Positions 1-64,000 of a DNA stretch of 64,000 nucleotides are shown here, one piece after another. Position 1 is the stretch's first letter. Every line of letters begins with the position of its first letter. A program made the position numbers and the translations under genes. Below the pieces are notes generated by a model. It did not search any database. It worked only from the letters and a program-made list of their open reading frames with translations, and had not been told where the DNA came from. This DNA is from a virus (lineage: Duplodnaviria > Heunggongvirae > Uroviricota > Caudoviricetes): the IMG/VR virus record IMGVR_UViG_3300028591_000092, positions 107,662-171,661 of that record; one strand, written 5' to 3'.

Positions 1-364
1 TTTTATGATTAGATACCACAACACCGCTATACGTACCGTCAGCAGCACTAATATAAGGTAAGACATCAGGCAGAGGAAGTGTAAGAAGATTTTCACTTAA
101 ATTTCCAACAGGTCTATCATATCCCTCTTCTACCGGATCGTTTTGATAATCATATGTAACACTTAATCCGTGAGAAAGTTTATCTGCTCTAGTAGCATCT
201 AAAATTCTAGTAAATAGAGTATTTCTAGAATAAGGAGTAGTCACATATTCTTCATTTTCATCAATATCAGTAGCAATCTAAAATTCTGTAGAAGCGGTAA
301 CCTAATTATAAATAAGTCCAATAGGAGAATCTTCAAAAGGTTTAGAATCAGGAGAAACGCAAAT

Positions 365-868
365 CTATTTATATCCAAAATCAGGTTCTTCTACATCATC
401 AACTAATTCAACAGAAGTAATTATATTTAATGACGGAACTAGTTTTTCTCCTTTGCAAGCAACAATACTAACAAAACAATCTTTTGTTTCTCCTGCTAAC
501 TGAAGTGCAATATTAAGTTTATCATGATCATTGTAGAATACAACTGCGTTAATTCCACTTAATCCTATATTCAATCCAGAAGCAAATGTAATAATTCCAG
601 ACTCTGCAGATTGTGCATATATATTAGATTCAACAGCCTTCTTAACAACATCTGCTTCGTCAACACACTTAAGATTTAAGAATAACTCATCAAATCCTCC
701 CTCAGCACTTCCATAAGAAAGAGTCGTTTTTATGTCAATCCACTTTACATTGTCCTCAGATATTGTGTGCGTGGGATTAGGAGCAAATAATTCCTTGCAT
801 TTATCACCAAAGGCAGCAAGAAATTCTTTTGTTACTAATTTCTTTGGGTTTAATACTTCTCTAATCAT
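365..868 (-). CDS. hypothetical virion/structural protein. ORF ends at TAG (365-367) and coding-like sequence continues to the window start, so the gene probably extends beyond position 1.
   Basis: ORF track. Stop codon is cta on the plus strand, i.e. TAG, consistent with readthrough elsewhere in this block. Confidence 0.4.
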   Translation of the reverse strand: MIREVLNPKKLVTKEFLAAFGDKCKELFAPNPTHTISEDNVKWIDIKTTLSYGSAEGGFDELFLNLKCVDEADVVKKAVESNIYAQSAESGIITFASGLNIGLSGINAVVFYNDHDKLNIALQLAGETKDCFVSIVACKGEKLVPSLNIITSVELVDDVEEPDFGYK

Positions 869-1470
869 AATACATCACTTAAATCAGATTCAACAGTTAC
901 AGGGTGAGAACTGGTCTAATGACCGTAATTCCAATTACCCATCTCATCTCTTGTTGCTTTATCTAATGTAACATCAAATGTTTTTTCCTCATCGTCTCCA
1001 ACTACAGTATGTTCAATCGATGAATAGATATCAGGAGCTCCTTGAATATCTTCCCAATTAACCGCTGCGGCTAATTCGCCTTTAAGTGCTTTCCATGTGC
1101 AAGTATCGGGGTCTAAAAAGAACATTTGACCTGTTTTTCTATTAATATAAATATTCATTTTTTCACAAATAGTTAGTGTATCAAAATCAACAAGAGGTTT
1201 GCCTAAAATATCTGCAGGAATACGTTCCCCTTCCCCAAAATAAGTAAGTGATACTGGGCAAGTAGGATCTGGAGTAAACGGTCTCGGGTGTAAATCACTG
1301 CCTACAACAACAGAAATTTCATCCCAATCTGCTGGGAATAAATCAGGGGCGTCCCAAACGCGTTTCCACGTATAGTTCGTTTGAGGAGTATTTACATTAA
1401 TGTAATATCCTTCTTGTGGGGTGTGCTCGATTTTAAAATCTCGTTGGCATAAAATATAATTAGTTCTCAT
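865..1470 (-). CDS. hypothetical protein. TAG at 916-918 is probably read through to TGA at 865-867.
   Basis: ORF 916..1470. In-frame TAG followed by 16 sense codons, then TGA. Confidence 0.4.
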
Positions 1471-1652
1471 TTCTTGTATTTTTTTCTATACCGCCTAAGG
1501 AGCATCAAGATAATCACTCCATTCATATAAATCATCTAGAACAATTAAAGCCAATATTTTTTTAAGTCCTTTAGGATCATTATCTCCAAGAAATCTAAGT
1601 CTATTAAATTTGTCTTTAATTGTTTCTAAAATAGTTGCTTTTACGTCAATCA

Positions 1653-2306
1653 TTATCGTCCACAATTACAAGAGTGAATAGGAGGACGTCTATACATTAA
1701 ACCTTCCTCACATTTAGAATTATTACCACAGCAAGATCCTTTACCTCTGCCATTAGAGGGACAATTACCAAAACAATTTCCAATAAGCTTGAAGTAGGCC
1801 TGTGCTGTATCAAGATCTTCTACAGCCATTGCTGCTGTATGCCCATAAAGAAGTAAATATTTTCTAATTACTTCATCAGGTATAAGATCCTCACAAGAAG
1901 TATCAGATTTTTCTTTCATAAAAAGATCATCCATCATACATCTATAAGCATAATTAACATCAGAACAAATTGCTGTACTTGTTAATTCATCTAAGTAATC
2001 TTCATTATTTATAGCCTTAAATGTTCCTATATATATAGCAGCAGTTGAAATTCCCAACTTATCAATTGGAAGTCTTACAACAAATCTTGTTTGATAAGAA
2101 TCTTCATCAGAATCAGTAGAATCGTCTACTGGAAACAAGGCTTGTGATAAATCATAAAACGATGATTTAAAATCATTTCCCTCTACAAATCGAACCTCTA
2201 ATTGCAAAGAGGTGAAATGAAATTCTTCCGGGCAACTAAATACCAAATCAAGATATTTGCTATCACCAGATATTCTAAATAAACTTATACTAATATTTTT
2301 ATTCAT
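1653..2306 (-). CDS. hypothetical protein with Cys-rich C-terminus (CxxC-type clusters)
   Basis: ORF track. C-terminal CCGNNSKCEEG...CNCG. Confidence 0.45.
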   Translation of the reverse strand: MNKNISISLFRISGDSKYLDLVFSCPEEFHFTSLQLEVRFVEGNDFKSSFYDLSQALFPVDDSTDSDEDSYQTRFVVRLPIDKLGISTAAIYIGTFKAINNEDYLDELTSTAICSDVNYAYRCMMDDLFMKEKSDTSCEDLIPDEVIRKYLLLYGHTAAMAVEDLDTAQAYFKLIGNCFGNCPSNGRGKGSCCGNNSKCEEGLMYRRPPIHSCNCGR

Positions 2307-2618
2307 CTTTCTTTTTCTTTTGTTTTGGTAATATAGAAATGCTGCCTCCTTTAAAAACAGAGGTAATTGAACTCAGTCCTAATAAAGAACATGCTGTAAT
2401 AATTAAAACCTATAATAATCCTTCAACACATTTGGAACCTCCTTCTGTTATTGTTAGATATATTATACATCCAAGTGCTACGAGCATGGCAATAGACCCA
2501 ACCAGTCTCTTGCTTGAGCCTATGCCATTCTCACTTAACATCTCTCTAAAAAATTCCTTTGAAGTTTTCATGTTTTTCTATCTTGAACTTCATCATTCTA
2601 CTTATTATTATCAAAAAG

Positions 2619-4778
2619 CTATGCCAGCTCAATTTGATTACGCTCTTTAACCAACTCAAGTTCTTTCTCTTTAGCCTCAGCCTTAGACTTAACATCATAC
2701 CACTTAATAGATTGCTCTGCAGTATTATTCTGTTGCTCGATAGCAAGTTTCTTCTCATTAAGTTGCTGAAGTTTCTTAGTATTAGCTTCAAGCTGTTGTT
2801 GCATTTTCTTGGCCTGATCTTGAGCCTGCTCTAATTGTTGAGTAAGTTGAGCAATTTGATTATTCTCAAGCTTCTTCTGCTTAATAGTCTTTCTAAGAGC
2901 TTCTTTCATTTCTGTCAAGCTCTTGCTTGTAGTAACATCAATAAGAATTTCAGGATCAACTTGATTGTTCTTAGCTAATTCAAGAGCCATTTGTTTAAGT
3001 AATTCCTGCTCTTTCATTATCTCTGTAGAATCAGCAAGATGTACATCATAATCAGTCTATGAATAGTATTCAGGCAAAGCTGTAAAGATTTCTTTTCTGT
3101 TGCCTAAAATTATTTGCCCTGTAAGACCTTTCTTATAAACTTTTCTTGCCAAATTTAATGCATCAGTAAGCATTTCTGCAACAAGAGTATCCATTACTTG
3201 ATAATATTGTTTAGTAATGATATAAGACTATTGCATTCCTGCTTCAACATTTGCCACAGCATCTCTCTGCTGAATACCGCCGAGTCTTTCTCTAAATACA
3301 CCAGTAATAGAGCTTGCTGTAGTTTCAACCATTTCAAGAGCTATTTGTACCGCCTATAAAGCACCGGGCTCAATCATGTCGTTATAACCATTAAATACTT
3401 GATTAATAACATCTCCTTCTTGAGAAGAATCAAATAAAGCCAAGCCAGATTTTCTATAAGCAAGATATTTCATAAGACGCTCTTCCATTTTATCTCCCAA
3501 CATTTCTGGAAGATGCGCTAAATCAACAATAGCACCTTTTGTACCGGAAAGAGCAATCATATTACTTTTAAAGTAATTTAAAAGATCAAAGTCGTCCTAT
3601 AATGAAGCTGTTTTTAGCATTAATGAATAAGGAGCGCCATGTCCATCGGTATAATACATTCCATTAATAGACAAAGTAACTTCATTAGGAGAATCCATGT
3701 CTCTAACAACATTATCGTCTTCGCCATCTAATATGTAAATATCAGATCCAATTCTAGTTACCTTATATCTTTGACCTTTTCTTTTCTTTCCGTCTTTGAT
3801 CCAATCAATCCATTCTACTTCGTAAACAGGAATTAAATCCCATTTACCATAGCGATTGTCGCTGTCAAACGTAACTCCAACACCATCAACAATACCAGGA
3901 TTGCTATAATCTCCATATCTAGCTCCACATGAAGTTATAAGAACATAATTTCTATTATCTTCATCATATACTTTAAGGTCGTCTAACTCATCAATATCTT
4001 TTTGAGTAAGATCATCTCCATATTTCATGATAATTTCTTCTTTAGTCATCCATTTTCTTACAACAGCTTTATATCCGTTTTTAAGATACTAGCTTTTAGG
4101 GTCTTTATCTACCCATGTATTTAAAGGATCTTCAATTTCAATTTGAAAATTCGTTCCAGCAGATGTTGGTATAACTTTATAATAAGCTTCTCCAGCGATT
4201 AATAGATCTAGTAAAATCTATTTTAATTTATTTTTAAAGTCAATTTTTCTTGATTGCAAAATATACTAAACTATGTTCTATCCAGCAATCTCGTAATTAG
4301 ATAGGAAGTTAATATCAACGGACTCCATTAAATCTTTAATCTCCTAATCTATAACAGGATCAATTGTTTTCTCTTCGCCAGGCTTTTTCCCAGCAAGAGC
4401 ATCATAGACGGCATTTGTGAGATATCTAGACACCCACTCTCTAATCTTAGAAGCTTTTTCAAGCTAGATATCCCTAAAAATGTTGGTTAGAGTTTTTTCA
4501 TCTTTACATGAAATCTTTGGTCTGATCTCTGTTGTTAAGAATTCACCAACAATTGCGTCTATGTGTTTTCTAATCAATGGAGTAAAGGAAATTGAAGTAG
4601 GATTTCCTATTCCATAATTTTTTTCAATATGTTCGTATTGATATTTATCTCTGATGGCATTATAATAATTATAAGCTTTAAACAGCCCTTCTTTTTCATG
4701 AACTAAATCGCCTATAACATAATCAGCCATCTCTACAAGATAATCGTCAGAACCTTTTTTACTTTTAGAAATTTCCAT
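2619..4778 (-). CDS. large structural protein, putative portal. One reading frame with at least 5 in-frame TAG codons; C-terminal coiled coil.
   Basis: ORFs 2619..3017, 3354..3560, 3597..4049 and 4464..4778 are all in the same frame. In-frame cta (TAG) at 3057, 3228, 3354, 3597 and 4089. Lies immediately downstream of terL in transcription order. Confidence 0.45.
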
Positions 4779-4786
4779 TTTTATAC

Positions 4787-5065
4787 CTAATTTTCAGGAA
4801 ATGTTTCTATATTTCCGTATATTTTTAAGACAGCATGTTGTGATCTGTCAAGTCTTCTTTTCTTTAATTCAGTCTTTACAAAATCTAAAAATTCTTCATC
4901 TGACTCACATTGGTTAGCCATTACTAAACCGCCAAAATGCTCATCATGTAAATATAAAGTACATTTATACAAACCATCATTTTTTGTGACTTTTAAAGGT
5001 CTAGTATAAATGCAGCAATAAAGAGTTTCAATTAACTCTTTAACTTTTTTCTCTAAACCATCCAT
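4787..5065 (-). CDS. small hypothetical protein
   Basis: ORF track. Confidence 0.35.
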   Translation of the reverse strand: MDGLEKKVKELIETLYCCIYTRPLKVTKNDGLYKCTLYLHDEHFGGLVMANQCESDEEFLDFVKTELKKRRLDRSQHAVLKIYGNIETFPEN

Positions 5066-7361
5066 ATTTCATTGTAGATTGTTGAGGAACATTTTTTATT
5101 ATGCCAAAAACTTTCTGACCGTATTCATTTGTATAATACCCAACATTTTCTAATTTTCTGTCACCAGAATTATCTAATTTAGGAACTTTACCCTACATAT
5201 CTTCATTTGCCAAAAGGCAAATTCCAAAAGCAGCCACAATATCAAACTTTCGTTTGTTTTCAAATGAGTAACTTATTAACTGATCAATTACTTCTAAATA
5301 ATCAATTTGATCATAAAAGTCTTCAACATATTCCTATATTAATTCAATTTGGTGTTCTATAATTGATGTTACTGCAGGAACACCGTATTGTCTTTTATTC
5401 TATTTTGAGGTGGTCAATGTTACAGAAGGTCTTCTCATTAAATAGTATTGTTTCTGATACTAAATAAAATGATTTATTACCCCCACTCTAGTCGCCTCCA
5501 CCAAAGCTTTTGCATTATAGAACTAACATAATTTTAATGCTGTATCAAAAGCTTCTCTTACATCATTAGGTCTTTCTAAATATAAAGCAACTATTTTAGG
5601 CGCCTTCAATCCAACCTATCTTCGCATTACGACGATACAGAACTTAGAAACATCGTCTTGCCCAGTAGAAGTGTCTTTGCCCTAGTCAACAGCGTCTATT
5701 CCTATACAATATAAATTATTAAATGGAATACCTTTATCATCTGTCATTGGCAACTCTGTAATAAGAATCTTTCCTTGATCAGTAAATTCTGCTTTAGGCA
5801 TAGAATTTCTGTCAATTCCTCCTATATCCTTATTGTAATCCCAAGAAAGTCTAATTCTCTTAGGAGGCTCAACTGCTTTTAGTTGTTCTATATTTACTTG
5901 CTGTTCTGTAAGTTTTTCAGTATTAAATACATTATCTCCTTCAAGGATAAATGCATCTTCTGGAGTAAAACAGTACTCTGCCTTATCCTATAATAATTTT
6001 TTAGGGTCTTTTATTTTACTCCAAGTATTTTCATAATATGCCTTAGCTCTTTCTTCGTCTACTACTCCTCTTGAATCAAACCCAGGATTACCAGGGCTTC
6101 CAAACCACATAGTATAAGAAGGAATAAAATATCCAGTTAAAACAAATTCACCATTTCTAGTATAATTATGTTTATAAGGAAGCATAAAATACTCCTCTGG
6201 ATTATAAAACATGTCTTTGAGTGCAGCCAGTTTTGGTCCAGTATCTCCAGACGTTCCAAATACAAATCTAGAACCGACTCTAAATCCATTGATTTCAACT
6301 AAAGCGCGAGATTGAATATAAGACTGTGTTAATTTCTCATTACTACCAGCCTCTTCAAAATAAAGACTATATGTACGACCTCCACGTAATTTACGAGGAT
6401 CATCTATTGTAACGCCTTCTACTCTAGACTTCCATCCAACCTCGTTTTTATCTTTATCTACCTTAGAAGCAACCTTGACTCTAGAAGTATCCGTTTTCAT
6501 TCTTACCCTTCTAAAGCCACCTTGAGTTTGAGTATTAAGGAAGTCGAATTCATTCCACACTTTACTCAAAGTATCATCAACATATCTGTCAGCATAGGCC
6601 GCAACTATATTTCTTGTGTTTTTATGAAAAGTATATGCATCAGCAAGATTACTTGCAGCAATCTAAGAAGCTCCAACACCACGAGATTTAAAAGCTACAC
6701 CATCCATTCCAAGAGCTCGACATAAAGCAAGGTAATGAAAATACTCATACTATTTTGCTAAGAATGTGGGGAAGTTTTCCTCTTGTAACTCTGCACCGCT
6801 TTTATCTAATACAGAAGGAAGTCTAAAATAATTTAAGAAGAAATAATTTTCTCCCGTTAAAGTATATCTTCCAATTGTGACACCGTCTCTACATCTTCTA
6901 AATTCTTCCATCCAGTGTACTCTATGAGCAAATGTTCCAGGAAGCAAACTAGTATATTTTCCAGTCTATCTGTAAGTGTCAGCAGCTACTGTAAATACTT
7001 TAGGGTCAAAATCTAATCCTTCAGTTTTTGTTATAGGCCGATACCCAGTTAATTCATAAGATAAAGTCGGATCAAAATATAAAATAGGATCCCCCTTTTT
7101 TACATCCCAAGAATTGGGATCTTTTTTAACTTTTTTTGGCAATTCTTCTTGCTGAGGCTGTTCTTTATACTCAAGCATTTTCTTGACAAGTTCCTGGGTT
7201 TTTTCTTCTTTTGTTGGAGTTTTTCTCTCACGAAGCCTAATCGCTCTCTCTTTGTCAAGCTGTTTAGCTCTTTCTATAGCCTCTTCAGTAGTCATTTGTT
7301 GCCTTATCTTGCGTTCTTTAGCAGATTGTTTTGCTAGCTTTTCTAGCTCTTCTCTTGTCAT
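5040..7361 (-). CDS. terL: terminase large subunit (T4 gp17-like), translated through multiple in-frame TAG codons
   Basis: Same-frame ORFs 5988..6569, 6750..6947 and 6966..7361 joined by TAG at 5988 and 6966. HWMEEFRRCRDGVTIGRYT resembles the T4 gp17 VEEWKKCRDDIVYF region; LYFEEAG is Walker-B-like. Hand translation of ~5690-5760 gives IGIDAVD-Q-GKDTSTGQDD, a terminase nuclease-like motif. Frame-0 TAA at 5040. Confidence 0.6.
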
Positions 7362-7374
7362 AACTTATTGATTA

Positions 7375-7953
7375 TTAGTCAAATAGACCAGGTGTTGTAT
7401 CTCCTCTTAATCCAGAAGCTTCATCTTGCTCCTCTTTATATTGTGCCTCTAATTCTTTTAATGCTTGTAAGGCTTTTGAAAGATTTTGCATCTCTGTTAA
7501 AGTATCTTTAATTCTAAATACAGGCATTCCTGTATCTGTTCTTTCGTTGTAATCTATACTATCAATAAAGATTTGCATCTTATGAATATTATTAGTATAG
7601 GTTTCTACCATTTGGCCTATTACAGAAGAACTTTTCTATAGGTCTTGATACTTTTTGCATGCTGCTTTAAAGATCGGATCATTATACTCCTCATCAGTAA
7701 GTCTAGATGCTTCTAAAGCATATTTATGGCGATTGGCCGGAGTGTCCTTACTCCCAGGAGCGCCCCAGTCAATAGCCATATAAATATATATAAGTTCTCT
7801 AAAACCTCTTAATTTCTTTTTTCCTGTAGGATCTTCCTTACAGATATTTCTTTCATTAGTCCACAAGTCCGCAAATTCTTTTACCAAAAGAATTTCCGGT
7901 TCATTAATGATTATTTTATTTTCGGCACTATCATATGCGAAAAATTTAATCAT
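7375..7953 (-). CDS. hypothetical protein directly upstream of terL (possible small terminase subunit); one in-frame TAG at 7636
   Basis: ORFs 7375..7611 and 7636..7953 share a frame and are separated only by TAG. Assignment is by position relative to terL. Confidence 0.3.
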
Positions 7954-8222
7954 TATTTAAATATTTTTTGATAGTTTATTCTTCCACCAAGTTTTCTTAA
8001 TCCAACACTTTGATATGCCAAAGCAACATTAGAAGGATAATATTCTTTATCTTCTGTTTTAGCTACCCAATCAGGATCACCAACAAGTGCGCCAACTCTA
8101 TGTTGTCTAGATCCAATAAGTGCGTTACTCTAATAAGGGGCTTCTGTTGCATCATCAAAACTGTCTTGTTTAATTTGCCCTCTTTCTTTAGCTTCGTTTC
8201 TCTACGTCATTTGAAGTAATTG

Positions 8223-9032
8223 CTATTTAGGTAATGCTTGTGCAAAACTACCAGGAACGACAGATCTAGATAAAAGTTCTCTCGGTGCTTTGCGTTCTGC
8301 TTCTATAGCAGCATCATCAATACGTCTTTGCATCGCAAGTCTAGTTTGCCCTCCAAATTTACCATCTACAGCAAGGCCATTGTCCTTTTGGAATTGTTTA
8401 ATGGCGGCAATAGTATTTGCTCCCATCTTTCCATCAGCGCCAGTTCTGCCAACATTATATCCTAAATCAATTAATCGCTATTGAATCTGTTGAATATCAG
8501 TATCTTTAAACCCCTGTCTCTTATACCAATCTAATGGTCCTTCATACTGACCACTTCCACCAAAATACATATCAAGTCCAGCCTTACCAAGACCAAGAGT
8601 CATTTTTGCTTTAGCAACATTATCTTGAAATTCCTACTCATTTTTTTGCTGAATTCTAGTAGCCAAGTCAGGAGCAACTTCAGGAGAGCTGGGATCAAAA
8701 GTACCCGAAACAACTGGCGGGACTGTTCTACTTTTAACTGTATTTGAAAGCATCTCGTCCATGAGCTGGCGAGCCCCGGCAACAGATTCTCTTCTTGCTC
8801 TTTCTTGTGCTGATTTTTCAGCATCTCTTATAGCCCCAGAAGTAAAATTAACACTACCTCTTCCATATCCATCCCATGCTACTTGGTCTGCTTCTACTCC
8901 CCATCTTTTATACATAGGAAGCGCCTCCGCAGCTTCTTTTACTAGATACGCTCGTCTGTTGTCAAGAGGATCAAGAGCTACAGGCGTTAAATAGCCCATT
9001 TTTCTACTACGTTCACTAGAAAGTTCTCCCAT
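8223..9032 (-). CDS. virion-associated peptidoglycan-binding domain protein (PG_binding_1-like at the C-terminus)
   Basis: ORFs 8223..8426 and 8634..9032 share a frame. Motif AIKQFQKDNGLAVDGKFGGQTRLAMQR. Confidence 0.5.
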
Positions 9033-9034
9033 AA

Positions 9035-9220
9035 TTACTTAATTATATTACCGTTACAATCAACATTTACAATCTTGCCTCCAAATTTAGCAAGCCTCTT
9101 CTTACAATTACATGGTTTCATTGCACCACCAATTTCTTTCTTTTTCATCTTGGCACCGCATTTATCTTCCACAACTCCACCGTCTTCTTTGCGTTTGAGT
9201 TTAGCTCCACACTTAGCCAT
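9035..9220 (-). CDS. small Lys/Cys-rich protein (repeated CGAK..K..GG units)
   Basis: ORF track. Confidence 0.4.
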   Translation of the reverse strand: MAKCGAKLKRKEDGGVVEDKCGAKMKKKEIGGAMKPCNCKKRLAKFGGKIVNVDCNGNIIK

Positions 9221-9369
9221 TTGAGCGCCTTGTGATTGTTTTTGCTATTGTGCAACTTGCACTCCCAAAGCAACATACTGAACCAATTGTTGCATTATTT
9301 CTGGATTAGCTGGAGCTTGTTTTATGAGTTCTTCAACTTGTTTAATAAATTGTTCTTGATCGTTCATAG

Positions 9370-9591
9370 TTATTTACTTTTATTAGTTTCTAATTCTTTA
9401 ACTGTTGGAATATTAAGTAAAGAGTCACCGCCAAAAATTTTTAAATAATCAATAACAGATTTGACTTCATCTCTTGTTTTATAAATTGGAGATAACAACA
9501 CTTGTTTAACTGTCGGCTGTTTTACCATAACAGTCTCTCCTAATCTTGGATCTAACGGTGACCACCTAAAAGATAAAAACTTATCTAACAT
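9370..9591 (-). CDS. hypothetical protein
   Basis: ORF track. Confidence 0.3.
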   Translation of the reverse strand: MLDKFLSFRWSPLDPRLGETVMVKQPTVKQVLLSPIYKTRDEVKSVIDYLKIFGGDSLLNIPTVKELETNKSK

Positions 9592-9599
9592 TTTCTTCT

Positions 9600-12180
9600 C
9601 TTTATATTTAGAAAGATCTACATTCTATTCCTATGTAGTATCCGGCACTAATTCCATAGACTCATTATACATCATTCTATTGCCTAGATTTGGGAAATAA
9701 ATGCTATTAAACAACTGCTTAGAAAGTTTTTCTTGTTCTGTATTTGTCATAATTAATCTTCTATTTTACTTAAGTCTTTCGTCGAAAATATCTCTTCCCT
9801 AAATATTCCCTATTTGTCCAAATACCTACAAACAATTCCTTGTAGGGTTTTCTACTTATTATCTCCATCTTTCAGAGTAAGTTCTTTCTTGCGAAGAACA
9901 TACATCTCTGGAGCATCTGCTAATTTGTTGTTCCGAACTTTATCGCCAGGAACAAAGTAACATTTATCTTCAAACATGTTCATTTTATTTAAAATATTTT
10001 GTGTAATTTAATTTTCCTCCCGATTTATATTGCCATTCCATATTTAAAAAATTTTCAGGAACGTTAATTTCATACCATAAGTTTCCTTTTCTATCTAAAA
10101 CGTTTTGCCTCACTGTTCCAGTTCCAAATAACTTTTCATATATTTTTGGGAAGTCAGCATACTTTTTAAGAATAGTTTTATGTGCTTCTGGATAGTCATA
10201 TATTTGTTGAGGAATAGAAGTCCTTTTTTTATTAAGTTCAACTATATCTGGTCGTAACTAAAATTCAGTATTATATATTTTATATTTCTAATCTGAATTC
10301 AAAGAAGGAGACGACAGTCTAGCTCGATTATTATCAATCCACTCATTACGAAGTTTATTATAATGATTGTCTATAATAGACATTTGAGAATCATAATTTG
10401 GATTAGATATATTTGCTTTTTTATAGCCCTCTATTTTTGCTGCTGTTTCTGACATTGGAAATCTAACTCGTTTTAATCCATTTTCAGAAGCATATTTTAA
10501 AATCTCATATATCTGTCGTTGTTGATAGTTTTCTCCCAAATGCTTTAATTCAGAAAAAGGCCTTTGTCCAACAGTCAGTTCATTCTCGAAAGATTTAAGT
10601 AGTTCAGCCTCATCTGACATTAACTCATTTAATCTTTTTACTTCATGTTCTTGCAACGTTCTTCCATCCTAGGCTTTTCCTTCGGCTATCGATTTTTTCC
10701 AAGCAGATAAGTTTTCTTTTATATCCTAAATGCGTGTATTAAGAAATTGTGCTCTCCTGTCTGTAAACTTTTCAAAAGGTTTCCATGTTTTTCTTTGTGC
10801 CCAATCACTTTGGTTTTCTAATATATGCAGAATATCAGGATCTTCTTTTGTAGTATAAGTTCTTACATGCCCCAATGTATTTGAATTAAAATGTGTATTA
10901 TTACCAACAGGAATTTGTCTGGAAGAAAGTGTGAATGTATGTAAATCCGGTGTTTCAGTATAAGAATTATACAAGTCTTCAAATTCTGTACCAAATTTTT
11001 TTCTTAGTTCTTTCATTGTAACTTGTTCTCCGACAACATTAGTAAATGGAGAATATTTACCGGAAATTCCATTAAAATTTCTAAAATTCTACTTCCACAT
11101 TAATTCCGGGTGAGCATTTAAAAATTTATCTGAAGCATCCCCTCCTTTTCCTCTTCCTTTAGTCTAAAACATTAGGCCGTTTATACCATAATCGTCCCAC
11201 ATGTCAGTCGGGGATTGTTCATATTTTACAAGATTTTCTTGAATTACTTTACGAAGATCTTTATAATTAATTTTGTCCTGACCTTCAAAATTTTTTATAA
11301 CTTTTCCAACAATATCTTGAGTCATTTTATCCTATTTTGCCAAATAGGAGTTTAACTATTTTATAGATATTGTTCCATCTTTTGATAACTGTTTTTCTAG
11401 TGGAGAACCTTCCATAAATCCTTTCAACTAATACCCAGGAAGCTCTGCATTGTTATAAGTTATTATTGGATAATTAGATTGTGGCTGTATTTGTGTTGAT
11501 TTATATACTTTAGGACTAAATAATTTAGAAAACTTTGTAGTCTTTCCAATCCTCGGCCCTCCAAGCCTCGGCCCTACTAACATACTAGCATCTAAAGCGT
11601 CTGAAACTAGCTCCTTTCCAAGCGTGCCATTATAAGCTTTTTGACCAAGTCTAGTAGTTGCGCTAGCCAAAAAACCTGACTATACTGCTGGATCAACAAA
11701 AGTTTTTGTAAAATTTAAAGCATTTCCAACTTTTGGAATATAACTTGCTGCCCCCTCTACCCATTTAGATGGAGTATAAAATCTTCCCATCCAATCAAGT
11801 CCGGTTTTAAGTCCATTAGTGGCTGCAGTTCCAACTCCAGCTTCTGCAGCCATAGGAGCTAATGTCCCTAAACTTACTGCAGCCAGCGGAATTCCTATTG
11901 CTCCAGCGGTTATTTTACTTAAATCAGATTCTTTAGATGCTTCTGTATGAGGGGCAAAATGTATATTTTTTGTTCCTTCATCATTAATATATTTTCTCTT
12001 AACTCCAGAAGTTACTACTATCTCAGGAAGTTCTCCGGCATCATATTGCAGATCTTGTGCAGTTCGTTCTATAGCAAAATTAGACGCGCTAGTCCCTTTG
12101 AATCCTAAAGATTCTGCTTTATTTAAATTTTCTTGATATTTATTTGAATTATACTAATCGTCTAATTTTACTTTTGCCAT
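9600..12180 (-). CDS. large TAG-interrupted structural protein gene(s). Same-frame fragments at 10288..10656, 10726..11016 and 11428..11670; ATG at 12178-12180.
   Basis: Three listed ORFs share a frame. Intervening stretches lack ORFs of 60 aa or more, consistent with multiple recoded TAGs. Confidence 0.3.
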
Positions 12181-12189
12181 AATTTATTA

Positions 12190-12558
12190 TTATTTAAATC
12201 TTTCAGTTAATCCTTCTGCAATAACCGCCTTCACGGCCTGTTCATTTACCATCCAATAGCAATTACCCATAAAAGGTACTGGAGTAAGTTGAAGAATATT
12301 TACTAATACATCATCTCCAGCATGTACATATTGACAATCAGGAGCAACTTCAATTACTTTTGCACATTCAATAGTAAGTTTCTTTTCTTCTACTTGACCA
12401 CTATCTGAATTAATAAAATCAGAGTTTAAATCAAGACCGTCTTCAGTTTGTTTGTTAAGATACGGATTTTCATCATAAACATCTACAATAATATTTTTGT
12501 AGATCGGTTTTAATTCTAAAGCATTATTCATAATCATTAAACATTTAATATTGTACAA
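12190..12558 (-). CDS. groS: GroES-like co-chaperonin (longer than canonical); real start probably at the internal MIMNN
   Basis: LKPIYKNIIVDV and the C-terminal AVKAVIAEG resemble GroES; lies immediately downstream of the groEL-like gene. Confidence 0.5.
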   Translation of the reverse strand: MYNIKCLMIMNNALELKPIYKNIIVDVYDENPYLNKQTEDGLDLNSDFINSDSGQVEEKKLTIECAKVIEVAPDCQYVHAGDDVLVNILQLTPVPFMGNCYWMVNEQAVKAVIAEGLTERFK

Positions 12559-14027
12559 TTTGTTGTTAATATAGTTGATGCTACCGAAATAGCATTTTCA
12601 ATTGTTGCTTTTACAACTAGATAAGGATCTATAATTCCTTCTTCGTAATAATTTCCAAAAGGACAACTCCAAAAATCAAAAGTTTGAAAACAATCTTTTT
12701 CTGTATGGTCGAGGCCATACACAATAGTGTTGCACACAGGATCTTTACCAGTTATCATTTTATATGGAGCCCTTAAAACATTTTCTAGTTTCATTTCTAA
12801 TGGGAATTCTCCAATTACTTTTGACAACGCCACACCACCTCCTGGCAGCACTCCACCATCCATAGCACATTTAGTAGCCATAATGGCGTCTTCAAATCTA
12901 TCACATCTTTCCTTCATTTCTATTTTAGAAAAACCACCAACATAAATAGTTGCCATTCCAGATGTAAAGTTTGCTAAACGCTTCTGATGAAATACTTCTT
13001 CGATTTCTGATAAAATAGAGTCTTTAAGAACATCTCTTATAGATTGAATTCTTGCTTCTAATTTATCAGAAGGATGATACCCTATAAATGTGGTAGAATC
13101 TTTTGTAATAACTACTTTTTCGCATTCAGAAGATTCTCCAAATAAAATTCTCATATCTTCTAACATAGTTTCCCTCATAACACCAAAGTTAGGGCTTACT
13201 ACTTCACAAGACATAAGCTTTTTAGAACCATCAGGATTAAACATATTCTTTGCAAGGAATAATGTTAATCCAGATTCAAATTCAGGAGCAATGAGCAGAA
13301 GGCTTTTGTGTTCTCTATAAGCTTTTCCTGCTATAGCTTCCATTTCTTTTCCCTCATCTAGCTTTGTATCAGATATGTAAATAATACAATTCTCTAATAC
13401 ACATTCGTTTTTACTTGTGTTTATAAAGTAAGGAGATTCGTAACCATTATCTATCTTAAATCCTTCCGTATATTCCACCCTATCCTTCACGTCCTCAGAT
13501 TCTTGATATGTTACTAAACCATCTTTCCCTACTTTATAAAAAGCCTCAGCAATAAGACCTCCAATAGTTGGATCATTATTTGCTGCAAGTGTGGCTACTT
13601 TTTTAATATCCTCTAAAGAAGATATGTCTTTTTTATGTTGTTTTAAATACCCAATAATCTCTTCACCCGCTTTTTTTAAATATCTAGATACTTTAATAGG
13701 GTCTGGATTATCTTTATACTGATTTATAATTTCATTTGCTAATATTGCTACAGTTGTAGAACCATCACCAACAGTCTTAGCCTGTTTAATAGACGCTTCT
13801 TTAATAACATCAATACCCATTTGTATATAAGGATCTGGATCATTTACAGAATCCATTACTGTAGCACCGTCTTTTGTGGATTTTAATAGTCCACCTTTTC
13901 TTATCATAACACATGAAGCATTTGGTCCAAAAGTTGTTTCAACAGCTTTCGTTGCCAAATTAGCTCCCTCAATAATTTTAGATCTAGCTTCAGATCCAAA
14001 TTTTACATTATCATATTCCATAACCAT
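12537..14027 (-). CDS. groL: GroEL/Cpn60-like chaperonin
   Basis: VKFGSEARSKIIEGANLATKAVETTFGP and DGSTTVAILA match GroEL N-terminal and ATP-binding motifs. 496 aa. Confidence 0.9.
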   Translation of the reverse strand: MVMEYDNVKFGSEARSKIIEGANLATKAVETTFGPNASCVMIRKGGLLKSTKDGATVMDSVNDPDPYIQMGIDVIKEASIKQAKTVGDGSTTVAILANEIINQYKDNPDPIKVSRYLKKAGEEIIGYLKQHKKDISSLEDIKKVATLAANNDPTIGGLIAEAFYKVGKDGLVTYQESEDVKDRVEYTEGFKIDNGYESPYFINTSKNECVLENCIIYISDTKLDEGKEMEAIAGKAYREHKSLLLIAPEFESGLTLFLAKNMFNPDGSKKLMSCEVVSPNFGVMRETMLEDMRILFGESSECEKVVITKDSTTFIGYHPSDKLEARIQSIRDVLKDSILSEIEEVFHQKRLANFTSGMATIYVGGFSKIEMKERCDRFEDAIMATKCAMDGGVLPGGGVALSKVIGEFPLEMKLENVLRAPYKMITGKDPVCNTIVYGLDHTEKDCFQTFDFWSCPFGNYYEEGIIDPYLVVKATIENAISVASTILTTNCTILNV

Positions 14028-14699
14028 ATTTTATTTTTAAATTACCATTTGCCTAAAACGCAATGTGAACTTGGGCTTGAAGTTTTCTTCTGCATGTAAC
14101 ACCCACAACCACACACAATATTCCTTCCAGGATAATCTACTAATTTTTCGTTTTCTTTATCCCAACATTTTTTACTATCACAAGTGTCCTTTTCCTTATT
14201 ATATAAAGGACACTATATACATATTTTCATCCTAGATTCAGAAAGTTCTTTTTCTCTTCCAAGAGCATAGTTACTCCAACCTTCTGCAATCTAGCCTAAC
14301 TATTCAAAACTATTAATTCCGAACATTATTTAAAGAATTTATAGTAGTTTACAGTTCCGCCATTTTTTTCAACAGGCCTTTGACGTATAAGATCTGTAAT
14401 ATAAGGTATTAAAGAGCGTTTCGGAGTTGTTGTAGCCTTGGATTCTATTTGTTTAATATAATTATTCCAATAATCTGCATCTATATCATTAACAGGAATC
14501 CAGTCTCCGCCGCTCGACTCCCATTGCTAGATTTCATATCCGCCATTTGGAAGATTTCTATATCTTCTTCCAGCTTCTTTAATTTCTTTCCACGGATTTT
14601 CTCTCCAAGGAGCATTATCTGTAAATAAAGTAACTTCTTTTCCTGTAGGAGATTTCATTCTCTAATATGTATTTAACAAACTACCCATTTTATTTATAT

Positions 14700-15260
14700 T
14701 TATTTTATAAACCCACCAATTCCTATTGTTCCATATATACCAATTTCAGGACCATACCCGAATGTGACAGTATTGATATTAGCATGACCGCCAAATCCAA
14801 CACCAACTCCCACTGACCATACAAGACCAACTTTCTTTGGAGGTAAAGTTATTGTTTTAATTTCTTTGTCATATTTATAATCAAGATGGACCTTGTCAAT
14901 ACCAGCCTCAATACCATGATAGTCTATTTCTATCTTCACTTCAGAACTGTCATTCTTTATGGTGTCTTTATATTGGCTCCATTTCATTGGAAGTTCTACA
15001 AATGTCTCTCCATCGTTGGTAACATATACTGAGTCTACTTTCAAAAGTGTGTCTTTAACAAACACTGTCTTTGTTTTTTCTACAAGGCGTTCTGTTGTTA
15101 TAGTAACAGTATCATGTACTGGAACATATTCAATTTTTACGCCTGGTTGACTTCCTCCGCACTTTTGTAGTAGTAACAGTGCTAGTATCGCATTTATCAA
15201 CAAACTCACTAGAAGACTCCAGCGGGTCTTTATCCAACTTGATTTCTTTTCTTGTTCCAT
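14700..15260 (-). CDS. membrane protein with N-terminal TM helix and Gly-rich C-terminus (possible lysis-associated/spanin-like)
   Basis: ORF track; hydrophobic LLVSLLINAILALLLL segment. Confidence 0.4.
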   Translation of the reverse strand: MEQEKKSSWIKTRWSLLVSLLINAILALLLLQKCGGSQPGVKIEYVPVHDTVTITTERLVEKTKTVFVKDTLLKVDSVYVTNDGETFVELPMKWSQYKDTIKNDSSEVKIEIDYHGIEAGIDKVHLDYKYDKEIKTITLPPKKVGLVWSVGVGVGFGGHANINTVTFGYGPEIGIYGTIGIGGFIK

Positions 15261-15354
15261 TTTCTTTTGAATTAGGCTTATAGCCGAATTTTAAATTCCA
15301 CATTAACATTAAACTAACAATAAGTTTCTTAAACCATTTAATCATATTACTCAA
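15130..15354 (-). CDS. small membrane protein
   Basis: ORF track; TM segment LIVSLMLMW. Confidence 0.35.
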   Translation of the reverse strand: MSNMIKWFKKLIVSLMLMWNLKFGYKPNSKENGTRKEIKLDKDPLESSSEFVDKCDTSTVTTTKVRRKSTRRKN

Positions 15355-15562
15355 AATTTAATGAGTTACATTTATCCATCTCTTCTTTAAGCTTTACTGC
15401 TTTAACATGCCATTTCAAAAGCTTTTCAATATCTGTTTTAATATATTCAACTTCAAATTCTTTTTTCTTTCTTAAATTTTCTACTTGAATGATTAAAAGC
15501 CTATCAATAATAAATTCAGGATTTAACTACTATAACATCCAAGCATATAAAGAAAGCTAAAA

Positions 15563-15823
15563 CTAGTAGTGTATACCAGGGCAATCTTCCCAGTCTACTA
15601 AAGGATATTTTAACCTTTTCGTCTTTTTCTTACCCACGTCATATATGCTTTTAAAAGCTATCTTCTCGTCGCTCTTAAAATCTATAATGGTAAGGTGATT
15701 ACCATCTCTGATAATACAATCCACAACACCAACTAACAAAAAGTCATCGTCTAGTGGTATTTCTACTTTAAACTCATTAAATATACCTTTATTTGATTTT
15801 AAAAATTCTTCAGTTCTCTGCAC
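15563..15823 (-). CDS. C-terminal part of a PD-(D/E)xK-type nuclease-like protein; reading frame probably extends upstream to ~16140 through TAG codons
   Basis: VGVVDCIIRDGNHLTIIDFKSDEK resembles the D...(D/E)xK core. Confidence 0.3.
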   Translation of the reverse strand: MQRTEEFLKSNKGIFNEFKVEIPLDDDFLLVGVVDCIIRDGNHLTIIDFKSDEKIAFKSIYDVGKKKTKRLKYPLVDWEDCPGIHY

Positions 15824-16337
15824 AGAATATTTTTCTGTATCAATTCCAAAATCTGTTTTTACAGAATGTAAATTAGTGCAAAAAAGATTATGAATCTGCT
15901 CATGAACTAATGTGCCTGTCTATTTTGCTTCCTCATTCTTTTCTGACCACTCTTTTTCTAATAAAGCTCTTTCTAAATTAAATTTATCAATATCTAAATT
16001 ATTAATCTAATCAAGAATAATCTTCTTACTCTTCAGAAGCTTCATTTTAATATCAGCAAAATAAACTTCTGGCAAAACTTTTTCTAAAGCTTTATAAGAT
16101 AACCAAAAATCTTTAGAAAACGTCTTATACTAATTTAGTAATCCAGTCACTCCAATTCTGTGCATACACATTATACATTTTAACATACAAAATTACAAAA
16201 AATAAATGAAAATAAAAACAAAAAAGCACAGAATCCTAAACAAAGATTCTATGCTTCTTTTATTAATATTACGTATGAAAAAACATTAATATTTTAAAAA
16301 TTAAAGTATTAAAGTGACAATAAAACTCCTAATACTA

Positions 16338-16778
16338 TTATTCCCAAACAGAGTATGTACTATTCTTGTATATAAGAAATTGCTTCCTCTGTTTTCCTTC
16401 TCTATTTTTAAATCCTATATGTAACCACTTTTTTACACCACTATATTCAACTATACATTGATCAAAATCTCTTGAATATAAAAAGTCTCTTGCAAACTCT
16501 TTAAATCTTTCGAAATCTCTGTCAACAGGCCATAAGTCAACCGCTTGTGCCGTGCAATGGCTAGAAGTGGCACTTCCGTGAACTGCCTTATTTAATTTTG
16601 GACCTCTATATCCAGAGTTAACTTTAATAGGTGTTCCCCACGCGCTTCTTAAAGGATCCAAAATCTGTTCTACGAATTCCTCCAACCCAGGCATTAAGTT
16701 GTCTGGGATGGAGTTATCTATTTTTAATCGCTCGGCTGTTTCTGATTTTTCAAATTCTTCTTTTGTAAAATATTCCAT
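16338..16778 (-). CDS. peptidase M15 (D-Ala-D-Ala carboxypeptidase/VanY-like) endolysin-type protein
   Basis: VNSGYRGPKLNKAVHGSATSSHCTAQAVDL motif. Confidence 0.75.
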   Translation of the reverse strand: MEYFTKEEFEKSETAERLKIDNSIPDNLMPGLEEFVEQILDPLRSAWGTPIKVNSGYRGPKLNKAVHGSATSSHCTAQAVDLWPVDRDFERFKEFARDFLYSRDFDQCIVEYSGVKKWLHIGFKNREGKQRKQFLIYKNSTYSVWE

Positions 16779-17082
16779 AATTACTTAATATTCAATACAT
16801 TACACTTAATCTATTTAATTCATCTAACAAATTCAACACTTTGGTTGAAATCTTTCCTTCCATTTTTTCTAATAGAGGTATACATTTCTCTACGCATTTT
16901 ATTGCGTTAGACAATTCCATAATTACAATTTCTTCATTTGACATAATGTAATCTTCCTTTATATAAAATTTCTTTTGCTTGAGGGGATAAAAGATATTTT
17001 ATTTTTATTTCCTTCTAATAATTCGTTTTTATATCATTATTATCTAAAGGAATAATTTCCTAAATGTTAGTTTTTAACATAT

Positions 17083-17409
17083 TCACCAAGATTTTTTTAA
17101 TTTGTTTAAATCTTCTTCTGTATATGCTTCTAATACAGTATTGAAGCTAACTCTATATTTATAAGGACACTCTCTTAAAGAATCTAATTGTTTTGGTTCT
17201 CTTTTTATTCCTTTTAAAGAGTCCTCTAAATCTCTAAGAGCTATAGCAATTTCTTGCATTCCGCTTATTGTTTCATCTATATAATGAAACTCAACATTAT
17301 CATTTTCCATTTCCCTGTGTCTATTAAAAAATTTTTTTGGACGTTCTACTTTAAAGAATTCCCCATTAAATTTTATTACACAAGGCACATTTTTATATTC
17401 TGTAACCAT
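17083..17409 (-). CDS. hypothetical protein
   Basis: ORF track. Confidence 0.4.
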   Translation of the reverse strand: MVTEYKNVPCVIKFNGEFFKVERPKKFFNRHREMENDNVEFHYIDETISGMQEIAIALRDLEDSLKGIKREPKQLDSLRECPYKYRVSFNTVLEAYTEEDLNKLKKSW

Positions 17410-17426
17410 ATTAAAAATATATTATT

Positions 17427-17504
17427 GGTTGCCCTCCAAGGATTCCAACCTTGCTCCCCTGATTTAGAGTCAGGTATAATCAATTGCAAATATACGAGAG
17501 GGCA
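17427..17504 (-). tRNA. amber suppressor tRNA (anticodon CTA, reads UAG); amino-acid identity not determinable by eye
   Basis: Reverse complement TGCCCTCTCGTATATTTGCAATTGATTATACCTGACTCTAAATCAGGGGAGCAAGGTTGGAATCCTTGGAGGGCAACC. 7-bp acceptor TGCCCTC/GAGGGCA; anticodon stem CCTGA/TCAGG with loop CTCTAAA (U33, CUA, A37); T-arm CAAGG-TTGGAAT-CCTTG. Confidence 0.7.
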
Positions 17505-17533
17505 GTACTAGCCTCATTTAAGAGGCTATATAA

Positions 17534-18253
17534 TTAAAGTAAAGTTAATCTTACAGTACCATTCTCATTAGAGAGAAAAATATGATCTTCATGCTGACAC
17601 AAATAATCAGCAACTTCCATATACTCATCATTAGTCATCTCAACAGCTTCTCCTTTCTTAAGCTTCTCAACCATATCTTTTACAACACCGTCTTTTACAG
17701 CATCAGTAATAATACCGCCAAGAATATCATCACTACAGTCTTGGTGCTCATTACGATTCTCTCTAAAAACTTTGAATAAATCTTTACGAATGTCTTCAGT
17801 TAATTTATTAAACCAGTCCTTTTCTCTTTTAGGAACGGCATCATAAAGGTCTTCCAAGAAGATTACAAAATCATCTATAGGATTAGATTTTTTAACGGGA
17901 GTTTCAGTTTGATGGCACTCTTCTTTATCTTTATAGGGATCACTGCATAATGTATTAGCATCAAGTCGATCAAGAATATCTTTTAACACAAAAGCAATTC
18001 CTTCTGGAGCTTTTTCAATACACTCTTCTAATACAGCCTCATCTTGAGTATAGAAAGCACTGATAATCTCTTTCAAAGCTTTTAACTCTTTGTAATCTTC
18101 TTCCGTAAAATTCAGATGATCTTCTCCAAACAAGAACTTCTCCCAGCCCTCATTCATAACTACGTCTTTTTCCTCTTTTGTAAGATCTCTCATAAGATCC
18201 TTTTCTAATAACTCAATTGTCTTGAGCCCTTCTTTCATTTGTTCAATTGTCAT
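17534..18253 (-). CDS. acidic hypothetical protein
   Basis: ORF track, 239 aa. Confidence 0.5.
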   Translation of the reverse strand: MTIEQMKEGLKTIELLEKDLMRDLTKEEKDVVMNEGWEKFLFGEDHLNFTEEDYKELKALKEIISAFYTQDEAVLEECIEKAPEGIAFVLKDILDRLDANTLCSDPYKDKEECHQTETPVKKSNPIDDFVIFLEDLYDAVPKREKDWFNKLTEDIRKDLFKVFRENRNEHQDCSDDILGGIITDAVKDGVVKDMVEKLKKGEAVEMTNDEYMEVADYLCQHEDHIFLSNENGTVRLTLL

Positions 18254-18266
18254 ATTACTATAATTT

Positions 18267-18833
18267 TTACATCCAAAATTGTTGTGCTAAAGCGTCTTTC
18301 CCTATATGAAAATGAGCTCCAGTACCACCTGTTTTATTTAACATCTCTTGTGTTGATTCATCTATAATACCATATCCTTTAGCTTTCATATATGAGCTAA
18401 TAGCAAGATTTGATTTAATCATTTTTGCCAGCATATCAAAGTTTCCATCCTCTGGAACAATATCCATAGCCTCTCCAGAAGCGTGATAAGAAGGCTTTCC
18501 TTGCTTTGTTGTTGCTCCTTCTCTATAACCTGACGTCATTCTAACTTTAATTCCTGCAGAAGCAAACATGTCAAGAAGAGTTTTCAAATCCTAGTTAATA
18601 TCTCCCACTTCTTGTGCTGCAGGAGTTTCCTGATATCCTTCAAACATTTGACGCCAAAGATCAAAGTTAGAAGTCTCCTCTTTAGAATCTTGTTTGTCGG
18701 GAGATTCGACTTCTTCAGAGGAAACATATAAAGGCTCTTCCTTCTTCTCTTCTTTTTTATCTTTGTTTCTAACTGCTCTATCGTAAAATATTTGCTTTGC
18801 TCTTAGTATATTGTTATTATCAAATATCGCCAT
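18267..18833 (-). CDS. peptidase M15-like domain protein (SGYR...H...D...H motif), one in-frame TAG at 18591
   Basis: ORFs 18267..18587 and 18591..18833 share a frame and are separated by TAG. MTSGYREGATTKQGKPSYHASGEAMDI...GAHFHIG. Confidence 0.55.
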
Positions 18834-19053
18834 ATATGTCTAAATAATTAATTTCTCCACCAAATAAATGTTTCCAGCGTCTTGCATTAGCAGCAAACGT
18901 AGCCCTCTTGCGAGTTACTGGATTAGAAGAATGTTTTCCTCTTTGAATACATTCTTCTGTAACTTTGCCACCACAGAAATCAGTAAACTTACCTCTATTC
19001 TTTTTCTTTATATGGATGCCAGATCCATTCTTGTATTCTTCAATATAATTCAT
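18820..19053 (-). CDS. hypothetical basic protein
   Basis: ORF track. Confidence 0.3.
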   Translation of the reverse strand: MNYIEEYKNGSGIHIKKKNRGKFTDFCGGKVTEECIQRGKHSSNPVTRKRATFAANARRWKHLFGGEINYLDIYGDI

Positions 19054-19089
19054 TCTCCAATATGTTTAGCAGTTTCTAATATATAAGCT

Positions 19090-22000
19090 TTTAATTCTGG
19101 CAATTCTTCTTTATTTGACCCATACTTTTTAATAGCCCCATAAATAAATGCCAATGAATCATCTGTAATTCCATATCCCTATATTTTATAGAGATCATTA
19201 TATCTTGGTTCTACTGTTCCCATTTTAAAAATTTTTTCTAAGATTATATTCTTCTCTGTATTTTCTAGTTTTACGTAAAGGTATTACTAATAATAACAGC
19301 ATTATAATAAATTTTATCATTTGAAATAACTTAAATAATTTAATTTTCCGCCGTATTTCTTTTTCTTTTTAAACAAAGATGCTACATCTGAAAAGAACCC
19401 ATTATCTATTGTTTTTAATCCTTCTTTAATTTCTTGCCCAACACTTGGTTTTGGATAATATGTATCCATTGCTTCTTTCCAAGAAACCCCATCCACTCCT
19501 GCTGATTTAACGGTCTGATTCTTCAGATCATTAGCCCAAAAATTGATTTGACTATATGGTGATTTTACTAAAGTATGATGACCAGCATCTATGATACCTC
19601 TTTCATTCGGACGTATGATAACTTTATTATTATCAATTGGTATATAATCTCCACCTTCTCCAGCGCGTCCTGCCCTCTACGCAGGAACATTTGCTTTTCC
19701 AATATAAATATCTTCAATATTGGAATTACTTGCTGCGTTTAACATTGACTGTTCTCCAGACTTAAACTGTTTAGTAATCGAATAAACATCTCCGGAAGAA
19801 GTAGTTATAAACTAATTTGAATCTTGTGGATATTTCTATAAATATTCTTTTGCCGATTCTGGAGTCACTTTATTATAGTAATGAATTAACGTATCTCCAT
19901 ATTGCTATCCAGGCAGCTATTTATCTGAATAATATATAGACTTATCATGTATATATGGCAATTCTTTTTCTGTAACATTTTGTCTTATCTCTTCAGCTAA
20001 CTCCGGAGGCATTTCATACATATTTACACGAGGAGTTTTTTTATAACTGTAAAAAATTCCGGCATTATCACCAGCATATTCATTATTTAGCGGTTTTGTA
20101 TTTCCATTGGTTACTATTTTAATTGGAGATTTTTCATTAGTATTTTGTGTCTATTCCTGTTGAGATTGCTATTGCTGTCTCTATTGCTCTTTTTTCTATT
20201 GTGACACAGGAGGTTGCTGATACTAAATATTATTTTGTTGCGGCTGATAATGCTGCGCTAAATATTTCTAGATAGCTTCTGAACTTATTTCAGGAAATGT
20301 ATAATAAGTTTTTCCGTTTACAACTTTAGCTAAACCAATTGTCTATTGTGGGGTTAATGTTTTAATAATAGGTTTTGGTTTTGGCTAATATGGTCTAGAT
20401 GCTGCCTTCTAAACAGTCTAAGAATTAGAAGACTGAATATCAGTAGTTGTCTACTCAATAGGTTTCGTTGTTGACCGAACAACAAGTTCCTTTTTTACAA
20501 CAGGAGGTTCTGGTGGTTTTTCAACAAAATCTTTAGATCCATTATCAACCATCCATACACCAGCAATATCTTTTGGATTTACTCCTCTAAGCCCATACTG
20601 TATTTGTCCAGATTTTGTCTTAACCACATATGGATTTAACATGCTTCCCCTAGTCTACATTGCACCAGAAGCCCAGGGATTATATAATTTACCAGTGTTT
20701 TGCCAGTTCTATAATTCTTCATCAGATAATCTATATATTAAAGATGTATCTCCGTACTATCCCTAATATCCTGTGCCACCAAAGTCTCCGGAGGCAAGAC
20801 CCTCTGGGACAGAAATCCACGTACTACTTTTCTAGCTCATTCTCCAATATGTTTAGCTTCAATTAATATATACTCTTTTAAATCCTCTAGATTCTCCTTC
20901 TCAGATCCGTACTAAGCAATAGCACCATAAATAAACGCTAATGTATCATCCTGTATACATCCTACAATTGGGTGTAAATCTGTATACTTTGGTTCTACTG
21001 TTTCCATTATTTAAAAAATTTTAGATAATTTATCATTGGAGCTACCGAAACAGTTCTAAACCATGTATTATGCTATTTGTACATTTTCTCAGCTTCTTCT
21101 ATTGATTTAGGAATATCATATCCATATTTTTCAGCAAACTCTTTCGCATTCTATAAGATTTCAGATTTGTTATTTTCTATAAATCTCTCAGATCCTTTAG
21201 GAATTCCCAATCTTTCTGCTTCTGTTAATTTAGAAGTTGTAGGCTAAACAGGCCCGTTTTCAATTTGAGATACAAATCTATTGTCCAATTGTAAATTAGG
21301 ATTTTCTTTCAATAAAGCATTGTAGTAATCAGCCGCTTCAGCTTCTGTTCCTACACCTCTCCCAGTCTATCTTCTTATAAATACGTCTCTAGAAGGTATA
21401 CTAGGAGTATTATCGTAAACAAACTATATTTTACTCGGATTAGATAAAGCTTTATTAGAAATCATTAAAGTTTTACCTTCGTTTGCAGGATTTAATTTCC
21501 AATTAATAACCTCATCGTTAATTAGCTATACATAATCCGGATCTGATACAATTTTTAAATCCTTCGGAGAAACTCCTTTAGATTTAGCCAATTGTTCTAT
21601 TTTTGACCTTACCACATCATCAAAGTCGATTAAAGTAGAATTAGATGCTGTTGTTTTACCCATAGTTGGGCCATAGTATTTTACTTTGCCATATGTTCTA
21701 ACAGGACCGTTTGCAAACAGATCGAGATAATTTCTTTTTGCCGATTGCTATATACCTTTTTGTAACGCTCGCCTTCCAGTAGCGACACCCAGTCCGCCTA
21801 GCAATAATCCCGATACTAAATCCAAAGCCAAAGCTTTCCCTCCAGATAACTAATTATCAAGATTAAAAAGATTATAATAATATGAAGGCATACCTGCACC
21901 AAGTATAGCATTAAAAGCTCTTGCTGCATTTTCTTTCGCTTTCGCTTCTCCTTCTTTCTGTCTTTGTAATTCTTGAAGGTTATTTTTTATAGCAGCTTGT

Positions 22001-22150
22001 TGATTTTGGTAAGCATCTCCATTGTCTTTTATAATAACACCTGGCTAAGAGTTCTTCTTTTCTATTGCAAGAAGCTGTTCTACAGTCATTCTTTTCTGTC
22101 TAGCTTCAGCGGCTCTAGGATGTTCTATAGGTTCTATGTATTTTGACATG
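19090..22150 (-). other. coding-dense minus-strand region with no ORF of 60 aa or more except 20451..20642; interpreted as two or more TAG-rich (Gln-rich if TAG=Gln) structural genes
   Basis: Coding-like codon periodicity; frequent cta triplets on the plus strand; absence of long ORFs despite no obvious intergenic signals. Confidence 0.3.
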
Positions 22151-22544
22151 TTATAATAATTTACATTTTAATATGCAAAATTACAAAAAAATATTTAAAT
22201 AAAAAATTAGAAATCAAATATTCTTAAATACAATATATAAAAAGAATTTAAATATATAATAGTAAAAAGACTATTTAGTAAATATAAAAAAGAAGATTAA
22301 GTTAAACTTTAAACCTTTAATGATTAACTTTCCAAAGCTTCAATTCTAGAAAGTAAAGCATCATACTCTTCTCTTGTTACAAATTTATCTTCAAGCTTTC
22401 TTAAAAAGATCTTGAAAAACTCTCTTGTAAATACAATTATTTCTTTTTCGTTTTCTTCCATAATATTTTATTATTAATTTTTTTTTGATTTCCCTATTTT
22501 ATATAGGTCGGGATAAACATCAAATTCTACTATATAAATACCTC

Positions 22545-23000
22545 TCATTTGTCAACTAATGTGAATGATATCTGTAAATCTTTATTTTCTAACAATTCTT
22601 TTCTTCTAATAGATAATTCTCCTTTCCAAAATATTTCTGGATTTATTTTAAAAGTACCTTTTTCACCAGATATAATATTTAAATCTTTTAAAAGTTTAAG
22701 ATTATTAGTAATCTGATTATTAGCAATTCCTAAATCAGTACCCATTTGGTGTCTTTCCTGAGTAGAAAGAATTACAACACCAGTATTAAATCCTGCATGC
22801 TCACACATCCAATCCAGAACTCTTCTAGTTACTCCCTGCTTTAATTGCCTAACAGGGGCAAAATAATCAAAGAAAGTTATATAAAAATGATCTGGATTAA
22901 TTTTTTCTGTAAATATTTTCTATGAATCATACTTCAATATCTCTCCAGTTTCCTTATCAATTACTTCACTTTGAATTGTTTGTACAATTTTTTTAGCCAT
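22545..23000 (-). CDS. winged-helix DNA-binding protein (regulator/initiator-like), ATG at 22998-23000
   Basis: ORF 22545..22808 plus same-frame upstream extension; sits next to iteron-like repeats. Confidence 0.4.
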
Positions 23001-23027
23001 AAAATAAATTTTTTTAGTGTATTAAAC

Positions 23028-23145
23028 AAATTTATATGTGTACATTTTTTTCATCAACAGTATACACAAGTTTATATGTACACTTATTTGTGTATCATTT
23101 ACACATATATGTGTGCAATATAAATATATATGTGTATAGTAAATA
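23028..23145. repeat. iteron-like repeats of TATATGTGTACA-type units (at least 4 copies, several palindromic TGTGTA/TACACA)
   Basis: tttatatgtgtacat, gtttatatgtacac, cacatatatgtgtgcaat, atatatatgtgtatagt. Confidence 0.5.
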
Positions 23146-23777
23146 TAGGTAACTTATTATAAACCAATAGTTTATTGATTTTTATTATATCTAATAATAT
23201 TATTCATTTAAAATCTAATGCAAAGATACAAAAAAATTTACAATAAAAAAACTAAAGAGCAAGTTTTCTTAATTATCAAATAAAACTTAACTTATAACAT
23301 ATATACATTATAAAAGTGTACATAAATTGAATGTAATAAGTCTAAAATAAATTTTTATAAAATTTCCCAAATTCAAAATATAGCCCCGGGGGTTATAGAA
23401 TGGAAAATTGATATATGGTGGGAGGGAGAGAACACCTACTCAACATGCCCCCCTACCTTTTATGATGGGAAACCGAACTCCCAGCGGGGCCTTGCCCCGT
23501 TGTGAGTCGCTTTTCCGTACCTAACGCAGGGGAACTGCGTAACACCCACAATGGTTGTAGAAGGGTTCGATTCCCTTCGTGGGTTCTACTCATCGCTCCA
23601 ATTCCACTAAAACAAGGCGGTAACTCCTTGTGAGGAAATGGTGAATTCCTAGTGAAGATAGTAGCTAGATGACTGTTGAGCTTGATAACCTCAACAAGTA
23701 ACCAGAGTACCACTGGTAATTCCTTGGAGCAAAACGATCCAGATAAGTCCTTCTGGGGGTAATATAGGCATTACGAT

Positions 23778-24299
23778 ATGACGTGCCGTTTTAATAATGT
23801 GGTATCGTGTATTAATTTGTCAACACAGATGGCTCTCGTGAGCCTGATTACTGATGGCTTTATGCTCACCACGAGGAAATATCATGGCTGGGTAATTGAG
23901 GGCCCAGATGGGCAGGTTGTTAAACTGTCAAAAGGTCTTAGCCTATGGGCAGACGTGTTTAGGACTTGGAAGCCAGAAGTGTTGAGAGATCGGATAAAGC
24001 TCCGTCTTCGCGGGGCCGAGACACAACTGTGGTTCAGGGGATCGGACCAAATTCCTACTGGCCTTCCAGAAGTGAAGGTAATTAAAAGTAGTCCAACCTG
24101 GCTACAGCATCTAGCAGGGGCAGACTGCTCACTGCCGGCCCCAAAAGAGGGGCAAAGAATAATCTTTGGCACCCTCATATATGAGAGGTGTCTTCTCGTC
24201 GGTGGGGACACCGACAGATGGAAACTTATCGAGTTTCCGTCAGAGACTTTAGCCCGCATATGTTGTGGGGAAGTTGATAACTCGACCGAGCGAGTATAA
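23778..24299 (+). CDS. hypothetical protein in GC-rich island (antisense ORFs 23882..24328 and 23453..23713 are probably artefacts)
   Basis: 173-aa ORF; ~50% GC against a ~30% background. Confidence 0.4.
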   Translation: MTCRFNNVVSCINLSTQMALVSLITDGFMLTTRKYHGWVIEGPDGQVVKLSKGLSLWADVFRTWKPEVLRDRIKLRLRGAETQLWFRGSDQIPTGLPEVKVIKSSPTWLQHLAGADCSLPAPKEGQRIIFGTLIYERCLLVGGDTDRWKLIEFPSETLARICCGEVDNSTERV

Positions 24300-24394
24300 A
24301 TAGACTTTAGGCTCGGTGCGTTGCCCAATCAGAAATGGTTGGGCAGGTAGTATTAACTAAAGTGCGTTAAGGAGCGCACGTTAAACAATAAAAA

Positions 24395-24673
24395 ATGAAA
24401 CAGGTGTTTGTTATCTTAGATGGACTTGACAAATTTGGAGGAAAAGGTCTTGTATTCAAAGTAGTGACAAGTTTATCCACTTTTGTTACTTCCGTACCCT
24501 CATGGGTCGGAACAGATTACAGATGCTCTCGTAACCAAGATGGGAGTGATCCTATTTGGTTTCCAATTGATCATCTTGAAGATTACCCTCCATTAAAAGT
24601 CTTCTATATTACGTTTACTAATTCTGAAGGGGACAAACATGTCTTTAGAATTGAAAGACGGAATGTCTATTAA
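24395..24673 (+). CDS. hypothetical protein
   Basis: ORF followed by GC-rich hairpin ACTCCTGCCAGTCAGGAGT. Confidence 0.5.
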   Translation: MKQVFVILDGLDKFGGKGLVFKVVTSLSTFVTSVPSWVGTDYRCSRNQDGSDPIWFPIDHLEDYPPLKVFYITFTNSEGDKHVFRIERRNVY

Positions 24674-24775
24674 TTCGAAACTCCTGCCAGTCAGGAGTCT
24701 ACACTCTTAGGCAAGGTGTACTGATGAGATAGCTCAACATTATTAACCTTTAAAAGTTGCGCACGACACGGATAA

Positions 24776-25024
24776 GTGTATAAAATTATGACAATGAACA
24801 TTGACATTACAGTGAGGTCTCACGGACTTTCCTCAGAAAATGTGTATGGAATTGCAATTTTGCAAGTCTTAAAACGAGACCTGGAAAGCCCTAATGCTTT
24901 CTGGGCGTCTCCCCTTGAGTATTGTTTGTATGCAGAGACAGACGAAGATATCAATTACTTAAGATCTTGGATATATTATAATCTAAGGGCAGATAAGAAC
25001 ATGTTATCCGACTTTGATGAATAA
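24776..25024 (+). CDS. hypothetical protein
   Basis: ORF followed by hairpin CTAGAGGC..GCCTCTAG. Confidence 0.5.
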   Translation: MYKIMTMNIDITVRSHGLSSENVYGIAILQVLKRDLESPNAFWASPLEYCLYAETDEDINYLRSWIYYNLRADKNMLSDFDE

Positions 25025-25103
25025 CAACAGGACTAGAGGCTTTGATCGGCCTCTAGTTCACTATTACAATTAACATTATTAACCATTAAAAGAAAGGAAC
25101 AAC

Positions 25104-25421
25104 ATGTTTACTTATGAAACAGAACTTGCACTATCTGTACTTAAAGGTATTCCTGATAATGTAAGTTATTACAGTGTCTTAAAAGAGGCTGACCGAATTG
25201 CCTGGATTAGAGAAAGAAGGCGAACTACCAATCTTAATGCATATAAAGAGTCCAAATCTTTAGATGCTGTAAGAGCATGGAAACGAGGTTCATATATACG
25301 CCTTGTAAACAGAAGAAGTATTCGAGGTCGTCAGCATTGGGTAGCACCGTCTACATTTAAATCTCATGTTCCAGGTGTGCACTTTATAATTAATGCAGGA
25401 GGATTGACTGCATTTAATTAA
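25104..25421 (+). CDS. hypothetical basic protein
   Basis: ORF track. Confidence 0.5.
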   Translation: MFTYETELALSVLKGIPDNVSYYSVLKEADRIAWIRERRRTTNLNAYKESKSLDAVRAWKRGSYIRLVNRRSIRGRQHWVAPSTFKSHVPGVHFIINAGGLTAFN

Positions 25422-25449
25422 TCCGGCAGGACATCACCTATTGGTTTAG

Positions 25450-26055
25450 GTGGTGTTCACTAAGACCTTGGGCAAGTCTAACAAACAATTAATGGTGTTA
25501 AGGAGCACCGGCCTAAAATATAAAATTATGAATAACAAAATCTTTATTGATCGTTGCGAAACGTTGATCGTAACGATGAAGGCTGGCAACTATGCAGTTG
25601 TTACTTGCAGACAAGTAGCAAGATGGCTTAAGTGCTCTGAAGCTGTTGCTGGGAATTTCTTGGCGAAAATGTGCAAGATGAGTATGTTGCAGAAGCAAGG
25701 AGCTGCATCTAAGACGTCGTATAAACTTACCGAGTGGTTTAGCAACTCGCTCTTAGAAAGCTTAAACAAATGCAATGGCGATGTCGGAGCTGCAGCGAAG
25801 AAGACAGTCGCGTGGTTTGTTGAACACCCGAAAGTTGCCGTGCATGAGATCACGACGGCGACAGGAAATAAAATCACTAAGGTTGTGTCTAGTGAAAAGC
25901 TTTCCGAAGAAGCGCAAACTGCAACAAACTATCTGCTTGCTATCATTAAGCAGAATGGAGACCTACTTGCGGAAGTCCAACTCTTAAGAGAAGAAGTGCA
26001 AAGACTTTCTGAATATGAGCAGAAGTATAAACAAATTAAATCTCTCATGAAATGA
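25450..26055 (+). CDS. putative winged-helix/HTH regulator (two HTH-like repeats)
   Basis: YAVVTCRQVARWLKCSEAVAGNFLAKM and a second similar segment. Confidence 0.45.
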   Translation: MVFTKTLGKSNKQLMVLRSTGLKYKIMNNKIFIDRCETLIVTMKAGNYAVVTCRQVARWLKCSEAVAGNFLAKMCKMSMLQKQGAASKTSYKLTEWFSNSLLESLNKCNGDVGAAAKKTVAWFVEHPKVAVHEITTATGNKITKVVSSEKLSEEAQTATNYLLAIIKQNGDLLAEVQLLREEVQRLSEYEQKYKQIKSLMK

Positions 26056-26306
26056 AAGCAATTCAGCTAATAATAATCTTCGACGAGCCAAAACCAAGGC
26101 TTCCAGAAGAAGAAGATCTGGATCAGCTGTATCAAGATGATCCTGAAGAATATGAATATGGTTGGCAATATACTAATAACAAATAACAATTTACGTACTC
26201 CTCTTGTACCAGGAGGATAAACATGTTGGTATCAAAGTCTGGTGAACGCCAACACCCACTCTATTGGCTCAGAGTGTAATGTTTAACAATTTAAAATCTT
26301 ACAGTT

Positions 26307-26915
26307 ATGAAATCTATTGACAAAACTACTAACTTAGTAGAAGCATCGTTCGAGAACGCTCAGCAGTATAAACTGGGCACGTGTGGACTTGGAACCGGTA
26401 GACGGTTCATCGTTCTTCCTGGCAAGCAGAAAGCCGAGTATTTCAAGGCTGGGACTAAGAATATTCCAGTCTTTAAGTATCGTGCTGCTATGCTCGGCAG
26501 AGACAATGAAATACTTTGCATAGATGCAGTCAACGTATCTGACATGATCCGTAACACATACGGCCAAGTCAAGTACGATGAAGAAGGTAACAGACTGCCT
26601 GCTCCTCAGATAGAGTTTGCTATCTCTACAAACGGCACAAGAGTTCCATCTACGTTTGGAGAGGAAGTTTCATGCGGCTGGGACGTGCGCAAACAGTTCG
26701 TCAAGAAGGAGGGCGATAAATCCTTATATGACGGAGTGATCGACTATCCTCAGGCTTTCGAGGTAGTTGGGCACGAGTTCCACTGGGTATCAGATTTCGA
26801 TCCTATTACATGGACTACCAAGCAGGATGAGAAAGGCTTCGTTGCCATGAGAATTAAGCTGATCCCAATCATCAAGAGAATCGATGTGCCTGAAGGAGTT
26901 AAGATACCTGAATAG
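26307..26915 (+). CDS. hypothetical protein (higher GC)
   Basis: ORF track. Confidence 0.55.
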   Translation: MKSIDKTTNLVEASFENAQQYKLGTCGLGTGRRFIVLPGKQKAEYFKAGTKNIPVFKYRAAMLGRDNEILCIDAVNVSDMIRNTYGQVKYDEEGNRLPAPQIEFAISTNGTRVPSTFGEEVSCGWDVRKQFVKKEGDKSLYDGVIDYPQAFEVVGHEFHWVSDFDPITWTTKQDEKGFVAMRIKLIPIIKRIDVPEGVKIPE

Positions 26916-27052
26916 TCACACTAATAGCCTGGAGTGTAATACACTTCAGGTTATTTTTTTTGGCGACTCAACAAGGTTTCTTATTTTAATTACGGGAGTT
27001 GAAGAAAAAATTTATTCCCAGAATATTATTGTTTAATTTTAAAAATATTATT

Positions 27053-27718
27053 ATGAAACAGATCGTAAATGAATTGAGCAACGGCTATGCAGCCGACATC
27101 AAGCCGATGGAGTTAACCGAGAGTCAGGAACTTGCCTTGTCGCGTATGAGTCGACTTGTAGTAGGTGCAACGTATCTGTTCCCTGCTCAGATTTTCCACG
27201 CTAAGCCAACTGAGAACTCTGCAACGGGTTTCTCGAACCGCGCAGCATGTTATGAGATCGCCGATGATGGCTCGATTACTGGTATTAAGACGTTGAGCTA
27301 TTCTGCTCTTCGTGCTGCGTATCTTGGTCGCGTAACCGCTGATGCTGAGATTCCTGTAATTGAAGCAGAAGAGCGTGAAGGCCTGAAGCGTGCTAAAGCA
27401 GGACAGGCATCATTCGTTAGCAACATTAAGGGCGGTCAAGCTCCTATTCAGAAGCTTGAGAAGGACGGCAAGAAAACCGCAATCATTACTGCACCGTTCG
27501 CATTGAAGGTTACAGGACGTGGCGAGTTCTACACCACTATTCTGGAGCGTCGTGATGACGGCCGCTATGATATGCAGGTTGATGCAAACGGAAACCTTGC
27601 TATTACTAGCCGTAACGACTACGAGTTCGACTATGTCGTTCCTACCAAAGAGATGCTTGAGAGCATTAACCCTGTAAAGGATATGCCGGAGCTGAGCTCA
27701 AAGGGCTTCATCCTGTAA
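27053..27718 (+). CDS. hypothetical protein (ORF 26999..27718; likely start at MKQIVNEL)
   Basis: ORF track. Confidence 0.5.
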   Translation: MKQIVNELSNGYAADIKPMELTESQELALSRMSRLVVGATYLFPAQIFHAKPTENSATGFSNRAACYEIADDGSITGIKTLSYSALRAAYLGRVTADAEIPVIEAEEREGLKRAKAGQASFVSNIKGGQAPIQKLEKDGKKTAIITAPFALKVTGRGEFYTTILERRDDGRYDMQVDANGNLAITSRNDYEFDYVVPTKEMLESINPVKDMPELSSKGFIL

Positions 27719-27950
27719 TGTTCTCCTGTCTCAAAGGTTTCATAACTGAGGATAGAGTATTCGAAAGCGAGAGCCAAAGCTTTCGAGTACTCATCCCTCA
27801 AAGACTTAACTTTAAAGATTGGAATAGAGAAATCTATGCTAACTTTAGAGTAATAGGAAAGAATTATATAATGGACAACTATGTTCTAGCATAATTTTTT
27901 TCTATTCACTCAACAAGAAACAAAACTAGGCAATTTATTATTGCCTTTTT

Positions 27951-28130
27951 GGTCCTATCATCTAGCGGGATCACCCCAATAGCTCTAGTACTAGCCCGTA
28001 AGAGGTTTGCTCTAAGCCGTTATAGCTTTATGGTGCAAAGTATAAGCCGGAAGAAGGAAACAGTGAGGGAGTGGTCAAAGGATAAATACTTCTCAAGTAT
28101 GAAACAGAGGTTCGAATCCTCTTGGGACTA
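27951..28130 (+). tRNA. tRNA-Glu(CTC)-like gene with a ~110-nt insertion in the D-loop
   Basis: Acceptor GGTCCTA/TGGGACT (G1-U72, U6-G67), D-stem ATCT/GGAT, anticodon arm AATAC-TTCTCAA-GTATG, T-arm AGAGG-TTCGAAT-CCTCT, discriminator A, no CCA. Upstream terminator AGGCAATTTATTATTGCCTTTTT. Confidence 0.5.
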
Positions 28131-28241
28131 CAAAGCATGCTTGTGAGCATGTGGTGTTATTCATAATGTGTATATTTTTTCCCCAAGAAAGTGCTATATC
28201 TTTCTTTAAGAGAGTGCGTTGTAAAATGTGCTCTCTTTTTT

Positions 28242-28442
28242 GGTCTTATCGTCTAGCGGTGATAATTGCGGCGAATCTGATACTACCAAGGCATGAGATA
28301 TTTCTATTATAGAATATAGGTTGCCAGAAGTAGGGATACTGGGTCCCGAAGACGCGTTCGGTGTGCACCTGGAACACTCACAGTTATCTTAGGACAATTA
28401 CTTCTCAAGTAAAAAACGTTGGTTCGAATCCAGCTGAGACTA
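28242..28442 (+). tRNA. tRNA-Glu(CTC)-like gene with a ~140-nt D-loop insertion (paralog of 27951..28130)
   Basis: GGTCTTA/TGAGACT acceptor with compensatory C5-T/G68-A change relative to the paralog; D-stem GTCT/GGAC; loop TTCTCAA; T-arm GTTGG-TTCGAAT-CCAGC. Confidence 0.5.
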
Positions 28443-28550
28443 CAAAGGAAGCGCTCGCTTCGTTCATGATAATAGATTAAGTTGGTTTATACAATTCCTT
28501 AATAAGGCCGCTTGGGAAAGTAGCCTTATTTTTTTCTAAAGAAACTCATT

Positions 28551-28763
28551 ATGGAAATAATATTTGAACTAGTGCTAGTATTGCTGCTAGGCTCGGCAAT
28601 ATACACAATCTTCTTCCTTAATATAGAAGATAAACAACAATGCCCACGTTGCGGAAAACTTACAAAGTATCAAGGAGCATATGTGGAAAAAGAATCTGGT
28701 AAAATAGTTTACCAATATAAATGTGACTGTGGATATATGTGGAAATCTTATAAAAGATTGTAA
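28551..28763 (+). CDS. small membrane protein with zinc-ribbon-like CPRCG...CDCG
   Basis: ORF track. Confidence 0.45.
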   Translation: MEIIFELVLVLLLGSAIYTIFFLNIEDKQQCPRCGKLTKYQGAYVEKESGKIVYQYKCDCGYMWKSYKRL

Positions 28764-29012
28764 GTGAAGTGAGGGAGAAAACACTCTTCTCATCTCTAAC
28801 TCCCTCATAATCAATATATTACAGCACATTCCTCCTTTCTTTCCCTTCAAATTTTGCGCGAGTTATTTTAAATATTGATCTTAAATGTAGAATTTGAAGA
28901 TGTTTTTTAATTAAACCTAAACTTTAACTTTCATTTTATCTGTATACATACAGGATGATATTAAAAAACATATCCTATATTATCTATATTGTTTAATTTA
29001 ATTTTTTTTTGA

Positions 29013-29333
29013 ATGGTAAAAGTACTTACTCGTGATCAGATGGAGCATATGAAGCGTGAGATTGCTACTCATTATGCTGCTAATCTGACGTATGGATTTG
29101 AGCAGATGGCTCTACGTTTTGGAAAGACTCCTCAGCAAATTAGGGGTGTTTATTATCGTCATTTAAATAATGGCAAGGGTGCTACATTATTTCATTTACC
29201 CAACTCAAATCCTAATGTAAAGAACAAACGAATCGAACGTGAACAAGCAGTTCCTACTATGCGTACTCGCGCACAGGGAGAGGCTACTGGCATGATTGGT
29301 TCTGCTTTACATCGTCTACGTACACGTCATTAA
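29013..29333 (+). CDS. hypothetical basic protein
   Basis: ORF track. Confidence 0.5.
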   Translation: MVKVLTRDQMEHMKREIATHYAANLTYGFEQMALRFGKTPQQIRGVYYRHLNNGKGATLFHLPNSNPNVKNKRIEREQAVPTMRTRAQGEATGMIGSALHRLRTRH

Positions 29334-29347
29334 TAAAAGAACAGGTG

Positions 29348-29370
29348 TAGTCAAGTAAAGAGATACTTCG
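29348..29370 (+). promoter_or_regulatory. copy a of the conserved 23-nt motif TAGTCA..ACTTCG (abuts the 5' end of tRNA-Gln)
   Basis: tagtcaagtaaagagatacttcg. Confidence 0.4.
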
Positions 29371-29442
29371 ATTTTTTAGCTCATTAGGTAGAGCATAAAG
29401 TTTTGGTCTTTAAGGTAGTTGGTTCAATTCCAACAGAAATCA
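29370..29442 (+). tRNA. tRNA-Gln(TTG)
   Basis: Acceptor GATTTTT/AGAAATC, D-arm GCTC-ATTAGGTA-GAGC, anticodon arm TAAAG-TTTTGGT-CTTTA, T-arm GTTGG-TTCAATT-CCAAC. Confidence 0.7.
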
Positions 29443-29682
29443 ACATTTGTAATACTCTTTACGTTATTCTCACCTTATGGGTATCTCACATTGGTTTGTG
29501 TGATACCTTCTATTTTTTTAAATTGTTACAATTATGGAAGTTAAAGTAGTAGTCAGTCAGAAGGAGGCTGATGTTCAGGAGCTTAATAAGCTTTATGAAC
29601 AAATTCGTATTATTGCCAAAAGATATGGATTTAATCCTAGTAAAATCAACTCATCTTTGGATGAATTAAAAATGGCAATAGT

Positions 29683-30471
29683 ATGAAAGACATTTCTAAT
29701 ATGACCGTATATACAGAAGGTATGCGTAAAACTTTATTTGACAAATGTTATTTTGTTGATAAGGCAGATGCAAATATCTTTGTAGATTACGGTTGTGGAG
29801 ATGGATCATTGATTCGTCTTCTTAGTCAACTTTTTCCTGGTAATCTTTACATAGGATTTGATACTAATGTTCAGATGTTAGAACTGGCAAAGCAAGATAA
29901 AGAGGATAATGCTGTGTTTGTTGGAACTAAAGAAGAACTTATATCATTACTATTTGGGAAAACAGGTAAAAAGTGTCTTATACTTAACAGTGTGATACAT
30001 GAGATTCATTCTTATTGTACACCTGAAGAAATAGAAGAATTTTATTCTTTTATTTTCAGTGGTGTTTTTGACTATATCTGCATTCGTGATATGATGCCGT
30101 CTTACTCTATTAATCATATGAGTAATCCGTCATATGTAGATAAAGTAAAGCATGTTTTATCAACATGTCCTTTACCTTCTGCTATAACATATCTGAATGA
30201 TTTTGAAAGTATTTGGGGTTCTATTAATTTTAATAAGAACATGTATCATTTCTTTTTAAAATACAGATATACAGCAAATTGGAAGAGAGAGGTTGAAGAA
30301 AATTACTTTCCAATTTGTAAAGAAGAATTTAAAGAAACTATACCAAATACGTATGATATTATTTATTTAGAGGAATTTCTTCTTCCTTATTTAAAGAAAA
30401 TCATACAGGAAGATTTTGGTATTGTTTTGGATGAATGTACACACGTTAAGTTTGTATTAAAAAGAAAATAG
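29683..30471 (+). CDS. class I SAM-dependent methyltransferase
   Basis: Motif I VDYGCGDGS; 262 aa. Confidence 0.75.
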   Translation: MKDISNMTVYTEGMRKTLFDKCYFVDKADANIFVDYGCGDGSLIRLLSQLFPGNLYIGFDTNVQMLELAKQDKEDNAVFVGTKEELISLLFGKTGKKCLILNSVIHEIHSYCTPEEIEEFYSFIFSGVFDYICIRDMMPSYSINHMSNPSYVDKVKHVLSTCPLPSAITYLNDFESIWGSINFNKNMYHFFLKYRYTANWKREVEENYFPICKEEFKETIPNTYDIIYLEEFLLPYLKKIIQEDFGIVLDECTHVKFVLKRK

Positions 30472-30479
30472 GTATAATA

Positions 30480-31860
30480 ACCTAACGTTTGGAAGTTCGG
30501 ACATAAAACTTCAAAGAGGCGACGGTACAGACTTAGCTATTTGTTAAGTAGTCTCATAGACTGGTGATGAACTATTCCAGTCACTCTTTTCTCAATAACC
30601 GAAAGTGGGGGTCCTAAACATAAGTAGCGCTAAAATTATGAACAGGAGTATATAATGAAATACACGGAGAAAAGATTTTATTTTACTGCATAATAGTTCC
30701 GTAAGGACAAATCAGAGAGATACTACGTGCAGGTAATGGCTCTGATTTTTTTAATAGTGTTATTACTCCACTTAATAGAGTAATTAAAGTCCAATTCGGT
30801 CATAAGGACCACGAGAGATGATTGTCTAGGCTCTCACTTTTGACGGATGGAAAGACATCTAAGTTTAGTATTTTGAAAACAAAAGTACTCAGAATAATAC
30901 TCTGTGAAAGTATTTTTTTAAAATCAGAACGAATTGCAATAAGTTCTGATGGAGAGGTTGCAAACTCTCATGGATATGTAGTATAAAGGAGTACTCTGCT
31001 GGGCTAGTGGTTATAAATGCTGTACAAGCTACCAGACTACTCGGCGGCGGCGTAGGTTAGAATCCTACCATATCTTCTAAAATCCATCAAATGACACGAT
31101 GGTTGACTCCTATCAATAGAGTAGGTACAGGCTGTTATTAGAAGCCACACGTCCTCCCGTGAGTGTGAGGTGTCCCAAAGTTATTCTTTTACTGGCACAA
31201 AAGTTTTAGTCAAGAACAAAAAAAGACAATTTTGAGCATAGTCGTCTGATCAGGACTATGCCTTCTATCTAGAGTGATTCTCTAAGGTTGATTACCAATC
31301 ATCTGACACTTTAAAAGTAAGCCAATAGGGGAAACTTTGTCAAAGTTTTAATAGTTTACTGACGTAAGATCTCATCAATCGAAAACTATTTGTTAGTAAA
31401 TATGGTAGCTATTGAGTCGCTCTTAATAGTAGAGGTTCGATTCCTCTTTTACTTCTAAATCCAATTCTCACAATTGGTAGCAGGCTGTAATAGAAGCCAA
31501 GTTTATCACTATAATGCATAAAGTGACATCAAAGAGTTAGATGTAAAATAGGACTGGTCAACTCAAAAAAGATCTTGGGCATAATTGCTTGGTTGTAATT
31601 ATGCTTTCTAATTAGAAAATTTCTTAAAACTATGTACATAAGTTTAACATATCTATTGGGTTGGTTGTTGACTTAGTTTTAAGAGATACTTAAAAATCCA
31701 TTCTATGATACCATGTTTTCGTAGAATAAGTAAGTGACATGGCACAATGCAGTTTGGTGGATTCTGCTTATTTTAGATAATATAATATTGCCATATACAA
31801 CTTTGATAACCAATCAATTTTATATCTTCCCCTCCTAGAATCCGCTAGGAGGGGATAACC
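30480..31860 (+). ncRNA. ~1.4-kb ORF-free structured region with duplicated ~80-100-nt units (31055-31155 and 31425-31505), each holding a T-arm-like hairpin and a GGTA(G)CAGGCTGT.ATAGAAGCCA motif; group-I-like AAGTCCAATTC at 30787
   Basis: No ORF of 60 aa or more on either strand. GTAGGTTAGAATCCTAC and GAGGTTCGATTCCTC hairpins. AAGTCCAATTC is shared with the tRNA-Leu intron at 43985. Confidence 0.35.
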
Positions 31861-31868
31861 TAGGTATT

Positions 31869-32252
31869 ATGAAAGAAACAAAACATTATTTTGAAGTGGG
31901 AGGATTAAAAGTTTTTTGGAACTTTTGGCTATTACCTTCTAATTTTATTGCTATAACATTTTTTGGTTGTGTTTTGAGTAATTTAAAGTATGAAAATTTA
32001 AAGAAATATTTAGAGTCATATAAAGGATATGTTATGATTAATCATGAAAGAATCCATATGTTGCAAGCGAATTCTTTTATATTAGGTTATTTCACTTTTT
32101 ATATTTTATATCTTTGGTATTGGATAAAAGAATTATTTAAATATAGATTTAATAATAATCTTTCTTATTATAATATTCCTTTTGAAAAAGAAGCTTTTGA
32201 TAAAGAACTAGATTTTAAATATAGTTCTTCCAAATGGAAAAAATATATTTAA
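31869..32252 (+). CDS. membrane protein with HExxH-like motif (HERIH)
   Basis: ORF track; hydrophobic segments; HERIHMLQ. Confidence 0.45.
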   Translation: MKETKHYFEVGGLKVFWNFWLLPSNFIAITFFGCVLSNLKYENLKKYLESYKGYVMINHERIHMLQANSFILGYFTFYILYLWYWIKELFKYRFNNNLSYYNIPFEKEAFDKELDFKYSSSKWKKYI

Positions 32253-32904
32253 TTTTATTTTAATTTTTATTTACATAAATCAATCGACTACATTGACGAT
32301 GGATTTCTCATAGGAGATTAAATTCGGACAATTCAGTTGGGATTGCCTAAGTGGAATTTAATAATTGTCTATTAGAAAAACTCGTAGCTTTACCACCAAG
32401 TGTTGTTTTTTATTTATACTGGGCTGCTATTTAGCGTTATTCGAAAGCACAGATTGATTTATGTAACAGTTTTTATTATTTTGTACTGTAAACAAAATGA
32501 CGAAATTTATTACACCGATAGACAGTATATATAAGCTGCGTAATTGAGTTTGCTAGTTTCTAAAACAGTAAGTCGCCTAGCGCGTGTAAAACTAGAATCT
32601 TTTTACCTTTCACAAAGTAAGAAGTGTCCCGAATCATAGGGGTGAAAAGGGGTTTGTAATTAGCCTTAATAAAAAGATGAGTTGTGTGAGGTTACGCCGT
32701 CGTTAAAAAAGTAAATAACGAGACGGGGTTGGTAGAAGCTCTTCTGGATGATTACTATGCATTCATCGCACTTTGAATGTAAAGAAGAGGATATTAGTAT
32801 TCTAGTCATATTAAATTTAGATACATACTCTTACTAGAGGAGGATTGTGTTATGTATCTTTTATGCCGGGATAACTCTCGCCTAGTCAGCGGGCCTGGCT
32901 CCAA

Positions 32905-33870
32905 TAGTTGAAGGAAAACAACTTTAAATAAACCCAGTGAAGGTAAACACGTTAAAACCCGTAGTCTGCATCGTAGCAGAATTCATGTCCATGAAGCTTA
33001 TAGGACTAGGGTTTAGCAATTTACCGAAATAAAATTGCATTTTACTATAGTTGAAGGAAAACAACTTAAAAAACCCGTTGAAAGTTCAGCATACTAGTTT
33101 TGAGAACTTTACAAAGAACGATCGGTATAGAGGTTCCAAGAGAGTTGACAGGTAGTACAAGACTCTCAAATTTATAGTTGAAGGGAAACAACTTTAAAAA
33201 CCAAATTGAAATTGTAAATTAGAGAACTATATGCATTCTGGGTAAACCGCTAGGTCAGTGAACGTCTAATTTGCATCTTGCAAGATTTCAATTTTTATTT
33301 GAAGATACCGAGGATGAGTTGCAGATATGCAATCGGTGGAGGTTCACGATGATATTAGAGGTAATGCTCCGTAATCGGAATAATGTGAATGTAGGTATTA
33401 AAATTAGTTGAATGCAACAACTTTAAAAACATGCTACCGAGGCAAAAAGAGGGGAAGGTCCCAATTATCAATGACGTCCACGATAAAAGGGGGATTCGAA
33501 TGAAGATTCTAGAATTGATTTCGTTTCGTAGGTAGCATTCTATAGTTGAAGGAAAACAACTCTAATAAACCCTTGGCAGTGCGGATGTGACAAGTAAACT
33601 AACATTTATCCGCTCCTCGGGTTTTCGTAAGCTTTTGTCCATAAAAATGCTTACTGCGATCTAACACTGCAGAATTGTTAGAAGGAAGATAACACTGGGT
33701 TTATCCGTTTTGTAAGTGTGCGATAGATAACTTACTATGTTTAGATAAATTCATAGTCAAAAATTGTCCGTGTTTTAGTAATTTACCGTGAGGAATAAAG
33801 AACCGAAATTGCATTTTACTACAGTTGAAGGAAAACAACTTTGATAAAACCGTTGATGGAAAACAACTAA
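32905..33870 (+). repeat. array of 6 copies of a hairpin repeat (T)AGTTGAAGGAAAACAACTTTAAAAAACC separated by 130-280 nt unique segments
   Basis: Copies near 32905, 33044, 33174, 33405, 33540 and 33822. Inverted repeat AGTTG..CAACT. Two copies share a longer ATTGCATTTTACTA prefix. Confidence 0.6.
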
Positions 33871-34007
33871 GAAAACCCTTTCTTATAGTTATGAAGTAGT
33901 AGCTATACACGGCAGGCAGTGCTTCCGCCTTAATTTCTCACTTAATCTTAAAGTGATGGCTGATAGGAAAGACTATCAATTTTTATGTTTAATATAAATA
34001 ATATATT

Positions 34008-34862
34008 ATGTTTAAAAATAATTGTTGTGACGGAATTTATCATTCTTACGATGTTCATTTTACATCTGTATGTGATAATAAATGTTCATTTTGTATTGAT
34101 AAAAAATATCAAGGCATAAACTGTAAAAAGCCAAATCCTAATGCTATTGCAAAAACTATTATTGACAATAGTGAAGGTTTTGATGATGTACTTTTTCTTG
34201 GAGGAGAACCATGTTTGTTCCTTGAAGAGTTGATTGAATGTATTGCATTAATCAAAGGGCAAACTAATTTGAAATGTTATATAACAACATCAATGCCAAA
34301 AACATGTTATGACAAAAAAGAATTATTCTTTGAATTAATTAACATGTGTGATGGTATTAATATTTCAGCACAGCATTATAATCAAGATATTGCAGATAAA
34401 ATTCGTGCAACAAAATCTAAATATGATAGAATGGCATTTTATAAATCTTTACCTTATAAAGAAAAATTCAGAATTAATTTAAATATTAATAAACCATATC
34501 TTTATAAGAAAGAAGATTTAATAGAATGTCTAAAATTTTTCGATGATCTTGGTTTTCCTGAGATTAAACTTTCAGAAATTCAGCATGGATCAGAATATTT
34601 TGTTTCATTTGAATCAATTTTTAATATTAAAATGAAATCACCTTATTCTAGCGGATGTCAAACATGGGTTGATATGAAACCGTGGATTCCGGATTTCAAA
34701 GGAAAACTTCTACTTAAAAGAAGTTGTTTTCTTTGTGAAAGTACACTTAAAGCAAGTTTCATGGATGGAGTAAAAGCATTATATAGACAATTTTCAAGAC
34801 CAGATGTAAAATATGGTGTTATTTATGAAAATGGAATGCTTTCTAAAAAAGGATGGATTTAA
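34008..34862 (+). CDS. radical SAM enzyme
   Basis: CDNKCSFC (CxxxCxxC) near the N-terminus and a GGEP SAM-binding motif. Confidence 0.8.
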   Translation: MFKNNCCDGIYHSYDVHFTSVCDNKCSFCIDKKYQGINCKKPNPNAIAKTIIDNSEGFDDVLFLGGEPCLFLEELIECIALIKGQTNLKCYITTSMPKTCYDKKELFFELINMCDGINISAQHYNQDIADKIRATKSKYDRMAFYKSLPYKEKFRINLNINKPYLYKKEDLIECLKFFDDLGFPEIKLSEIQHGSEYFVSFESIFNIKMKSPYSSGCQTWVDMKPWIPDFKGKLLLKRSCFLCESTLKASFMDGVKALYRQFSRPDVKYGVIYENGMLSKKGWI

Positions 34863-35168
34863 ATATGTGGACTAAGTTTGTAATTGCATTGATAAATAAA
34901 AAATTAAGATTCTTTGGTCATTGTGGTGGTTTTGGACATTGTTATTAAAATTACTTTAGTGATTTAAAGATTATCAATTTTTTGTAATCCGAGGTAGAAA
35001 GTAATATATTGTTACTGTAATAGGAAATTGTAGTAATACAAGATGGTTAGGGATACAAAAATCCTTTAATAAAAGGACAATGTATCATTAGGAAAGAGGT
35101 TGGGAATTGCGCAACCGTGTAGGATTACATTTTATATTGTGTAGTATAGTATACTTATAATTATTTTT

Positions 35169-35252
35169 AGCGGGATGTTAGAAGTTGGTCATCTAGCTGG
35201 TCTCATAATCCAGTGCCCTTGTGCCTCGTGAGTTCGAGTCTCACTCCCGCCA
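35169..35252 (+). tRNA. tRNA-Met(CAT)-like with an expanded (~14-nt) variable region and an A1-C72 mismatch
   Basis: Acceptor AGCGGGA/TCCCGCC, loop CTCATAA, T-arm GTGAG-TTCGAGT-CTCAC. Confidence 0.5.
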
Positions 35253-35271
35253 CTAAACAAATTAATTAACA

Positions 35272-35784
35272 ATGACATCAGAACTTTCGAAAGCTTTACT
35301 GAAATTAGCAACTGATTACACTCCTGCTCTTACAACTGAGTCGGATTATTATACAATTGGTTGCATTAAAGTAAGGTTTTCTGATCACATGTCAAATGAA
35401 ATGGACTGTGATCTAGCCGTCTTTTGTAACGGTAAATCAACTTATTGTTTAATTCCTTATATAGGAACTTGGAAAGAAGTAAGATGGTTTACTTCTATCA
35501 AAGAAATAATAAGTTATATTACTAACTTTGAGTATTTTGCTAGGACTTTTGTTAAATCATTCACACCGATTCATAGGGAAGTTACTCCTCAAATGATTAC
35601 GGAAGTAGAATGGGAAAAGAAATTTAAAGTGTATTATAACTCTAAAATTCTTTCTCCTTATTTTCCTAAATTATTCCAACTTTATAAAGATGGAAAGATA
35701 ACGATGAGGGAAATGGGCGAAATGTCTAGTATGTCAAAAAAAAAGCAAGTCGCAAAGTACAAACAATTACTTGGGGAGAATTAA
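35272..35784 (+). CDS. hypothetical protein
   Basis: ORF track. Confidence 0.5.
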   Translation: MTSELSKALLKLATDYTPALTTESDYYTIGCIKVRFSDHMSNEMDCDLAVFCNGKSTYCLIPYIGTWKEVRWFTSIKEIISYITNFEYFARTFVKSFTPIHREVTPQMITEVEWEKKFKVYYNSKILSPYFPKLFQLYKDGKITMREMGEMSSMSKKKQVAKYKQLLGEN

Positions 35785-36014
35785 TCTCTCCAAGTAATTT
35801 TCTTGATGTCATAAAATTTTGAAATTATGAATAACATAATTAAAGATGCTATACAAGAAGGATGGGATGATTATTATTCCAATTCTTCCACAGTTTATTT
35901 AACTGAAGAACCTTTTGAAGAAGGTTGGAAAGAAGGATATGAATGGATTCTTATAGAATTGTCTATTCGCGGATATATCTCCGATGAAATTGTTGAACAT
36001 TATATGAATGTATT

Positions 36015-36455
36015 ATGTGTTTGATTGTAAAACGTCCGGTAAAAATACAAACAGCTAAGGAAAATATGGTTGTTTATAAACTTGTAGAAGAACATAAGAG
36101 TTATTTAAATACAGGTCTTACAAGTTTATATGGTCCATTTCAATGGATTAAATATGGAATAGTAAAATGTCTTCCATTTAGTATAAGAGAAGATGATAAA
36201 TTTCATATTACGCCTTGTTGTTTTTATTTTAATACAGATATGATTACAGGGGGAGGATTTCATACTTTTAAAAATCTTCTTGATGCTGTAGCCTGTAATA
36301 AAACAATGTTCTCCCAATATACAATTTATAAATGTATTATTCCGAAAGGAATTCAATATATTGAAGGAATATTTATTCAACGTGGTACAAAAAGAATAGA
36401 AGAATATTCATCTTATGTTTCAAAAGAGTTAAGATTTGAAGAAAAATGTGTTTGA
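36015..36455 (+). CDS. hypothetical protein, paralog of 36446..36790 (both start MCLI.KR.V)
   Basis: ORF track; shared N-terminus and FHTFKNL/FFAFDNF region. Confidence 0.5.
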   Translation: MCLIVKRPVKIQTAKENMVVYKLVEEHKSYLNTGLTSLYGPFQWIKYGIVKCLPFSIREDDKFHITPCCFYFNTDMITGGGFHTFKNLLDAVACNKTMFSQYTIYKCIIPKGIQYIEGIFIQRGTKRIEEYSSYVSKELRFEEKCV

Positions 36456-36790
36456 TTGATAAAAGAATAGTTAGGTATGCAGATCATAATATACCTATTT
36501 TTAAAGTAGCTATTAAAAAAGGTGATAAATATTACAGTCCTTATCAAAATGATAATAGATTGTGGAGAGTAAATACTACAGATTTTACTATTTATCAATC
36601 TATATGTGTACAAGGATGTACTTTATTTGCTAAAGGATATTTCTTTGCTTTTGATAATTTTGGAGATGCTTTAAGTAGAGCAAGTTATAATCCTGACTTA
36701 GTAATATTAAAGGGATATATTCCAGAAGGAACTCGATTTGCTTACGAAAATGGAGAGATTTGTTCTCATAAAATGATTTTAAATATTTAA
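36446..36790 (+). CDS. hypothetical protein, paralog of 36015..36455
   Basis: ORF track. Confidence 0.5.
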   Translation: MCLIDKRIVRYADHNIPIFKVAIKKGDKYYSPYQNDNRLWRVNTTDFTIYQSICVQGCTLFAKGYFFAFDNFGDALSRASYNPDLVILKGYIPEGTRFAYENGEICSHKMILNI

Positions 36791-36792
36791 TC

Positions 36793-37014
36793 ATGAAAAA
36801 GTTTTTAATAGTTGTTATATGTTTATTAACAGTTACAACTACTCAAGCAGATTTGCTTGATCAAATAATTAAACTTATTGAAGATTATAAACAATCTAAA
36901 GAAATACTTGTCTCTGATACTAAGTATATTGTTAGTTCTGTAGATAGTCTTCAGAATCAATATCTTAATGATTCTACTATTGTAGTTAAAACATTTAAAA
37001 AGATAATTCAATGA
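36793..37014 (+). CDS. small secreted protein (signal peptide)
   Basis: MKKFLIVVICLLTVTTTQA. Confidence 0.45.
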   Translation: MKKFLIVVICLLTVTTTQADLLDQIIKLIEDYKQSKEILVSDTKYIVSSVDSLQNQYLNDSTIVVKTFKKIIQ

Positions 37015-37559
37015 AAAAAATTTATTCTTTGATCGTCTTATTGATGATCGCCACATTTTCTTTTGGCGCTGCTAAAGATGTAACAGCCAAATCTTCTTCT
37101 GTACAAACAATTCATAATGATGTAACTAACGCTATTAGTACTATTCACAATGATGTAAAAGACATTACAACTACTCTTTACGGAGATAGTAAAGATGCCG
37201 TAGCAGCATTGTATCCTGAAGTAAAAAGTGCCGTTGTTTCTATTGCAAAGGCTATTGGTGTAGCAGCAGAGCATGTTTATGGTGTTCTTGTTAAGAAGTT
37301 TGTAGTTGATGGTATTGTTCAACTATTGCCTTTTATTTTAGGATTAGTATTGGTCATAATAGGATGGATTAAATTAAGTAAATATATTAAAGAGCATGAT
37401 AAAATTGAATGGCGTATATTATACCCTGCTTCTTTAATTCTCTTTGGTATTTTTGCATTAACTGCTGTTGATTATGATGTTCTTGTTATGGGATTAGTTA
37501 ATCCTGAATATGGAGCATTAAATTATATTCTAGAGTATTCTAAACAAATGCTACAATGA
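37011..37559 (+). CDS. signal peptide plus C-terminal multi-TM membrane protein
   Basis: ORF track. Confidence 0.5.
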   Translation: MKKIYSLIVLLMIATFSFGAAKDVTAKSSSVQTIHNDVTNAISTIHNDVKDITTTLYGDSKDAVAALYPEVKSAVVSIAKAIGVAAEHVYGVLVKKFVVDGIVQLLPFILGLVLVIIGWIKLSKYIKEHDKIEWRILYPASLILFGIFALTAVDYDVLVMGLVNPEYGALNYILEYSKQMLQ

Positions 37560-38104
37560 GTAGAGTTAGATGGTTGACATTTTTGTATGTTCTTTTAGGA
37601 ATTTCTACAATTATTTTTACTGCATATGATGCTTTAAAAACAGTCAATTGTGAAATTCCTGGAGAAAATACAGAAGTTTATGCCGATAAAGTTTCTTCTG
37701 TAGATTTTTGGGATGTTTCTTTTGTGAATCCTGAAACTGAAGAAATTATTTGGCATGCTCGTTTAGATGATTATCAAAAACAAGTTTTATTTAAAACAAA
37801 AAAATATTTTCCTGAGAAAAATTGTTTTCTACCAAATAATTGGTGGAAATTATTACTGTTTTTTATAACTGTTATATTTTTTGCTATTACAATTCTTTCT
37901 GCTTTAGCTGGTATTATTCCTTGTTATACAAATAAAACATATCCTTTAATAAATAGATTAGAGGCATATAGGGATTGTAAAGAATGTATGTGGAAAAATG
38001 TTTGTTGTTTTAATGATAAACTTATTTTGTATAATCCAGATCTTAGTCCTTTAAAGAACAATTTTAAATCTTTCTTTGGATATGAAACGAGCGATTCTAT
38101 ATAA
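37556..38104 (+). CDS. 2-TM membrane protein, paralog of 38076..38591 (shared C-terminal ..FFGY)
   Basis: ORF track. Confidence 0.5.
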   Translation: MSRVRWLTFLYVLLGISTIIFTAYDALKTVNCEIPGENTEVYADKVSSVDFWDVSFVNPETEEIIWHARLDDYQKQVLFKTKKYFPEKNCFLPNNWWKLLLFFITVIFFAITILSALAGIIPCYTNKTYPLINRLEAYRDCKECMWKNVCCFNDKLILYNPDLSPLKNNFKSFFGYETSDSI

Positions 38105-38591
38105 TCTTTTTTGGATTAGTTTATGGTTAATTCTTTTTTTCTGTATTGAAAGATTTATTTTCTTCAGAGAAGTTGAATTAACATTTGGTGGTCGAATGAT
38201 TACTTACAACTCAGAGTTAATTGATAAGATTCCTGTTCATCGAGTTGTTATTCACGGTACAGATGTTAGATGGAATATCAAACTAACTAATGAACAGTTA
38301 AAGGATTTTATACAAAATCACAAATGTGTTGGATATTTATATAAAGAACATCTTTGGTGGTTTGTAATTGTTTGGATTGCTTTTGCTATTACGGCATTAG
38401 TTTGGATTTGTATTCTTTGTGAAGAAATTACTTATATTTCATATAATCCAAATGCAGATATTGGAAAAAGATTTGACTGGTATAAAAATTGTAATAAAAA
38501 GGATGTTGAATGGTATAATTATTTAGATTCTCTTGATCTTTCTCCATTTACTAATTCAATTAAAGAATTTTTTGGATATGGTATTGCATAA
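38076..38591 (+). CDS. 2-TM membrane protein, paralog of 37556..38104
   Basis: ORF track. Confidence 0.5.
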   Translation: MDMKRAILYNLFWISLWLILFFCIERFIFFREVELTFGGRMITYNSELIDKIPVHRVVIHGTDVRWNIKLTNEQLKDFIQNHKCVGYLYKEHLWWFVIVWIAFAITALVWICILCEEITYISYNPNADIGKRFDWYKNCNKKDVEWYNYLDSLDLSPFTNSIKEFFGYGIA

Positions 38592-39069
38592 TTAGTTTTA
38601 TGCAATATCTCTAATTTTTATATTATGAAAAGAACATTTTTTGTAAGTTATTGTATAGACAGAACTTATATTCATTTTTATAATGATACTATTACTTTAG
38701 TTCATGTAACTAATTTTGATGTTCCTAAAACATTATTTGATGTTTTACAAGCAAAACATTCTGATTATGTTGTGCTTATTAATTTTTGGGAAATAAATAA
38801 TTAATTTAAAGTAAATTGTAGTATATTTTTGGATAAGATAGACTTTATGTCTGTCTTGTCCTGCTTTTTACAATAAGTTCGTACCTTATTGTGTCTCTAA
38901 AACTAAAATAACTTTCCAAGTTGTTGAGGACACCTTAGTTTGTTATAGTAATTCTATTTTATTATTGTAGGTGCTATTGAATCGATAGTAACATTGTAAA
39001 CAACCAATTATTAGTAGTAAAATAGGTTAAATTATTATAATTTTAGGTGTAAAACACAAATGAAACATT

Positions 39070-39810
39070 ATGAAAATCAATAAACAACTTTTTGAAGATG
39101 TTCTTTCGGGTAAATTGAAAGGAACGTTTGTAAGTAGAGAAAAACGGCATTATAGTTCTAGCTTGTTACGCAGAAATTATGATAGATGGAGTACCACTCA
39201 CCCTTATTGTGTGAATGGCATGTCCTACTCACCAAATGGTTTTTTCCGTGTTGAAATTACCAGCGGTCCTCTTGATATTATAGATTTTATACCAGATACA
39301 AATACGAAAGAAAATGAACTAACAATTGAAATTCCCAATGGAAAAATAGTAGATTGGGATGAGTCAAAGAAACAGAACAAGATTGTTTTAAAAGATAAAC
39401 GATTGACTTATGAAGATGTTTGTATCGCATTGTATAATGGTAAAATGGTGTATTATACAGATGCGAAAGGTAATATAAACAGTATACCATTTTCTAAATT
39501 GGATGAAGATAATCCGTATAATTCAAATAATGCTTTTACCAAGCATCAACTTGAATGTATTCTTGCAAAAAATATGCTTGCCAACGTTGCAAAGTATCTG
39601 AACAACGGTTGGCGACCCAATAATAATGAGGAAAAATATGGTTGGTTTATTTACTATAATGGCAATTGTAACGAATTTGAATTTTCAAAGGCTAATGGGT
39701 TTGCTTATGATAGCAATGTATTTTTCAAATCCAAAGAACTTGCACAACAAGCAATTGAAATTCTTGGAGAAGAAACTGTTAAACTTGCATTAGAACCACT
39801 AGGAGTATAA
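39070..39810 (+). CDS. hypothetical protein
   Basis: ORF track. Confidence 0.5.
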   Translation: MKINKQLFEDVLSGKLKGTFVSREKRHYSSSLLRRNYDRWSTTHPYCVNGMSYSPNGFFRVEITSGPLDIIDFIPDTNTKENELTIEIPNGKIVDWDESKKQNKIVLKDKRLTYEDVCIALYNGKMVYYTDAKGNINSIPFSKLDEDNPYNSNNAFTKHQLECILAKNMLANVAKYLNNGWRPNNNEEKYGWFIYYNGNCNEFEFSKANGFAYDSNVFFKSKELAQQAIEILGEETVKLALEPLGV

Positions 39811-39816
39811 AATATT

Positions 39817-40332
39817 ATGGAAACAAAAGAATTAAAAATAACAATCCCTGAAGGATTTGAGATTGATAAAGAGAATTCTTCTTTTGAGAGAATAGTCTTT
39901 AAAAAGAAAGACACTAAACCAAGAAGTTGGGAGGAATATTGTGATAAGTTTAAAGGTCAATTTTATTATATCCAAGATAATAGAGACAATATTGCCACTT
40001 CCTTTGTTCCTAATGGATTGGTTTCTGCATACAAAAACTATGTTCCATCAAAAGAACTAGCAGAAGCGTTCCTCGCTATGATGCAACTTATGTCACTGAG
40101 ACAAGATTGGATTCATAAATGGTCAATAGAGAGTGGAATGACTGATGATTGGAAACCTGATTGGAAGAATGGTAATGAAACTAAATACTGTCTAATTCAC
40201 GTAAAAAATATTATTAAAATATGTGATTTTTATATAGCAAATCATACTTTATCTTTCCCAACAGAAGAAATGGCAGAAGATTTTATGAATTGCTTTAAGG
40301 ATTTGCTAGAAATTGCTAAGTTGTTAATTTAA
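39817..40332 (+). CDS. hypothetical protein
   Basis: ORF track. Confidence 0.5.
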   Translation: METKELKITIPEGFEIDKENSSFERIVFKKKDTKPRSWEEYCDKFKGQFYYIQDNRDNIATSFVPNGLVSAYKNYVPSKELAEAFLAMMQLMSLRQDWIHKWSIESGMTDDWKPDWKNGNETKYCLIHVKNIIKICDFYIANHTLSFPTEEMAEDFMNCFKDLLEIAKLLI

Positions 40333-40718
40333 AATGTGTGAAAACCAATATGAAGTTTCAGAATGCTCATATTCTATTTGTTCTGCAATTGGTTGGTATC
40401 CTGTAATCTGTCCTTATAATCAAGAAGAGTGTCCTAATTATAAACTATCGGATAAGGCTTAGACAGTGGATATTGTGATGAATCAGGAGATATAAATTTA
40501 TAATAGTGCGGTAAAAGTCTAAGAAACTTTCCTATTAAATTAGGTTTGGTATACTGTTCAAATCAGTCGGCTATTATAAGTTACCTATAGGTATATCTTT
40601 CGTACTGGATAGTTTCAATAAACAAACTGGTGTGATGCGAATAGATAGTTTATAATTTTTATTTGCTATAGATCATTGGTTTGATCTATAGTTTCTAGTT
40701 TTAAAATTTATAACAATT

Positions 40719-41165
40719 ATGAAAATAATAAATCATGAATGTTATGTATCTCTTGAAGTAGCAAGACTATTGAAAGAAGCAGGTTTTGATTGGGAAGTCA
40801 ATCACTGCTATCCGAGTTGTGATTCATTAGATAATTCTTGCTCAGGATATATGGAGGATTTGCGATTTTATCACAATATAAACGATGGTAAATATGGCGG
40901 TATGTCTGCCCCAACTCTCGATGTAGCACAAAGATGGTTGAGAGAGGTTAAAAGGTATTATGTTGCTTGGGAATTTAGCATGAATATTAATTTTTGTGGA
41001 CAAGAGTTATATGATTTTACAAATATAAGTGTTTATATTTTTGTTGATAGTGAACAAGGTAATATTTGTAAATGTAAGTTAAAAGAAAACTATAAGACAA
41101 TCGAAGAAGCCCAAGAAGCTGGTATTAAGAAAGCACTTGAATTGATCTTAGATGAAGAAAAATAA
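40719..41165 (+). CDS. hypothetical protein, paralog of 44636..45022
   Basis: Shared MKIINHE.YVSLEVA.LLK.AGFDW and EAGIKKALE motifs. Confidence 0.5.
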   Translation: MKIINHECYVSLEVARLLKEAGFDWEVNHCYPSCDSLDNSCSGYMEDLRFYHNINDGKYGGMSAPTLDVAQRWLREVKRYYVAWEFSMNINFCGQELYDFTNISVYIFVDSEQGNICKCKLKENYKTIEEAQEAGIKKALELILDEEK

Positions 41166-43373
41166 TATTATGAAAATAAAACAACTGATTGAGTATCTTC
41201 AAAAGTTTAATTCAGAAGATAGAATTTGTATTAAAGCGTGGGTAAAAAATAAAGAAGGACAATTTGAAAAACATTTTCTTCGTATAACAGGAATAGATGA
41301 TGATTGTAATGTTGGTCTTTGGAATTTAGTTGCTGATGAATTTCAAAAAAACGAAACTGCGTGGGAACCTGTTATTGATTGGGATAAGACAATTGCTAAT
41401 GAACGACAGCATAAATAAGAAAGTAAAATAAGATTATGACAGAAGAACAAATCAAACAAAATGCAGAAGCGTATGCCGAAGAGCATGCAGTACGCATAGA
41501 CGGTGGAGGTTGGGAAGAAGAATATGATTACAAAGAACAAGAAGCAGCCTACATCGCAGGTGCTCATAGCCGCGATGAGGAGATAGAGAAATTAAAACGT
41601 CTGTATGAGGAAGCACTCCATAAATATTATGAATCTGAATGTAAATTACGCAATCCGTGGATAAGTGTTGAGGAAAGGCTGCCAGAAGAAGATATAGACA
41701 ATAATGGATATTCTGTTAAAGTAATAGGAATGTTTGCAAACGGAGGTATATCTGATTGTTTTTGTTCATTAGATGAGAATATATGGTTCATAGATGGTCT
41801 TACTTGTGATAAACCTACACATTGGATGCAAATACCAAATTTAAACTGTAAATAATTATTATGAACTAACAATATGAGAACACCAATTACATTACAAGAG
41901 TTTCTATTTACTCTTAATCAAGATGAGGATATGCAAATTCTTCTTATTGACTATAAAGAAGATGATGTAATTAATAGTTTCTGGAAATCTGATTATATAG
42001 AATATAAAGAGGAACATAAAGATTGGTTTGTACAAGATTTTGTTCTAATGTCAAAAGGTCTTGAAATAACTATTGTTAAATCTGAAGAAGAATTAGATTA
42101 ATTAGTATGGAAAATACAAAACAAGCAGCCATTGATTTTGTAAACAATGGTGGTAAATGTATCTATCGTTATGGTTGGGGTTGGAAAGGAGCAGGCGCTA
42201 ACTATAAAACAAAAGAATGGGCACTTGATAAATTAAGTAAGTCTAGCTGGGATTTTGGCAAAGGCTTTTATGAGCTTTCTTGGACTAAACGAGATGGTGA
42301 AACTGTTCTTGAGTTTAATGAATTAGATGAAAATGATATGTGGTAATATGAAAACAAAAATTATTCCATTCGACTTGGAGACGGCAAAAAAAATCCAAAC
42401 AGGAATGATTGAAGGAGCGATCAAAACAAAAGATGGAAACCTTGCAAAACTGCTTGTCACTGATTTGAAAAGCGAGCAACCTATAGTTGCTGTTGTCCGC
42501 TGCGGGAGTTCAGAGGAGGTTGTGACGGTGTCAGTAGATGGCTGCTTCTATAAGTCTAAATGGAAAAGCAATTTTGACCTCGTTCTCGAAGTTCCAGACA
42601 ACGAACCGCAGTTCAAGCCATTTGATAAGGTGCTTGTGAGACATCCTTATAAGACAGAATTATGTGTGCCTGAAAACATATGGATACCAGGTATTTTTCA
42701 ATATAAAAACACTTATTTCAATTTATATTTTGTTAGTGGAAAATCTTATTGGGATTGTATCCCATACGAAGGTAATGAACATCTTGTAGGTACAACCAAT
42801 AAACCAAAGGAGGAATGAGTATGGCACATTACAGAAGTAGGTAGTAAGTAAATATTTTTATTTTTAATTTTTTTAATTATGGCTGCTATAGATAAGTTAT
42901 ATTTAAAGAATTATTATTCTTTTGATAAGTTTAGACTTTGGTGTCTTATTCATAAACCTTCTTTACTTAATTCTTTTTATCATTGGAATTTATCTGAAAA
43001 AGAGTGGAATGATTGGAAAGAATATTGTTATAATGAAAGACGTTCTTTATTAAAAGAGATCTATCATAAGTACAAGAATGCTCAAACTCTTGAAGCGGAT
43101 TATAAAAGAATGTATGAGCTTAATGGAAAAAAATTTCCTGGTATTCCAATTGAGCAATTGGAAGAAGAAGTAAAGGCTTTCAAGGAAGATTGGGAGGCAT
43201 TACAAAATAAAAAACAATGGATTGAAAGTTATTCTCTTCCTATTACTAATTTTTCTTGTAAAGAAGATGAATATCTTTTATGGCATTGCCCATTTAGTGA
43301 AATAAGAGAATATCTTATTAAACAATGTGGATATAAAGAAAAATGGTATTATAAATTATTTTTTAAAGAATGA
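41152..43373 (+). other. run of six small hypothetical genes (41152..41418, 41436..41855, 41874..42101, 42107..42346, 42327..42818, 42879..43373), tightly packed or overlapping
   Basis: ORF track; short intergenic spacing. Confidence 0.45.
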
Positions 43374-43627
43374 AAACGATACGAGAAATAGTAACATATT
43401 TGCTTGTTTTTATATCTATTGCAATTATACTTTATTGCATTAGTGGATGTAGTAATTCTTATGAAGAATATACAGTTAAATCTAATGGTACTTATATTGA
43501 AACTATTAGATTTAATTTTGGACAAGGTCAAGTTGTTGTAAAGGAATATACAGCTCCTAATGGAAAAACATTTTATATTTTTAAGAGTCTTTCTTCTGGA
43601 GATATAGATGTTATCTCTGCTGATTAG
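43370..43627 (+). CDS. small lipoprotein (lipobox ISGC)
   Basis: ORF track. Confidence 0.45.
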   Translation: MKTIREIVTYLLVFISIAIILYCISGCSNSYEEYTVKSNGTYIETIRFNFGQGQVVVKEYTAPNGKTFYIFKSLSSGDIDVISAD

Positions 43628-43633
43628 CAGATT

Positions 43634-44235
43634 GCCACCTTGGCGGAATTGGCAGACGCGAAGGACTTAATTATTAATTTGAGTGCACTGAGGGAAACCT
43701 TAGATGTAGAACCTCCCTAATTCGGTGGAAGCTAAGTTAGAATAAAAAAGAAAGTGTAGGTTTTGAGGAAGATTTCACGAGTCTCCGGACAATCCCGTAT
43801 CCTCTCTAAGTTTTTCCTTTTCTAATATGCTAATACCGAGCCAATGTTAAGATAGCGGAATGGGCTTGCTCTTACTTGAAATAATAGTAATGAGATTGTA
43901 GTGCCGTGAAAATAGACAGTGTGTAGAGACTATACAGGAGGAACCTAAGTTGAAATAAATTTAGTATGGAGTATTATGACCCACAAGTCCAATTCTTTGA
44001 AGGATTGCTTATGAATGGGATAAGAGCATAAAGCATTGCATCGAAACATACGCTTGCAAGATTTTAATATGGTTTAGATAGAGTCCAGACTACAACAAAT
44101 AGGTGTAGGTTCGTTGCCTACAGATTAAGTTCGTAATAACTTGCAGACGAAATCTATTTGGCTATGGAAACATAGAGTAGTAAGAAAATCCTTTGGCCCG
44201 AAGGGGCTATCCCGGTTCGATCCCGGGAGGTGGTA
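43634..44235 (+). tRNA. tRNA-Leu(UAA) interrupted after U34 by a ~516-nt group-I-like intron. Exons 43634..43668 and 44185..44235; intron 43669..44184.
   Basis: 5' exon GCCACCT-TG-GCG-GAATTGGCAGA-CGC-G-AAGGA-CTT and 3' exon AAAA-TCCTT-TGGCCCGAAGGGGCTAT-CCCGG-TTCGATC-CCGGG-AGGTGGT-A. Exon ends in U; intron ends in G; GAGT near the intron start can pair with ACTT of the exon (P1 with a U-G pair). Confidence 0.6.
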
Positions 44236-44365
44236 CTAATAAATTATATTAATAAATATTAATATATGGAAAAAATATTAACAAAAAACATTGTATATAA
44301 ACTTGGTTTACAAATTGTCTGTTATTACAGTTGAGGTGATTAGCTAAACTTAAAAATGCATAATT

Positions 44366-44632
44366 ATGGAAACGACAAAAGTAAATATTAATGCTCTTAT
44401 TAGAGTTCAATTAACGAAAGAAGGAGCACATGCAATAAATAAGCATAATACAAAATTAATTAATGACTTTATAATGAAGTTTCCTACAGCTGATACAAGT
44501 TTTTTGAAAACTGACTATGTAGAAGGTGATGTAATAGAAGATTCTTTGTGGTATGTGTTTTCAATAATCGGAGAATATCTAAACGGAAACACAAGGGCTC
44601 CTTTTGTTAATAATGAAATTGAATTTTTGTAA
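44366..44632 (+). CDS. hypothetical protein
   Basis: ORF track. Confidence 0.5.
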   Translation: METTKVNINALIRVQLTKEGAHAINKHNTKLINDFIMKFPTADTSFLKTDYVEGDVIEDSLWYVFSIIGEYLNGNTRAPFVNNEIEFL

Positions 44633-44635
44633 TTT

Positions 44636-45022
44636 ATGAAAATAATAAATCACGAAACTTATGTGTCGCTCGAAGTAGCGAAATTACTGAAACAAGCAGG
44701 ATTTGATTGGAAATGCTCACATCAATTTATTGATGGTAAAATAATTGAAATGCTTTTTTCATATTCAAATTCACAAATGTGTACAGAACATTTTGCTGCG
44801 CCAACTCTCGCTGTTGCTCAAAAATGGTTGAGAGAAATGAAGGGATGGGAAGCACAGGTAGCATACGGATTTGATGAGGACGGTCACAAAACTTATGTTA
44901 CAGAATGCGGAAATCCAGAAGGAGATTTGGAAGATTATAAAGTATATTTTCCGACGTACGAAGAAACTCTTGAAGCAGGTATTAAGAAAGCGCTTGAAAT
45001 AATTTTAGAAAAAGGAGAATAA
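44636..45022 (+). CDS. hypothetical protein, paralog of 40719..41165
   Basis: ORF track. Confidence 0.5.
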   Translation: MKIINHETYVSLEVAKLLKQAGFDWKCSHQFIDGKIIEMLFSYSNSQMCTEHFAAPTLAVAQKWLREMKGWEAQVAYGFDEDGHKTYVTECGNPEGDLEDYKVYFPTYEETLEAGIKKALEIILEKGE

Positions 45023-45025
45023 ATT

Positions 45026-45564
45026 ATGTTGACAGGCGGAAGATTAGTATTAACAAATGGTTATGTAATTGCATATACTGATAATTATAATACCAACTAC
45101 AATGATTGGAGTGGTCAAGATGGGTTTGTTATATTAGATAAGGCTGGTCAACGAATTGGTGGTCTTTATCAGCACGCAGTAGACGCTTTGGAAGATGCGT
45201 TGAAATATGAGGAGGAATAAGATTATGAAAGCAGAAGAATTAGAAAAACACCAGCGAGAAAGAGAAGTACATGCCAAAAAGGCAATAAAACTTCTAAAAA
45301 AGTGTTTAGAACTAGTTGAGAATTCACTAAAGAAAGGGGAATAATAATATGAAAAAGATTTATTACAAACACATCATCATCACAAAAGGAGACCAAGATT
45401 ATGCAGAAAAAGAAATCAACTCCTATATTAAGGATGCAGGAAACATCAACATCATATCACTAAATGTTGTTCCAGAGAGAGTTGGTGTGGTTGATTGTGG
45501 CGGATATGCGTTACCAAAGTATTGGTATCATATTAGTTTAGTATATACATCTAATGAAGAATGA
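45026..45564 (+). other. two small hypothetical genes (45026..45220, 45349..45564)
   Basis: ORF track. Confidence 0.4.
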
Positions 45565-45633
45565 AACATACTATTGTATTTGCATTAAAGTTTCTTATAA
45601 CGTTCTCCTTTAATATAATTAAATAGCTATATT

Positions 45634-45705
45634 TGTCTAATGGTATAAAGGCTATTACGTCAGATTTTGGTTCTGAAGATCTTGGTTCGATTCCAGGTTA
45701 GACAA
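45634..45705 (+). tRNA. tRNA-Gln(TTG), second divergent copy
   Basis: Acceptor TGTCTAA/TTAGACA, anticodon arm TCAGA-TTTTGGT-TCTGA, T-arm CTTGG-TTCGATT-CCAGG. Confidence 0.6.
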
Positions 45706-45731
45706 CTCGTTCATATTAAAAAAAATTAATT

Positions 45732-45995
45732 ATGTCTGAAGAAAAGAAAAAGAAAAGTGGTTATGCAATTTTGCGTGCAAAGTTGAATGACATGGAAAAA
45801 GAAAAAGAGCGTTTGATACAAGATAATGCTGATCTTGTTGCTCAAATTGAAGCTTTAAAAGCTAAGAAAAAAGATGTTGATTGGAAAAAATCATTTGATT
45901 CTTTGAATGAATGTTATGAAGAATATCGTACATTTATTCAAAAAAAGATTTCTAATCTTGGATTTCTTGGTAAAATTCTTTGGAATCGGGCTTAA
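45732..45995 (+). CDS. small coiled-coil protein
   Basis: ORF track; terminator GGGCTTAATTTAAGCCCTTT follows at 45988-46007. Confidence 0.5.
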   Translation: MSEEKKKKSGYAILRAKLNDMEKEKERLIQDNADLVAQIEALKAKKKDVDWKKSFDSLNECYEEYRTFIQKKISNLGFLGKILWNRA

Positions 45996-46007
45996 TTTAA
46001 GCCCTTT

Positions 46008-46119
46008 GGTCCTTTCGTCTAATAAGAGTATGAGACCTTCGCAGTTCGATCTGGATCATACTGGAATAGGACATATAATCGCTCGGTTATAGATGCAAGT
46101 TCGATTCTTGCAGGGACTA
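46008..46119 (+). ncRNA. tRNA-Glu-derived tRNA-like RNA (candidate Y-RNA-like). Acceptor-like GGTCCTT/AGGGACT, ~48-nt D-loop insertion, stem TATAA/TTATA closing a conserved 8-nt loop TCGCTCGG, T-arm GCAAG-TTCGATT-CTTGC.
   Basis: See finding. No CCA; discriminator A. Confidence 0.5.
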
Positions 46120-46185
46120 CAAAATGTAAATAGTTAAATGTATTCATAAAATTTTAACATAATTGTAATAAATAATTATTTTAAA

Positions 46186-46494
46186 TTGGTGTGTCTTCGC
46201 AGCCAACATTTTTATTGTATGTTTAAAAAGAATGATATAGTTTTTATTGATAAAAGGCAGTATATAACATACTTTAGATCTGAATGTAGTTTTAAGGAAG
46301 CTGAAGATGCTTTTAATGAAATTGCAAAAGAATATTCTTATTTTATTGTTAAAGCATTTAATAAAAATAAGAATTTAATTAATTTGTTGCCTGTATACAA
46401 GGATGCAAATACAGTAGTTAAACATCTTTGGTTAGATGTTCCTGCTTTTCTTTTTACTAAAATTTATAGAAATATTATTAATTTAGAAAATTAA
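46186..46494 (+). CDS. small protein of the I-x-(D/N)-L C-terminal family
   Basis: ORF track; ends ..NIINLEN. Confidence 0.4.
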   Translation: MVCLRSQHFYCMFKKNDIVFIDKRQYITYFRSECSFKEAEDAFNEIAKEYSYFIVKAFNKNKNLINLLPVYKDANTVVKHLWLDVPAFLFTKIYRNIINLEN

Positions 46495-46524
46495 GACATA
46501 ATAGTCAAATAAAGAATTTCATCG

Positions 46525-46596
46525 ACAGTGATTAGCTCAATTGGTAGAGTACAAAATTTGGTTTTTGAAGTAGTAGGTTCGATTCCTACATTATTG
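46525..46596 (+). tRNA. tRNA with a 6-nt anticodon loop TTTGGT (anticodon ambiguous: TTG or TGG)
   Basis: Acceptor CAGTGAT/ATTATTG, D-arm GCTC-AATTGGTA-GAGT, anticodon stem CAAAA/TTTTG, T-arm GTAGG-TTCGATT-CCTAC. Confidence 0.45.
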
Positions 46597-46634
46597 TAAC
46601 AAAATTTTCTTTATTACTTTCTTTATGTCTTTAT

Positions 46635-46723
46635 GGTCCTTTCGTCTAATAAAGTATTAGTTATACTGGTTAGGACACAAGATCGCTCGGTTTTGGATGA
46701 ATGTTCGAATCATTCAGGGACTA
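46635..46723 (+). ncRNA. tRNA-Glu-derived tRNA-like RNA, paralog of 46008..46119. D-loop hairpin insert AGTAT..ATACT; stem CAAGA/TTTTG closing loop TCGCTCGG; T-arm GAATG-TTCGAAT-CATTC.
   Basis: See finding. The ORF 46633..46893 N-terminus overlaps and is probably spurious there. Confidence 0.5.
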
Positions 46724-46740
46724 CTACTATATTTATTTTT

Positions 46741-46893
46741 ATGAAAACTCCTAAAGAAAAATTTCAAGAAAACAGTTCGGAAATTGTTCATATGTTGCAT
46801 GATCTTGGATATACTCCTCATACTATTGTACAAGATGCATTAAATGAACATATGGATGTATATGAATATATATCTATTCTTTTTGATTTATAA
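46741..46893 (+). CDS. small hypothetical protein (likely real start MKTPKEKF)
   Basis: ORF track. Confidence 0.35.
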   Translation: MKTPKEKFQENSSEIVHMLHDLGYTPHTIVQDALNEHMDVYEYISILFDL

Positions 46894-46895
46894 TT

Positions 46896-47569
46896 ATGAC
46901 ATTAGAAATTCCTATAAAATATGGTAATACATATTTACGAGTAGAAAGTTTACAGAGAGACATTAATGAAAAAATATATTATTTTCAATTATATCATGAT
47001 TTTAATTGTACAAATAAATTGTCTAATGAAGAATGTAGAATATTTTATGTAAAGTATTGTGGGTGTACAATGAGTGATTTTATCCTTAAAAATAAAAATA
47101 AGTATTTTAAAGGAATAAAACTTACAGAAATTCTTTTTGATGATTCTCCTAATTTCTGTAGTATTGAAGATCTTGTAAAATTTGTTATTATAATGAATAG
47201 AGTATTTTCATATAAAGAAATATATGATCGCGTATTAAAATAAGATATAGTATGATACTTTATTGGGATATAAAAAGTAACGACAGTTCTTCATGTTTTT
47301 GGATTAAGTTTTTTCATGATCCAAATAAAACATCATGTTTTACAATACGAGAAATTCAATCTTTTTGGATATCAATATTAAATAGTCCTCTTTCTATATT
47401 TTTATTTTCAAATAGACATAGTGAAAAAATTTTAAATACTATAAACTTTGCTAATATAGAGCATGTTGACTCCCCTGATTTTTATACGAGAGAAGATTGT
47501 TTTAAATTTATGAAATGGGTAGAATGTAAAATGTTTTACTCTGATTTAAGAAAAAGAATTCTTAATTAA
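46896..47569 (+). other. two paralogous small genes (46896..47243, 47252..47569) with similar C-termini (DSP.F..ED..KF....S....R.L)
   Basis: ORF track. Confidence 0.45.
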
Positions 47570-47581
47570 AAAATTATAGTC

Positions 47582-49273
47582 ATGACAAAAATTAATTCAA
47601 GAAATGCACAATTAAAAAGTGCTTTAGGTGCTATGGCTCCTAAGGAAAGAGTTAAAGAAGTTTTAAATATTCCAAAAGAAGATACTAAGAACCGTCAAGG
47701 TTTTGCAGCATATTCTTTGCCGGAAGAACTTCGTTTAATTAGCATGCTTAACACTCTTAAGGTACAGGAACAATTTTATCGTACCGAAAATAAGCAAATG
47801 CAAGAACTTAGAGATCTTATTGAACGTATAGGATTTAAAGATCCTTATTTTGTAGCTCAGTGTATTAAATACTCTCGATGCATGGGCGAAGGCATGCGTG
47901 ATATTAATAATATTGCTGCAGCTTTATTAGCTCCTTTTGCCTCTGGCCAAGAATGGGCAAAACGTTTCTATAGTCTGTATAATAAGAAAACACAGCTTGG
48001 TGGTTGCATTTTCCGTGCAGATGATATGAATGCAATTAAAACAGTATTTTCTGCTTTAAATACTCCTAAGCTTTCAGCCGCAATGAAAGTTGGTTTTCGT
48101 AATACTTTGGAAGCTCTTGATGCATATCAGTTAGCTAAGTATGCAAAGACAACTCGTGATATTGCAAATCTTGTTCATCCTAATCCTGAGAAATCTAAAG
48201 CAGTTATAACTTTAACTGGTAAAGATCGAGATAAATTTCTTGATGGAAAAGGTTATGATGAAAGTGCTTCTGAAATTACAGTAAAAGTGCTTGATGCTAT
48301 TATGTCCGGTATTACTGTTTCAGCAGATACTTGGGAAGTAGCAAATTCAGAAGCAGGTCAAGAAGTTGCTAAAGCTGTTAAAGCTGGCAAAATTACTGCA
48401 GAAGAAGGTAAAAAGATTTTAGCACAAGCTAAAGATCAGAATTTCCAAGATCTTCTTAAAGAAGGAAAACTTGGTGTTCTTGCTGCTTTGCGTAATATTC
48501 GTCAGATTTTACAATATTCAGATCAGAAAACTGTAGATTTGTTATGTGCTCTTCTTTCCAATCCTGAAAAGATTCGTCAAGGAAAGATCATGCCTTATCA
48601 AATTGATATTGCATATGAAGTATTAAATACTGAATTTCGTTCTTACGATAAGTATACACAAGTTCGTGATGCTTTAGTTCGTGGTTATGAAACTTCTGTC
48701 CCTAATTTAGCTGAAGCTCTTCCTGGAAAGACTTTAGTTATTTTAGATTGTTCTGGTTCAATGTCTGCATTTCTTTATGATTCTGCAAATAAACGTCGTT
48801 TGTATTCTAGTTGTCTTGATAAAGCCTCTTTGATTGCTGCTACTATTGCTAAAGCAACTGGGGCTGATGTTATTCGTTTTGGATCAAGAGCAGAATGGAC
48901 AAGCTACAACAAGAATCATACTGTATTTGATATTGCACAACAATTTGCTGCATCTCGTATGGGATGCACTTATTTGAATTATGCTTGGGATCTTGCTCGT
49001 GTAAGTCATAAAGATTATGATCGAGTAATTATTCTCTCGGATAATGAGTGCAACTCAATGCAAAGAGTGTCAACTTCTTATAAGCAGTATGTGCACGACG
49101 TATGCTCACCATATGTTTATTGTTGTGATATGGCAGCTTATGGAACTACTCCACTTGCAGGCGATAAAGTTAATTATTATTGTGGCTATGGCTATAAGTT
49201 ATTTGACGATATTGCAAGTAACGAGTTTAACCCAATGCAACACATTGAGAAAATAAGAAAGGTAGTCATTTGA
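47582..49273 (+). CDS. Ro60/Rsr-like protein: alpha-helical TROVE-like N-terminal ~370 aa plus C-terminal vWA domain with MIDAS motif
   Basis: 563 aa. VILDCSGSMS (DxSGS MIDAS). Size and architecture match Ro60/Rsr. Surrounded by tRNA-like RNA genes. Confidence 0.6.
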   Translation: MTKINSRNAQLKSALGAMAPKERVKEVLNIPKEDTKNRQGFAAYSLPEELRLISMLNTLKVQEQFYRTENKQMQELRDLIERIGFKDPYFVAQCIKYSRCMGEGMRDINNIAAALLAPFASGQEWAKRFYSLYNKKTQLGGCIFRADDMNAIKTVFSALNTPKLSAAMKVGFRNTLEALDAYQLAKYAKTTRDIANLVHPNPEKSKAVITLTGKDRDKFLDGKGYDESASEITVKVLDAIMSGITVSADTWEVANSEAGQEVAKAVKAGKITAEEGKKILAQAKDQNFQDLLKEGKLGVLAALRNIRQILQYSDQKTVDLLCALLSNPEKIRQGKIMPYQIDIAYEVLNTEFRSYDKYTQVRDALVRGYETSVPNLAEALPGKTLVILDCSGSMSAFLYDSANKRRLYSSCLDKASLIAATIAKATGADVIRFGSRAEWTSYNKNHTVFDIAQQFAASRMGCTYLNYAWDLARVSHKDYDRVIILSDNECNSMQRVSTSYKQYVHDVCSPYVYCCDMAAYGTTPLAGDKVNYYCGYGYKLFDDIASNEFNPMQHIEKIRKVVI

Positions 49274-49301
49274 TTACCTTTCTTATAACTTATATTGACA
49301 T

Positions 49302-49324
49302 TAGTCAGTGATTCACTTACTTCG
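49302..49324 (+). promoter_or_regulatory. copy b of the 23-nt motif
   Basis: tagtcagtgattcacttacttcg. Confidence 0.4.
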
Positions 49325-49326
49325 AA

Positions 49327-49440
49327 TTTGGTCTGCTAAACCGGCGGTCACTGGTTCGAGTCCAGTATATATTATAATATATTAGCTCAGTTGGTAGAGC
49401 GCCTTTTGTTTTATGTGAATTACGTTTTCTATGTCAATTA
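49327..49440 (+). ncRNA. unresolved tRNA-like module. A 3' half (anticodon-arm-like GGTCTGCTAAACC, T-arm ACTGG-TTCGAGT-CCAGT, ATATATT-A) is followed within 2 nt by a 5' half (AATATAT-TA-GCTC-AGTTGGTA-GAGC); the two acceptor strands are complementary to each other.
   Basis: Seen in sequence. Could be a permuted/circularising tRNA-like RNA or two split genes. Confidence 0.3.
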
Positions 49441-49558
49441 TTTTAGTGAGGATAACACTTTAAAACCTTTTATCTATAGTTTTGGGCAAAACTAAGCTGC
49501 TTTAAGAGTTGTGCAGAGGGTAGGATATTCTGCAGATTGCCTATCAAAACTCTTATTC

Positions 49559-49690
49559 GGCGAGCTAGTTAAATAAAAAAGTTTCACTCTAGTCTATATT
49601 CTTCGTAAGATAGTCATGATTTAGAGTTACTTCGGTTATAACAATTTCCTCCTAAGAAATCATATCCAGGTTCGAGTCCTGGGCTCGCCA
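49559..49690 (+). tRNA. tRNA-Arg(CCT)-like with a ~65-nt D-loop insertion that contains motif copy c
   Basis: Acceptor GGCGAGC/GCTCGCC (7/7), D-stem GTTA/TAAC, anticodon arm ATTTC-CTCCTAA-GAAAT, T-arm CCAGG-TTCGAGT-CCTGG. Confidence 0.45.
49611..49635 (+). promoter_or_regulatory. copy c of the 23-nt motif (inside the tRNA-Arg D-loop insert)
   Basis: tagtcatgatttagagttacttcgg. Confidence 0.4.
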
Positions 49691-49700
49691 CTATAAACTA

Positions 49701-49722
49701 TAGTCATAGATGAGTTACTTCG
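49701..49722 (+). promoter_or_regulatory. copy d of the 23-nt motif
   Basis: tagtcatagatgagttacttcg. Confidence 0.4.
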
Positions 49723-49871
49723 TGCATTAGTAAGAAAAAATTATGAATTTTTTCCACGTAGCTGTCACTAATGGGACAGACGTTGTTATACCGTAACGAC
49801 AAGAACGGTATTGACAGATGGCAAAGACCTCTTTCTCATCTAGTTTTCTTAGTTTATTTACTATATCTGTA

Positions 49872-49894
49872 TAGTCAAAAGAACACTTACTTCG
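49872..49894 (+). promoter_or_regulatory. copy e of the 23-nt motif
   Basis: tagtcaaaagaacacttacttcg. Confidence 0.4.
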
Positions 49895-49949
49895 AAATAA
49901 ATTTGGGATTTTATTATATTATAGTGTTTTTATTGTTCTTACAGATTAT

Positions 49950-50025
49950 TCCCTCTTAGCTCAGTTGGTTTTAGAGTACGAAACTTTTAATTTTGGGGTC
50001 CTGGGTTCGAGTCCCAGAGGGGGAA
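49950..50025 (+). tRNA. tRNA-Lys(TTT)
   Basis: Acceptor TCCCTCT/AGGGGGA, D-arm GCTC-AGTTGGTTTTA-GAGT, anticodon arm CGAAA-CTTTTAA-TTTTG, T-arm CTGGG-TTCGAGT-CCCAG. Confidence 0.65.
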
Positions 50026-50054
50026 CTAAATAAATTCTATTAAATTAAAATCAT

Positions 50055-50378
50055 ATGATAATTGAATTTTGTGGATGTAATGGTATTTTAATGGAAGAAT
50101 CTAGATATTGGTTATTGTTCCAACATCATTATGATACAATGTATTATATTTATAATATAATATGTAAAAAATTAAATATAAAAGTAGATGTTTTTGAACA
50201 TAATTGGTCTCCAATTTTACATATTATATTTAAAGAAAGACTAAATAAAGTTCGTTGGTTATCAGGTGAATTTCCGGAATTTTATAATAAAAGAGATCTT
50301 TTTATATTTATTTCTTCTATAAATCAAATTTATGGTACAACAAATAATTTTGTTGATTTAAATTTTTATTCTTTATAA
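50055..50378 (+). CDS. small protein of the C-terminal (I/F)(I/V)(D/N)L family
   Basis: ends ..NFVDLNFYSL. Confidence 0.5.
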   Translation: MIIEFCGCNGILMEESRYWLLFQHHYDTMYYIYNIICKKLNIKVDVFEHNWSPILHIIFKERLNKVRWLSGEFPEFYNKRDLFIFISSINQIYGTTNNFVDLNFYSL

Positions 50379-50451
50379 TAATAAATTTAGCGGCTATCGT
50401 ATAACGGTTAGTACTTAAGATTTTTTAAAAAGTATTGAAATAAAAAATAAT

Positions 50452-50536
50452 GGCGCTATCGACTAGTGGTTTAGGTCGCTGCTCTTTCAAGGCAGTTGGA
50501 TGTAAATCCTCACGAGTTCGAATCTCGTTGGCGCTA
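50452..50536 (+). tRNA. tRNA-Glu(TTC) with a 16-nt hairpin (GGAT-GTAA-ATCC) inserted in the variable region
   Basis: Acceptor GGCGCTA/TGGCGCT (G1-U72), D-arm GACT-AGTGGTTTA-GGTC, anticodon arm CTGCT-CTTTCAA-GGCAG, T-arm ACGAG-TTCGAAT-CTCGT. Confidence 0.6.
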
Positions 50537-50549
50537 CAATATACCATAA

Positions 50550-50572
50550 TAGTCATGTAAATACTTACTTCG
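50550..50572 (+). promoter_or_regulatory. copy f of the 23-nt motif, followed by T-arm-like hairpin GCCAG-TTCGAGT-CTGGT
   Basis: tagtcatgtaaatacttacttcg. Confidence 0.4.
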
Positions 50573-50692
50573 TTTATGCCAGTTCGAGTCTGGTTTTTCG
50601 TACATTACGAAAGTGGCGGAAAGGTAAACGCGCAAATCTGAAACATTTGTTAATAACATCATATCAGTATTTATAATTTTCTTTATGGTTTT

Positions 50693-50826
50693 GGTCCTCT
50701 CGTCTAGTGGGATAACTAGGATATTCAGCAAGTAAGAGATGTAATGATAAGCTTCATCTTATCTATGTTATCAAAGGACATTAAATCGCTCGGTTTAAGA
50801 CAGAAGTTCGAATCTTCTGGGGACTA
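50693..50826 (+). ncRNA. tRNA-Glu-derived tRNA-like RNA, third member of the TCGCTCGG-loop family. ~70-nt D-loop insertion; stem TTAAA/TTTAA; T-arm AGAAG-TTCGAAT-CTTCT.
   Basis: See finding. Confidence 0.5.
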
Positions 50827-50843
50827 CTAAAATTTTTAAAATT

Positions 50844-51290
50844 ATGATTTATATAGCTGGACCTTTTTCTACGGAGCAAGAAAGAGCTTCATTAGAAAAA
50901 ATGATTACATTAGTAAGAAAAAGATATCCTTTAGAAGATCTTTATATTCCTATGGATTTTAAAGTTGAAGGAGATTTTCAAAAATTAGATGGCACTTGGA
51001 ATCTTCCAAATCATGAGTGGGCAAAGAAAGTATATGAAGCAGACGTTGAACATTTATTATCTTCTAGAATGGTATTTGCTATGTATTGTGGTAGAATTCA
51101 TTCTTCTGGTAGTATTTGGGAAATTGGATATGCCTGTGGTAAAGAAATTCCTGTAATTTTATATATTCCTAAGTGGGCTAGTAATGAAATGTCCCTTATG
51201 GTTTTAAATGGAGTTTATGGTTATATAGATGAAAATAGTATGATTTATCCTTTTACTCCAAAATTACTAAAATCTTTTAATCAAAAATAA
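50844..51290 (+). CDS. nucleoside 2-deoxyribosyltransferase-like protein
   Basis: MIYIAGPF and SGSIWEIGYA motifs. Confidence 0.6.
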   Translation: MIYIAGPFSTEQERASLEKMITLVRKRYPLEDLYIPMDFKVEGDFQKLDGTWNLPNHEWAKKVYEADVEHLLSSRMVFAMYCGRIHSSGSIWEIGYACGKEIPVILYIPKWASNEMSLMVLNGVYGYIDENSMIYPFTPKLLKSFNQK

Positions 51291-51291
51291 T

Positions 51292-53644
51292 ATGACTAAA
51301 AAAAATATAAAGTTAGGAGATATTATTAAAACTAGAGAAGGATATTTATATATATATGCTAAATGTAATTTTAGGATTAGATATTTTAGTTGTAAAAAAA
51401 TACTATATTGTCCTCAAACAGGAAAATACTTTGGGCAAGGATTAGATAGTTTTAATAATAATTTAGAATATATATATTATAATCCCAATTCTAGACATGA
51501 TATTATAGATTGTTTTCGTCCATGCTCTAAATTTAAAACTATTAATATATCTGAATCTGATATTGGGAATATTACAACAGAAAAATATCGTATAATGTAT
51601 ATGTTATCTAATTCTTATTCTATTAAAAATTCATGTATAATTGATTTGTCTTATTTAAAATGATTTTTAAAAAATATTTATAGTTAGGAGAAAATTATAA
51701 TATTAATTATATATAGGGTTAGATCTAAAATTTTTATTAAAACATTCATATCCTGTTTATTCTGAATTTGTTGATTTAATTATTTAACAACTATTTTTAT
51801 GATTGAAAAAAAAGATGTTCAATTAGGTGATTTATTTCTTCTAAGTAATGGATATTATTATTTATATGTATATTGTCGTTCTTGGCGTAAAAATATATTT
51901 ATAAGGAATGGAGGATATTATAAAATATCTGGTTTAAATAACTACAATGAATATTTACAATATATTGATCCTTATTTATCACAAAATAATATGTTTGATA
52001 TTTTAAAAATTTATAGACCTTATTCTAAATATACAAAACGAATTATAGAATATACTACAAATTTTTATTTTCCTATTAGTTATATTATACATCATTCTGT
52101 AGATATTACTAATGGTACAAAGTTTACTATTGTTGATTTAAATAATTACTCTTAATATTAGATTTATAGTTTAGTGGTAAAACTAGTGACTCCAAATCTC
52201 CAATCCCTTGTTCGATTTTAAATAGATATACATTATTATTATGAAAAAAAGTGATCTTAAATTTGGTGATATTATAATTACTAAATATGGCTATATATAT
52301 GTTTTAGTATATGTAGATGGTGGTGAAGGAATTCGTTTTGTCAGAAGTAATGGAAATTATTTATTACCTGCTATGTTTGACACTGAACTTCATTGTAAAG
52401 GCAATAGAGATTTAGATATTGTTAAAGTAGTTCGGCCTTTACCTAAAGATAGAATTATTGCTGCTTCCCAAAGACATATTATTAAATATTATGATTTTTT
52501 TGGGGCTGTACGTCGGGGAACAGAGTTAAATTCTTATATTATTGATTTGTCTGTTTATAATGATCCTTGGCGGACAATGAAGGTTGATTCTTCAATGAGT
52601 TCTTTATTTAATATATAATATGTTAAAAGTTATTGGTAAAAATTTTGTTATAAGTATTAAAGGAAAATTATATAATGGAGAAATTTTTGGAGATACTTAT
52701 GATTTTTTTCTTTGTCGTATACGTACTGTAAAAAATAATAGATATGTATATTTTGGCAATGATTATTTATTTTCTTTAGTTAATATTAAAAAAAAAGATT
52801 TAATAGATTTCTATTATTCTATTCTTCATTATTATCCTAAAAATGGATGTTGCCCATGTACAAGAACAAAATCTGATACAATTAAAATATTATCAGCTTT
52901 AGATAAATTATCCAATAATGGTTGTTGTATAGATTTAAATTATATTGAATATGTTTAAATATTCTTCAAAAAATAATTATTTTAAATTTAATATTAACTC
53001 AAAAATATATGAAGGTATTATATGTTCTTCTGATTGCGGATATTATCCAAGATTTTTTGGTGATTATTTTGGGTACGAATATTATGCAATGCCTTTAATA
53101 GATCTTCATTTGTTTGAACAACCCAAAAAAGATAATCTTTTTAGACAAATTTTAGGATATACAAATCATTTAGGTTTTTGGCCTTATTGTAGTTCTAAAC
53201 AAGATGTTATAAAGGTGTTAAAATATCTTTCTAATTTAAGTAATAGAACAATTGTAAATTTAAATTTATATAATGATTAGAGTAATTGTGCCAATATCTT
53301 GGGCATCTGTTTTACGAATAAATTTATTTGATAAACTTAAAGCATTAGGTTATACTTGGAGCAAAGGAGATTCTTTAGATACTTTCCATGAAAAGTACCA
53401 GAATATGGCTTATATTGCTATATATCCTATAGATAAACACATCATTAAGTTTGGTACAAATTTAGAAACAGGAACCAAACTTCATGGAGAATACGGTTAT
53501 AATTATGTTACTGAATATAAAGAAGTAGATCAAATTATAAGTGTAGTTAAACTTGTTTCTATGTTTTTAAAAATTTGTAAAGTAGAATATGCTGAAAAAA
53601 GCTTTGTTCAAGAACATAATTCTTTAAAGAGATATAAAATATGA
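51292..53644 (+). other. tandem array of six small paralogous genes (51292..51663, 51799..52155, 52241..52618, 52620..52958, 52945..53280, 53273..53644) sharing N-terminal K.GD(I/L).......GY.Y and C-terminal I(I/V)(D/N)L(N/S).Y
   Basis: ORF track alignments by eye. Confidence 0.5.
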
Positions 53645-53818
53645 GTAAAGGATGTAAAGTATGGAATATAATTAATTCCATTTTTATTGCTTGTTTATAT
53701 TTTTGGATGCTTCTTACATTAGGAAATTTTCCAAAAATTGAGAAACAAATAACTGAAATTCAATATAAAATACAAAATATTGAATTTTATATAACAAACA
53801 CACAAAATAAAAAATAAT

Positions 53819-54097
53819 ATGACTTATTTTATAATTATTTTAGTACAACTTTTTTTATTATCTGTTGTATTTATGACCTTTGAGTACGAAAATAAGATTT
53901 GGAATGTATTAGCAATATTTAGTGCTGTTGTTCCTATATTAGGAATAATAATATTACCAATTCTTATTGGAGTAAGCGCTGTTAAAGCCTGTGAAGATTA
54001 TAGGTGGCAAACACCAACTATAAAAATTAAAGAAACAAAATTGAATAAATATTTATATTCTACTCATTTTAAAAACAAAAAAGATGAAAAATTTTAA
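53819..54097 (+). CDS. small 2-TM membrane protein (NfeD-like partner candidate)
   Basis: ORF track; overlaps the downstream SPFH gene. Confidence 0.4.
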   Translation: MTYFIIILVQLFLLSVVFMTFEYENKIWNVLAIFSAVVPILGIIILPILIGVSAVKACEDYRWQTPTIKIKETKLNKYLYSTHFKNKKDEKF

Positions 54098-54914
54098 ATT
54101 TCTATTTTCTTTGGCACTATGTATAGTGTCTTTGGCTTTTACAAGTTGTATTACTTGTGTAGATTCTGCAGAAGTTGGCATTAAGTTTAATAAACTGTCT
54201 TTGACAGACCAAGGAACTCTTGATGCTGTAACTGTAACAGGTTATACTAGTTATAATCCTTTTACAACTTCTATTTATACGTACGAAACTCGTGTACGAT
54301 CTGCGAACTATAAACCATTTATAGTTCAAACTAAGGATGGTTCTAAATTTTCTATGGATCCTAATCTTAATTATCATTTGATTCGAGAGAAAGCTATTGA
54401 TGTTTTTTCAAAGTATCGTAAATCTTTGGATTATATTGAATCTAACTATATGCAAACTGCTATATATGATGCTTATCGAATTAATGCTAATAAATATACT
54501 GCAGATGAATTAGTTGCTAATCGAGCACAGTTTGAAGATAATGTTAAAGCTATGCTTGATACAACTTTGCGCGCAGAAGGATTTCATGTAGAACAATTTA
54601 CTTCGCAGATTGAACCGCCTCAAAGTTTAACTGACATGATTAATGCTAAAGTTGCAGCTGTTCAAGCAGCACTTAAAGCAGAAAATGAAGTTAAAAAAGC
54701 TGAAGCAGATGCAAAAATTGCAGTAGCTAAAGCTGAAGGTGAAGCAAAAGCAATGCGTGTGCGTGCTGATGCTGAGGCTTATTATAATATGAAAATCTCT
54801 AGTTCTCTTTCAGATCGCATTGTTCAAGAAGATTTCCTTGAAAAATGGGATGGAAAGATGCCAGGGTATTATATGCCTAGTGGAAATGCTGGAGTATTTA
54901 AAATGCTTCCATAG
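54084..54914 (+). CDS. SPFH/Band-7 (HflK/C, flotillin-like) domain lipoprotein
   Basis: Lipobox FTSC; Ala/Glu-rich coiled segment AEGEAKAMRVRADAEAY typical of SPFH proteins. Confidence 0.65.
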   Translation: MKNFKFLFSLALCIVSLAFTSCITCVDSAEVGIKFNKLSLTDQGTLDAVTVTGYTSYNPFTTSIYTYETRVRSANYKPFIVQTKDGSKFSMDPNLNYHLIREKAIDVFSKYRKSLDYIESNYMQTAIYDAYRINANKYTADELVANRAQFEDNVKAMLDTTLRAEGFHVEQFTSQIEPPQSLTDMINAKVAAVQAALKAENEVKKAEADAKIAVAKAEGEAKAMRVRADAEAYYNMKISSSLSDRIVQEDFLEKWDGKMPGYYMPSGNAGVFKMLP

Positions 54915-55414
54915 AAATGTCTTAAATGAGACATAGGGTAATCCAGGACAAAGCCCCCCTTGTAACTAGCCTGGTAGTTTATTTTGGTAACTGTATTATT
55001 TGATTTGAGATCGTTTTAAAATTAAACTATTACGTATCGTGAAACCAAAAAGCGTGTGTAAGAAATAATCAGAAGGAAATGATAAGAAATACGGTTATGC
55101 TATTGAATTATTTTAGTAATTGCAATAGTTGTAGCTGGGAATCGACAGATAGGTTCCCTGGCCAATAAAACAAAAGTTTGTTAAAGAAAATTAAAAGTTA
55201 ATGGTGGTTTAATAATCTTTTTGTGAGCCAAACTTTTGTAAGAGGGGAGAATGCCTCAATAAGCGATTAAGTGTACAATTAATTGCTTCAAATCCATTAC
55301 TTTATTAAAATAATTTACGAAATATTTCAACCAACTGATAGGAAATCAGCCAACGAAATATTAGTATAGGTCAAAATTATTTTATTAAAGTCTTTCTTTT
55401 CTTTTTTGTTTAAA

Positions 55415-55690
55415 TATATATTATCTGCCGCGATGACCCCGGATAGGCGAGCGATGATAATATATCTTCTTAATAGGATGTTAACAAACAATCGGTTCCA
55501 AGTCCGGATAGCCTGACAAAGCAGGTGAGTCGAAAGCCCGATAGCCTCGGATCGGTGTTAGAGAGTCCGTAAAAGGCCACATCTTTAAGAAGGGATTTAC
55601 TACTGAACGCTGGGAGCTAGCCGAGGATAGTTAGTGACTATCAAGGTATGGTGGGTTCGAACCCCACAGTAGTAACTGATTTCATTAATT
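55415..55690 (+). ncRNA. GC-rich structured non-coding segment ending in a tRNA-like module (55597..55690: acceptor TACTACT/AGTAGTA, arm GATAG-TTAGTGA-CTATC, T-arm GTGGG-TTCGAAC-CCCAC)
   Basis: No ORF. Multiple GC helices (CCCCGGATAGGCGAGCG, AAGTCCGGATAGCC, GCCCGATAGCCTCGG). Confidence 0.35.
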
Positions 55691-55752
55691 AATTCTTATA
55701 GTTGACATAAGGTTTTTTAATGCTTTCTCAATTGAATTTATTATGTTAGAGG

Positions 55753-56055
55753 GTGGAGGGTGGTAATTTTATGAATTATTATACAATAGCAGAACATATA
55801 ATTGACAATTTTCTTTTATGTTATTTTGGCATACAAGATTATTCAAGGGCAAAAGATATCTTTGTGTATTGTGGTACGTTGGCTCGTAGTTTTGATTGGG
55901 GTGATACACCTGAAGGCTTTCGTTTTTGGAGCACACTTGATCATAAACAAAACTATATTTTTGAGAGGCCAATTATTTATAAAAACTTTTTATTAAACTA
56001 TTATTTTCATAGAAATATTATAGATCTTTCTATATATAATGAAAAAACAAATTAA
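55753..56055 (+). CDS. small family protein (paralog of 58170..58451; shared W(G/D).T.EGF.FW and C-terminal IIDLS.YN)
   Basis: ORF track. Confidence 0.5.
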   Translation: MEGGNFMNYYTIAEHIIDNFLLCYFGIQDYSRAKDIFVYCGTLARSFDWGDTPEGFRFWSTLDHKQNYIFERPIIYKNFLLNYYFHRNIIDLSIYNEKTN

Positions 56056-56874
56056 ATTTGTGGAAGAGACGAAGAATAGTAATCCTTCTGCATCCATAAC
56101 TCGTATCAATGAAGATACGTTTTGTGTAGTTAACTTTATGCTTCCTGGTGCTTTTGCTAAAAGAAATTCCAATGCAAACACTAAAGAGGAAATCAAAAAA
56201 ATGAAAATGTCTCCTATCTTGGATGAAAACAAGAAAGGGCGTTTTATTTGTCCTACTTATGGTGCTCCTGGAAGAAAGCTTCAACCTGGCGAGCCTCTGC
56301 CGAAACATTTTTATGTTGGTCCAAAACATTATAATCCGGCCACATATCACACTTGTGCTTTGCGTAGAGTGTATCATTCTGAAGCTTTGCAAGCACTAAG
56401 TTCTGATGAAGCAAGGCCTTACGGCTATACTAAAAAACAATGGGATACGATGGGTGTGTATAATCGTCTTTCTGCTCAATTTAAGATTGATGCAGAAGAA
56501 TTGTTCCCAGGTAATCCAAGTGTTACTTTTGAATTTGTGAACTAATGAAACATGTTATTTCAGCAACGTTGATACCGACAAATGGCATCAATGTCAAATT
56601 ATCCAAAGATCTTTTTTTAGAGAATTTCATTGACACTTCTGAAGATATCTTAGACAGATTTCCTGTAGGAAGCGCTGTTGAAATAATCTACGATCATTTC
56701 TTTTATGATGACAAGGGTGCTCTTCAAATGAAACATTGTAGATGTATTATAAAACAGTCTAAAAGAGGCGTTTTTAATAGGTCCATTGAAAATGTTCAAG
56801 TTGAAAAAAATATTAGATCTTGTTTATATACTTATAATCAAAAAAGAAAATTTCTAAAGAATAAGCTCTCTTAG
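56039..56874 (+). other. two hypothetical genes (56039..56545, 56545..56874)
   Basis: ORF track. Confidence 0.5.
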
Positions 56875-56899
56875 AGGGCTTATTTTATTTGGGCCGTAG

Positions 56900-57214
56900 A
56901 GGAATTGATTCACATGTTAGCTATTATAAGACAGCAGAGTGATGACTTAATCATCAAAACAAAAATAAATGGCAGATCTTATTCTACCTATAGAATGGCT
57001 GCGTAAGCCATTTCTCTGGTTGTTGAGTAACCAAGGAACATAATACTCATAGTTGGTTTCTTTGTTTAGTAAAACAAAGTGGTGGAGGTAGCGAGTCGAA
57101 TAGACCAGTTACCCCGTGATAAGCAACACGTAAAAAAGCAAGCTGTATAGTTCTTATAAAAAGCGGTGGAGAAGACTGGAGTTCGAATCTCCAACGGTCC
57201 ACAATTAATTGAAA
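56900..57214 (+). ncRNA. possible ~315-nt tRNA-like or intron-containing RNA. 5' GGGCCGT pairs with 3' ACGGTCC flanking T-arm TGGAG-TTCGAAT-CTCCA.
   Basis: Seen in sequence; internal structure unresolved. Confidence 0.3.
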
Positions 57215-57227
57215 ATCAAATAGTTAT

Positions 57228-57659
57228 ATGATCACATATCAAGAATTAACATTATGTTATGTTCCTTCTACTGCAAAATTAGCATATAGTATATTTAAAC
57301 CCACAAAAGAAGTGGATTTTAATAAAGTTATTGCTGATTTTGAAAAATCAAATACAAAGTGTTTTATAGCACTTGATAATGAAAAAGTAGTTGGATTAAT
57401 AACACTAAATATTTTTAAACCATTATTTACTGATTTTCCTAAGGCTCATATTTCTTGGATTGCTGTAGATGAAGCGTACAGGCAAAAAGGAATAGCAAAA
57501 ATTCTTATGCAAATGGCAGAAGAATTTTGTAAGCATAAGAAATGTAAATATATGGATTTATCTTCAAGAAATGTTCCAGAAAGAATGGCTGCACATGCCT
57601 TATATGATTCTTTTGGATTTAAAAGTGATACACAGAAATATTTTATTAAACATTTTTAA
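57228..57659 (+). CDS. GNAT family N-acetyltransferase
   Basis: Motif A-like WIAVDEAYRQKGIAKILM. Confidence 0.7.
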   Translation: MITYQELTLCYVPSTAKLAYSIFKPTKEVDFNKVIADFEKSNTKCFIALDNEKVVGLITLNIFKPLFTDFPKAHISWIAVDEAYRQKGIAKILMQMAEEFCKHKKCKYMDLSSRNVPERMAAHALYDSFGFKSDTQKYFIKHF

Positions 57660-57662
57660 GTT

Positions 57663-57986
57663 ATGGAAAAAGATTACACTGTAATTTTTCATCTAGGAGA
57701 AAAACGTGGTACTACTGTAGCTGTTCTTACTTCTAATGAATCTGGAGTAACGTATCGTGGTATTGCTCATTGCAATCCTTCTGATACATATAATCAAGAA
57801 GTAGGAGCTCGTATTGCTGAAGCCCGTGCTCGTAAGAAGTTTTTTAAAGCTGAAGCAAATGAAGCTAAACTCCAAGTTGAAATAGCAAAACGTCTTCTCG
57901 CAGTTGCCGAGCGTACTGCTCAAAAGAAAGTTAATCGTTTTGAACGAGAAAGCAACTGGTTGGATAAATATGTAAAAACTATTTAA
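57663..57986 (+). CDS. hypothetical protein
   Basis: ORF track. Confidence 0.5.
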   Translation: MEKDYTVIFHLGEKRGTTVAVLTSNESGVTYRGIAHCNPSDTYNQEVGARIAEARARKKFFKAEANEAKLQVEIAKRLLAVAERTAQKKVNRFERESNWLDKYVKTI

Positions 57987-57998
57987 CCTAGAATGGTT

Positions 57999-58073
57999 GG
58001 GTCTATCGTCTAGTGGTTTAGGACGTTTCTCTTACAAGGAAAAGATTCGGTGGTTCGAATCCACCTTGACCCA
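57999..58073 (+). tRNA. tRNA-Val(TAC)
   Basis: Acceptor GGGTCTA/TTGACCC, D-arm GTCT-AGTGGTTTA-GGAC, anticodon arm TTTCT-CTTACAA-GGAAA, T-arm GGTGG-TTCGAAT-CCACC. Confidence 0.7.
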
Positions 58074-58079
58074 CAAAAA

Positions 58080-58153
58080 GGGCTTGCAGCTCTAATTAGT
58101 AGAGCCCTATATTTGCAATGTAGTCGTTGCGCGTTCGAATCGAGTCAGGTTCA
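58080..58153 (+). tRNA. tRNA-Ala(TGC) (acceptor carries three G-U pairs)
   Basis: D-arm GCTC-TAATTAGTA-GAGC, anticodon arm CTATA-TTTGCAA-TGTAG, T-loop TTCGAAT. Confidence 0.5.
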
Positions 58154-58169
58154 CTAAATTATATAATGT

Positions 58170-58451
58170 ATGATAAAAAGTAATGAACAATTAGCAAGAC
58201 GTATAATATATTATTTTTTAAAAGCAAATCCTTCAAAAAAACCAATTGATTACCTTAAAGATAATTATGAATTATATTATGCACGTACTTTTTATTGGGG
58301 TTATACTGATGAAGGATTTGATTTCTGGCAAGCTATATATGAAATAAAATTTAAAAGATCAGAAAAACGTGTTAGAGAATTTTTAAAAAAATATTTTTTT
58401 AATAAAGAATATCATCCTAATATAATAAATTTAAATTATGTCGAAGACTAA
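58170..58451 (+). CDS. small family protein (ends IINLNYVED)
   Basis: ORF track. Confidence 0.5.
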   Translation: MIKSNEQLARRIIYYFLKANPSKKPIDYLKDNYELYYARTFYWGYTDEGFDFWQAIYEIKFKRSEKRVREFLKKYFFNKEYHPNIINLNYVED

Positions 58452-58576
58452 TAAAAAGAAATCTTCTTTTTCAGAAAGTGATAAAAAATTAAATTTTTGT
58501 GGTTCTAAAAATAGACACAATAAAATAGACATCAATAATGAATTAGATAATTTTTTATCAGAAGATTATTAATATA

Positions 58577-58664
58577 GGAAGTTTGGCAGAGTTGATCTAT
58601 TGCACTGGACTTGAAATCAAGCGGGCTGTAAAATGTTCCGGAGATTTGAATCATTCAGCTTCCA
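58577..58664 (+). tRNA. tRNA-Ser(TGA), class II
   Basis: Acceptor GGAAGTT/AGCTTCC, loop CTTGAAA, long variable arm; overall resembles canonical tRNA-Ser(UGA). Confidence 0.6.
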
Positions 58665-58666
58665 CC

Positions 58667-58749
58667 GGAGAATTACCAAAGTTGGTGAATGTGGCACACT
58701 GCTAACGTGCTATGTTAGAAATGGCGCAAAGGTTCGAGTCCTTTATTCT
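58667..58749 (+). tRNA. tRNA-Ser(GCT), class II, abutting the previous tRNA
   Basis: Acceptor GGAGAAT/ATTCTTC, anticodon arm GCACA-CTGCTAA-CGTGC, T-arm AAAGG-TTCGAGT-CCTTT. Confidence 0.55.
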
Positions 58750-58789
58750 TCGCAACATTATTCTAGGCCTGAATATGACTAATAGGAAA

Positions 58790-58866
58790 GACTATTCGTT
58801 CGTAGAACAATGGAAGTTCACCAGAATTTAATAGTCTGGAGATTGTGGTTCGAATCCACACGAATG
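58790..58866 (+). ncRNA. tRNA-like element with stem CCAGA/TCTGG closing a 9-nt loop ATTTAATAG; T-arm TGTGG-TTCGAAT-CCACA
   Basis: Seen in sequence; D-arm not resolvable. Confidence 0.3.
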
Positions 58867-59122
58867 TCAACTTGTTACTTGAGTTGGTCACTAGGAGAGT
58901 AACAGCCCTTGGACAAAGACCAATGTCACGAAGGGAGTGGTGAGAGAGGAATACATAACACCCTGAAAGATGCGGTTTCTCCAAACAGGTACCAAAAGTG
59001 GACACGATGCCCTCCTTAAAGCCTGTTTTATTATACCTTCAAGTTTTGCACTCTAATGTGTGCTATAATGGCATGTCTGTATGATCGGTGATACTTTGTA
59101 TTAGAAACCTTTGAAGGTTTAT

Positions 59123-59196
59123 GGTGTTTGTGGCCGAGTGGTTTAGGCGCAAGATTGTGGTTCTTGTTTACGCAGGTTCGACTCCTGTCAAATACC
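59123..59196 (+). tRNA. tRNA-His(GTG) with G-1/C73
   Basis: G-1 plus GTGTTTG/CAAATAC acceptor, anticodon arm CAAGA-TTGTGGT-TCTTG, T-arm GCAGG-TTCGACT-CCTGT, C73. Confidence 0.6.
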
Positions 59197-59201
59197 CTTA
59201 A

Positions 59202-59274
59202 GACACGTTAGTTCAGTAGGTTAAAATGTTAGCCTGTCACGCTAATGTCACGGGTTCGAATCCCGTACGTGTCG
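59202..59274 (+). tRNA. tRNA-Asp(GTC)
   Basis: Acceptor GACACGT/ACGTGTC, anticodon arm TTAGC-CTGTCAC-GCTAA, T-arm ACGGG-TTCGAAT-CCCGT. Confidence 0.7.
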
Positions 59275-59280
59275 CAATAT

Positions 59281-59357
59281 ATGACCGAGATAGCTCAGTC
59301 GGTTAGAACTGCATCTTACAAATGTTCTTGTTAAGAGTTCTAATCTCTTTTGTCATT
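59281..59357 (+). tRNA. degenerate tRNA-like (possible Val-TAC-like): D-arm GCTC-AGTCGGTTA-GAAC, loop CTTACAA, T-arm AAGAG-TTCTAAT-CTCTT
   Basis: Imperfect acceptor and anticodon stems. Confidence 0.3.
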
Positions 59358-59440
59358 CAAAAACACAGAGTAAGGTGACTGATAGAACAGTCCCTGTAAG
59401 TTCTTGTGATTCGCAACAAGTTTATAAATGTTCTGCAATC

Positions 59441-59512
59441 ACTCCGCTAGTTCAATGGATAGAACAGATGGTTACGGACCATCTAATCAGCGTTCGAATC
59501 GTTGGTGAAGTA
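59441..59512 (+). tRNA. tRNA-Arg(ACG)
   Basis: Acceptor ACTCCGC/GTGAAGT (6/7), D-arm GTTC-AATGGATA-GAAC, anticodon arm GATGG-TTACGGA-CCATC, T-arm CAGCG-TTCGAAT-CGTTG. Confidence 0.55.
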
Positions 59513-59528
59513 CTGTAAATTTAATACA

Positions 59529-59885
59529 ATGAATGATTTTCATACTTTAGTCCACACACAAGATTGGAAAGATTATAAATCTCATTATATTTTTGAGATA
59601 AATGGTCATGGAATGATTCGTATTACTCAATATAATAATGAATTTGAACTTTCAGATTTATTTGTAACAGATGGGTATCGTCAACATGGGATGGGAACCT
59701 ATCTATTAAATATTGCAATAGAATATTGCAAAGAGTTAGCAGATCATGGAAGAATTCTAATTTCTACTAATGATCATTCAGAAGAATTTGCTGAAGAATG
59801 GTATAAGAAAATTGGATTTGTATTTGACCATGTTGAAACTCCTATTTGTTATCCTTTTGAAGAAACTGGAGAAATAGAATTTTGA
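59529..59885 (+). CDS. GNAT family N-acetyltransferase (ORF 59502..59885; start probably at MNDFHTL downstream of the tRNA)
   Basis: YRQHGMGTYLLNIAIEY motif A-like. Confidence 0.6.
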   Translation: MNDFHTLVHTQDWKDYKSHYIFEINGHGMIRITQYNNEFELSDLFVTDGYRQHGMGTYLLNIAIEYCKELADHGRILISTNDHSEEFAEEWYKKIGFVFDHVETPICYPFEETGEIEF

Positions 59886-59896
59886 AAAACAAGATA

Positions 59897-59919
59897 TAGT
59901 AGTTAAAGAGATACTTCGG
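59897..59919 (+). promoter_or_regulatory. copy g of the 23-nt motif
   Basis: tagtagttaaagagatacttcgg. Confidence 0.35.
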
Positions 59920-59967
59920 TTATGTGGAAATAATAAAAAAGCTCTCTTTATTGGTTCTTACCTTTAT

Positions 59968-60039
59968 TGCCTCTTGGTATAACGATTATTACGTCTGGTT
60001 TTGGTCCAGAAGATAGAGGTTTAACTCCTCTAGAGTCAA
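59968..60039 (+). tRNA. tRNA-Gln(TTG)-like, third copy with the same loop TTTTGGT
   Basis: Acceptor TGCCTCT/AGAGTCA (6/7), anticodon arm TCTGG-TTTTGGT-CCAGA, T-arm AGAGG-TTTAACT-CCTCT. Confidence 0.4.
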
Positions 60040-60045
60040 CAATTT

Positions 60046-60117
60046 GTGGGTATAGCTCAGTGATAGAGCGAATGACTTCCACTCATTAGGTCGCGAGTTT
60101 GATCCTCGTTGCACGCT
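60046..60117 (+). tRNA. tRNA-Gly(TCC)
   Basis: D-arm GCTC-AGTGATA-GAGC, anticodon arm AATGA-CTTCCAC-TCATT, T-arm GCGAG-TTTGATC-CTCGT. Confidence 0.6.
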
Positions 60118-60153
60118 CTAAAAAATTAATTAGTTATGTAGAAATTAAAGAAA

Positions 60154-60642
60154 ATGTTATTTATTTTATTAGTATTGTTGTCAATAAATATTTACGCCGA
60201 CAATAAAGACCAAAAACCTTATCAAATTGGATATACTACAAAGTATTTACAAGGAAAATATAATTCAGATTATTATATAGAGAATCTTGAACAACCTAAT
60301 ATTTATTATGTTGGATCAATAAAAAGTCCACAAAGACCATTTAGTGGCAACTGGTTAGATGATTTAGAAGACTGGACTAGAATGAATGGAATACTGGGTC
60401 TTGGTTATGATGAGAATTGGCCTAGTTATGTAGATGAAGATTATTGGTTACAGTTTTTATCAGAATATTCAGAATATGAAAATGAAGCTGAGAAATACTT
60501 TGTAGATAGAGGGCAAGCTCCCCCATGGAAAGTTCCTATAGGAAATTCTACAGTATTAATAATATTTACATTGCTCGTCTTTATAAAAAAATTATATATA
60601 CGATTTGTACGACGGTCTAAAAAATATAGTAGTATGGTTTAA
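60154..60642 (+). CDS. secreted/membrane-anchored protein (signal peptide, C-terminal TM)
   Basis: ORF track. Confidence 0.5.
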   Translation: MLFILLVLLSINIYADNKDQKPYQIGYTTKYLQGKYNSDYYIENLEQPNIYYVGSIKSPQRPFSGNWLDDLEDWTRMNGILGLGYDENWPSYVDEDYWLQFLSEYSEYENEAEKYFVDRGQAPPWKVPIGNSTVLIIFTLLVFIKKLYIRFVRRSKKYSSMV

Positions 60643-60780
60643 CTCTCGCTCGTTCCACTTAAATATTATTGTTATGGATAATTATAAAGTAGAAGGAAAT
60701 ATGTTATTTCAGGATAATAAAACTATGTTAACTTGGAGATCCTTTCTATCATTTTAAAGGCAAATAAAAATTTAATATAA

Positions 60781-60857
60781 TGCAGTAGTCGCCTAGTCTG
60801 CTTATGACACCACATTTCCAATGTGGAATAACGTGAGTTGGAATCCCATTTACTGCA
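60781..60857 (+). tRNA. tRNA-like (possible Gly-TCC): anticodon arm CCACA-TTTCCAA-TGTGG, T-loop TTGGAAT, acceptor TGCAGTA/TACTGCA
   Basis: D-arm unresolved. Confidence 0.35.
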
Positions 60858-60858
60858 C

Positions 60859-60931
60859 GGGGATATGGCGTAATGGTTAGCGCAATTGACTGTTAATCAA
60901 TGGGTTACAAGTTCGAGTCTTGTTATCCCCG
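60859..60931 (+). tRNA. tRNA-Asn(GTT)
   Basis: Acceptor GGGGATA/TATCCCC, anticodon arm ATTGA-CTGTTAA-TCAAT, T-arm ACAAG-TTCGAGT-CTTGT. Confidence 0.7.
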
Positions 60932-60986
60932 CTAAACACTTTGTGTTTATTTAAGATATATTTTAAACTTTTTAATTTTTGACATT

Positions 60987-61220
60987 ATGATTTCAGCAAG
61001 TCAAGCACAAGAGTTAACTGGCTATCAGAAAGCCATTGAGTACATTAACAAGAACATTAAGAAAGCTGCTTCTAATGGTGAGAGTACGTATACGTACACC
61101 ACTGACATGAAGACCAAAGCTAGTGCAATTGTTAAAGCACTTAAAGAGTTGGGATTTAGCGTACGTTTTGTACACACTCCTAAAGCTCAACGTGAGCACA
61201 AGGTTGTTGTAAATTGGTAA
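60987..61220 (+). CDS. hypothetical protein, followed by terminator AGCCGGGTAATCCCGGCTTTT (61249-61269)
   Basis: ORF track. Confidence 0.5.
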   Translation: MISASQAQELTGYQKAIEYINKNIKKAASNGESTYTYTTDMKTKASAIVKALKELGFSVRFVHTPKAQREHKVVVNW

Positions 61221-61269
61221 TTTATAACAATAATTAAAGCATTTTGACAGCCGGGTAATCCCGGCTTTT

Positions 61270-61343
61270 AGGGTAGTGGCCAAGTCCGGTAAGGCGCTAC
61301 ATTTGGGATGTAGAGATCGCAAGTTCGAATCTTGTCTACCCTA
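61270..61343 (+). tRNA. tRNA-Pro(TGG)
   Basis: Acceptor AGGGTAG/CTACCCT, anticodon arm CTACA-TTTGGGA-TGTAG, T-arm GCAAG-TTCGAAT-CTTGT. Confidence 0.7.
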
Positions 61344-61358
61344 CTAAAATTTAATATT

Positions 61359-61956
61359 ATGTATTTTGAAGGAGATATTGTTAGAATTAAAGAATTTGAT
61401 AGAAGAGAATGGGGGGCATATCCTTGTACAGTATGTGGTTATATGGCTACACTTTCTGGTAAATGTTTTACAATAAGATATGTTCGCAAAAGACGCTTTG
61501 AAAATAAAGAACATTATGATCGTGTTGTAAAATTGCTTAAAACAACTTATAAATATTTTAATGGCGATACTCATTGGTATCTTTTAAAAGGTATTGGAGG
61601 GTATAATTGGTCTTCTTCTATGTTTGAATTAGTAAAAAGAACTAATTTTATAGATTTAAATTATGTACAAGATTGGAGATAAAGTTCATATAAGAAAAGA
61701 TATTGATATTTATAATGGCTGGAGATATCCTGGAGGTTTTGTTCGTTCTATGATTCCTTTTATTGGAAAAGTACTCACAATATGTAAAATTGAACGAATG
61801 TGCCCACAGGATGCATCTTCTGAATATTATTATTATAATGGTGATCCTCATTTTTATTTTTTAGAAGAAGATCTTCAAAGGCATTATTGGTCTTCTTCTA
61901 TGTTTGAGCCTGTTTATAATAATATTTTCGATTTAGAAGTATATAAAAATAATTGA
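61359..61956 (+). other. two paralogous small family genes (61359..61682 and 61663..61956; shared WSSSMFE.V and C-terminal (I/F)(I/F)DL..Y)
   Basis: ORF track. Confidence 0.5.
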
Positions 61957-61974
61957 CCTGTATTTTTGGACATG

Positions 61975-62055
61975 GTTTATTCCGTAAGTGGTAGCGGGGT
62001 TGATTATAAATCAACTGCTTTCGAGCTCGTGGTGTTCGACTCACTCAACTTCCAC
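61975..62055 (+). repeat. tRNA-arm-containing element homologous to 23540..23610 (CGTGG.GTTC.ACTCA....TTCCACTAAA)
   Basis: Sequence similarity seen by eye; no clean tRNA fold. Confidence 0.3.
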
Positions 62056-62062
62056 TAAATTA

Positions 62063-62137
62063 AACTCCTGTAGCTCAGTTGGTTAGTAGCGTCACACTCA
62101 TAATGTGAGGGTCGGGGATTCAAGTTCCTCCAGGAGT
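62063..62137 (+). tRNA. tRNA-Met/Ile2(CAT)
   Basis: Acceptor ACTCCTG/CAGGAGT, anticodon arm TCACA-CTCATAA-TGTGA. Confidence 0.7.
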
Positions 62138-62138
62138 A

Positions 62139-62213
62139 CTGTCCAGTATATCAGTTGGTTAGATTGTCATCCTGATAAGATGGAGGTCGTTGGTTCAAGT
62201 CCAACCTGGACAA
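62139..62213 (+). tRNA. tRNA-Ile(GAT)
   Basis: Acceptor TGTCCAG/CTGGACA, anticodon arm TCATC-CTGATAA-GATGG, T-arm GTTGG-TTCAAGT-CCAAC. Confidence 0.7.
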
Positions 62214-62229
62214 CAAAATTTTAGAAATT

Positions 62230-62827
62230 ATGAAATTTAATATAGGAGATAAAGTTCTGGTAAATCCAAATAAATATTTTGAATATTTCTCATGGGCTTT
62301 TACAACAAAAGAATCTTGTAATAGTTTTTATGAGAATGTTATAAATATTTATGAATATTTTATTATACTTTCTTGTACTCCTTATGCAGTATTTTGTCAG
62401 GGTATATATAAATGTAAATATTCAAAAGCATTTTATCTTAGATCAGATAAATATGTATGGCCAAAAGAAGTATTAGATTCTTATTTTCAAAATATTATTA
62501 ATTTATCAGATTATGAATTTTGAAGAACTTAAAAAAGGTGATAAAGTTAGTATTGATTTAAGTGCAGTTAAAAAGGAATTTGATTTTAAAGAAACTCAGT
62601 TTAAAAATTTTAACAATTTCTATGAAAAAAGAGTAATTCCTTATAAATATTTTATTGTTGAAAAACGATATAATAATGGCACAATTTGTGGTAGAGGGAT
62701 TTTAAAACTAGAATATGAAAAACTTGGTTATAAAATATTATTTAAAATTCCTATATCTATTATTAAAGTATATAATCCTTGTATAATTAATTTATATGAC
62801 CATATTTATAGTAAGTATTCAGTATAA
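62230..62827 (+). other. two small family genes (62230..62523, 62513..62827) with C-terminal IINL motifs
   Basis: ORF track. Confidence 0.5.
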
Positions 62828-62946
62828 GTTTAGAGAATATAGCTGCCTTATCTCCTATGATAAAGAAATAATTTAAATTTACTCGTCATGGAAATGAGAA
62901 TAAATAAAAAATTTAGCGTTTAGTTTATATTGGATAAAATAGTTAT

Positions 62947-63192
62947 TTGACCTATAAAAGAATTGGGTTCAAATCCCAAAACGTTACTATGATTACAAAA
63001 ATATTAAATAATTCAAATAATAAATGGTTAGATATAACAGAACCTCCTTGTGGAGAGGTTATTCTGTTATTTGCAGATGGATTTATTGCAAGAGGAATAT
63101 ATAATTTTCAAGAAGAATATTGGTATTATTATGATTCTTTTATGAATTTACAAAAATCTTGTGATCATCCTAAATTTTATATTAGTTTATGA
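62947..63192 (+). CDS. small hypothetical protein (N-terminus overlaps a degenerate tRNA-like 3' end; real start may be the internal MITKIL)
   Basis: ORF track; TTGGG-TTCAAAT-CCCAA hairpin at ~62962-62980. Confidence 0.35.
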   Translation: MTYKRIGFKSQNVTMITKILNNSNNKWLDITEPPCGEVILLFADGFIARGIYNFQEEYWYYYDSFMNLQKSCDHPKFYISL

Positions 63193-63325
63193 AATATTTT
63201 ATATTAATACTTTCTTTATTTTTAATAAGTTGTGATGGTTATAAAGGACTTCACAGAGAAAATTATGGTAGAAGTAATTTAACTAAAATGGAACAAAATA
63301 AAGAAATTCAAAATCATTATGTAAG

Positions 63326-63994
63326 ATGAATATATTTCAACGTTTATGGATAAATTTGCAATTATTATTTAATGACTATGCTTATTGTAAATTATTTAGA
63401 TTAGAAGATTATGATATTCCTAAATTAGGCATGGAATCACAAGGAATGGATATATATAATAATCGCTATATTATTCAAGGAAGTGATAACACAGGGAAAT
63501 TACCTAGTTTAGCTATTATTGACATTAAAAATAAAAAAATAATATTAGAATATGAACTGCCTTTTAATGGTTGCCATATGAATAATATTAATTTAGGAAT
63601 TAAATTAAATAAAGATTATTTATTCCCTATTTTTTATATTAGTGAGTGTAGAAATAAACGTCGTTGTTATGTTGTAAATGTCTCTAAAGATCTTTCTTCT
63701 TGTGATTTAATTCAAGAGATTTATTTCGATACTAAATTACATTATAAAAGTTTACAATGCCCATTTGATTGGATTGTTGATCATTTTGAAAATTATATTT
63801 ATACTTTTGGTATGACTGGAAATTATGGGGAAATGGAAATTTGTAAATTTCGACTTCCAGTATTTAATTTGAAAAAGCGTACTTTTACAGATAAGGATGT
63901 TCTTGATTCTTTTACAGTGCAAAATTGTTTTACATATCAAGGAACTAAGATTATAAATGGTAAACTATATGCATTCAGTGGTCTTGATACTTAA
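63326..63994 (+). CDS. hypothetical protein
   Basis: ORF track. Confidence 0.5.
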   Translation: MNIFQRLWINLQLLFNDYAYCKLFRLEDYDIPKLGMESQGMDIYNNRYIIQGSDNTGKLPSLAIIDIKNKKIILEYELPFNGCHMNNINLGIKLNKDYLFPIFYISECRNKRRCYVVNVSKDLSSCDLIQEIYFDTKLHYKSLQCPFDWIVDHFENYIYTFGMTGNYGEMEICKFRLPVFNLKKRTFTDKDVLDSFTVQNCFTYQGTKIINGKLYAFSGLDT

Positions 63995-64000
63995 GAATAT

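What the first reader, a model, noticed from the sequence alone, without database searches (positions are those of the whole stretch)
1..22810. Late-gene block is written in an amber-recoded code: in-frame TAG codons split terL, the portal and other structural genes
Adjacent minus-strand ORFs share a frame and are separated only by TAG. Examples: 3057, 3228, 3354, 3597 and 4089 in the putative portal; 5988 and 6966 in terL; 7636; 18591; 365 and 916. TGA (865) and TAA (5040, 12537) still act as terminators. The plus-strand early-region-like genes (23.7-64 kb) show long uninterrupted ORFs. This is the pattern described for Bacteroidota-infecting crAss-like and Lak-type phages, where late genes are recoded (usually TAG to Gln) and depend on a phage suppressor tRNA. 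The suppressor here lies inside the block.
Basis: partly seen in the sequence, partly recalled or inferred. Interest (0 to 1): 0.8.

Follow-up and report, generated by a model that had tools for sequence, protein, structure and literature searches.

The report
Amber-recoded gene block in crAss-like phage
Most minus-strand genes of this roughly 164-kb crAss-like phage use the stop codon TAG as a glutamine codon and carry their own TAG-reading tRNA, which is a real but already well-described phage trick.

Summary
On the minus strand of 1-23000, 18 of 25 genes carry 96 in-frame TAG codons. Reading through TAG raises ORF coverage from 0.51 to 0.88; reassigning TGA or TAA does not help. Homology runs across the TAG sites in terL, the portal, a peptidoglycan-binding protein, a PD-(D/E)XK exonuclease and a RepL-like protein.

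In relatives, TAG columns align with Gln: 45% against a 4% background. This includes an invariant Gln in the nuclease's XLSLY stretch. A tRNA with a CUA anticodon lies at 17426-17504 (-). The plus-strand block reads in the standard code and uses TAG as a terminator.

The terL is crAss-like, the source contig is 164.5 kb, and public gene calls on it already match the read-through lengths. This is a new member of a known kind (Yutin 2021; Borges 2021; Peters 2022).

There are two refinements. First, the block is a mosaic: seven genes are TAG-free, including the chaperonin, the genes flanking the tRNA-CUA, and an endolysin-type M15 peptidase. Second, it is not purely late: a RepL-like gene and an exonuclease are recoded. 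Expression timing and tRNA charging are inferred, not shown.

The parts
1..868 (-). 3' part of a 469-aa gene (runs off the window) with 3 in-frame TAG (278, 302, 365)
   Evidence: The full gene is seen in source contig locus L085, 469 aa, 3 TAG
865..1653 (-). 262-aa gene, 3 in-frame TAG (916, 1486, 1495), ends at TGA 865
   Evidence: Relatives have Q opposite codons 53 and 56
1653..2306 (-). 217-aa gene, TAG-free
2568..4778 (-). Portal protein, 736 aa, 12 in-frame TAG
   Evidence: phrog_6547 E=2e-38 and phrog_156 residues 188-710. Gln is conserved in relatives at codons 167, 394, 475 and 720
5040..7361 (-). Terminase large subunit, 773 aa, 11 in-frame TAG, ends at TAA 5040
   Evidence: phrog_6681 E=2e-75, one stretch 69-734. 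crAss-like tblastn hits. Codon 204 is Q in 82 of 84 relatives
7375..7953 (-). 192-aa gene upstream of terL, 1 TAG (7636)
   Evidence: Codon 106 is Q in 72 of 79 relatives
7953..9032 (-). 359-aa protein with a peptidoglycan-binding domain, 5 TAG. One TAG (codon 184) lies inside the PG_binding_1 match 177-234
9985..12180 (-). 731-aa protein of unknown function, 11 TAG
   Evidence: The public gene call is also 731 aa
12190..14027 (-). TAG-free pair: Cpn60-type chaperonin (12537-14027, 496 aa) and a 115-aa ORF (12190-12537)
   Evidence: Pfam Cpn60_TCP1 E=1e-38. P(0 TAG) is about 1e-3 for the chaperonin. Both are stop-free in recoded relatives L003, L005, L006, L008, L010 and L014
14042..14688 (-). 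Two small genes (94 aa and 120 aa) with 3 and 2 TAG
15347..16186 (-). PD-(D/E)XK exonuclease, 279 aa, 7 TAG. The TAG at codon 210 aligns with an invariant Gln in the XLSLY stretch
   Evidence: Pfam PDDEXK_1 residues 121-271. phrog_298. Q in 69 of 69 relatives
16220..16260 (-). Intrinsic-terminator-like hairpin (18-bp stem plus T run) closing the TAG-free island
16338..18253 (-). TAG-free island: 239-aa ORF (17534-18253), tRNA-CUA, 108-aa ORF (17083-17409), M15 peptidase/endolysin (16338-16778)
   Evidence: Homologues in recoded relative L006 are also stop-free
17426..17504 (-). Suppressor tRNA, anticodon CUA, 79 nt with an encoded CCA end
   Evidence: ARAGORN. Rfam tRNA 24 bits, E=0.008, below the gathering score of 29
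18267..18887 (-). 206-aa M15-peptidase-like protein, 2 TAG (18591, 18840)
19317..22149 (-). Two genes of unknown function (507 aa with 21 TAG; 380 aa with 9 TAG)
22545..23000 (-). RepL-like protein, 151 aa, TAG at codon 27 (22920)
   Evidence: Pfam RepL E=3e-8 over residues 3-139. The homologue in L083 aligns across the TAG
23001..23777 (.). Divergent intergenic region between the recoded and standard-code blocks, with iteron-like repeats at 23011-23147 and the GC-skew sign change
23778..64000 (+). Standard-code block: 67 ORFs (stops TAA 44, TGA 15, TAG 8) and at least 19 tRNA genes, three of them tRNA-Gln(UUG)

Best explanation
The window is part of a 164.5-kb crAss-like (Zeta-like) phage genome with two divergent gene blocks. 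The plus-strand block (accessory genes and tRNAs) is written in the standard code. Most genes of the minus-strand block (terminase, portal, virion-associated and tail-like proteins, but also an exonuclease and a RepL-like protein) use TAG as a sense codon for glutamine, i.e. genetic code 15. In the recoded genes TAG accounts for about 31% of Gln sites. Decoding is attributed to the phage tRNA with anticodon CUA at 17426-17504, presumably charged with Gln by the host enzyme and competing with host release factor 1. This tRNA sits in a small island of TAG-free genes that can be translated before any suppressor exists. Full-length products of the recoded genes would therefore appear only once the tRNA has accumulated. 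Shown here: the in-frame TAGs, homology across them, Gln at the aligned columns, the existence of the tRNA gene, the standard-code islands, and recoding in the closest relatives. Inferred: the charging identity of the tRNA, dependence on it, and any temporal switch.
For: ORF coverage rises from 0.51 to 0.88 only with TAG read-through. There are 96 in-frame TAG in 18 genes. Single HMM alignments span the TAGs in terL and the portal, and the PG_binding_1, PDDEXK_1 and RepL matches also span TAGs. Opposite the window's TAGs, hits of at least 50% identity have Gln in 45% of cases against a 4.1% background. Of 16 strongly conserved columns, 8 are Gln, including 69 of 69 at exonuclease codon 210. 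Only 9% of aligned TAGs are shared with relatives, so TAG and CAA/CAG interchange as synonyms would. The tRNA-CUA has a cloverleaf and an encoded CCA. A tRNA-CUA lies 8.5-10 kb upstream of terL in relatives L005 and L018 as well, and the L018 copy closely resembles the window's tRNA-Gln(UUG) copy 2. All six closest relatives (terL 52-69% identical) have 5-16 in-frame TAG in terL. In the plus block TAG ends 8 of 67 ORFs, three of them with a backup TAA/TGA 2-5 codons later. Public gene calls on the source contig have exactly the read-through lengths (773, 736, 731 aa and others). The recoded block continues beyond the window, where seven more genes carry 2-9 TAG and no other internal stops. Literature: TAG-to-Gln recoding with suppressor tRNAs in crAss-like phages (PMC7886860); mass-spectrometric proof in crAss-like phages (PMC9523058); the temporal model and standard-code 'code change modules' (bioRxiv 10.1101/2021.08.26.457843).
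Against: The tRNA-CUA scores below Rfam's tRNA gathering score (24 against 29 bits). It has an irregular D-arm and a T-loop of UUGGAAU. By overall similarity it is no closer to the window's tRNA-Gln genes than to its tRNA-Lys, so its Gln identity is not established from the tRNA itself. Four strongly conserved TAG columns are Glu, not Gln. No release factor or aminoacyl-tRNA synthetase gene was found in the plus-block ORFs scanned as a set or among the minus-strand genes scanned; about 100 kb of the genome was not examined. Against a strict 'late or lysis timer' reading: an endolysin-type M15 peptidase is TAG-free, while a RepL-like gene and an exonuclease are recoded. TAG positions are uniform along the genes (KS p=0.61). 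Promoter scans gave no usable information on transcription units.
Confidence: 0.88

Rival explanations
1. TAG is read as a sense codon, but for another amino acid (Glu, Lys or pyrrolysine).
For: ARAGORN labels the tRNA 'Pyl' because of its CUA anticodon. Four strongly conserved TAG columns are Glu and one is Lys. The tRNA is as similar to the window's tRNA-Lys as to tRNA-Gln copy 3.
Against: Gln is enriched 11-fold opposite TAG, whereas Glu (9%) and Lys (8%) stay at background level. Eight of 16 conserved columns are Gln, including an invariant one. No Pyl-pathway family was found in the plus-block ORFs scanned, and the large D-loop is unlike tRNA-Pyl (own knowledge). The L018 suppressor is clearly tRNA-Gln-like.
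Confidence: 0.05
2. The interrupted ORFs are pseudogenes, or assembly or sequencing artefacts, and the block is not expressed as full-length proteins.
For: None specific. Under code 11 the genes look fragmented.
Against: Only TAG interrupts the frames, 96 times, with no frameshifts and no internal TAA or TGA. Essential genes (terL, portal) are affected. Six independent relatives show the same pattern at different positions.
Confidence: 0.01
3. The whole genome, or the host, uses TAG=Gln at all times. There is no code switch, and the plus block merely avoids TAG.
For: TAG is a rare terminator in the plus block (8 of 67). Three of those are followed by TAA/TGA within 2-5 codons, so read-through there would be harmless.
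Against: Several plus-strand ORFs end at TAG with the next in-frame stop 17-44 codons away. One TAG (53278) falls at an overlapping gene junction, as true stops do. TAG-free islands within the recoded block are conserved across relatives, which implies selection for translatability without suppression. No bacterial host with TAG=Gln is known (own knowledge; hosts are reported to use the standard code).
Confidence: 0.05
4. Recoding and suppressor function as described, but the purpose is not timing of late or lysis genes. Instead it harms host translation by read-through of host TAG stops, or protects the phage genes from being expressed or exploited outside the right context.
For: The endolysin-type gene is not gated by TAG, whereas the RepL-like and exonuclease genes are. 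Anti-host and anti-defence roles are proposed in PMC7886860 and PMC12386605.
Against: No direct evidence either way from sequence. The standard-code island around the tRNA and the clean standard-code plus block fit a temporal switch equally well.
Confidence: 0.2

Closest known systems
TAG-to-Gln (code 15) recoded crAss-like phages with suppressor tRNAs (Yutin et al. 2021, PMC7886860; Peters et al. 2022, PMC9523058)
   Same: Homologous terL and portal. In-frame TAG in signature genes, recoding confined to part of the genome, a phage tRNA-CUA, and relatives that switch between TAG, TGA and the standard code over short distances. Genome size of 164.5 kb falls in the 145-192 kb range given for one of the new families.
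   Different: The lineage is distant: terL is at most 41% identical to anything in the phage record collection and 69% to the best IMG/VR contig. No intron or intein interrupts terL here, unlike relative L002. Family placement by phylogeny was not done.
'Code change module' of TGA-recoded Jade phages and the temporal recoding model (Borges et al., bioRxiv 10.1101/2021.08.26.457843)
   Same: The suppressor tRNA is embedded among genes written in the standard code, next to lysis-type genes, inside or beside recoded modules.
   Different: No tRNA synthetase or release factor accompanies the tRNA here; the two flanking ORFs have no detectable homologues. The adjacent endolysin-type gene is itself TAG-free, whereas lysis genes are reported as preferentially recoded.
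Zeta crAss-like phages such as Lera (PMC12386605) and phAss-1 / Phassvirus (PMC10607447)
   Same: Large genomes with many tRNA genes. A forward block of metabolism and tRNA genes sits opposite a structural block. Suppressor tRNAs are present, and TAG terminators are followed shortly by a second stop.
   Different: Lera uses TGA suppression and carries an apparently unused tRNA-CUA. Here TAG is heavily used (96 sites) and no TGA suppressor was seen in the window.

Membership tests
Stop-codon-recoded phage, genetic code 15 (TAG=Gln) | In-frame TAG in conserved genes, with homology continuing across the sites | tested here: met
   terL, portal, PG_binding_1, PDDEXK_1 and RepL matches all span TAGs
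Stop-codon-recoded phage, genetic code 15 (TAG=Gln) | TAG positions correspond to Gln in homologues | tested here: met
   Q is 45% against a 4.1% background. Eight of 16 conserved columns are Q, one of them invariant, 69 of 69
Stop-codon-recoded phage, genetic code 15 (TAG=Gln) | Phage-encoded suppressor tRNA with anticodon CUA | tested here: met
   17426-17504 (-) by ARAGORN. The Rfam score of 24 bits is below the gathering score, so the gene is atypical
Stop-codon-recoded phage, genetic code 15 (TAG=Gln) | The suppressor tRNA has glutamine identity | tested here: inconclusive
   It shares U1:A72, G2:C71 and A73 with the window's tRNA-Gln copies 2 and 3, but overall similarity ties with tRNA-Lys
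Stop-codon-recoded phage, genetic code 15 (TAG=Gln) | Part of the genome stays in the standard code, with TAG as a terminator | tested here: met
   The plus block gains only 0.04 coverage with TAG read-through, and 8 of 67 ORFs end in TAG
Stop-codon-recoded phage, genetic code 15 (TAG=Gln) | Gln actually incorporated at TAG (proteomics) | not testable with these tools
   Needs mass spectrometry. Done for other crAss-like phages in PMC9523058
Recoding restricted to late (structural and lysis) genes | Recoded genes are the late ones; early and replication genes are in the standard code | tested here: inconclusive
   terL and portal are recoded. So are the RepL-like gene and the exonuclease, while the chaperonin and the endolysin-type peptidase are TAG-free. 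Expression timing cannot be read from sequence
Crassvirales / crAss-like phages (Zeta-like group) | Homologous terL and portal | tested here: met
   terL is 26-29% identical to named Crassvirales terL over 71-80% of its length. It matches phrog_6681 and the portal matches phrog_6547
Crassvirales / crAss-like phages (Zeta-like group) | Genome of 145-192 kb for the large-genome family | tested here: met
   The source contig is 164,543 bp, and many relatives lie on 145-190 kb contigs
Crassvirales / crAss-like phages (Zeta-like group) | crAss-type major capsid protein, multisubunit RNA polymerase, and phylogenetic placement | not tested
   Neither gene was identified in the window or in the extra 8 kb of L085. 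No tree was built
Lak megaphages | Genome over 500 kb and Lak-type signature genes | tested here: not met
   The contig is 164.5 kb, and the named tblastn hits to terL are crAss-like or other Bacteroidota-phage records, none a Lak phage
Pyrrolysine decoding | pyl genes, tRNA-Pyl architecture, Lys-like positions | tested here: not met
   No pyl families in the plus-block ORFs scanned. TAG columns are Gln, not Lys

The most novel reading that the evidence does not exclude
The recoded block is a conserved mosaic rather than a uniform 'late' module. A chaperonin pair stays TAG-free, as does a small operon that carries the suppressor tRNA, two ORFan genes and an endolysin-type peptidase. The chaperonin pair is stop-free in six relatives with different TAG or TGA codes; the operon genes have stop-free homologues in one relative (L006). 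A RepL-like initiator and an exonuclease, in contrast, are gated by TAG. If this reflects function, recoding here acts as a switch for a whole replichore, replication functions included. The two ORFans flanking the tRNA (17083-17409 and 17534-18253) could then be new code-switch factors, for example acting on release factor 1 or on the tRNA. In that case the lysis-timer model would not apply to this lineage.
Probability: 0.25. Interest if true: 0.5.

Novelty: new member of a known kind. Interest (0 to 1): 0.25.

Why it matters
For annotation, translating this contig with code 11 shatters terL, the portal and about 16 other genes. With code 15 they become full-length proteins, and public gene calls for the contig already reflect this. 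For biology, it adds a divergent lineage to the known set of amber-recoded crAss-like phages. It also gives a clean example of standard-code islands kept inside a recoded block, and of recoding that reaches replication-type genes while sparing an endolysin-type gene. Both points bear on the debated purpose of phage recoding: a lysis timer, or a general or anti-host switch.

Tried and rejected
- **Pfam on terL and portal:** no match to either fused protein. PHROGs was needed.
- **DNA-level search of phage records:** only a 164-bp match at 73% identity.
- **tRNA identity by pairwise similarity:** ambiguous. tRNA-Lys ties with tRNA-Gln copy 3. The MFE fold of the tRNA is not a cloverleaf, z=-1.7.
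- **Promoter scans:** neither the sigma-70 scan nor the Bacteroidota-type motif (TTTG...TAnnTTTG) was enriched over shuffles. Transcription units remain undefined apart from one strong terminator.
- **115-aa ORF after the chaperonin:** not significantly similar to E. coli GroES (BLASTP E=0.23; no Pfam or PHROG hit). A co-chaperonin role is only a guess.
- **ORFs flanking the tRNA:** no Pfam, PHROG or PDB match and no viral-contig relatives by pattern search. Only weak homologues exist in L006.
- **tRNA-CUA in L003 and L006:** a relaxed ARAGORN run and a CTCTAAA search found none.
- **Source-contig look-up with Gln-substituted proteins:** TAG-free proteins were used instead.
- **TAGs clustering near 5' ends:** rejected; the distribution is uniform.
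- **First C-terminal-motif script:** timed out and was rerun.

Full report
**Observation**

The minus strand of 1-23000 carries a tight array of ORFs. Under the standard bacterial code they are chopped into fragments. Stop-to-stop ORFs of at least 100 aa cover 51% of 1-23700 under code 11 and 88% when TAG is read through. Reading through TGA gives 53%. Reading through TAA gives 64%, but it also raises the non-coding strand to 75%, so that rise is compositional noise.

Delimiting ORFs by TAA/TGA only gives 25 minus-strand genes, and 18 of them contain in-frame TAG. In total there are 96 TAG in 7005 codons. TGA 865, TAA 5040 and TAA 12537 are the ends of the 262-aa gene, of terL and of the chaperonin. 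In 23700-64000 the plus strand gains only 0.04 coverage from TAG read-through.

**Homology across the TAG sites**

The fused 773-aa product of 5040-7361 matches the PHROG terminase large-subunit family phrog_6681 at E=2e-75. The match is a single stretch, residues 69-734, covering all 11 TAGs. The fused 736-aa product of 2568-4778 matches the portal families phrog_6547 and phrog_156. Pfam domain matches also span TAGs:
- PG_binding_1 in 7953-9032 and PDDEXK_1 in 15347-16186.
- RepL in 22545-23000. A homologue in an IMG/VR contig aligns across that gene's TAG.

It is not met.

**Which amino acid TAG encodes**

I aligned all minus-strand proteins against 83 related loci with tblastn. Among hits of at least 50% identity, the residue opposite a window TAG is Gln in 45% of cases, against a Gln background of 4.1%. 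Glu (9%) and Lys (8%) are at background. Another 9% are TAG in the relative too.

Sixteen TAG columns are strongly conserved (at least 70% one residue). Eight are Gln, four Glu, and one each Asn, Met, Ala and Lys. The Gln columns include:
- terL codon 204: 82 of 84.
- Portal codons 167, 394, 475 and 720.
- Codon 106 of the 192-aa gene 7375-7953.
- Exonuclease codon 210: 69 of 69, in the stretch XLSLY. From my own knowledge this corresponds to the QxxxY motif of RecB-family PD-(D/E)XK nucleases.

TAG makes up about 31% of Gln sites in the recoded genes, more than CAG does. Its positions turn over between relatives, as expected for a synonymous codon.

**The suppressor tRNA**

ARAGORN finds a 79-nt tRNA with anticodon CUA at 17426-17504 (-), with an encoded CCA end. 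The gene is atypical:
- Rfam's tRNA model gives 24 bits (E=0.008 in a local search), below the gathering score of 29.
- The D-arm is irregular and the T-loop reads UUGGAAU.
- Its overall similarity to the window's other tRNAs does not single out tRNA-Gln.

It does share U1:A72, G2:C71, discriminator A73 and the GUAUA D-stem strand with tRNA-Gln(UUG) copies 2 and 3. Relatives L005 and L018 carry a tRNA-CUA at the same relative place, 8.5-10 kb upstream of terL on the same strand. The L018 copy is plainly a tRNA-Gln(UUG) derivative. Charging with Gln is therefore inferred mainly from the protein alignments, not from the tRNA.

**What the element belongs to**

By tblastn the terL is 26-29% identical to terL of named Crassvirales phages. 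It is 41% identical to two unannotated human-gut phage records. A pattern search of IMG/VR returned 80 loci, many on 145-190 kb contigs.

The window itself comes from a 164,543-bp ENA metagenome contig, ERZ27256846 k141_3103349. Its public gene calls have exactly the read-through lengths (773, 736, 731, 359 aa and so on), so a code-aware gene caller has already handled it. Beyond the window's left edge the block continues. Seven more genes, including a collagen-repeat fibre-like protein, each carry 2-9 TAG and no other internal stop.

Coding in terL varies across relatives:
- All six closest relatives (terL 52-69% identical) have 5-16 in-frame TAG.
- The next clade (47-50%) has three in-frame TGA.
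- Fifty-two of the 82 loci compared have none.

This is the short-range code switching described for crAss-like phages (PMC7886860). Only 1 of 24 minus-strand genes has a Shine-Dalgarno-like motif. From my own knowledge that fits a Bacteroidota host, but it is weak evidence.

**Refinement 1: the block is a mosaic**

Seven minus-strand genes have no TAG: 1653-2306, 12190-12537, 12537-14027 (Cpn60 chaperonin, Pfam E=1e-38), 14700-15260, 16338-16778 (M15 peptidase, phrog_894 'endolysin' E=3e-27), 17083-17409 and 17534-18253.

Using the counts, TAG has a 31% share of Gln sites in the recoded genes. The chance of zero TAG among the 33 Gln codons of the seven TAG-free genes is then about 5e-6. On a per-codon basis it is 4e-12.

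The pattern is conserved. The chaperonin and the following 115-aa ORF are stop-free in TAG-recoded relatives L003, L005, L006 and L008 and in TGA-recoded L010 and L014. L006 also keeps stop-free homologues of 17534-18253, 17083-17409 and the peptidase.

The tRNA-CUA lies inside the island 18253-16338. That island is followed by a terminator-like hairpin with an 18-bp stem at 16260-16220. This resembles the standard-code 'code change module' described for Jade phages. Here, however, there is no synthetase or release factor beside the tRNA. None appeared among the plus-block ORFs scanned as a set or among the minus-strand genes scanned.

**Refinement 2: the block is not purely late or structural**

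A PD-(D/E)XK exonuclease has the highest TAG share of Gln sites among genes longer than 100 aa (7 of 10). A RepL-like protein sits directly beside iteron-like repeats (23011-23147) and the GC-skew sign change. It has a TAG at codon 27. Conversely the endolysin-type peptidase is TAG-free. TAG positions are uniform along the genes (KS p=0.61). Timing of expression cannot be read from the sequence, and promoter scans were uninformative.

**The plus block**

There are 67 ORFs of at least 60 aa, ending in TAA (44), TGA (15) or TAG (8). Three of the TAG terminators (26913, 30469, 54912) are followed by TAA/TGA within 2-5 codons. One TAG (53278) lies at an overlapping gene junction. The contents are accessory genes: GNAT acetyltransferases, a methyltransferase, a radical-SAM protein, an SPFH protein and a nucleoside deoxyribosyltransferase. 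There are also at least 19 tRNA genes, three of them tRNA-Gln(UUG). The ORFs are uninterrupted but mostly short.

**Comparison with what is known**

- Amber recoding to Gln in part of the genome, with phage suppressor tRNAs, is described for crAss-like phages (PMC7886860).
- It is validated by mass spectrometry (PMC9523058).
- It is modelled as a temporal switch (bioRxiv 10.1101/2021.08.26.457843).
- It is discussed for Zeta crAss-like phages and phAss-1 (PMC12386605; PMC10607447).

The present case meets every sequence-level criterion for that kind. The Lak comparison is not supported: the contig is 164.5 kb and its named terL relatives are crAss-like or other Bacteroidota-phage records. Pyrrolysine is rejected.

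**Verdict**

The finding is a new member of a known kind, in a lineage without close sequenced relatives. Interest is low to moderate. Its value lies in correct annotation and in the conserved standard-code islands and recoded replication-type genes, which sit awkwardly with a pure lysis-timer model.

Noticed in passing
window 24280-24352 (+): Full-length Pistol self-cleaving ribozyme (Rfam RF02679, 68.2 bits against a gathering score of 34.5). It overlaps the end of the first plus-strand ORF, 23778-24299.
   Followed up: partly
window minus-strand gene ends at 7953, 9985, 14326, 19317, 21007: Five otherwise unrelated proteins end in the same C-terminal motif, GG(K/R/T)(L/I/V)NY..(I/Y/F)FK followed by a stop. 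Examples are GGRINYQKIFK and GGKLNYTKYFK; the fifth reads MINYLKFFK and lacks the GG. One has a peptidoglycan-binding domain. One more copy ends a gene in relative L003 (at 5423). This may be a shared assembly or packaging tag; no known family was identified.
   Followed up: partly
window 23001-23400: AT-rich region directly upstream of the RepL-like gene. It has clustered direct and inverted copies of TATATGTGTAC-type repeats (23011-23147) and coincides with the change of GC-skew sign. It is a likely replication origin or operator region.
   Followed up: partly
window 23400-23780: Visibly G+C-richer stretch between the AT-rich repeats and the first plus-strand gene. It has no convincing ORF and no Rfam match.
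   Followed up: no
window 12190-14027 (-): Phage-encoded Cpn60/GroEL-type chaperonin (496 aa), followed by a 115-aa ORF with no significant similarity to GroES. The pair is conserved in synteny in relatives.
   Followed up: partly
window 47582-49273 (+): 563-aa protein with a weak match to the Ro60 vWA domain (E=4e-5, 24.1 bits, below the 27.7 cut-off). It sits among tRNA and tRNA-like genes, including an irregular 'tRNA-???' at 46525-46598. A Ro60/Y-RNA-like pairing is possible but unverified.
   Followed up: no
window 30972-31076 (+); also 58080-58153, 58577-58664, 60782-60857 (+): tRNA-like elements found by Rfam but not by default ARAGORN. The first is 105 nt, with a possible 37-nt insertion. 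Conversely, four ARAGORN tRNAs, including the suppressor, fall below Rfam's threshold. The tRNA complement is therefore about 24 and partly non-canonical.
   Followed up: partly
window 32253-34007: About 1.75 kb with no ORF longer than 47 aa on the plus strand (69 aa on the minus strand) and no Rfam match, inside an otherwise gene-dense block.
   Followed up: no
L002 (MT835539.1) 20001-24308 and 24654-26807: In this TAG-recoded relative, terL is split into three collinear pieces separated by inserts of about 1.1 kb (intron- or intein-like). The portal alignment contains 45 in-frame stops.
   Followed up: no
L085 17026-20654 (source contig beyond the window's left edge): Protein of more than 1200 aa with collagen-like GTNGTDG repeats and 9 in-frame TAG, probably a tail fibre. 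It shows that the recoded block extends at least 8 kb past the window.
   Followed up: partly

Follow-up and report, generated by a model that had tools for sequence, protein, structure and literature searches.

The 64,000-nt window analyzed here (positions 107,662 to 171,661 of the Caudoviricetes record IMGVR_UViG_3300028591_000092; "window" denotes this whole stretch, and all coordinates are counted from its first letter) encodes an amber-suppressor tRNA on its minus strand (17426..17504). Its anticodon is CUA (17465..17467, minus strand, by sequence and ARAGORN), which reads UAG. The assignment is based on the sequence, the ARAGORN call, the alignment to the Rfam tRNA model, and the covariation with an ortholog in a related phage (L005). 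The gene very probably produces a functional class I tRNA(CUA) that inserts Gln at UAG and thereby yields full-length portal, terminase, virion, and lysis-associated proteins. The worth of the locus lies in a suppressor that is missed by threshold-based covariance scans for reasons that can be explained, as well as in the replacement of one suppressor type by another within a single slot.

Structure, detection, and conservation of the suppressor tRNA

The tRNA consists of a 76-nt body (17429–17504) and an encoded CCA (17426–17428), and all of its elements lie on the minus strand. The 5′ half reads TGCCCTC TC GTAT ATTTGCAATTGA TTAT A CCTGA CTCTAAA, and the 3′ half reads TCAGG GGAG CAAGG TTGGAAT CCTTG GAGGGCA A CCA. 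The acceptor stem TGCCCTC/GAGGGCA (5′ side 17498–17504, 3′ side 17430–17436) forms seven of seven standard pairs and is followed by U8 and C9 (17496–17497). The D stem (17492–17495/17476–17479) encloses a 12-nt D loop, AUUUGCAAUUGA (17480–17491), and is weak, as it consists of G·U, U-A, A-U, and U·U. After A26 (17475), the anticodon stem CCTGA/TCAGG (17470–17474/17458–17462, 5/5 standard pairs) carries the loop CTCTAAA with U33 and A37 (17463–17469). The variable loop GGAG has 4 nt (17454–17457), the T stem CAAGG/CCTTG (17449–17453/17437–17441) is again fully paired (5/5) and holds the T loop UUGGAAU (17442–17448), and the discriminator base is A (17429). In the register of the Rfam alignment, U8, A14, A21, U33, A37, T54, T55, and A58 are all in place. 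Every cloverleaf element that the first-pass annotation had listed is present on the minus strand.

ARAGORN, which had been proposed as a check, calls a 79-nt tRNA with the anticodon cta at 17426–17504(-), and the anticodon remains CUA after folding. The label “Pyl” given by the program follows from the CUA anticodon alone. The D stem drawn by ARAGORN contains two mismatches and was dropped for the Rfam register, GUAU/UUAU plus A26. The minimum free energy fold of the single sequence is not a cloverleaf (z = -1.74); such folds are common among tRNAs, and this one was given no weight. The suppressor had been described as the only tRNA on the minus strand, and this holds, since all remaining tRNA calls in the window (19 by ARAGORN, 21 by Rfam) are on the plus strand. 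A structure-only scanner that is blind to the D- and T-loop sequence finds no other credible CUA, UCA, or UUA cloverleaf in the window, and no further stop-anticodon cloverleaf is present when the 5 kb to the left of the window are included. A relaxed, intron-permitting ARAGORN run on the window adds numerous implausible calls, none of them with a further CUA anticodon.

Failure of covariance models to call a tRNA at this site had been named as a refutation, and this applies in part: the suppressor is absent from the gathering-level list of RF00005 (gathering score 29 bits), yet a local search of 231 nt aligns the whole cloverleaf in register at 24.0 bits (E = 0.005). The low score is caused by the 12-nt D loop without GG and by the G at position 56. 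C56 is nearly universal in tRNA T loops. In the suppressor, the D loop contains GC and the T loop TTGGAAT contains G56, so the canonical G18-G19/C56 combination is missing. The other tRNAs of the window help to interpret this departure. C56 is combined with GG in the D loop in 16 of the 20 ARAGORN tRNAs (one of the 20 is not parsable), both tRNAs with U56 (tRNA-Gln at 59968 and tRNA-Gly at 60046) have GA in the D loop, and the suppressor with its G56 has GC at linear positions 18-19. A tRNA-Gly at 60782 that is found only by Rfam likewise couples TTGGAAT with GC. The same is seen in an unrelated CUA tRNA of two IMG/VR genomes (L002 and L003), which combines the D loop AAUGCUUA with TTGGAAT, while its canonical relatives combine AAUGGUUA with TTCGAAT. 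This covariation of nucleotide 56 with the D-loop dinucleotide argues that the elbow pair G19-C56 is retained in the suppressor as C19-G56, with the placement of positions 18 and 19 within the 12-nt loop being the probable one. The unusual D and T loops are best read as a compensated flip of the tertiary elbow pair and not as decay.

Among the relatives examined, RF00005 at its gathering score finds the suppressors of L007, L009, and L012 (44–55 bits), which have canonical loops, and misses those of L005, L011, and L014 (3/6). The suppressor of the window represents a concrete case of a tRNA missed by threshold with a defined cause (the 19:56 flip and the long D loop), which could be used to retrain detectors.

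The terminase large subunit (TerL) of the window has relatives on ENA/Logan contigs of 120–176 kb. One of them, L005, is a 164-kb phage whose TerL is 70% identical and which is syntenic with the window for the M15 peptidase, the PD-(D/E)XK nuclease, GroEL, and TerL. It harbors the suppressor ortholog in the same gap (2095–2170). Of the 76 positions, 13 are different between the two tRNAs, and none of these lies outside of a stem. Changes on both sides affect four pairs of the anticodon stem and two of the T stem (six doubly compensated pairs), and one acceptor pair is altered from U-A to U·G. No difference is seen in any loop, the variable loop included, or in the D arm; the encoded CCA is present in the window and absent in L005. 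In the alignment of both sequences 95% of the cells are paired, compared to 34–58% for slid registers, and the observed covariation is matched by 7 of 500 shuffles. When 13 substitutions are placed at random, pairing is kept in 0.3% of the trials and all changes fall in stems in 0.015%. These values come from two sequences, the window and the one true ortholog found. Differences that are restricted to stems and preserve pairing, together with identical loops, point to selection on the folded RNA. The comparison shows a real cloverleaf that is maintained by purifying selection.

Further copies were sought with several patterns. A scan of the JGI metagenomes and IMG/VR with a 21-mer pattern of the D arm yields no further copy, and neither does a looser pattern of anticodon loop, GGAG, and T loop in the same collections. 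A first T-loop pattern scan returned two tRNAs from another phage group and two chance hits. IMG/VR searches with the GroEL-like protein and the upstream neighbor protein give no matches. Three additional TerL relatives (L015–L017) end just before the tRNA slot, and no tRNA is found within 10 kb of TerL in L008, L010, and L013. Four class I suppressors were compared by structure-based segmentation, because a MAFFT alignment introduced gaps into the acceptor stem.

The suppressor fills a gap of 124 nt between the stop of the upstream gene at 17534 and the start of the next gene at 17409. The upstream neighbor (17534..18253, minus strand) encodes 239 aa and the downstream neighbor (17083..17409, minus strand) 108 aa; both are free of in-frame TAG, and the latter starts 17 nt past the CCA. 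A conserved hairpin, AGCCTC-TTAAAT-GAGGCT (17510..17527, minus strand), is located between the upstream stop and the 5′ end of the tRNA. It is not followed by a T-run in the window, and the L005 copy is followed by TTTTT. L011 and L014 also have this hairpin ahead of their tRNA, there with compensatory changes in the stem (AGCTCC/GGAGCT), and a function may be presumed for it from this sequence pattern. A consensus scan for sigma-70 promoters and terminators detects no terminator in the gap and fewer promoter-like sites than in shuffled sequences; promoters of Bacteroidetes and their phages lie outside of its consensus. As no promoter match in the 124-nt gap is better than chance, the suppressor is probably cotranscribed with the minus-strand genes.

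Recoded genes and the residue inserted at TAG

In-frame TAGs are abundant on the minus strand only, and the opposite block is in the standard code. The recoded block (865..23000, minus strand) contains 25 tightly packed genes, 18 of which have in-frame TAGs, 95 in total. Among them are the portal (2568–4778, 12 TAGs) and TerL (5040–7361, 11 TAGs), both identified by PHROGs, a peptidoglycan-binding protein (7953–9032, five TAGs), and a PD-(D/E)XK nuclease (15347–16186, seven TAGs). Three further minus-strand genes harbor 11 (9985–12180), 21 (19317–20840), and nine TAGs (21007–22149). A GroEL-like chaperonin (12537–14027) and an M15 peptidase (16338–16778), both likewise encoded on the minus strand, are TAG-free. 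The Pfam labels of the block genes were taken from the identical contig L019, and the PHROGs identifications further include endolysin-like and peptidoglycan-binding proteins, the PD-(D/E)XK nuclease, and the GroEL-like chaperonin. The three genes nearest to the suppressor contain no TAG. The tRNA had been described as lying between late genes on the strand of the recoded genes. The strand agrees, as the suppressor shares it with genes that are open only upon TAG read-through. Its position within the recoded block is likewise confirmed, and the term “late” is deduced from gene function.

The strand bias is also seen when open frames of at least 100 codons are counted. Read-through of TAG nearly doubles them on the minus strand (14.6 to 28.2 kb) and adds little on the plus strand (24.8 to 28.1 kb), and read-through of TGA gives an about equal rise on both strands. 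In all nine sequenced relatives, TerL contains 9–20 in-frame TAGs and lacks in-frame TGA and TAA. Only with TAG translated as Q does the database copy of TerL reach full length.

The standard-code block (23778..63994, plus strand) carries all other tRNAs, about 20–24. Here TAG serves as stop codon in 6 of 55 ORFs, some of which have a backup TAA 2–5 codons past the TAG (26307–26924, 29683–30477, and 54084–54929). TAG stops with a nearby TAA are expected for genes that tolerate a suppressor once it is present. No release factor, synthetase, or tRNA enzyme is detected in 30 plus-strand ORFs searched against Pfam or in the scanned minus-strand proteins. The window comes from the same genome as ENA ERZ27256846 contig k141_3103349 (164,543 bp; three mismatches in 17.4 kb), and 69 kb of this 164.5-kb genome were inspected. 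The locus confirms two genetic codes within one large gut phage genome, and correct annotation of the recoded region requires TAG to be read as Gln.

The residue at TAG was assessed by codon-level alignment for ten genomes, with TerL, the portal, and a 192-aa protein as the sequences compared. At the 24 TAG columns of the window genome, 48% of the sense codons in the other genomes encode Gln. When only conserved TAG columns are considered, 11 of 12 are Gln and one is Glu, and in the conserved portal columns TAG alternates with CAA/CAG only. Pooled over the genomes, Gln accounts for 29% at TAG columns against a background of 3.8%. Glu and Lys follow at the TAG columns of the window genome with about 11–12% each, and there is no signal for Tyr, Ser, Trp, or Leu. 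The database TerL (P0001) has Q at every TAG, which reflects the translation table of the gene caller and is not independent evidence. According to these alignments, the TAG sites of the recoded genes are positions at which relatives use CAA or CAG. The guess of Gln in the first-pass annotation, made by precedent, is borne out by them.

The suppressor carries hallmarks of tRNA-Gln, namely U1-A72, G2-C71, G10 (as G10·U25), C34, U35, and A37, and the first two pairs also occur in E. coli glnV/glnU. Position 36 is A in any amber suppressor, supE included. Three determinants of the E. coli glutaminyl-tRNA synthetase (GlnRS), namely G3-C70, G73, and U38, are unmatched; the suppressor has C3-G70, A73, and A38 at these places. 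The comparison of identity elements with Gln tRNAs, which had been suggested at first reading, is favorable in part: 1-72, 2-71, G10, U35, and A37 agree, and 3-70, 73, and 38 do not. The phage's own tRNA-Gln(UUG) genes (45634..45706 and 59968..60040, both plus strand) also have A73 and also lack G3-C70. Both share a framework with the suppressor that comprises U1-A72, G2-C71, U8, the 4-nt variable loop, and A73, and they have G10 in common with it as well. The D stem is GUAU/UUAC in these two genes and GUAU/UUAU in the suppressor. The gene at 59968, which has the elbow A19-U56, is the closest paralog of the suppressor in the window (61% identity). The class I suppressors of L007 and L009 likewise have U1-A72, G2-C71, and A73, and the acceptor stem of the L007 suppressor equals that of E. 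coli tRNA-Gln. U1, A73, and a weak pairing of 1 with 72 are common to all suppressors of the clade.

For E. coli GlnRS, recognition depends on U35, the discriminator, the 10-25 pair, and an acceptor stem in which 1-72 and 3-70 are among the positions read (PMC9976931). Amber forms of tRNA-fMet and tRNA-Trp and an acceptor-edited tRNA-Ser have become Gln acceptors, and U1-A72 is a mark for Gln and Asn on which GluRS2 and the amidotransferase rely in the indirect route to Gln and which acts as an antideterminant for Glu (PMC9976931). The tRNA-Gln hallmarks, together with an A73 and a 4-nt variable loop as in the phage tRNA-Gln(UUG), make it probable that a host enzyme attaches Gln to the suppressor. 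This inference is well supported by sequence comparison, with the qualification that the rules of E. coli may differ from those of the host.

Proposed decoding of UAG and suppressor turnover in relatives

The following route would account for these observations. The suppressor would be transcribed together with the minus-strand genes and excised by the host RNase P and 3′ processing enzymes. Host GlnRS, or GluRS together with the amidotransferase, would charge it with Gln. The resulting Gln-tRNA(CUA) would then compete with release factor 1 at UAG. The genes of the plus strand would be spared, as they are without in-frame TAG, and those that end in TAG would often be protected by the backup stop a few codons on. 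The suppressor is also a compact natural candidate for an amber suppressor in Bacteroidales.

It is improbable that the suppressor works and inserts another residue, be it Glu, Lys, Tyr, Ser, Trp, or pyrrolysine. Glu and Lys, the next most frequent residues at the TAG columns, are the usual neighbors of Q at variable surface positions, and the U1-A72 pair speaks against Glu in particular. The class II (Ser/Tyr-like) CUA tRNAs that occupy the same slot in relatives would suit Ser or Tyr, but neither these nor Trp or Leu leave a signal in the alignment, in which the conserved TAG columns are Gln with a single exception. Pyrrolysine is proposed by the ARAGORN label; the hallmarks of tRNA-Pyl are missing, however, and no Pyl genes are found among the ORFs scanned. 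The departures from the E. coli Gln identity set at A73 and C3-G70 also leave some weight with this alternative.

An equally small probability is given to the suppressor being a decaying or inactive remnant, with UAG decoded by a suppressor elsewhere in the genome or by a host factor. The subthreshold covariance score, the noncanonical D and T loops, and the weak D stem would fit a remnant, but bona fide tRNAs of the same genome show the same compensated tertiary pair that underlies the loop oddities, and the 13 of 13 differences from the ortholog that preserve pairing, next to identical loops, are the mark of selection on a folded RNA. The CCA that is encoded in the window and not in L005 counts for a remnant. 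So do the suppressors at other sites in L007, L009, and L012 and the ~100 kb of genome beyond the 69 kb inspected, against which stands the lack of any other stop-anticodon cloverleaf in the window or the 5 kb to its left. Least probable is a mainly offensive role, in which read-through of host TAG stops would harm host or defense proteins and phage decoding would be secondary. This hypothesis has been put forward in PMC7886860 and PMC12386605, and many Zeta phages have a CTA suppressor without in-frame TAG. Here, however, the portal, the terminase, and at least 16 other genes need UAG decoding, and an effect against the host may coexist with decoding and is unneeded to explain the gene. Insertion of Gln at UAG in the phage's own genes remains the preferred reading.

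The relatives differ in the type and the site of their suppressors. L011 (TerL 68% identical) has a class II CUA tRNA with a long variable arm in the same slot behind the same hairpin, with U1·G72 and A73. In L014 (TerL 84%), a 238-nt insert without ORF interrupts a gene of the L011 type between U35 and A36. The insert is preceded by a U and has G as its last base, and joining of the exons restores the exact L011 tRNA sequence. The match of the insert to the Rfam group I intron model is only 17.6 bits (E = 0.046), which provides a lead toward a possible group I intron. L012 also has a class II suppressor, located at a site other than this slot, and L007 and L009 have canonical class I suppressors at another site. 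The anticodon loop CTCTAAA is identical in L005, L009, L011, and L012.

TAG aligns with Gln in L011 and L012 too, as it does in all of the genomes compared. Either the class II bodies accept Gln, or another suppressor is present elsewhere in those genomes. Acceptance of Gln by class II bodies is plausible in view of the weak first pair and the classic conversions of tRNA-Ser and tRNA-Tyr. A tentative and rather doubtful extension is that tRNA bodies of unrelated structure can replace one another as the amber suppressor in this clade, with U1, A73, CUA, and a weak pairing of 1 with 72 as the features on which they converge. If this were true, a minimal identity set would suffice to capture the Gln-charging enzyme of the host, and the clade would present a natural replay of the conversion of amber tRNA-Ser and tRNA-Tyr into Gln acceptors. 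The divergent shapes would then also explain part of the “missing suppressor” problem. In published surveys, most TAG-recoded phages are without a detectable suppressor, and divergent tRNAs have been suspected (PMC7886860; Borges et al.).

Comparison with known systems

The likeness of the suppressor to tRNA-Pyl is limited to the CUA anticodon. In tRNA-Pyl, the D loop is very small, the variable loop has 3 nt, the anticodon stem has 6 bp, and T54-Psi55 is lacking. This identity was rejected on the basis of the 12-nt D loop, the 4-nt variable loop, and the 5-bp anticodon stem, and TAG aligns with Gln and not with Lys.

E. coli supE (glnV44) resembles the suppressor more closely. Both are class I tRNAs with U1-A72, G2-C71, G10, C34-U35-A36, and A37. 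supE inserts Gln at UAG against the competing RF1, and the same is presumed for the suppressor. supE, however, is a point mutant of the cellular tRNA-Gln(CUG) with G3-C70, G73, U38, a 5-nt variable loop, and G19-C56. The suppressor instead has C3-G70, A73, A38, a 4-nt variable loop, and the flipped elbow, and appears as an evolved, dedicated gene.

The TGA “code-change module” of Jade phages (Borges et al.) shares the placement of a suppressor beside lysis and late genes, with standard-code genes as its flanks and alternative-code genes nearby. The three TAG-free genes nearest to the suppressor recall this standard-code module beside the Jade lysis genes. The Jade module differs in that no synthetase or release factor is found in the present window. 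TAG suppressors were detected in only 40% of TAG-recoded phages, and hijacking of host GlnRS has been proposed (Borges et al., bioRxiv 10.1101/2021.08.26.457843). Metaproteomics validation of TAG→Gln in crAss-like phages is described in PMC9523058.

The closest match is provided by the Zeta crAss-like phages, which have genomes of 145–192 kb, many introns and inteins, late-gene TAG/TGA recoding, and suppressor tRNAs (PMC7886860, Yutin et al. 2021). Some of the recoded genomes are without a detectable suppressor, which is perhaps too divergent (PMC7886860). Amber-recoded genomes that have a CTA suppressor and match in size and GC content appear in a survey of Zeta phages, among them ctIv631 with 162.9 kb, 32.7% GC, 21 tRNAs, CTA, and amber recoding (PMC12386605). 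The genome of the window shares this profile with 164.5 kb, 32% GC, at least 20 tRNAs, a CUA suppressor, and TAG = Gln, and it also shares the two opposed blocks with TAG recoding confined to the structural and packaging block. Its TerL and portal match crAss-type PHROGs and crAss-like phages at 26–41% identity. Crass_capsid and CrAss_Ring_1 Pfam matches are found in one relative, and inteins, introns, and homing endonucleases occur in the relatives. Judged by size, content, and TerL relatives, and not by phylogeny, the phage is probably a crAss-like phage of ~165 kb and of the Zeta type.

Suppressors of Zeta crAss-like phages are already known, and the suppressor described here is set apart by its position, by the flipped elbow with the long D loop, and by its subthreshold score. 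In the Zeta papers, the tRNA genes form a block at the genome start, whereas the suppressor of the window stands alone inside the recoded block, off the tRNA array. It further differs from the Zeta suppressors in its 12-nt D loop, its C19-G56 elbow, and its score below the Rfam tRNA threshold.

The suppressor slot in relatives

In the contigs L011 and L012, both from relatives of the phage, the CUA tRNA belongs to class II and carries a long variable arm (L011 2235-2322, L012 21724-21816). These tRNAs combine a Ser/Tyr-like D arm with a U1.G72 pair and A73, and the TAG codons of both genomes still align with Gln. The L011 gene takes up the slot that is filled by the class I suppressor in the window. 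From this shared position, we infer that the tRNA was replaced in situ.

The closest relative, L014, harbors a split version of the gene. In its CUA suppressor, located in the syntenic slot (640-964), U35 is separated from A36 by an insert of 238 nt (673-910), which contains no ORF, has a GC content of 34%, is preceded by U, and ends with G. Once joined, the exons are identical to the unsplit L011 tRNA (L011 2235-2321). The insert matches the Rfam model Intron_gpI weakly (17.6 bits, E=0.046).

Irregular tRNAs and back-up stops in the standard-code block

The plus strand of the window encodes further unusual tRNAs. The element at 30972-31076 (+) scores 39.3 bits against the Rfam tRNA model and is ordinary in its acceptor, D, and T arms, but the central 9 nt of its anticodon arm are replaced by 44 nt, and ARAGORN makes no call for it. 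A tRNA mimic or a tRNA with an intron could explain this arrangement. At 46525-46598 (+), ARAGORN reports a "tRNA-???" with the two-base anticodon "tg" (Gln|Pro), which reaches 51 bits with Rfam and appears to have an anticodon loop that is short by one base. Like the suppressor, three tRNAs possess a non-canonical yet complementary 19:56 elbow pair, with U56 and GA in tRNA-Gln (59968-60040, +) and tRNA-Gly(UCC) (60046-60118, +), and G56 and GC in a second tRNA-Gly(UCC) (60782-60857, +). A varying elbow pair looks like a trait of the phage's tRNA set.

In the standard-code genes at 26307-26924, 29683-30477, and 54084-54929 (all +), the TAG stop is followed by a TAA 2-5 codons downstream. Such back-up stops suggest that read-through is tolerated once the suppressor is expressed.

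RNA- and translation-related elements

Where the recoded block of the minus strand meets the standard-code block of the plus strand lies a full-length Pistol ribozyme (RF02679, 24280-24352, +; 68.2 bits against a gathering threshold of 34.5), directly preceded by an ORF (23778-24299). Within the tRNA-rich region, a 563-aa protein (47582-49270, +) has weak matches to the Ro60 vWA (E 4e-5) and TROVE (2e-3) domains, both under Pfam's cut-offs, and may be a Ro60/Rsr-like RNA quality-control protein. In L008, a relative with TAG recoding, the late block includes a gene for a protein of 146 aa that matches Pfam Ribosomal_L11 (21418-21858); the corresponding region of the present genome lies beyond the window. 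As L11 affects RF1-dependent termination at UAG, a phage-borne copy could bear on suppression efficiency.

The virion/lysis block contains four TAG-recoded proteins (7953-9032, 9985-12180, 19317-20840, and 21007-22149, all -) with a common C-terminal motif, (G)G(K/R)(L/I)NYxx(Y/F/I)FK-stop, which recurs in one protein of the relative L005 (stop at 7473). No family match accounts for the motif, which could represent a shared targeting or assembly tag.

Accessory genes and mobile elements

Additional products of the plus-strand block are a radical SAM protein, a nucleoside 2-deoxyribosyltransferase, an SPFH/Band 7 protein, and two GNAT acetyltransferases (34008-34859, 50844-51287, 54084-54914, 57228-57656, and 59529-59882, all +); one of the two GNAT genes is enclosed by the tRNA array. 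TerL and GroEL of the window itself are uninterrupted. In relatives, inteins and homing endonucleases (LAGLIDADG, Hint, GIY-YIG, HNH) split or flank TerL, GroEL, portal, and other genes (L007 1-2487, L010 4811-7237, L011 12242-13102, L012 952-3594; further cases are the proteins P0027, P0044, P0054, P0063, P0064, P0067, P0068, and others). This inventory of inteins and homing endonucleases in the window's relatives fits the Zeta group, which is likewise rich in introns and inteins.

Follow-up and report, generated by a model that had tools for sequence, protein, structure and literature searches.

Two tRNA-Glu(CUC)-like phage genes with a large RNA domain in the D-loop

Can a tRNA gene carry more than 100 nucleotides inside its D-loop and, if it does, is the extra RNA removed or kept? 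Two neighbouring genes, here called E1 and E2, raise this question in the window, the whole 64-kb stretch of phage DNA that was analysed. An earlier note on this DNA had described them as tRNA-Glu(CUC)-like genes with D-loop insertions of 110-140 nt, and the inserts delimited here measure 108 and 128 nt. The features of the locus are the following:

27928..27950, + strand: terminator-like hairpin (7-bp stem, then TTTT as T-run), abutting the 5′ end of E1 (GGTCC)
27951..28130, + strand: E1, tRNA-Glu(CUC)-like gene of 180 nt, whose 3′ end is the discriminator A73
27951..27968, + strand: 5′ part of E1 (acceptor 5′ strand, U8 C9, D-stem 5′ strand, A14 G15 C16 G18 G19)
27969..28076, + strand: insert of E1, 108 nt, with predicted closing helix GAUCACCCC/GGG-A-GUGGUC and a predicted branched interior
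28077..28130, + strand: 3′ part of E1 (AAA at positions 20-21, D-stem 3′ strand GGAU, anticodon arm, variable region AAAC, T arm, acceptor 3′ strand, A73)
28208..28241, + strand: terminator-like hairpin (13 pairs) and T-run, abutting the 5′ end of E2
28242..28442, + strand: E2, tRNA-Glu(CUC)-like gene of 201 nt
28261..28388, + strand: insert of E2, 128 nt, with predicted 8-bp closing helix GAUAAUUG/CAGUUAUC and two predicted internal arms

The tRNA-Glu body and its D-loop insert

In E1, the acceptor strands GGTCCTA and TGGGACT pair at 7/7 positions, including G1.U72, and are followed by a discriminator A. U8 and C9 lead into the D stem ATCT/GGAT, whose loop consists of AGCGG, the 108-nt insert and AAA, and the body is completed by the anticodon arm AATAC-TTCTCAA-GTATG, the variable region AAAC and the T arm AGAGG-TTCGAAT-CCTCT. 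E2 is built from the acceptor GGTCTTA/TGAGACT (7/7 paired), the D stem GTCT/GGAC, a D-loop of AGCGG(T), the 128-nt insert and TTA, the anticodon arm ATTAC-TTCTCAA-GTAAA, the variable region AAAC and the T arm GTTGG-TTCGAAT-CCAGC. The D-stems, TTCTCAA loops and standard T-arms that the earlier note had read are all present in the sequence, as is the compensatory acceptor change that it had pointed out between the copies, C5-G68 in E1 and U5-A68 in E2. Both anticodon loops are the 7-nt UUCUCAA, and 4/5 pairs of the anticodon stem form in both genes, the mismatch falling at 27-43 (as it does in 6/10 members of the family described below). Where the two genes leave the canonical range is in the D-loop, with 116 nt in E1 and 137 nt in E2 against 7-11 nt, and consequently in overall size, 180 and 201 nt against ~70-95 nt. 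The insert-bearing D-loops have a G+C content of 47% (E1) and 45% (E2), that of the window being 32%.

Ordinary phage tRNA-Glu genes (in loci L002 and L003, and at 4590-4662 of L033) share with E1 and E2 the acceptor GGUCCUA...UGGGACU-A with its G1.U72, the D stem GUCU/GGAC with U13.G22, the AGCGG start of the D-loop, the 4-base variable region, the T loop and a CUC or UUC anticodon loop. The 18-nt 5′ half of E1 is that of the genes in L002 and L003 except at position 10 (A, not G). The ordinary genes differ from E1 and E2 in having a D-loop of 8 nt, and it is E1 and E2 that tRNA finders miss. ARAGORN called neither gene and Rfam detected neither at its gathering threshold, where the tRNA model (RF00005) aligns the 3′ parts only and gives them 24.4 and 27.4 bits, short of the 29 required. 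In silico removal of the inserts leaves an 8-9-nt D-loop in a perfect tRNA-Glu(CUC), and ARAGORN then reports both genes as tRNA-Glu(ctc), as it does for 7/8 other CUC-type members of the family once their inserts are excised.

In shuffled versions of the window, the expected number of matches to the whole-architecture pattern is 0.00, and a chance origin of the E1 and E2 architecture is excluded. Mis-assembly is ruled out as well, since the region of both genes is identical in two independent assemblies (ENA ERZ27256846 and Logan SRR8436538). Two further readings of the region were tried and rejected. In the first, which follows the Rfam alignment, the 3′ parts would be short tRNAs with local 5′ strands; these strands give 5/7 acceptor pairs and no D arm, whereas the distal strand pairs at 7/7 positions and supplies the D stem, so the short-tRNA reading fails. 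The second takes a 65-aa ORF running through E1 (27949-28146) as a gene; E2 has no counterpart of it, and an ORF of such length is not unusual.

For E1, the unconstrained minimum free energy (MFE) fold is a cloverleaf with a helix-closed insert, and for E2 the cloverleaf-plus-insert fold has -46.1 kcal/mol against -49.8 for the MFE. These energies are no better than those of shuffles (z-scores of +0.17 for E1 and -0.30 for E2, and likewise for E3, a further family member), so that alone the single-sequence fold energies of E1-E3 carry no weight. The structures given above for the E1 and E2 inserts are predictions from such single-sequence folds.

The gene family and its conserved core

Genes of the E1/E2 design number 19 distinct examples in the window and in loci L029, L030, L031, L033 and L034, which are contigs of related TAG-recoded phages of ~165 kb, and one further member lies in a JGI metagenome contig (L036). 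Beyond E1 and E2, there are at least 3 members in the window and 15 in related contigs (14 in related phage loci and 1 from the metagenome), and D-loops range from 25 to 154 nt across the family. The other members in the window that enter the argument are:

46008..46119, + strand: E4, 112 nt, with a 38-nt hairpin directly 5′ of G18G19 and an 8-nt anticodon loop UCGCUCGG
46635..46723, + strand: E5, 89 nt, with a 15-nt hairpin 5′ of G18G19 and the loop UCGCUCGG
50693..50826, + strand: E3, 134 nt, with a 62-nt insert after G18G19 and an 8-nt anticodon loop UCGCUCGG

The insertion site of E3 is that of E1 and E2, and its closing helix, GAUAAC/GUUAUC, is similar. Synteny identifies positional orthologues of E1 and E2 in L030 and L031, whose inserts are unrelated to the E1 and E2 inserts. 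In the relatives, an insert-free tRNA-Glu(CUC) also stands beside the expanded copies (L033 4590-4662, L030 658-729), so the expanded copies are not needed merely to supply that tRNA. ARAGORN finds no insert-free tRNA-Glu(CUC) within the 64-kb window. GAG is the minor Glu codon, accounting for 26% of Glu codons.

Searches further afield returned little. The interval 27000-29500 had no blastn match among the INPHARED phages, and scans of IMG/VR by sequence patterns, architecture patterns and neighbouring proteins gave no family member, their matches being either tRNA-Glu genes of the ordinary kind or Ro60-encoding phages that are more distant and free of such elements. Scans of JGI metagenomes yielded one true member only, that of L036, and matches in GTDB genomes were set aside as false positives, namely partial tRNA-Glu duplications beside complete tRNAs. 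Of the proteins flanking E1 and E2, the 221-aa protein upstream has homologues in contigs without the elements, and the 70-aa protein downstream has no relatives in the collection searched. No description of such phage or bacterial tRNA genes was found in the searchable literature; the only bacterial case met there is one D-loop that houses a group II intron (PMC13011429), and with that exception the view of the earlier note that D-loop insertions are not known in bacterial or phage tRNAs is supported. We conclude that E1 and E2 are paralogues within a lineage-specific, phage tRNA-Glu(CUC)-derived family that carries an RNA domain in the D-loop, and that this family is small and apparently undescribed.

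Purifying selection acts on the tRNA core. In the ten CUC-type bodies, 97% of the cells are paired and compensatory changes occur in 14/22 body pairs; 0/500 shuffles score as high in covariation, and the signal disappears when the pairing partners are slid. The earlier note had made its reading depend on acceptor and T-arm pairing in a covariance fold, and both helices prove to be 100% paired across the 10 members, each with 4 compensatory pairs, while the sequence GG-TTCGAAT-CC is found in both E1 and E2. The D stem, too, is 100% paired across the insert, and the tertiary 15-48 pair shows a perfect switch, being G-C in 5 sequences and A-U in 5. Covariation of the long-range pairs (acceptor, D-stem and 15-48) spans the insert and is seen in 10-19 genes. 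U8, A14, A21, the GTTCRA T-loop, U11-A24, C12-G23 and U13.G22 are invariant in the aligned bodies. G18G19, whose loop positions were trimmed from that alignment, can be read directly in the D-loops of both E1 and E2. In the anticodon arm, C31-G39 is invariant while the stem covaries, with U33 and A37 present. Covariation of the body together with an invariant core is the pattern expected from selection on a folded L-shape. Also kept are U11-A24, U13.G22, the 4-base variable region without position 47 and the CUC anticodon loop, which we take to be the identity features for GluRS; with this set retained, the E1 and E2 RNAs are probably still recognised as tRNA-Glu.

The inserts behave otherwise. 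Their site is always 0-4 nt after G19 or directly before G18, and every one is closed by its own helix; the two D-loop stretches flanking GG are variable and solvent-exposed in the tRNA structure. In sequence, the inserts are hypervariable even between positional orthologues. Non-homology of the E1 and E2 inserts, which the earlier note had stated, is confirmed by a local alignment score of 14 against a shuffled mean of 14.6. The E1 insert has no homologue among the 19 inserts compared and the E2 insert no significant one; neither insert sequence is repeated elsewhere or matches Rfam. A motif common to both (GCCRGAAGWAGG) was considered and is not significant, and short strings in the inserts that resemble a hammerhead, CUGAUGA, a tetraloop receptor or GNCGAA are unsupported by Rfam and should be regarded as chance. 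The smallest inserts of the family are hairpins of about 15-17 nt. One insert group, made up of 4 orthologues, keeps a hairpin of two helices in which 5-6 pairs show compensatory changes and the loop, GGYCUGAUG..GAGUCG, is conserved; this structured insert speaks for selection on the insert as an RNA element.

Retention or removal of the insert

What, then, becomes of the insert? The earlier note had offered either a new intron or insertion class or a tRNA-like RNA; the tRNA-like alternative is the better supported, short of demonstration, and the intron is not favoured. The explanation that we prefer, and to which we give about an even chance, is that E1 and E2 specify a tRNA-shaped non-coding RNA that keeps its insert as an extra arm, either a tRNA-Glu mimic or a specialised tRNA with a cargo arm. 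The gene would be transcribed and the ends of the transcript trimmed as in any tRNA, by RNase P, 3′ trimming and CCA addition, steps to which the intact 7-bp acceptor stem and T arm are suited. The RNA would then take the normal L-shape, with the insert staying in the mature molecule as an extra arm that projects from the elbow. This arm would provide a second, fast-evolving binding surface, and the RNA would have its role within the RNA toolkit of the phage rather than in the bulk decoding of GAG. We infer that the insert is retained, that the RNA is charged with glutamate and that the arm has a partner and a function; conserved flanks around a hypervariable, helix-closed insert would equally fit an intron. 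Retention is, however, the simplest reading of the 15-17-nt hairpin inserts, which are too small to self-splice. A domain of 108-128 nt at the elbow would probably clash with the ribosome, RNase P and other elbow contacts, and such a clash sits oddly with the strictly kept anticodon loop.

Several known RNAs help to place a retained arm. In class II tRNAs and tRNA-Sec an extra helix is retained, the natural arms lying in the variable region and measuring ~20 nt or shorter, while in engineered tRNA scaffolds the tRNA body aids the processing and stability of an attached RNA that replaces the anticodon arm. In the E1/E2 family, by contrast, the arm would sit in the D-loop at the elbow and reach up to ~150 nt. 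tmRNA offers the parallel of a tRNA-like frame (acceptor and T arm) that permanently carries a large domain, as E1 and E2 would with a retained arm. It differs in that its insert replaces the anticodon arm and that it has G3.U70 and a tag frame, whereas in E1 and E2 the anticodon arm is preserved, the pair is U3-A70 and a tag frame is absent; Rfam finds no tmRNA (RF00023) match on either gene. A further step would be to see the tRNA-Glu chassis as a natural display scaffold with an interchangeable, retained elbow RNA domain, the result being a bifunctional RNA that possibly feeds a Ro60/Y-RNA system; we put this forward tentatively.

The strongest competitor, itself unlikely, is that the inserts are intervening sequences of a new kind, which an endonuclease of the phage or host together with an RNA ligase, or a small ribozyme of an unrecognised type, would excise to release a 72-73-nt tRNA-Glu(CUC) that decodes GAG. 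Excision in silico does restore a canonical D-loop (AGCGG plus AAA) and the ARAGORN calls of tRNA-Glu(ctc); the exons are conserved and the anticodon loop invariant beside hypervariable inserts, and the insert-free versions with the same acceptor stem resemble intron-less alleles. The phage also has at least one self-cleaving ribozyme (Pistol) and a Ro60/TROVE protein, whose family has been linked to the repair and ligation of RNA (PMC7824862). Against this, no ribozyme or intron family of Rfam matches 27850-28550 at E<=10, and the inserts are unlike group I and group II tRNA introns, which exceed 200 nt and have a ribozyme core: with 108 and 128 nt, the E1 and E2 inserts fall far short of that size, those of the family as a whole span 15-150 nt, the site is not the anticodon loop, and a ribozyme core is absent. 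The closer analogy is with archaeal, nucleomorph and algal tRNA genes, whose non-canonical D-loop introns are cut by the splicing endonuclease at a bulge-helix-bulge (PMC3241643, PMC3695527). In these genes, as in E1 and E2, the D-loop is interrupted and precise removal restores a canonical tRNA. In E1 and E2, however, the junction is a 5x3 internal loop (AGCGG by AAA/UUA) between the D stem and the closing helix of the insert; there is no 3-4-3 bulge-helix-bulge, and inspection shows no way for the four bases that precede GGAU, or for the 3′ exon bases ahead of GGAC, to pair with the beginning of the insert. The inserts are confined to the two GG-flanking positions, the phage context looks bacterial (TAG recoding, a Pistol ribozyme, tmRNA), and there is no splicing endonuclease among the ORFs tested. 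An endonuclease or RNA ligase match was found in 0/30 window ORFs scanned against Pfam, which weighs little as most of these ORFs match nothing. The presence of two insertion sites, with no boundary sequence common to the family, argues against excision in the same way, as do the members with 15-17-nt hairpins, too small to self-splice, and the conserved distal loop of one insert group, which suggests that the insert itself is functional.

A retained arm might instead belong to working elongator tRNAs, charged with Glu and decoding GAG, in which it would serve, for instance, as a nuclease shield or a mark for a phage factor. We consider this quite unlikely, although the canonical 7-nt loop UUCUCAA with U33 and A37, the invariant C31-G39 in a covarying stem, and a D arm that keeps all tRNA-Glu features are what it calls for. 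It also gains from the lack of an insert-free tRNA-Glu(CUC) in the 64-kb window and from the tolerance of extra arms in other tRNAs; the tRNA-Glu(UUC) of this phage (50452-50537) has a long variable arm. Several copies per genome are nonetheless hard to square with a minor codon (26% of Glu codons), and the relatives already have a normal tRNA-Glu(CUC). A branched domain of 108-128 nt would stand by G19, where the ribosome and RNase P contact the elbow, and the 8-nt loop UCGCUCGG of the sister genes is unlikely to decode normally.

The Ro60/TROVE setting and the meaning of the family

The genomic context of the family in the window includes two further features:

47582..49273, + strand: gene for a divergent Ro60/TROVE-like protein (Pfam vWA_Ro60 and TROVE, both weak; NCBIfam Rsr, weak)
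49338..49411, + strand: core of a YrlA-like Y RNA, made up of T arm, hairpin and D arm, immediately 3′ of the TROVE gene

The protein matches the TROVE-domain chains 9l5y and 9kop of the PDB with an E value of 4.7e-8 and has 2177 relatives at E<=1e-30. The YrlA-like RNA scores 41.3 bits (E of 1e-6 to 8e-8) with Rfam RF02553, below the gathering score of 69. Beside the TROVE gene lies a second tRNA-like family, with a conserved, covarying module in its D region and differing anticodons; the motif UAGUCA-N9-UUACUUCG in this D region is the 5′ leader motif of the YrlA-like RNA. Overall, the tRNA and RNA-maintenance toolkit of this phage is unusually rich, comprising Ro60/TROVE, the YrlA-like RNA, tmRNA and many odd tRNA-like genes, and a Pistol self-cleaving ribozyme is present elsewhere in the phage.

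Could E1 and E2 be Y-RNA-like partners of the Ro60/TROVE protein, with the body or the arm tethering Ro60 to tRNA-handling enzymes, as proposed for YrlA? We regard this as improbable for the two genes as such. The phage does have a TROVE gene followed by a YrlA-like RNA, and the neighbouring tRNA-like family has the YrlA-like leader motif in its D region. E3-E5, and in five related loci their orthologues, are found no more than ~1.5 kb from the TROVE gene on the same strand, well inside the ~4 kb from a Ro60 gene, on the same strand, that characterises the placement of Y RNAs. E1 and E2 are also on that strand but ~19 kb upstream, outside this distance; they have no match to the YrlA model RF02553 and lack the leader motif and Y-RNA motifs, and in related phages whose Ro60 is 54-57% identical, the vicinity of the gene is free of such elements. 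The acceptor helix (G.U, G-C, U-A, C-G ...) resembles the Ro-binding helix GGUCCGA (PMC4201824), a likeness that may be coincidence since the acceptor is the same as in ordinary phage tRNA-Glu. YrlA and other Y RNAs (PMC4201824; RF02553) do share with E1 and E2 the character of a tRNA-mimicking non-coding RNA with authentic D and T arms in a genome carrying Ro60. In YrlA, however, it is the Ro-binding stem that is made from the 5′ and 3′ ends, and what corresponds to the 'acceptor' is a closed hairpin. E1 and E2 have a normal acceptor stem at their ends, possess a full anticodon arm and carry the extra module in the D-loop.

That the genes are decaying tRNA pseudogenes, produced by small selfish insertions or by partial tRNA duplications as at integration sites, is barely credible and largely refuted by covariation: the inserts are hypervariable with ends like inverted repeats, and database scans gave many unrelated duplicated tRNA-Glu 5′ halves upstream of complete tRNAs, but here no complete local tRNA exists at the 3′ parts (24-27 bits in Rfam, poor 5′ strands), 10-19 genes show covariation of the acceptor, D-stem and 15-48 pairs that the insert separates, insertions occur at no more than two positions beside GG, one insert group itself covaries, and the inserts are not repeated elsewhere.

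The architecture of tRNA is among the most constrained in biology, and the family would extend the range of what the tRNA fold tolerates. Since ARAGORN and Rfam/Infernal miss genes of the E1/E2 type, inventories of phage tRNAs, and the codon-usage arguments built on them, are blind to this class. Should the arm be removed, this would imply an RNA splicing pathway hitherto unknown in a bacterial virus, and the inserts would be the first D-loop intervening sequences in such a virus, excised by a route new to bacteria. If, as we favour, the arm is retained, the family would provide a natural precedent for tRNA-scaffolded functional RNAs, and phage Ro60/TROVE proteins, of whose RNA partners little beyond YrlA is known, may have in it a partner of a new type.

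The architecture of the tRNA-Glu-like genes

The two tRNA-Glu(CUC)-like genes, E1 and E2, share one plan, in which a tRNA body is interrupted within the D-loop by an insert that constitutes an extra RNA domain. Both were read from 27600-28800, and their coordinates were rechecked.

27951-28130 (+): E1, tRNA-Glu-like, 180 nt
27969-28076 (+): insert of E1, 108 nt, between G19 and the last AAA of the D-loop
28242-28442 (+): E2, tRNA-Glu-like, 201 nt
28261-28388 (+): insert of E2, 128 nt

The body of E1 consists of an acceptor stem (GGTCCTA/TGGGACT, with a G1.U72 pair and discriminator A73), U8 C9, a D stem (ATCT/GGAT) whose loop starts with AGCGG and ends with AAA, an anticodon arm (AATAC-TTCTCAA-GTATG), a variable region (AAAC) and a T arm (AGAGG-TTCGAAT-CCTCT), while E2 has acceptor GGTCTTA/TGAGACT and D stem GTCT/GGAC. 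Structurally, the bodies depart from the tRNA family only in size and in the length of the D-loop, and the elements fall below the family's detection threshold. Both are absent from the ARAGORN calls, which include 20 other tRNAs in the window, and both are missed by Rfam at the gathering threshold; with a relaxed threshold, the Rfam tRNA model scores them at 24.4 and 27.4 bits (threshold 29), in alignments that cover the 3′ two-thirds only and use makeshift 5′ strands. The genes are real, as the earlier note had read them: the whole-architecture pattern has an expectation of 0.00 in the window, and the identical E1/E2 sequence is present in two independent public assemblies. Their 18-nt 5′ half (GGTCYTATCRTCTAGCGG, expectation 0.01 in the window) also matches that of ordinary tRNA-Glu genes in phages.

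Three further genes of this design came from a script scan of the window, which required a T arm, then a 3′ acceptor strand, and within the preceding 420 nt a 7-mer perfectly complementary to that strand.

50693-50826 (+): E3, 62-nt insert after G18G19, closing helix GAUAAC/GUUAUC, closely similar to the E1 and E2 helices
46008-46119 (+): E4, 38-nt insert immediately before G18G19
46635-46723 (+): E5, 15-nt hairpin immediately before G18G19

In E3-E5, an invariant 8-nt anticodon loop (UCGCUCGG, CUC central) replaces UUCUCAA, and the anticodon stems of genes of this type covary; ARAGORN reads a 4-base anticodon, gctc, in one relative. With inserts removed, E1-E5 and two normal phage tRNA-Glu genes pair in 100% of cells, with 8 of 17 pairs compensatory. 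In the ten CUC-type members, pairing holds in 97% of cells, with compensatory changes at 14 of 22 pairs; the covariation score is reached by 0/500 shuffles, and pairing falls to 34-46% once the partners are slid by 1-3 columns. The acceptor and T-arm pairing described in the earlier note is borne out; the acceptor and D stems, both spanning the insert, covary. The CUC-type alignment is invariant at U8, A14, A21, G53-T54-T55-C56-R57-A58, U11-A24, C12-G23 and U13.G22. At the tertiary 15-48 pair, five sequences have G-C and the other five A-U, without exception. The CUC anticodon, U33, C31 and G39 do not vary, the remaining anticodon stem covaries, and the variable region has four bases in every aligned member. 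The D-arm features U11-A24, C12-G23 and U13.G22, together with the four-base variable region, would be the features by which glutamyl-tRNA synthetase identifies tRNA-Glu.

Distribution of the family and variability of the inserts

Relatives of the protein encoded by the Ro60/TROVE gene (47582-49273) provided the productive route to further members. The window and the scanned contigs of its closest relatives (67-81% identity, 10-kb flanks) contain 19 distinct members, and a second metagenome scan added one copy (L036). No member was found by sequence-pattern or neighbouring-protein searches of IMG/VR, in the first JGI metagenome scan, or near the Ro60 gene of distant phages at 54-57% Ro60 identity, and the GTDB genome scan returned partial tRNA duplications only. 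By synteny, L031:1811-1945, L030:375-517 and L030:806-927 on related phage contigs are positional orthologues of E1/E2, flanked by homologues of the 25450-26055 gene and, in L031, by one of the 28551-28763 gene as well; the sequences of their inserts show no relationship to the E1/E2 inserts.

Two insertion sites are used, one 0-4 nt beyond G19 and the other immediately 5′ of G18, and both are solvent-facing stretches of the D-loop whose length varies in normal tRNAs. Removal leaves a canonical D-loop of 8-10 nt in most members, E1 and E2 included. Every insert is closed by its own helix. The unconstrained minimum-energy fold of E1 is exactly a cloverleaf plus a closed, branched insert, and the equivalent fold of E2 lies 3.7 kcal/mol above its minimum; single-sequence fold energies are no better than those of shuffles. 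Insert length ranges from 15 to about 150 nt and sequence is hypervariable, with the E1 and E2 inserts matching neither each other, as the earlier note had said, nor that of any other member. Orthologous bodies may even carry inserts at different sites (E4 vs L030:9363; E3 vs L033:9512). Some inserts nonetheless look constrained. Four orthologues located upstream of the TROVE gene carry as their insert a two-helix hairpin in which 5-6 pairs show compensatory changes and the loop, GGYCUGAUG..GAGUCG, is conserved; the L036 copy fits this hairpin as a fifth sequence. L030:375 and L031:1811 have a closing helix in common, where three compensatory changes occur.

Retained arm, intron or decoding tRNA

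The earlier note had offered a new intron or insertion class, or tRNA-like regulatory RNAs. We favour a tRNA-like RNA, with the extra arm retained in it, at roughly even confidence, over removal of the insert by splicing, which appears unlikely. Splicing would account for conserved exons around a variable insert and for the perfect tRNA left by exact removal (after in silico deletion of the helix-closed insert, ARAGORN calls tRNA-Glu(ctc) for nine of the ten CUC-type members, E1 and E2 among them), and relatives do possess insert-free tRNA-Glu(CUC) with the same acceptor stem (L033 4590-4662, L030 658-729). Retention is favoured because of the insert size and lack of a ribozyme signature, because no bulge-helix-bulge can be drawn at the junctions, where a 5x3 internal loop borders directly on the D stem, and because boundary sequence is not conserved, members with only 15-17-nt hairpins exist, insertion keeps strictly to the two sites beside GG at which the D-loop structure is permissive, and the distal loop is conserved in one insert group; the absence of a splicing enzyme among 30 window ORFs scanned is weak evidence in the same direction. 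E1/E2 gave no match at E<=10 to Rfam ribozymes, introns, riboswitches or Y RNAs. They were rejected as BHB-intron tRNAs (no bulge-helix-bulge at the junctions), as group I or II intron hosts (no Rfam match, insert size), as the bacterial Y RNA YrlA (no Rfam Y RNA match) and as tmRNA, whose defining feature they lack. In line with the novelty that the earlier note had claimed, the literature searched yielded a single case of a D-loop insertion in a phage or bacterial tRNA, a group II intron.

It is doubtful that decoding is the chief role of the arm-bearing RNA, since GAG accounts for only 26% of Glu codons, each genome has several copies, with a normal copy also present in relatives, and the branched 108-128-nt domain beside G19 would sit at the elbow, which the ribosome and RNase P touch.

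The Ro60/TROVE neighbourhood and other RNAs of the phage

The phage is AT-rich (32% G+C in the window; source contigs of 164-172 kb). Recoding of TAG is seen over the ~24 kb at the start of the window (1-24000), where it lifts long-ORF coverage from 0.37-0.55 to about 0.95 in parts; together with a suppressor tRNA, this indicates a TAG-reassigned phage.

12537-14027 (-): Cpn60/GroEL-type chaperonin gene (Pfam Cpn60_TCP1, E 1e-38)
17426-17504 (-): suppressor tRNA, anticodon CUA (ARAGORN label Pyl)
24280-24352 (+): Pistol self-cleaving ribozyme over its full length, 68.2 bits against a gathering score of 34.5, 3.6 kb upstream of E1
30972-31076 (+), L029 3630-3730: tRNA-like gene with extended or interrupted anticodon region, 101-105 nt, Rfam tRNA 36-39 bits, conserved in one relative
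47582-49273 (+): divergent Ro60/TROVE protein gene (Pfam, PDB and NCBIfam matches)
49296-49411 (+): YrlA-like Y RNA core with leader, directly after the TROVE gene
49559-49690 (+), six relatives: second tRNA-like family, 128-133 nt (L027 11998-12130 and 12136-12267; L029 11862-11994; also L031, L033, L034)
50452-50537 (+), L029 13211-13296: tRNA-Glu(UUC) with long class-II-like variable arm, unusual for tRNA-Glu, 85-86 nt, conserved in relatives
50540-50660 (+), L027 12560-12650, L031 13040-13130, L033 13480-13570: recurrent short RNA-like units, TAATAGTCA-N9-TTACTTCG then a T-arm-like hairpin
56891-57204 (+): tmRNA-like gene, acceptor GGGCCGU/ACGGUCC with a G3.U70 pair
L022 7713-7869 (+), a more distant Ro60-encoding phage: tRNA-Leu-like gene, 157 nt, whose anticodon-region insert itself has a T-arm-like hairpin

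The tmRNA-like gene is missed by ARAGORN and at the Rfam gathering threshold, and aligns end to end with the Rfam tmRNA model (27.4 bits, E 2.6e-9), and in relatives tmRNAs can be recognised (L033 1894-2248, L034 15021-15381). The recurrent short units are candidates for additional Y-like RNAs, or else for a common promoter plus leader.

The Ro60/TROVE protein has weak Pfam vWA_Ro60 and TROVE matches, matches to PDB TROVE chains (E 4.7e-8) and a weak NCBIfam Rsr match, with 2177 relatives at E<=1e-30 in public data, mostly on similar phage contigs. In bacteria and phages, tRNA-like Y RNAs adjoin Ro60 genes (Chen et al., PMC4201824). Here, the YrlA-like core scores 41.3 bits against RF02553 (E about 1e-7, below the gathering score), E4 and E5 precede the TROVE gene by 0.9-1.6 kb, E3 follows it by 1.4 kb, and their orthologues hold the same relative positions in five related loci. 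A link of E1/E2 themselves to Ro60 is hypothetical and improbable: they lie 19 kb from the TROVE gene, the UAGUCA-N9-UUACUUCGG motif is absent from them, and ordinary phage tRNA-Glu genes have the identical acceptor stem.

The D region of the second tRNA-like family holds a conserved ~60-nt module that comprises this motif and a covarying helix. These RNAs, always just downstream of the TROVE gene and YrlA-like RNA, have a covarying GC-rich acceptor stem and anticodon loops that differ between copies (CCU, GUA, GAU, UUG-like). The YrlA-like RNA has the motif too, as its 5′ leader, at the position of the GNCGAA motif proposed to bind Rsr in YrlA (PMC4201824); this leader contains UAGUCAGUGAUUCACUUACUUCGAA. 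Because the second family's D region and the YrlA-like leader have it in common, it is plausible that D-region modules in this clade would serve as protein-binding handles. E1/E2 and their relatives are tRNAs or tRNA-like RNAs with a D-loop domain, so far confined to one clade of recoded gut-type phages.

What the first reader, a model, noticed from the sequence alone, without database searches (positions are those of the whole stretch)
29348..59919. Seven copies of a 23-nt motif TAGTCA(W)G....ACTTACTTCG(R) adjacent to or within tRNA genes
Copies at 29348, 49302, 49611, 49701, 49872, 50550 and 59897. Most end within 0-60 nt of a tRNA 5' end or a T-arm-like hairpin; one lies inside the D-loop insert of tRNA-Arg(CCT). 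Upstream TATA-rich tracts precede several copies. This is a candidate phage-specific promoter, an RNA processing or endonuclease site, or the conserved core of a small inserted element.
Basis: seen in the sequence. Interest (0 to 1): 0.6.

Follow-up and report, generated by a model that had tools for sequence, protein, structure and literature searches.

The report
Phage Y-RNA-like stem module near Ro60
The repeated 23-base motif is not a promoter. It is one strand of a conserved RNA stem shared by a family of small tRNA-like RNAs, which crAss-like phages encode beside their Ro60 (TROVE) RNA-binding protein, and it probably marks that protein's previously unrecognised RNA partners.

Summary
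All seven copies exist at the stated coordinates, all on the + strand (7 found, 0.19 expected). The conserved blocks are TAGTMR and WTACTTCG, separated by 8-10 variable bases.

That variable spacer is the key. In six copies it pairs with a stretch 25-112 nt downstream. A second conserved block (..UUCU) follows, then an outer helix that pairs with the bases just upstream of TAGT.

The unit is therefore P1 / internal loop (UAGUMA x ..UUCU) / P2 / UUACUUCG-[payload]-A-rich strand. Payloads are a real tRNA-Gln, two permuted YrlA-like tRNA mimics, two short loops and one unknown 112-nt insert. The seventh copy is the same module circularly permuted and grafted into the D region of tRNA-Arg(CCU).

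The module sits beside a Ro60/TROVE gene at 47582-49273. In IMG/VR, 56 of 76 loci chosen only for a Ro60-like gene carry the exact motif: 130 copies on the gene strand and none on the other. Variants lie next to the TROVE genes of PhiCrAss001, cr111_1 and csAssE-Sib. No Rfam family matches it.

Best reading: a new, multi-copy subfamily of phage Y-RNA-like RNAs whose stem is the Ro60 docking site. Binding itself is inferred, not shown.

The parts
47582..49273 (+). Ro60/Rsr (TROVE + vWA) homologue, 563 aa; the presumed protein partner of the modules
   Evidence: Pfam vWA_Ro60 4e-5 and TROVE 2e-3, both below the gathering cut-offs. PHROG 850 'RNA-binding protein' 1.6e-28. A family profile hits PDB 9kop/9l5y (Thermus phage phiLo Ro60) at 3.7e-37, plus human and Xenopus Ro60 and D. 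radiodurans Rsr. The MIDAS-like DxSGS motif is invariant.
29343..29475 (+). Module A. P1 AGGTG/CACCT (29343-47 / 29471-75); 5' loop TAGTCA 29348-53; P2 GTAAAGAG/CTCTTTAC (29355-62 / 29455-62); ATACTTCG 29363-70; payload is canonical tRNA-Gln(UUG) 29370-29442 plus an AU-rich linker; 3' loop GTTATTCT 29463-70
49294..49438 (+). Module B, directly after the Ro60-like ORF. P1 ATTGACAT/ATGTCAAT; TAGTCA 49302-07; P2 GTGATTCAC/GTGAATTAC (49308-16 / 49415-23); TTACTTCG 49317-24; payload 49325-49414 is a permuted tRNA mimic (T arm, AT hairpin, D arm); 3' loop GTTTTCT 49424-30
   Evidence: Rfam YrlA partial hit 49338-49411, 41.3 bits, below the gathering score of 69. Folds (z = -3.8)..
49559..49690 (+). 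tRNA-Arg(CCU) carrying the module in circularly permuted form (49586-49634). A-rich 49570-79; P2 3' strand ACTCTA 49586-91; 3' loop GTCTATATTCT 49592-602; P1 reduced to a capped mini-hairpin TCGTAAGA 49603-10; TAGTCA 49611-16; P2 5' strand TAGAGT 49622-27; TTACTTCG 49627-34, which also supplies the D stem and loop
   Evidence: Acceptor GGCGAGC/GCTCGCC, anticodon arm with CCT and T arm read from the sequence. Rfam tRNA partial hit 49625-49682. The MFE is a cloverleaf with an extra arm, z = -2.7.
49693..49857 (+). Module D. P1 ATAAACTA/TAGTTTAT; TAGTCA 49701-06; P2 TAGATGAG/CTCATCTA (49707-14 / 49835-42); TTACTTCG 49715-22; 112-nt payload of unknown nature; 3' loop GTTTTCT 49843-49
   Evidence: z = -3.0.
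49865..49946 (+). Module E, stand-alone with a short loop. P1 ATCTGTA/TACAGAT; TAGTCA 49872-77; P2 AAGAACAC/GTGTTTTT; TTACTTCG 49887-94; 29-nt AU-rich payload; 3' loop ATTGTTCT 49932-39. It ends 3 nt before tRNA-Lys (49950).
   Evidence: z = -3.2.
50543..50689 (+). Module F. P1 ACCATAA/TTATGGT; TAGTCA 50550-55; P2 TGTAAATAC/GTATTTATA (50556-64 / 50667-75); TTACTTCG 50565-72; payload is a second permuted tRNA mimic (T arm 50578-94, hairpin TTTCGTA/TACGAAA, D-like arm); 3' loop ATTTTCT 50676-82
59891..59964 (+). Module G, stand-alone and the weakest copy. P1 AAGATA/TACCTT with one A.C mismatch; TAGTAG 59897-902; P2 TAAAGAG/CTCTTTA (59904-10 / 59944-50); ATACTTCG 59911-18; 25-nt payload; 3' loop TTGGTTCT 59951-58. 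It ends 3 nt before tRNA-Gln (59968).
   Evidence: The P2 helix is in the MFE fold, but the fold energy is no better than shuffles.

Best explanation
The motif is the 5' strand of a conserved, portable RNA stem module. Reading outward to inward it has five parts.

- An outer helix, P1.
- A conserved internal loop or imperfect helix: 5' UAGUMA opposite 3' ..(A/U)UUCU.
- An invariant UUACUUCG on the 5' strand, abutting the payload.
- An A-rich 3' strand.

The module defines a multi-copy family of small non-coding RNAs of the Y RNA / YrlA kind. They are encoded next to, and on the same strand as, the phage's Ro60 (TROVE) protein.

Shown here: the architecture, its covariation, its spread in viral contigs, its tight strand-specific linkage to Ro60-like genes, and the tRNA-like nature of most payloads.

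Inferred: the stem-bulge-stem with its invariant nucleotides is the docking site for the phage Ro60 ring, as in known Y RNAs. The payload (tRNA mimic or real tRNA) and the A-rich strand would then present the complex to a second partner, for example host PNPase or tRNA-handling enzymes. The RNAs are probably released from the early polycistronic transcript by the tRNA-processing enzymes that cut the flanking tRNAs.
For: (1) Architecture. In five window copies P1, P2 and the ..UUCU block are found by an explicit search; none are found on the - strand or in the reversed sequence. MFE folds reproduce P1 and P2.

(2) Generality. A DNA-pattern scan of IMG/VR gave 179 distinct 5' motifs. Of these, 64 have the full architecture, against 3-9 in shuffled or reversed-strand controls.

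(3) Covariation. On 82 trimmed instances, 98% of cells are paired and all 11 pairs show double changes. The covariation score is 1.0, against 0.23 shuffled and <=0.22 for slid partners. The two outermost pairs were not used for selection and are still ~90% paired. RNAalifold recovers P2 on an unsupervised alignment.

(4) Ro60 link, forward direction. 16 of 31 validated pattern-derived loci hold a Ro60-like gene within about 5 kb.

(5) Ro60 link, reverse direction. Of 76 loci fetched only by Ro60-like homology, 56 carry the exact motif: 130 copies on the gene strand and 0 on the other strand in 1.23 Mb. Nine more carry close variants. The nearest copy is within 1 kb of the gene in 33 of 56 and within 3 kb in 52 of 56.

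(6) The protein is a genuine TROVE/Ro60 relative.

(7) Payloads. Of 92 instances, 28 are permuted YrlA-like mimics, 14 acceptor-less tRNA-likes, 7 ARAGORN tRNAs, 30 short and 13 other. Rfam YrlA hits fall below threshold: 41 bits in the window, 32-39 bits full-length in relatives.

(8) Module variants lie beside the TROVE genes of cr111_1, csAssE-Sib and cultured PhiCrAss001, although the proteins are only 22-30% identical.

(9) Precedent. Thermus phage phiLo Ro60 binds neighbouring stem-bulge-stem 'Yrl' RNAs and recruits host PNPase (PMC12135203). YrlA RNAs are tRNA mimics encoded beside rsr (PMC4201824).
Against: No binding data exist for this family. The link to Ro60 is genomic only and could partly reflect shared ancestry of one phage lineage that has both features.

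The published Ro-recognition motif (GNCGAAN0-1G / CGAA) is only partly present. CG is invariant, but the next base is A in about 40% of instances, and CGAA occurs in 2 of 7 window copies.

Rfam's YrlA model never reaches its gathering score.

Two window copies lie 18 kb upstream and 10 kb downstream of the Ro60-like gene. 15 of 31 validated loci show no Ro60 gene in the stretch fetched.

About 18 invariant nucleotides is a degree of conservation also seen in small ribozymes.
Confidence: 0.7

Rival explanations
1. A Ro60-independent processing cassette. The roughly 20-bp P1/P2 stem formed by leader and trailer would be a cleavage platform, for example for RNase III, with RNase P cutting after UUACUUC. 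It would excise tRNAs and small RNAs from the polycistronic early transcript.
For: Among all validated instances (window and related loci), the last G of the motif is tRNA nucleotide 1 in 5 of 7 embedded ARAGORN tRNAs. Modules sit 2-9 nt from flanking tRNAs in the arrays. The stem length suits RNase III (sequence; inference).
Against: RNase III and RNase P do not need about 18 invariant nucleotides. Most payloads are not tRNAs that need release: 30 are short loops and 28 are permuted mimics. In the permuted copy inside tRNA-Arg(CCU), cleavage would destroy the tRNA. The tight strand-specific linkage to Ro60-like genes is left unexplained.
Confidence: 0.12
2. A new class of small self-cleaving ribozyme that matures the ends of tRNA or tRNA-like RNAs. 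This would be analogous to the HDV-like theta ribozymes next to phage tRNAs, and to the pistol ribozyme found elsewhere in this window.
For: Invariant nucleotides are concentrated in loops and junctions between two covarying helices. Circular permutation occurs, as in hammerhead and twister. The conserved UUACUUC|G ends exactly at tRNA position 1. A pistol ribozyme at 24280-24352 shows that this phage uses ribozymes.
Against: No Rfam ribozyme family matches any copy, even at E <= 1-5. No pseudoknot or covarying tertiary pair was found; position 5 of UAGUMA varies without a compensating change. Cleavage would break tRNA-Arg(CCU). The Ro60 linkage is unexplained.
Confidence: 0.05
3. The conserved core of a small mobile or duplicating insertion element that spreads among tRNA genes, with no function of its own at the RNA level.
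For: There are several copies per genome in different contexts, including inserts inside tRNA-like genes in the window and in PhiCrAss001.
Against: The helices covary while the loops stay invariant across phages whose Ro60 proteins are only 33-57% identical. That indicates selection on an RNA structure rather than recent copying. No terminal repeats, target duplications or associated endonuclease gene were seen next to the copies (sequence).
Confidence: 0.05
4. A phage-specific promoter for tRNA and small-RNA genes.
For: The length is about 23 nt, all copies share one orientation, and they lie upstream of RNA genes.
Against: The spacer covaries with a downstream complement and the upstream flank pairs with a downstream flank. 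One copy is permuted inside a tRNA. Most tRNAs in the window have no copy. The sigma-70-type scan finds nothing tied to the motif. The early promoters of a crAss-like virion RNA polymerase showed no common motif (bioRxiv 10.1101/2020.03.07.982082).
Confidence: 0.02

Closest known systems
Bacterial and phage YrlA-type Y RNAs (Rfam RF02553; Chen et al. 2014, PMC4201824)
   Same: They are encoded next to a Ro60/Rsr gene and co-oriented with it. The 5' and 3' ends pair into a bulged stem. The body is a tRNA mimic with T arm, acceptor-like hairpin and D arm in permuted order (window 49325-49414 and 50573-50666). The 3' strand is A-rich. A CG(AA) element sits on the 5' strand. There are several paralogues per genome.
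   Different: The stem carries a different and much more strongly conserved signature (UAGUMA / ..UUCU / UUACUUCG) and two extra helices beyond the CGAA position. Rfam's model scores only 32-41 bits against a gathering score of 69. There are up to 7 copies per window. The same stem is also attached to real tRNAs, to acceptor-less tRNA-likes where UUCG pairs with CGAN as a mini acceptor stem, to short loops, and in permuted form inside tRNA genes.
Yrl1/Yrl2 of Thermus phage phiLo, bound by phiRo60 (PDB 9KOP, 9L5Y; PMC12135203)
   Same: A phage-encoded Ro60 homologue (profile E = 3.7e-37 to this family) has neighbouring small stem-bulge-stem RNAs. Binding and a RYPER-like complex with host PNPase were shown experimentally there.
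   Different: The phiLo RNAs were defined by a CGAA motif in a bulge and have no tRNA-like domain reported. The sequence signature found here was not described. The hosts here are Bacteroidota and the phages are crAss-like.
Metazoan Y RNAs with Ro60
   Same: The logic is the same: a conserved bulged helix formed by the RNA ends docks on the outside of the Ro60 ring, and a variable module recruits or mimics something else.
   Different: The binding-site sequence differs (GGUCCGA / UUGAC..). They have no tRNA-like domain and are Pol III transcripts.
tRNA-flanking self-cleaving ribozymes of recoded gut phages (HDV-like theta ribozymes; recalled from memory, not tested here) and the pistol ribozyme at 24280-24352
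   Same: They are small conserved structured RNAs in the tRNA regions of stop-codon-recoded gut phages.
   Different: No sequence or structure match to any Rfam ribozyme. The module wraps around its payload rather than lying beside it.

Membership tests
Y RNA / YrlA | Encoded close to, and on the same strand as, a Ro60/Rsr (TROVE) gene | tested here: met
   The window Ro60-like ORF is 47582-49273, and module B starts 21 nt after its stop codon. 56 of 76 Ro60-selected loci have the exact motif (65 of 76 with variants). All 130 copies are on the gene strand and none on the other. The nearest copy is within 3 kb in 52 of 56.
Y RNA / YrlA | 5' and 3' ends pair into a long stem interrupted by a conserved bulge or internal loop | tested here: met
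   P1 / loop / P2 is found in 64 of 179 motif hits against 3-9 in controls. Covariation is and folds.
Y RNA / YrlA | GNCGAAN0-1G (CGAA) motif on the 5' strand, proposed as the Ro60 contact | tested here: inconclusive
   CUUCG is invariant, but the following base is A in only 36 of 91 instances. CGAA is present in 2 of 7 window copies. Where the payload is YrlA-like, the sequence reads UUCGAAU(G).
Y RNA / YrlA | tRNA-like domain (T arm, acceptor-like hairpin, D arm) and a score at or above the Rfam RF02553 gathering score | tested here: not met
   The domain is present in 2 window copies and in 28 of 92 instances overall. However, scores are 41.3, 31.9 and 39.3 bits against a gathering score of 69. 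Other copies carry other payloads.
Y RNA / YrlA | Physically bound by Ro60 | not testable with these tools
   Needs EMSA, RIP or CLIP.
Ro60/TROVE protein (the partner) | TROVE HEAT-repeat ring plus vWA domain with a MIDAS motif | tested here: met
   The profile matches PDB 9kop/9l5y at 3.7e-37 over nearly the full length, plus Ro60 and Rsr. There are weak Pfam TROVE and vWA_Ro60 hits. DxSGS is invariant. No 3D model was made.
Promoter (sigma-70-type or phage RNAP) | Acts as DNA upstream of a start site, with no requirement for complementarity to downstream sequence | tested here: not met
   The spacer and the upstream flank covary with downstream partners. There is a permuted copy inside a tRNA. 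The consensus scan is not enriched at the copies.
Known self-cleaving ribozyme classes (hammerhead, twister, twister-sister, pistol, hatchet, HDV-like, hairpin) | Match to the family covariance model or core nucleotides | tested here: not met
   There is no such hit over 49200-50900 at E <= 5, or over six loci with minimal copies at E <= 1. Cleavage activity itself was not tested.

The most novel reading that the evidence does not exclude
The module is a portable docking handle that the phage grafts onto bona fide tRNAs as well as onto mimics. Examples are tRNA-Gln(UUG) as a leader/trailer stem and tRNA-Arg(CCU) as an extra arm. Under this reading the phage Ro60 ring, and whatever it tethers such as PNPase, is directed to the phage's own tRNA pool. 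This would be a virus-encoded, Ro60-based system for tRNA maturation, quality control or protection acting early in infection. An alternative novel reading is that the module is itself a new catalytic RNA that sets tRNA 5' ends.
Probability: 0.2. Interest if true: 0.8.

Novelty: new variant of a known kind. Interest (0 to 1): 0.64.

Why it matters
crAss-like phages are among the most abundant viruses of the human gut. Their early-expressed TROVE/Ro60 protein (gp96 in PhiCrAss001) has no known RNA partner or function.

This module gives a precise, sequence-defined set of candidate partners. It is present in a culturable model phage, so the question becomes directly testable by EMSA, RIP-seq and deletion.

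It also extends the Y RNA concept. The same protein-docking stem is joined to tRNA bodies in at least four topologies, including real tRNAs. That speaks to how Y RNAs arose from tRNAs and to how phages manipulate tRNA or RNA-decay pathways.

Practically, these loci are currently mis-annotated or unannotated: split 'tRNAs', pseudo-tRNAs or empty intergenic space. A covariance model would fix that.

Tried and rejected
I replaced it with a two-block pattern.
- Megablast of 45-64 kb against INPHARED found nothing.
- I first read 49325-49414 as a circularly permuted, split tRNA gene needing splicing. I dropped this when Rfam showed the YrlA-type arrangement.
- I considered hammerhead, hairpin, twister, pistol and hatchet by eye and by Rfam. 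There was no match.
- I tested pairing of UAGUAA with UUACU as a switch or pseudoknot. Position 5 varies with no compensating change, so at most 3 bp are conserved.
- The bacterial genome scan gave 120 hits. Only 3 pass the architecture filter, which is background level, and none has a Ro60 gene nearby. The module therefore looks phage-specific in that truncated sample.
- The highly expressed early intergenic RNAs of crAss-like phage phi14:2 do not contain the module.
- The over-long tRNA-like genes at 30972-31076 and 50693-50827 do not contain it either.
- I did not build a covariance model. The payload length (16-260 nt) defeats a single model built from MAFFT alignments, so I used an explicit pairing search with shuffled controls instead.

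Full report
**Observation.** The pattern TAGT-N10-16-TACTTCG occurs seven times in the window, at the coordinates given. All copies are on the + strand. Dinucleotide-preserving shuffles give 0.19 on average and never reach 7. The distance between the two conserved blocks varies by two bases, and '(W)G' is not conserved. TAGTCA alone is not enriched. TACTTCG is enriched: 10 found against 4.1 expected, and seven of the ten are the motif copies.

**Context.** The window is 32% G+C. It carries more than 20 tRNA genes, including a suppressor tRNA(CUA), and a pistol ribozyme. Its first 23 kb, on the - strand, read as long ORFs only if TAG is sense. The large terminase is 27-41% identical to those of Crassvirales and of uncultured human-gut phages. 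The window therefore comes from a TAG-recoded relative of crAss-like phages, and the motif lies in its + strand region of small ORFs and tRNAs.

**What the motif is part of.** I aligned the copies with their flanks. The variable 'spacer' between the two blocks is complementary to a stretch downstream of whatever follows the motif, and the pairs differ from copy to copy:

| Copy | Spacer / complement |
|---|---|
| 29348 | TAAAGAG / CTCTTTA |
| 49302 | GTGATTCAC / GTGAATTAC |
| 49701 | TAGATGAG / CTCATCTA |
| 50550 | TGTAAATAC / GTATTTATA |

After that complement comes a second conserved block ending in UUCU. After that come bases complementary to those just upstream of TAGT.

The unit is thus P1 / internal loop (5' UAGUMA, 3' ..UUCU) / P2 / UUACUUCG-[payload]-A-rich strand. 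An explicit search for this architecture finds five complete units in the window. It finds none on the - strand and none in the reversed sequence. The 59897 copy is a sixth unit with one P1 mismatch. Thermodynamic folds reproduce P1 and P2, with z-scores of -3 to -3.8 for four of the units.

**The seventh copy.** Copy 49611 is the same module circularly permuted. Its order is A-rich tract, P2 3' strand..UAUUCU, a capped mini-hairpin in place of P1, UAGUCA, P2 5' strand, UUACUUCG. It sits as an extra arm in the D region of a tRNA-Arg(CCU) whose acceptor, anticodon and T arms are intact.

**Payloads in the window:**
- a canonical tRNA-Gln(UUG), whose first nucleotide is the last G of the motif;
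- two permuted tRNA mimics with the order T arm, hairpin, D arm; one gives a partial Rfam YrlA hit of 41 bits against a gathering score of 69;
- two short AU-rich loops;
- one 112-nt insert of unknown nature.

- Of 179 distinct 5' motifs in all loci then held, 64 have the full architecture. Controls with shuffled or reversed strands gave 3-9.
- After more loci were added there were 92 non-redundant instances.
- In these, TAGT, A6, TACTTCG and the terminal UUCU of the 3' loop are invariant or nearly so. The helices are free to vary, and an A-rich tract precedes the P2 3' strand.
- On an ungapped alignment of 82 trimmed instances, 98% of cells are paired and all 11 pairs show changes on both sides. 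The covariation score is 1.0, against 0.23 for shuffles and <=0.22 for slid partners.
- Most of these pairs were used to select the instances, so the control is the fairer test. The two outermost pairs were not selected and are still about 90% paired.
- RNAalifold on an unsupervised MAFFT alignment of 29 short instances recovers P2 on its own.
- AGUAA can pair with UUUCU apart from a U.U mismatch. In phage cr111_1 the equivalent segments (AGUGA / UUACU) pair fully. The 'internal loop' is therefore better described as a conserved imperfect helix flanked by bulges, that is, a stem-bulge-stem.
- No Rfam family matches any copy, including minimal 60-70 nt ones.
- Of the first 120 pattern hits in bacterial genomes, only 3 pass the architecture filter, which is background level.

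**Link to Ro60.** Module B starts 21 nt after the stop codon of a 563-aa ORF (47582-49273). This ORF gives weak Pfam hits to TROVE and to the Ro60 vWA domain and a PHROG 'RNA-binding protein' hit at 1.6e-28. As a family profile it matches the solved Ro60 homologue of Thermus phage phiLo (9KOP/9L5Y) at 3.7e-37, as well as human and Xenopus Ro60 and Deinococcus Rsr.

The association holds in both directions.
- Loci found only by the DNA pattern and passing the architecture filter contain a Ro60-like gene within about 5 kb in 16 of 31 cases.
- Loci found only by Ro60-like protein homology (76 loci, 1.23 Mb; 330 relatives exist in IMG/VR) contain the exact motif in 56 cases. That is 130 copies on the strand of the gene and none on the other strand.
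- Nine more of those loci carry close variants such as TAGCAA, TGGTAA, TTACTTCA and TTACATCG.
- The nearest copy lies within 1 kb of the gene in 33 of 56 loci and within 3 kb in 52 of 56.
- The motif stays almost unchanged while the proteins diverge to 33% identity.
- Recognisable variants lie beside the TROVE genes of cr111_1 and csAssE-Sib. In cultured PhiCrAss001 at least five copies occupy the 900-nt gap after gp96, and two of them are permuted inserts in tRNA-like genes. The proteins in these phages are only 22-30% identical to the window's.

**Interpretation.** These are the properties of Y RNAs, and specifically of the YrlA type. YrlA RNAs are small RNAs encoded beside Ro60/Rsr. Their paired ends form the bulged Ro60-binding stem and their body mimics tRNA (PMC4201824). 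For a phage Ro60, binding to neighbouring stem-bulge-stem RNAs and recruitment of host PNPase have been shown experimentally (PMC12135203).

I therefore read the motif as the 5' strand of the Ro60-docking stem of a new, multi-copy subfamily of phage Y-RNA-like RNAs.

Four steps are inferred and not shown:
- that Ro60 binds this stem;
- which nucleotides it contacts;
- where the mature ends lie;
- what the complex does.

The A-rich strand and the tRNA-like payload are plausible handles for a second partner such as PNPase or tRNA enzymes. That is speculation by analogy.

**Differences from known Y RNAs.**
- The published Ro-recognition element GNCGAAN0-1G is only partly present. CG is invariant, but A follows in about 40% of instances.
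- The strongly conserved UAGUMA / ..UUCU / UUAC elements and the two helices outside the CG position have no described counterpart.
- Rfam's YrlA model stays well below threshold.
- The same stem is joined to tRNA bodies in several topologies. It appears at the anticodon side (the classic permuted YrlA form, 28 of 92). It appears at the acceptor side, where UUCG pairs with CGAN after the T stem as a 3-4 bp acceptor in all six cases where the D arm directly follows the motif. It appears around complete tRNAs (7 of 92; 5 start exactly on the motif's G). It appears as an arm inside tRNA genes. It also stands alone with a short loop (30 of 92).

**Rivals.**
- A Ro60-independent processing stalk (RNase III, RNase P) fits the tRNA-embedding copies. 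It does not explain the invariant nucleotides, the non-tRNA payloads, the intra-tRNA copy or the Ro60 linkage.
- A new self-cleaving ribozyme cannot be excluded by computation. Its support is limited to the concentration of invariant nucleotides in junctions, the permutation, and the presence of a pistol ribozyme elsewhere in the window.
- A promoter is excluded by the covariation and the permuted copy.
- A selfish insertion element is unlikely, given covarying helices with invariant loops across deep divergence.

**Literature.** Papers on PhiCrAss001 and Crassvirales note the early-expressed TROVE protein only as 'a possible ribonucleoprotein component' (PMC8375218, PMC10136315). No paper in the searchable library links crAss-like phages with Y RNAs. 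The library is incomplete, so prior description elsewhere cannot be ruled out.

**Verdict.** The promoter reading is wrong. The motif is half of a conserved RNA stem module that defines a widespread subfamily of Y-RNA-like RNAs, absent from Rfam, associated with the Ro60/TROVE genes of crAss-like and related phages. I class it as a new variant of a known kind. It is moderately to highly interesting because it gives a testable RNA partner for an uncharacterised early protein of very abundant gut phages.

Noticed in passing
window 24280-24352 (+): Pistol self-cleaving ribozyme. The Rfam hit is 68.2 bits against a gathering score of 34.5, over the full model, and overlaps the end of ORF 23778-24299.
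   Followed up: no
window 1-23000 (- strand); tRNA at 17426-17504 (-): The late/structural module reads through only if TAG is a sense codon: ORFs >=200 aa rise from 13 to 22. A suppressor tRNA with anticodon CUA is encoded nearby. The + strand early region uses the standard code.
   Followed up: partly
window 30972-31076 and 50693-50827 (+): Two over-long tRNA-like genes (105 and about 135 nt) have intact acceptor and T arms and internal inserts that are not the module. They may be intron-containing or degenerate tRNAs.
   Followed up: partly
window 49439-49556 (+): A 120-nt spacer between module B and tRNA-Arg(CCU) has a long-range complement (TAAGAGTT ... AAACTCTTA) and an internal hairpin. 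It may be another small structured RNA.
   Followed up: no
window 49253-49286 (+): A 15-bp hairpin followed by a T-rich run straddles the stop codon of the Ro60-like ORF. It looks like a terminator and lies just before module B.
   Followed up: no
window ~50390-50425 (+): A fragment resembling a tRNA 5' half (acceptor strand plus D arm) has no 3' half. It lies upstream of tRNA-Glu 50452-50537.
   Followed up: no
L003 1533-1737; L004 131-288; L002 94-436; L028 2791-3216; L099 6780-7120: Related phages show weak hits to archaeal-type RNase P RNA (29-38 bits against a gathering score of 84). L002 has a clear tmRNA gene (101 bits against a gathering score of 47). L028 and L099 give weaker, below-threshold tmRNA hits (34.5 and 29.2 bits). 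All lie in the same tRNA regions.
   Followed up: no
window 54084-54914 (+) and 12537-14027 (-): An SPFH/band-7 protein lies a few kb from the Ro60-like gene, as gp91 does relative to gp96 in PhiCrAss001. A GroEL-like chaperonin lies in the late module.
   Followed up: no
L325 (PhiCrAss001 MH675552, complement) 5900-6640: The 900-nt 'empty' gap after the TROVE gene gp96 holds at least five module variants (TAGTGTA-P2-TTACTTCA ... NNTGTTCT). Two tRNA-like genes there carry the permuted module. None is annotated in the record.
   Followed up: partly
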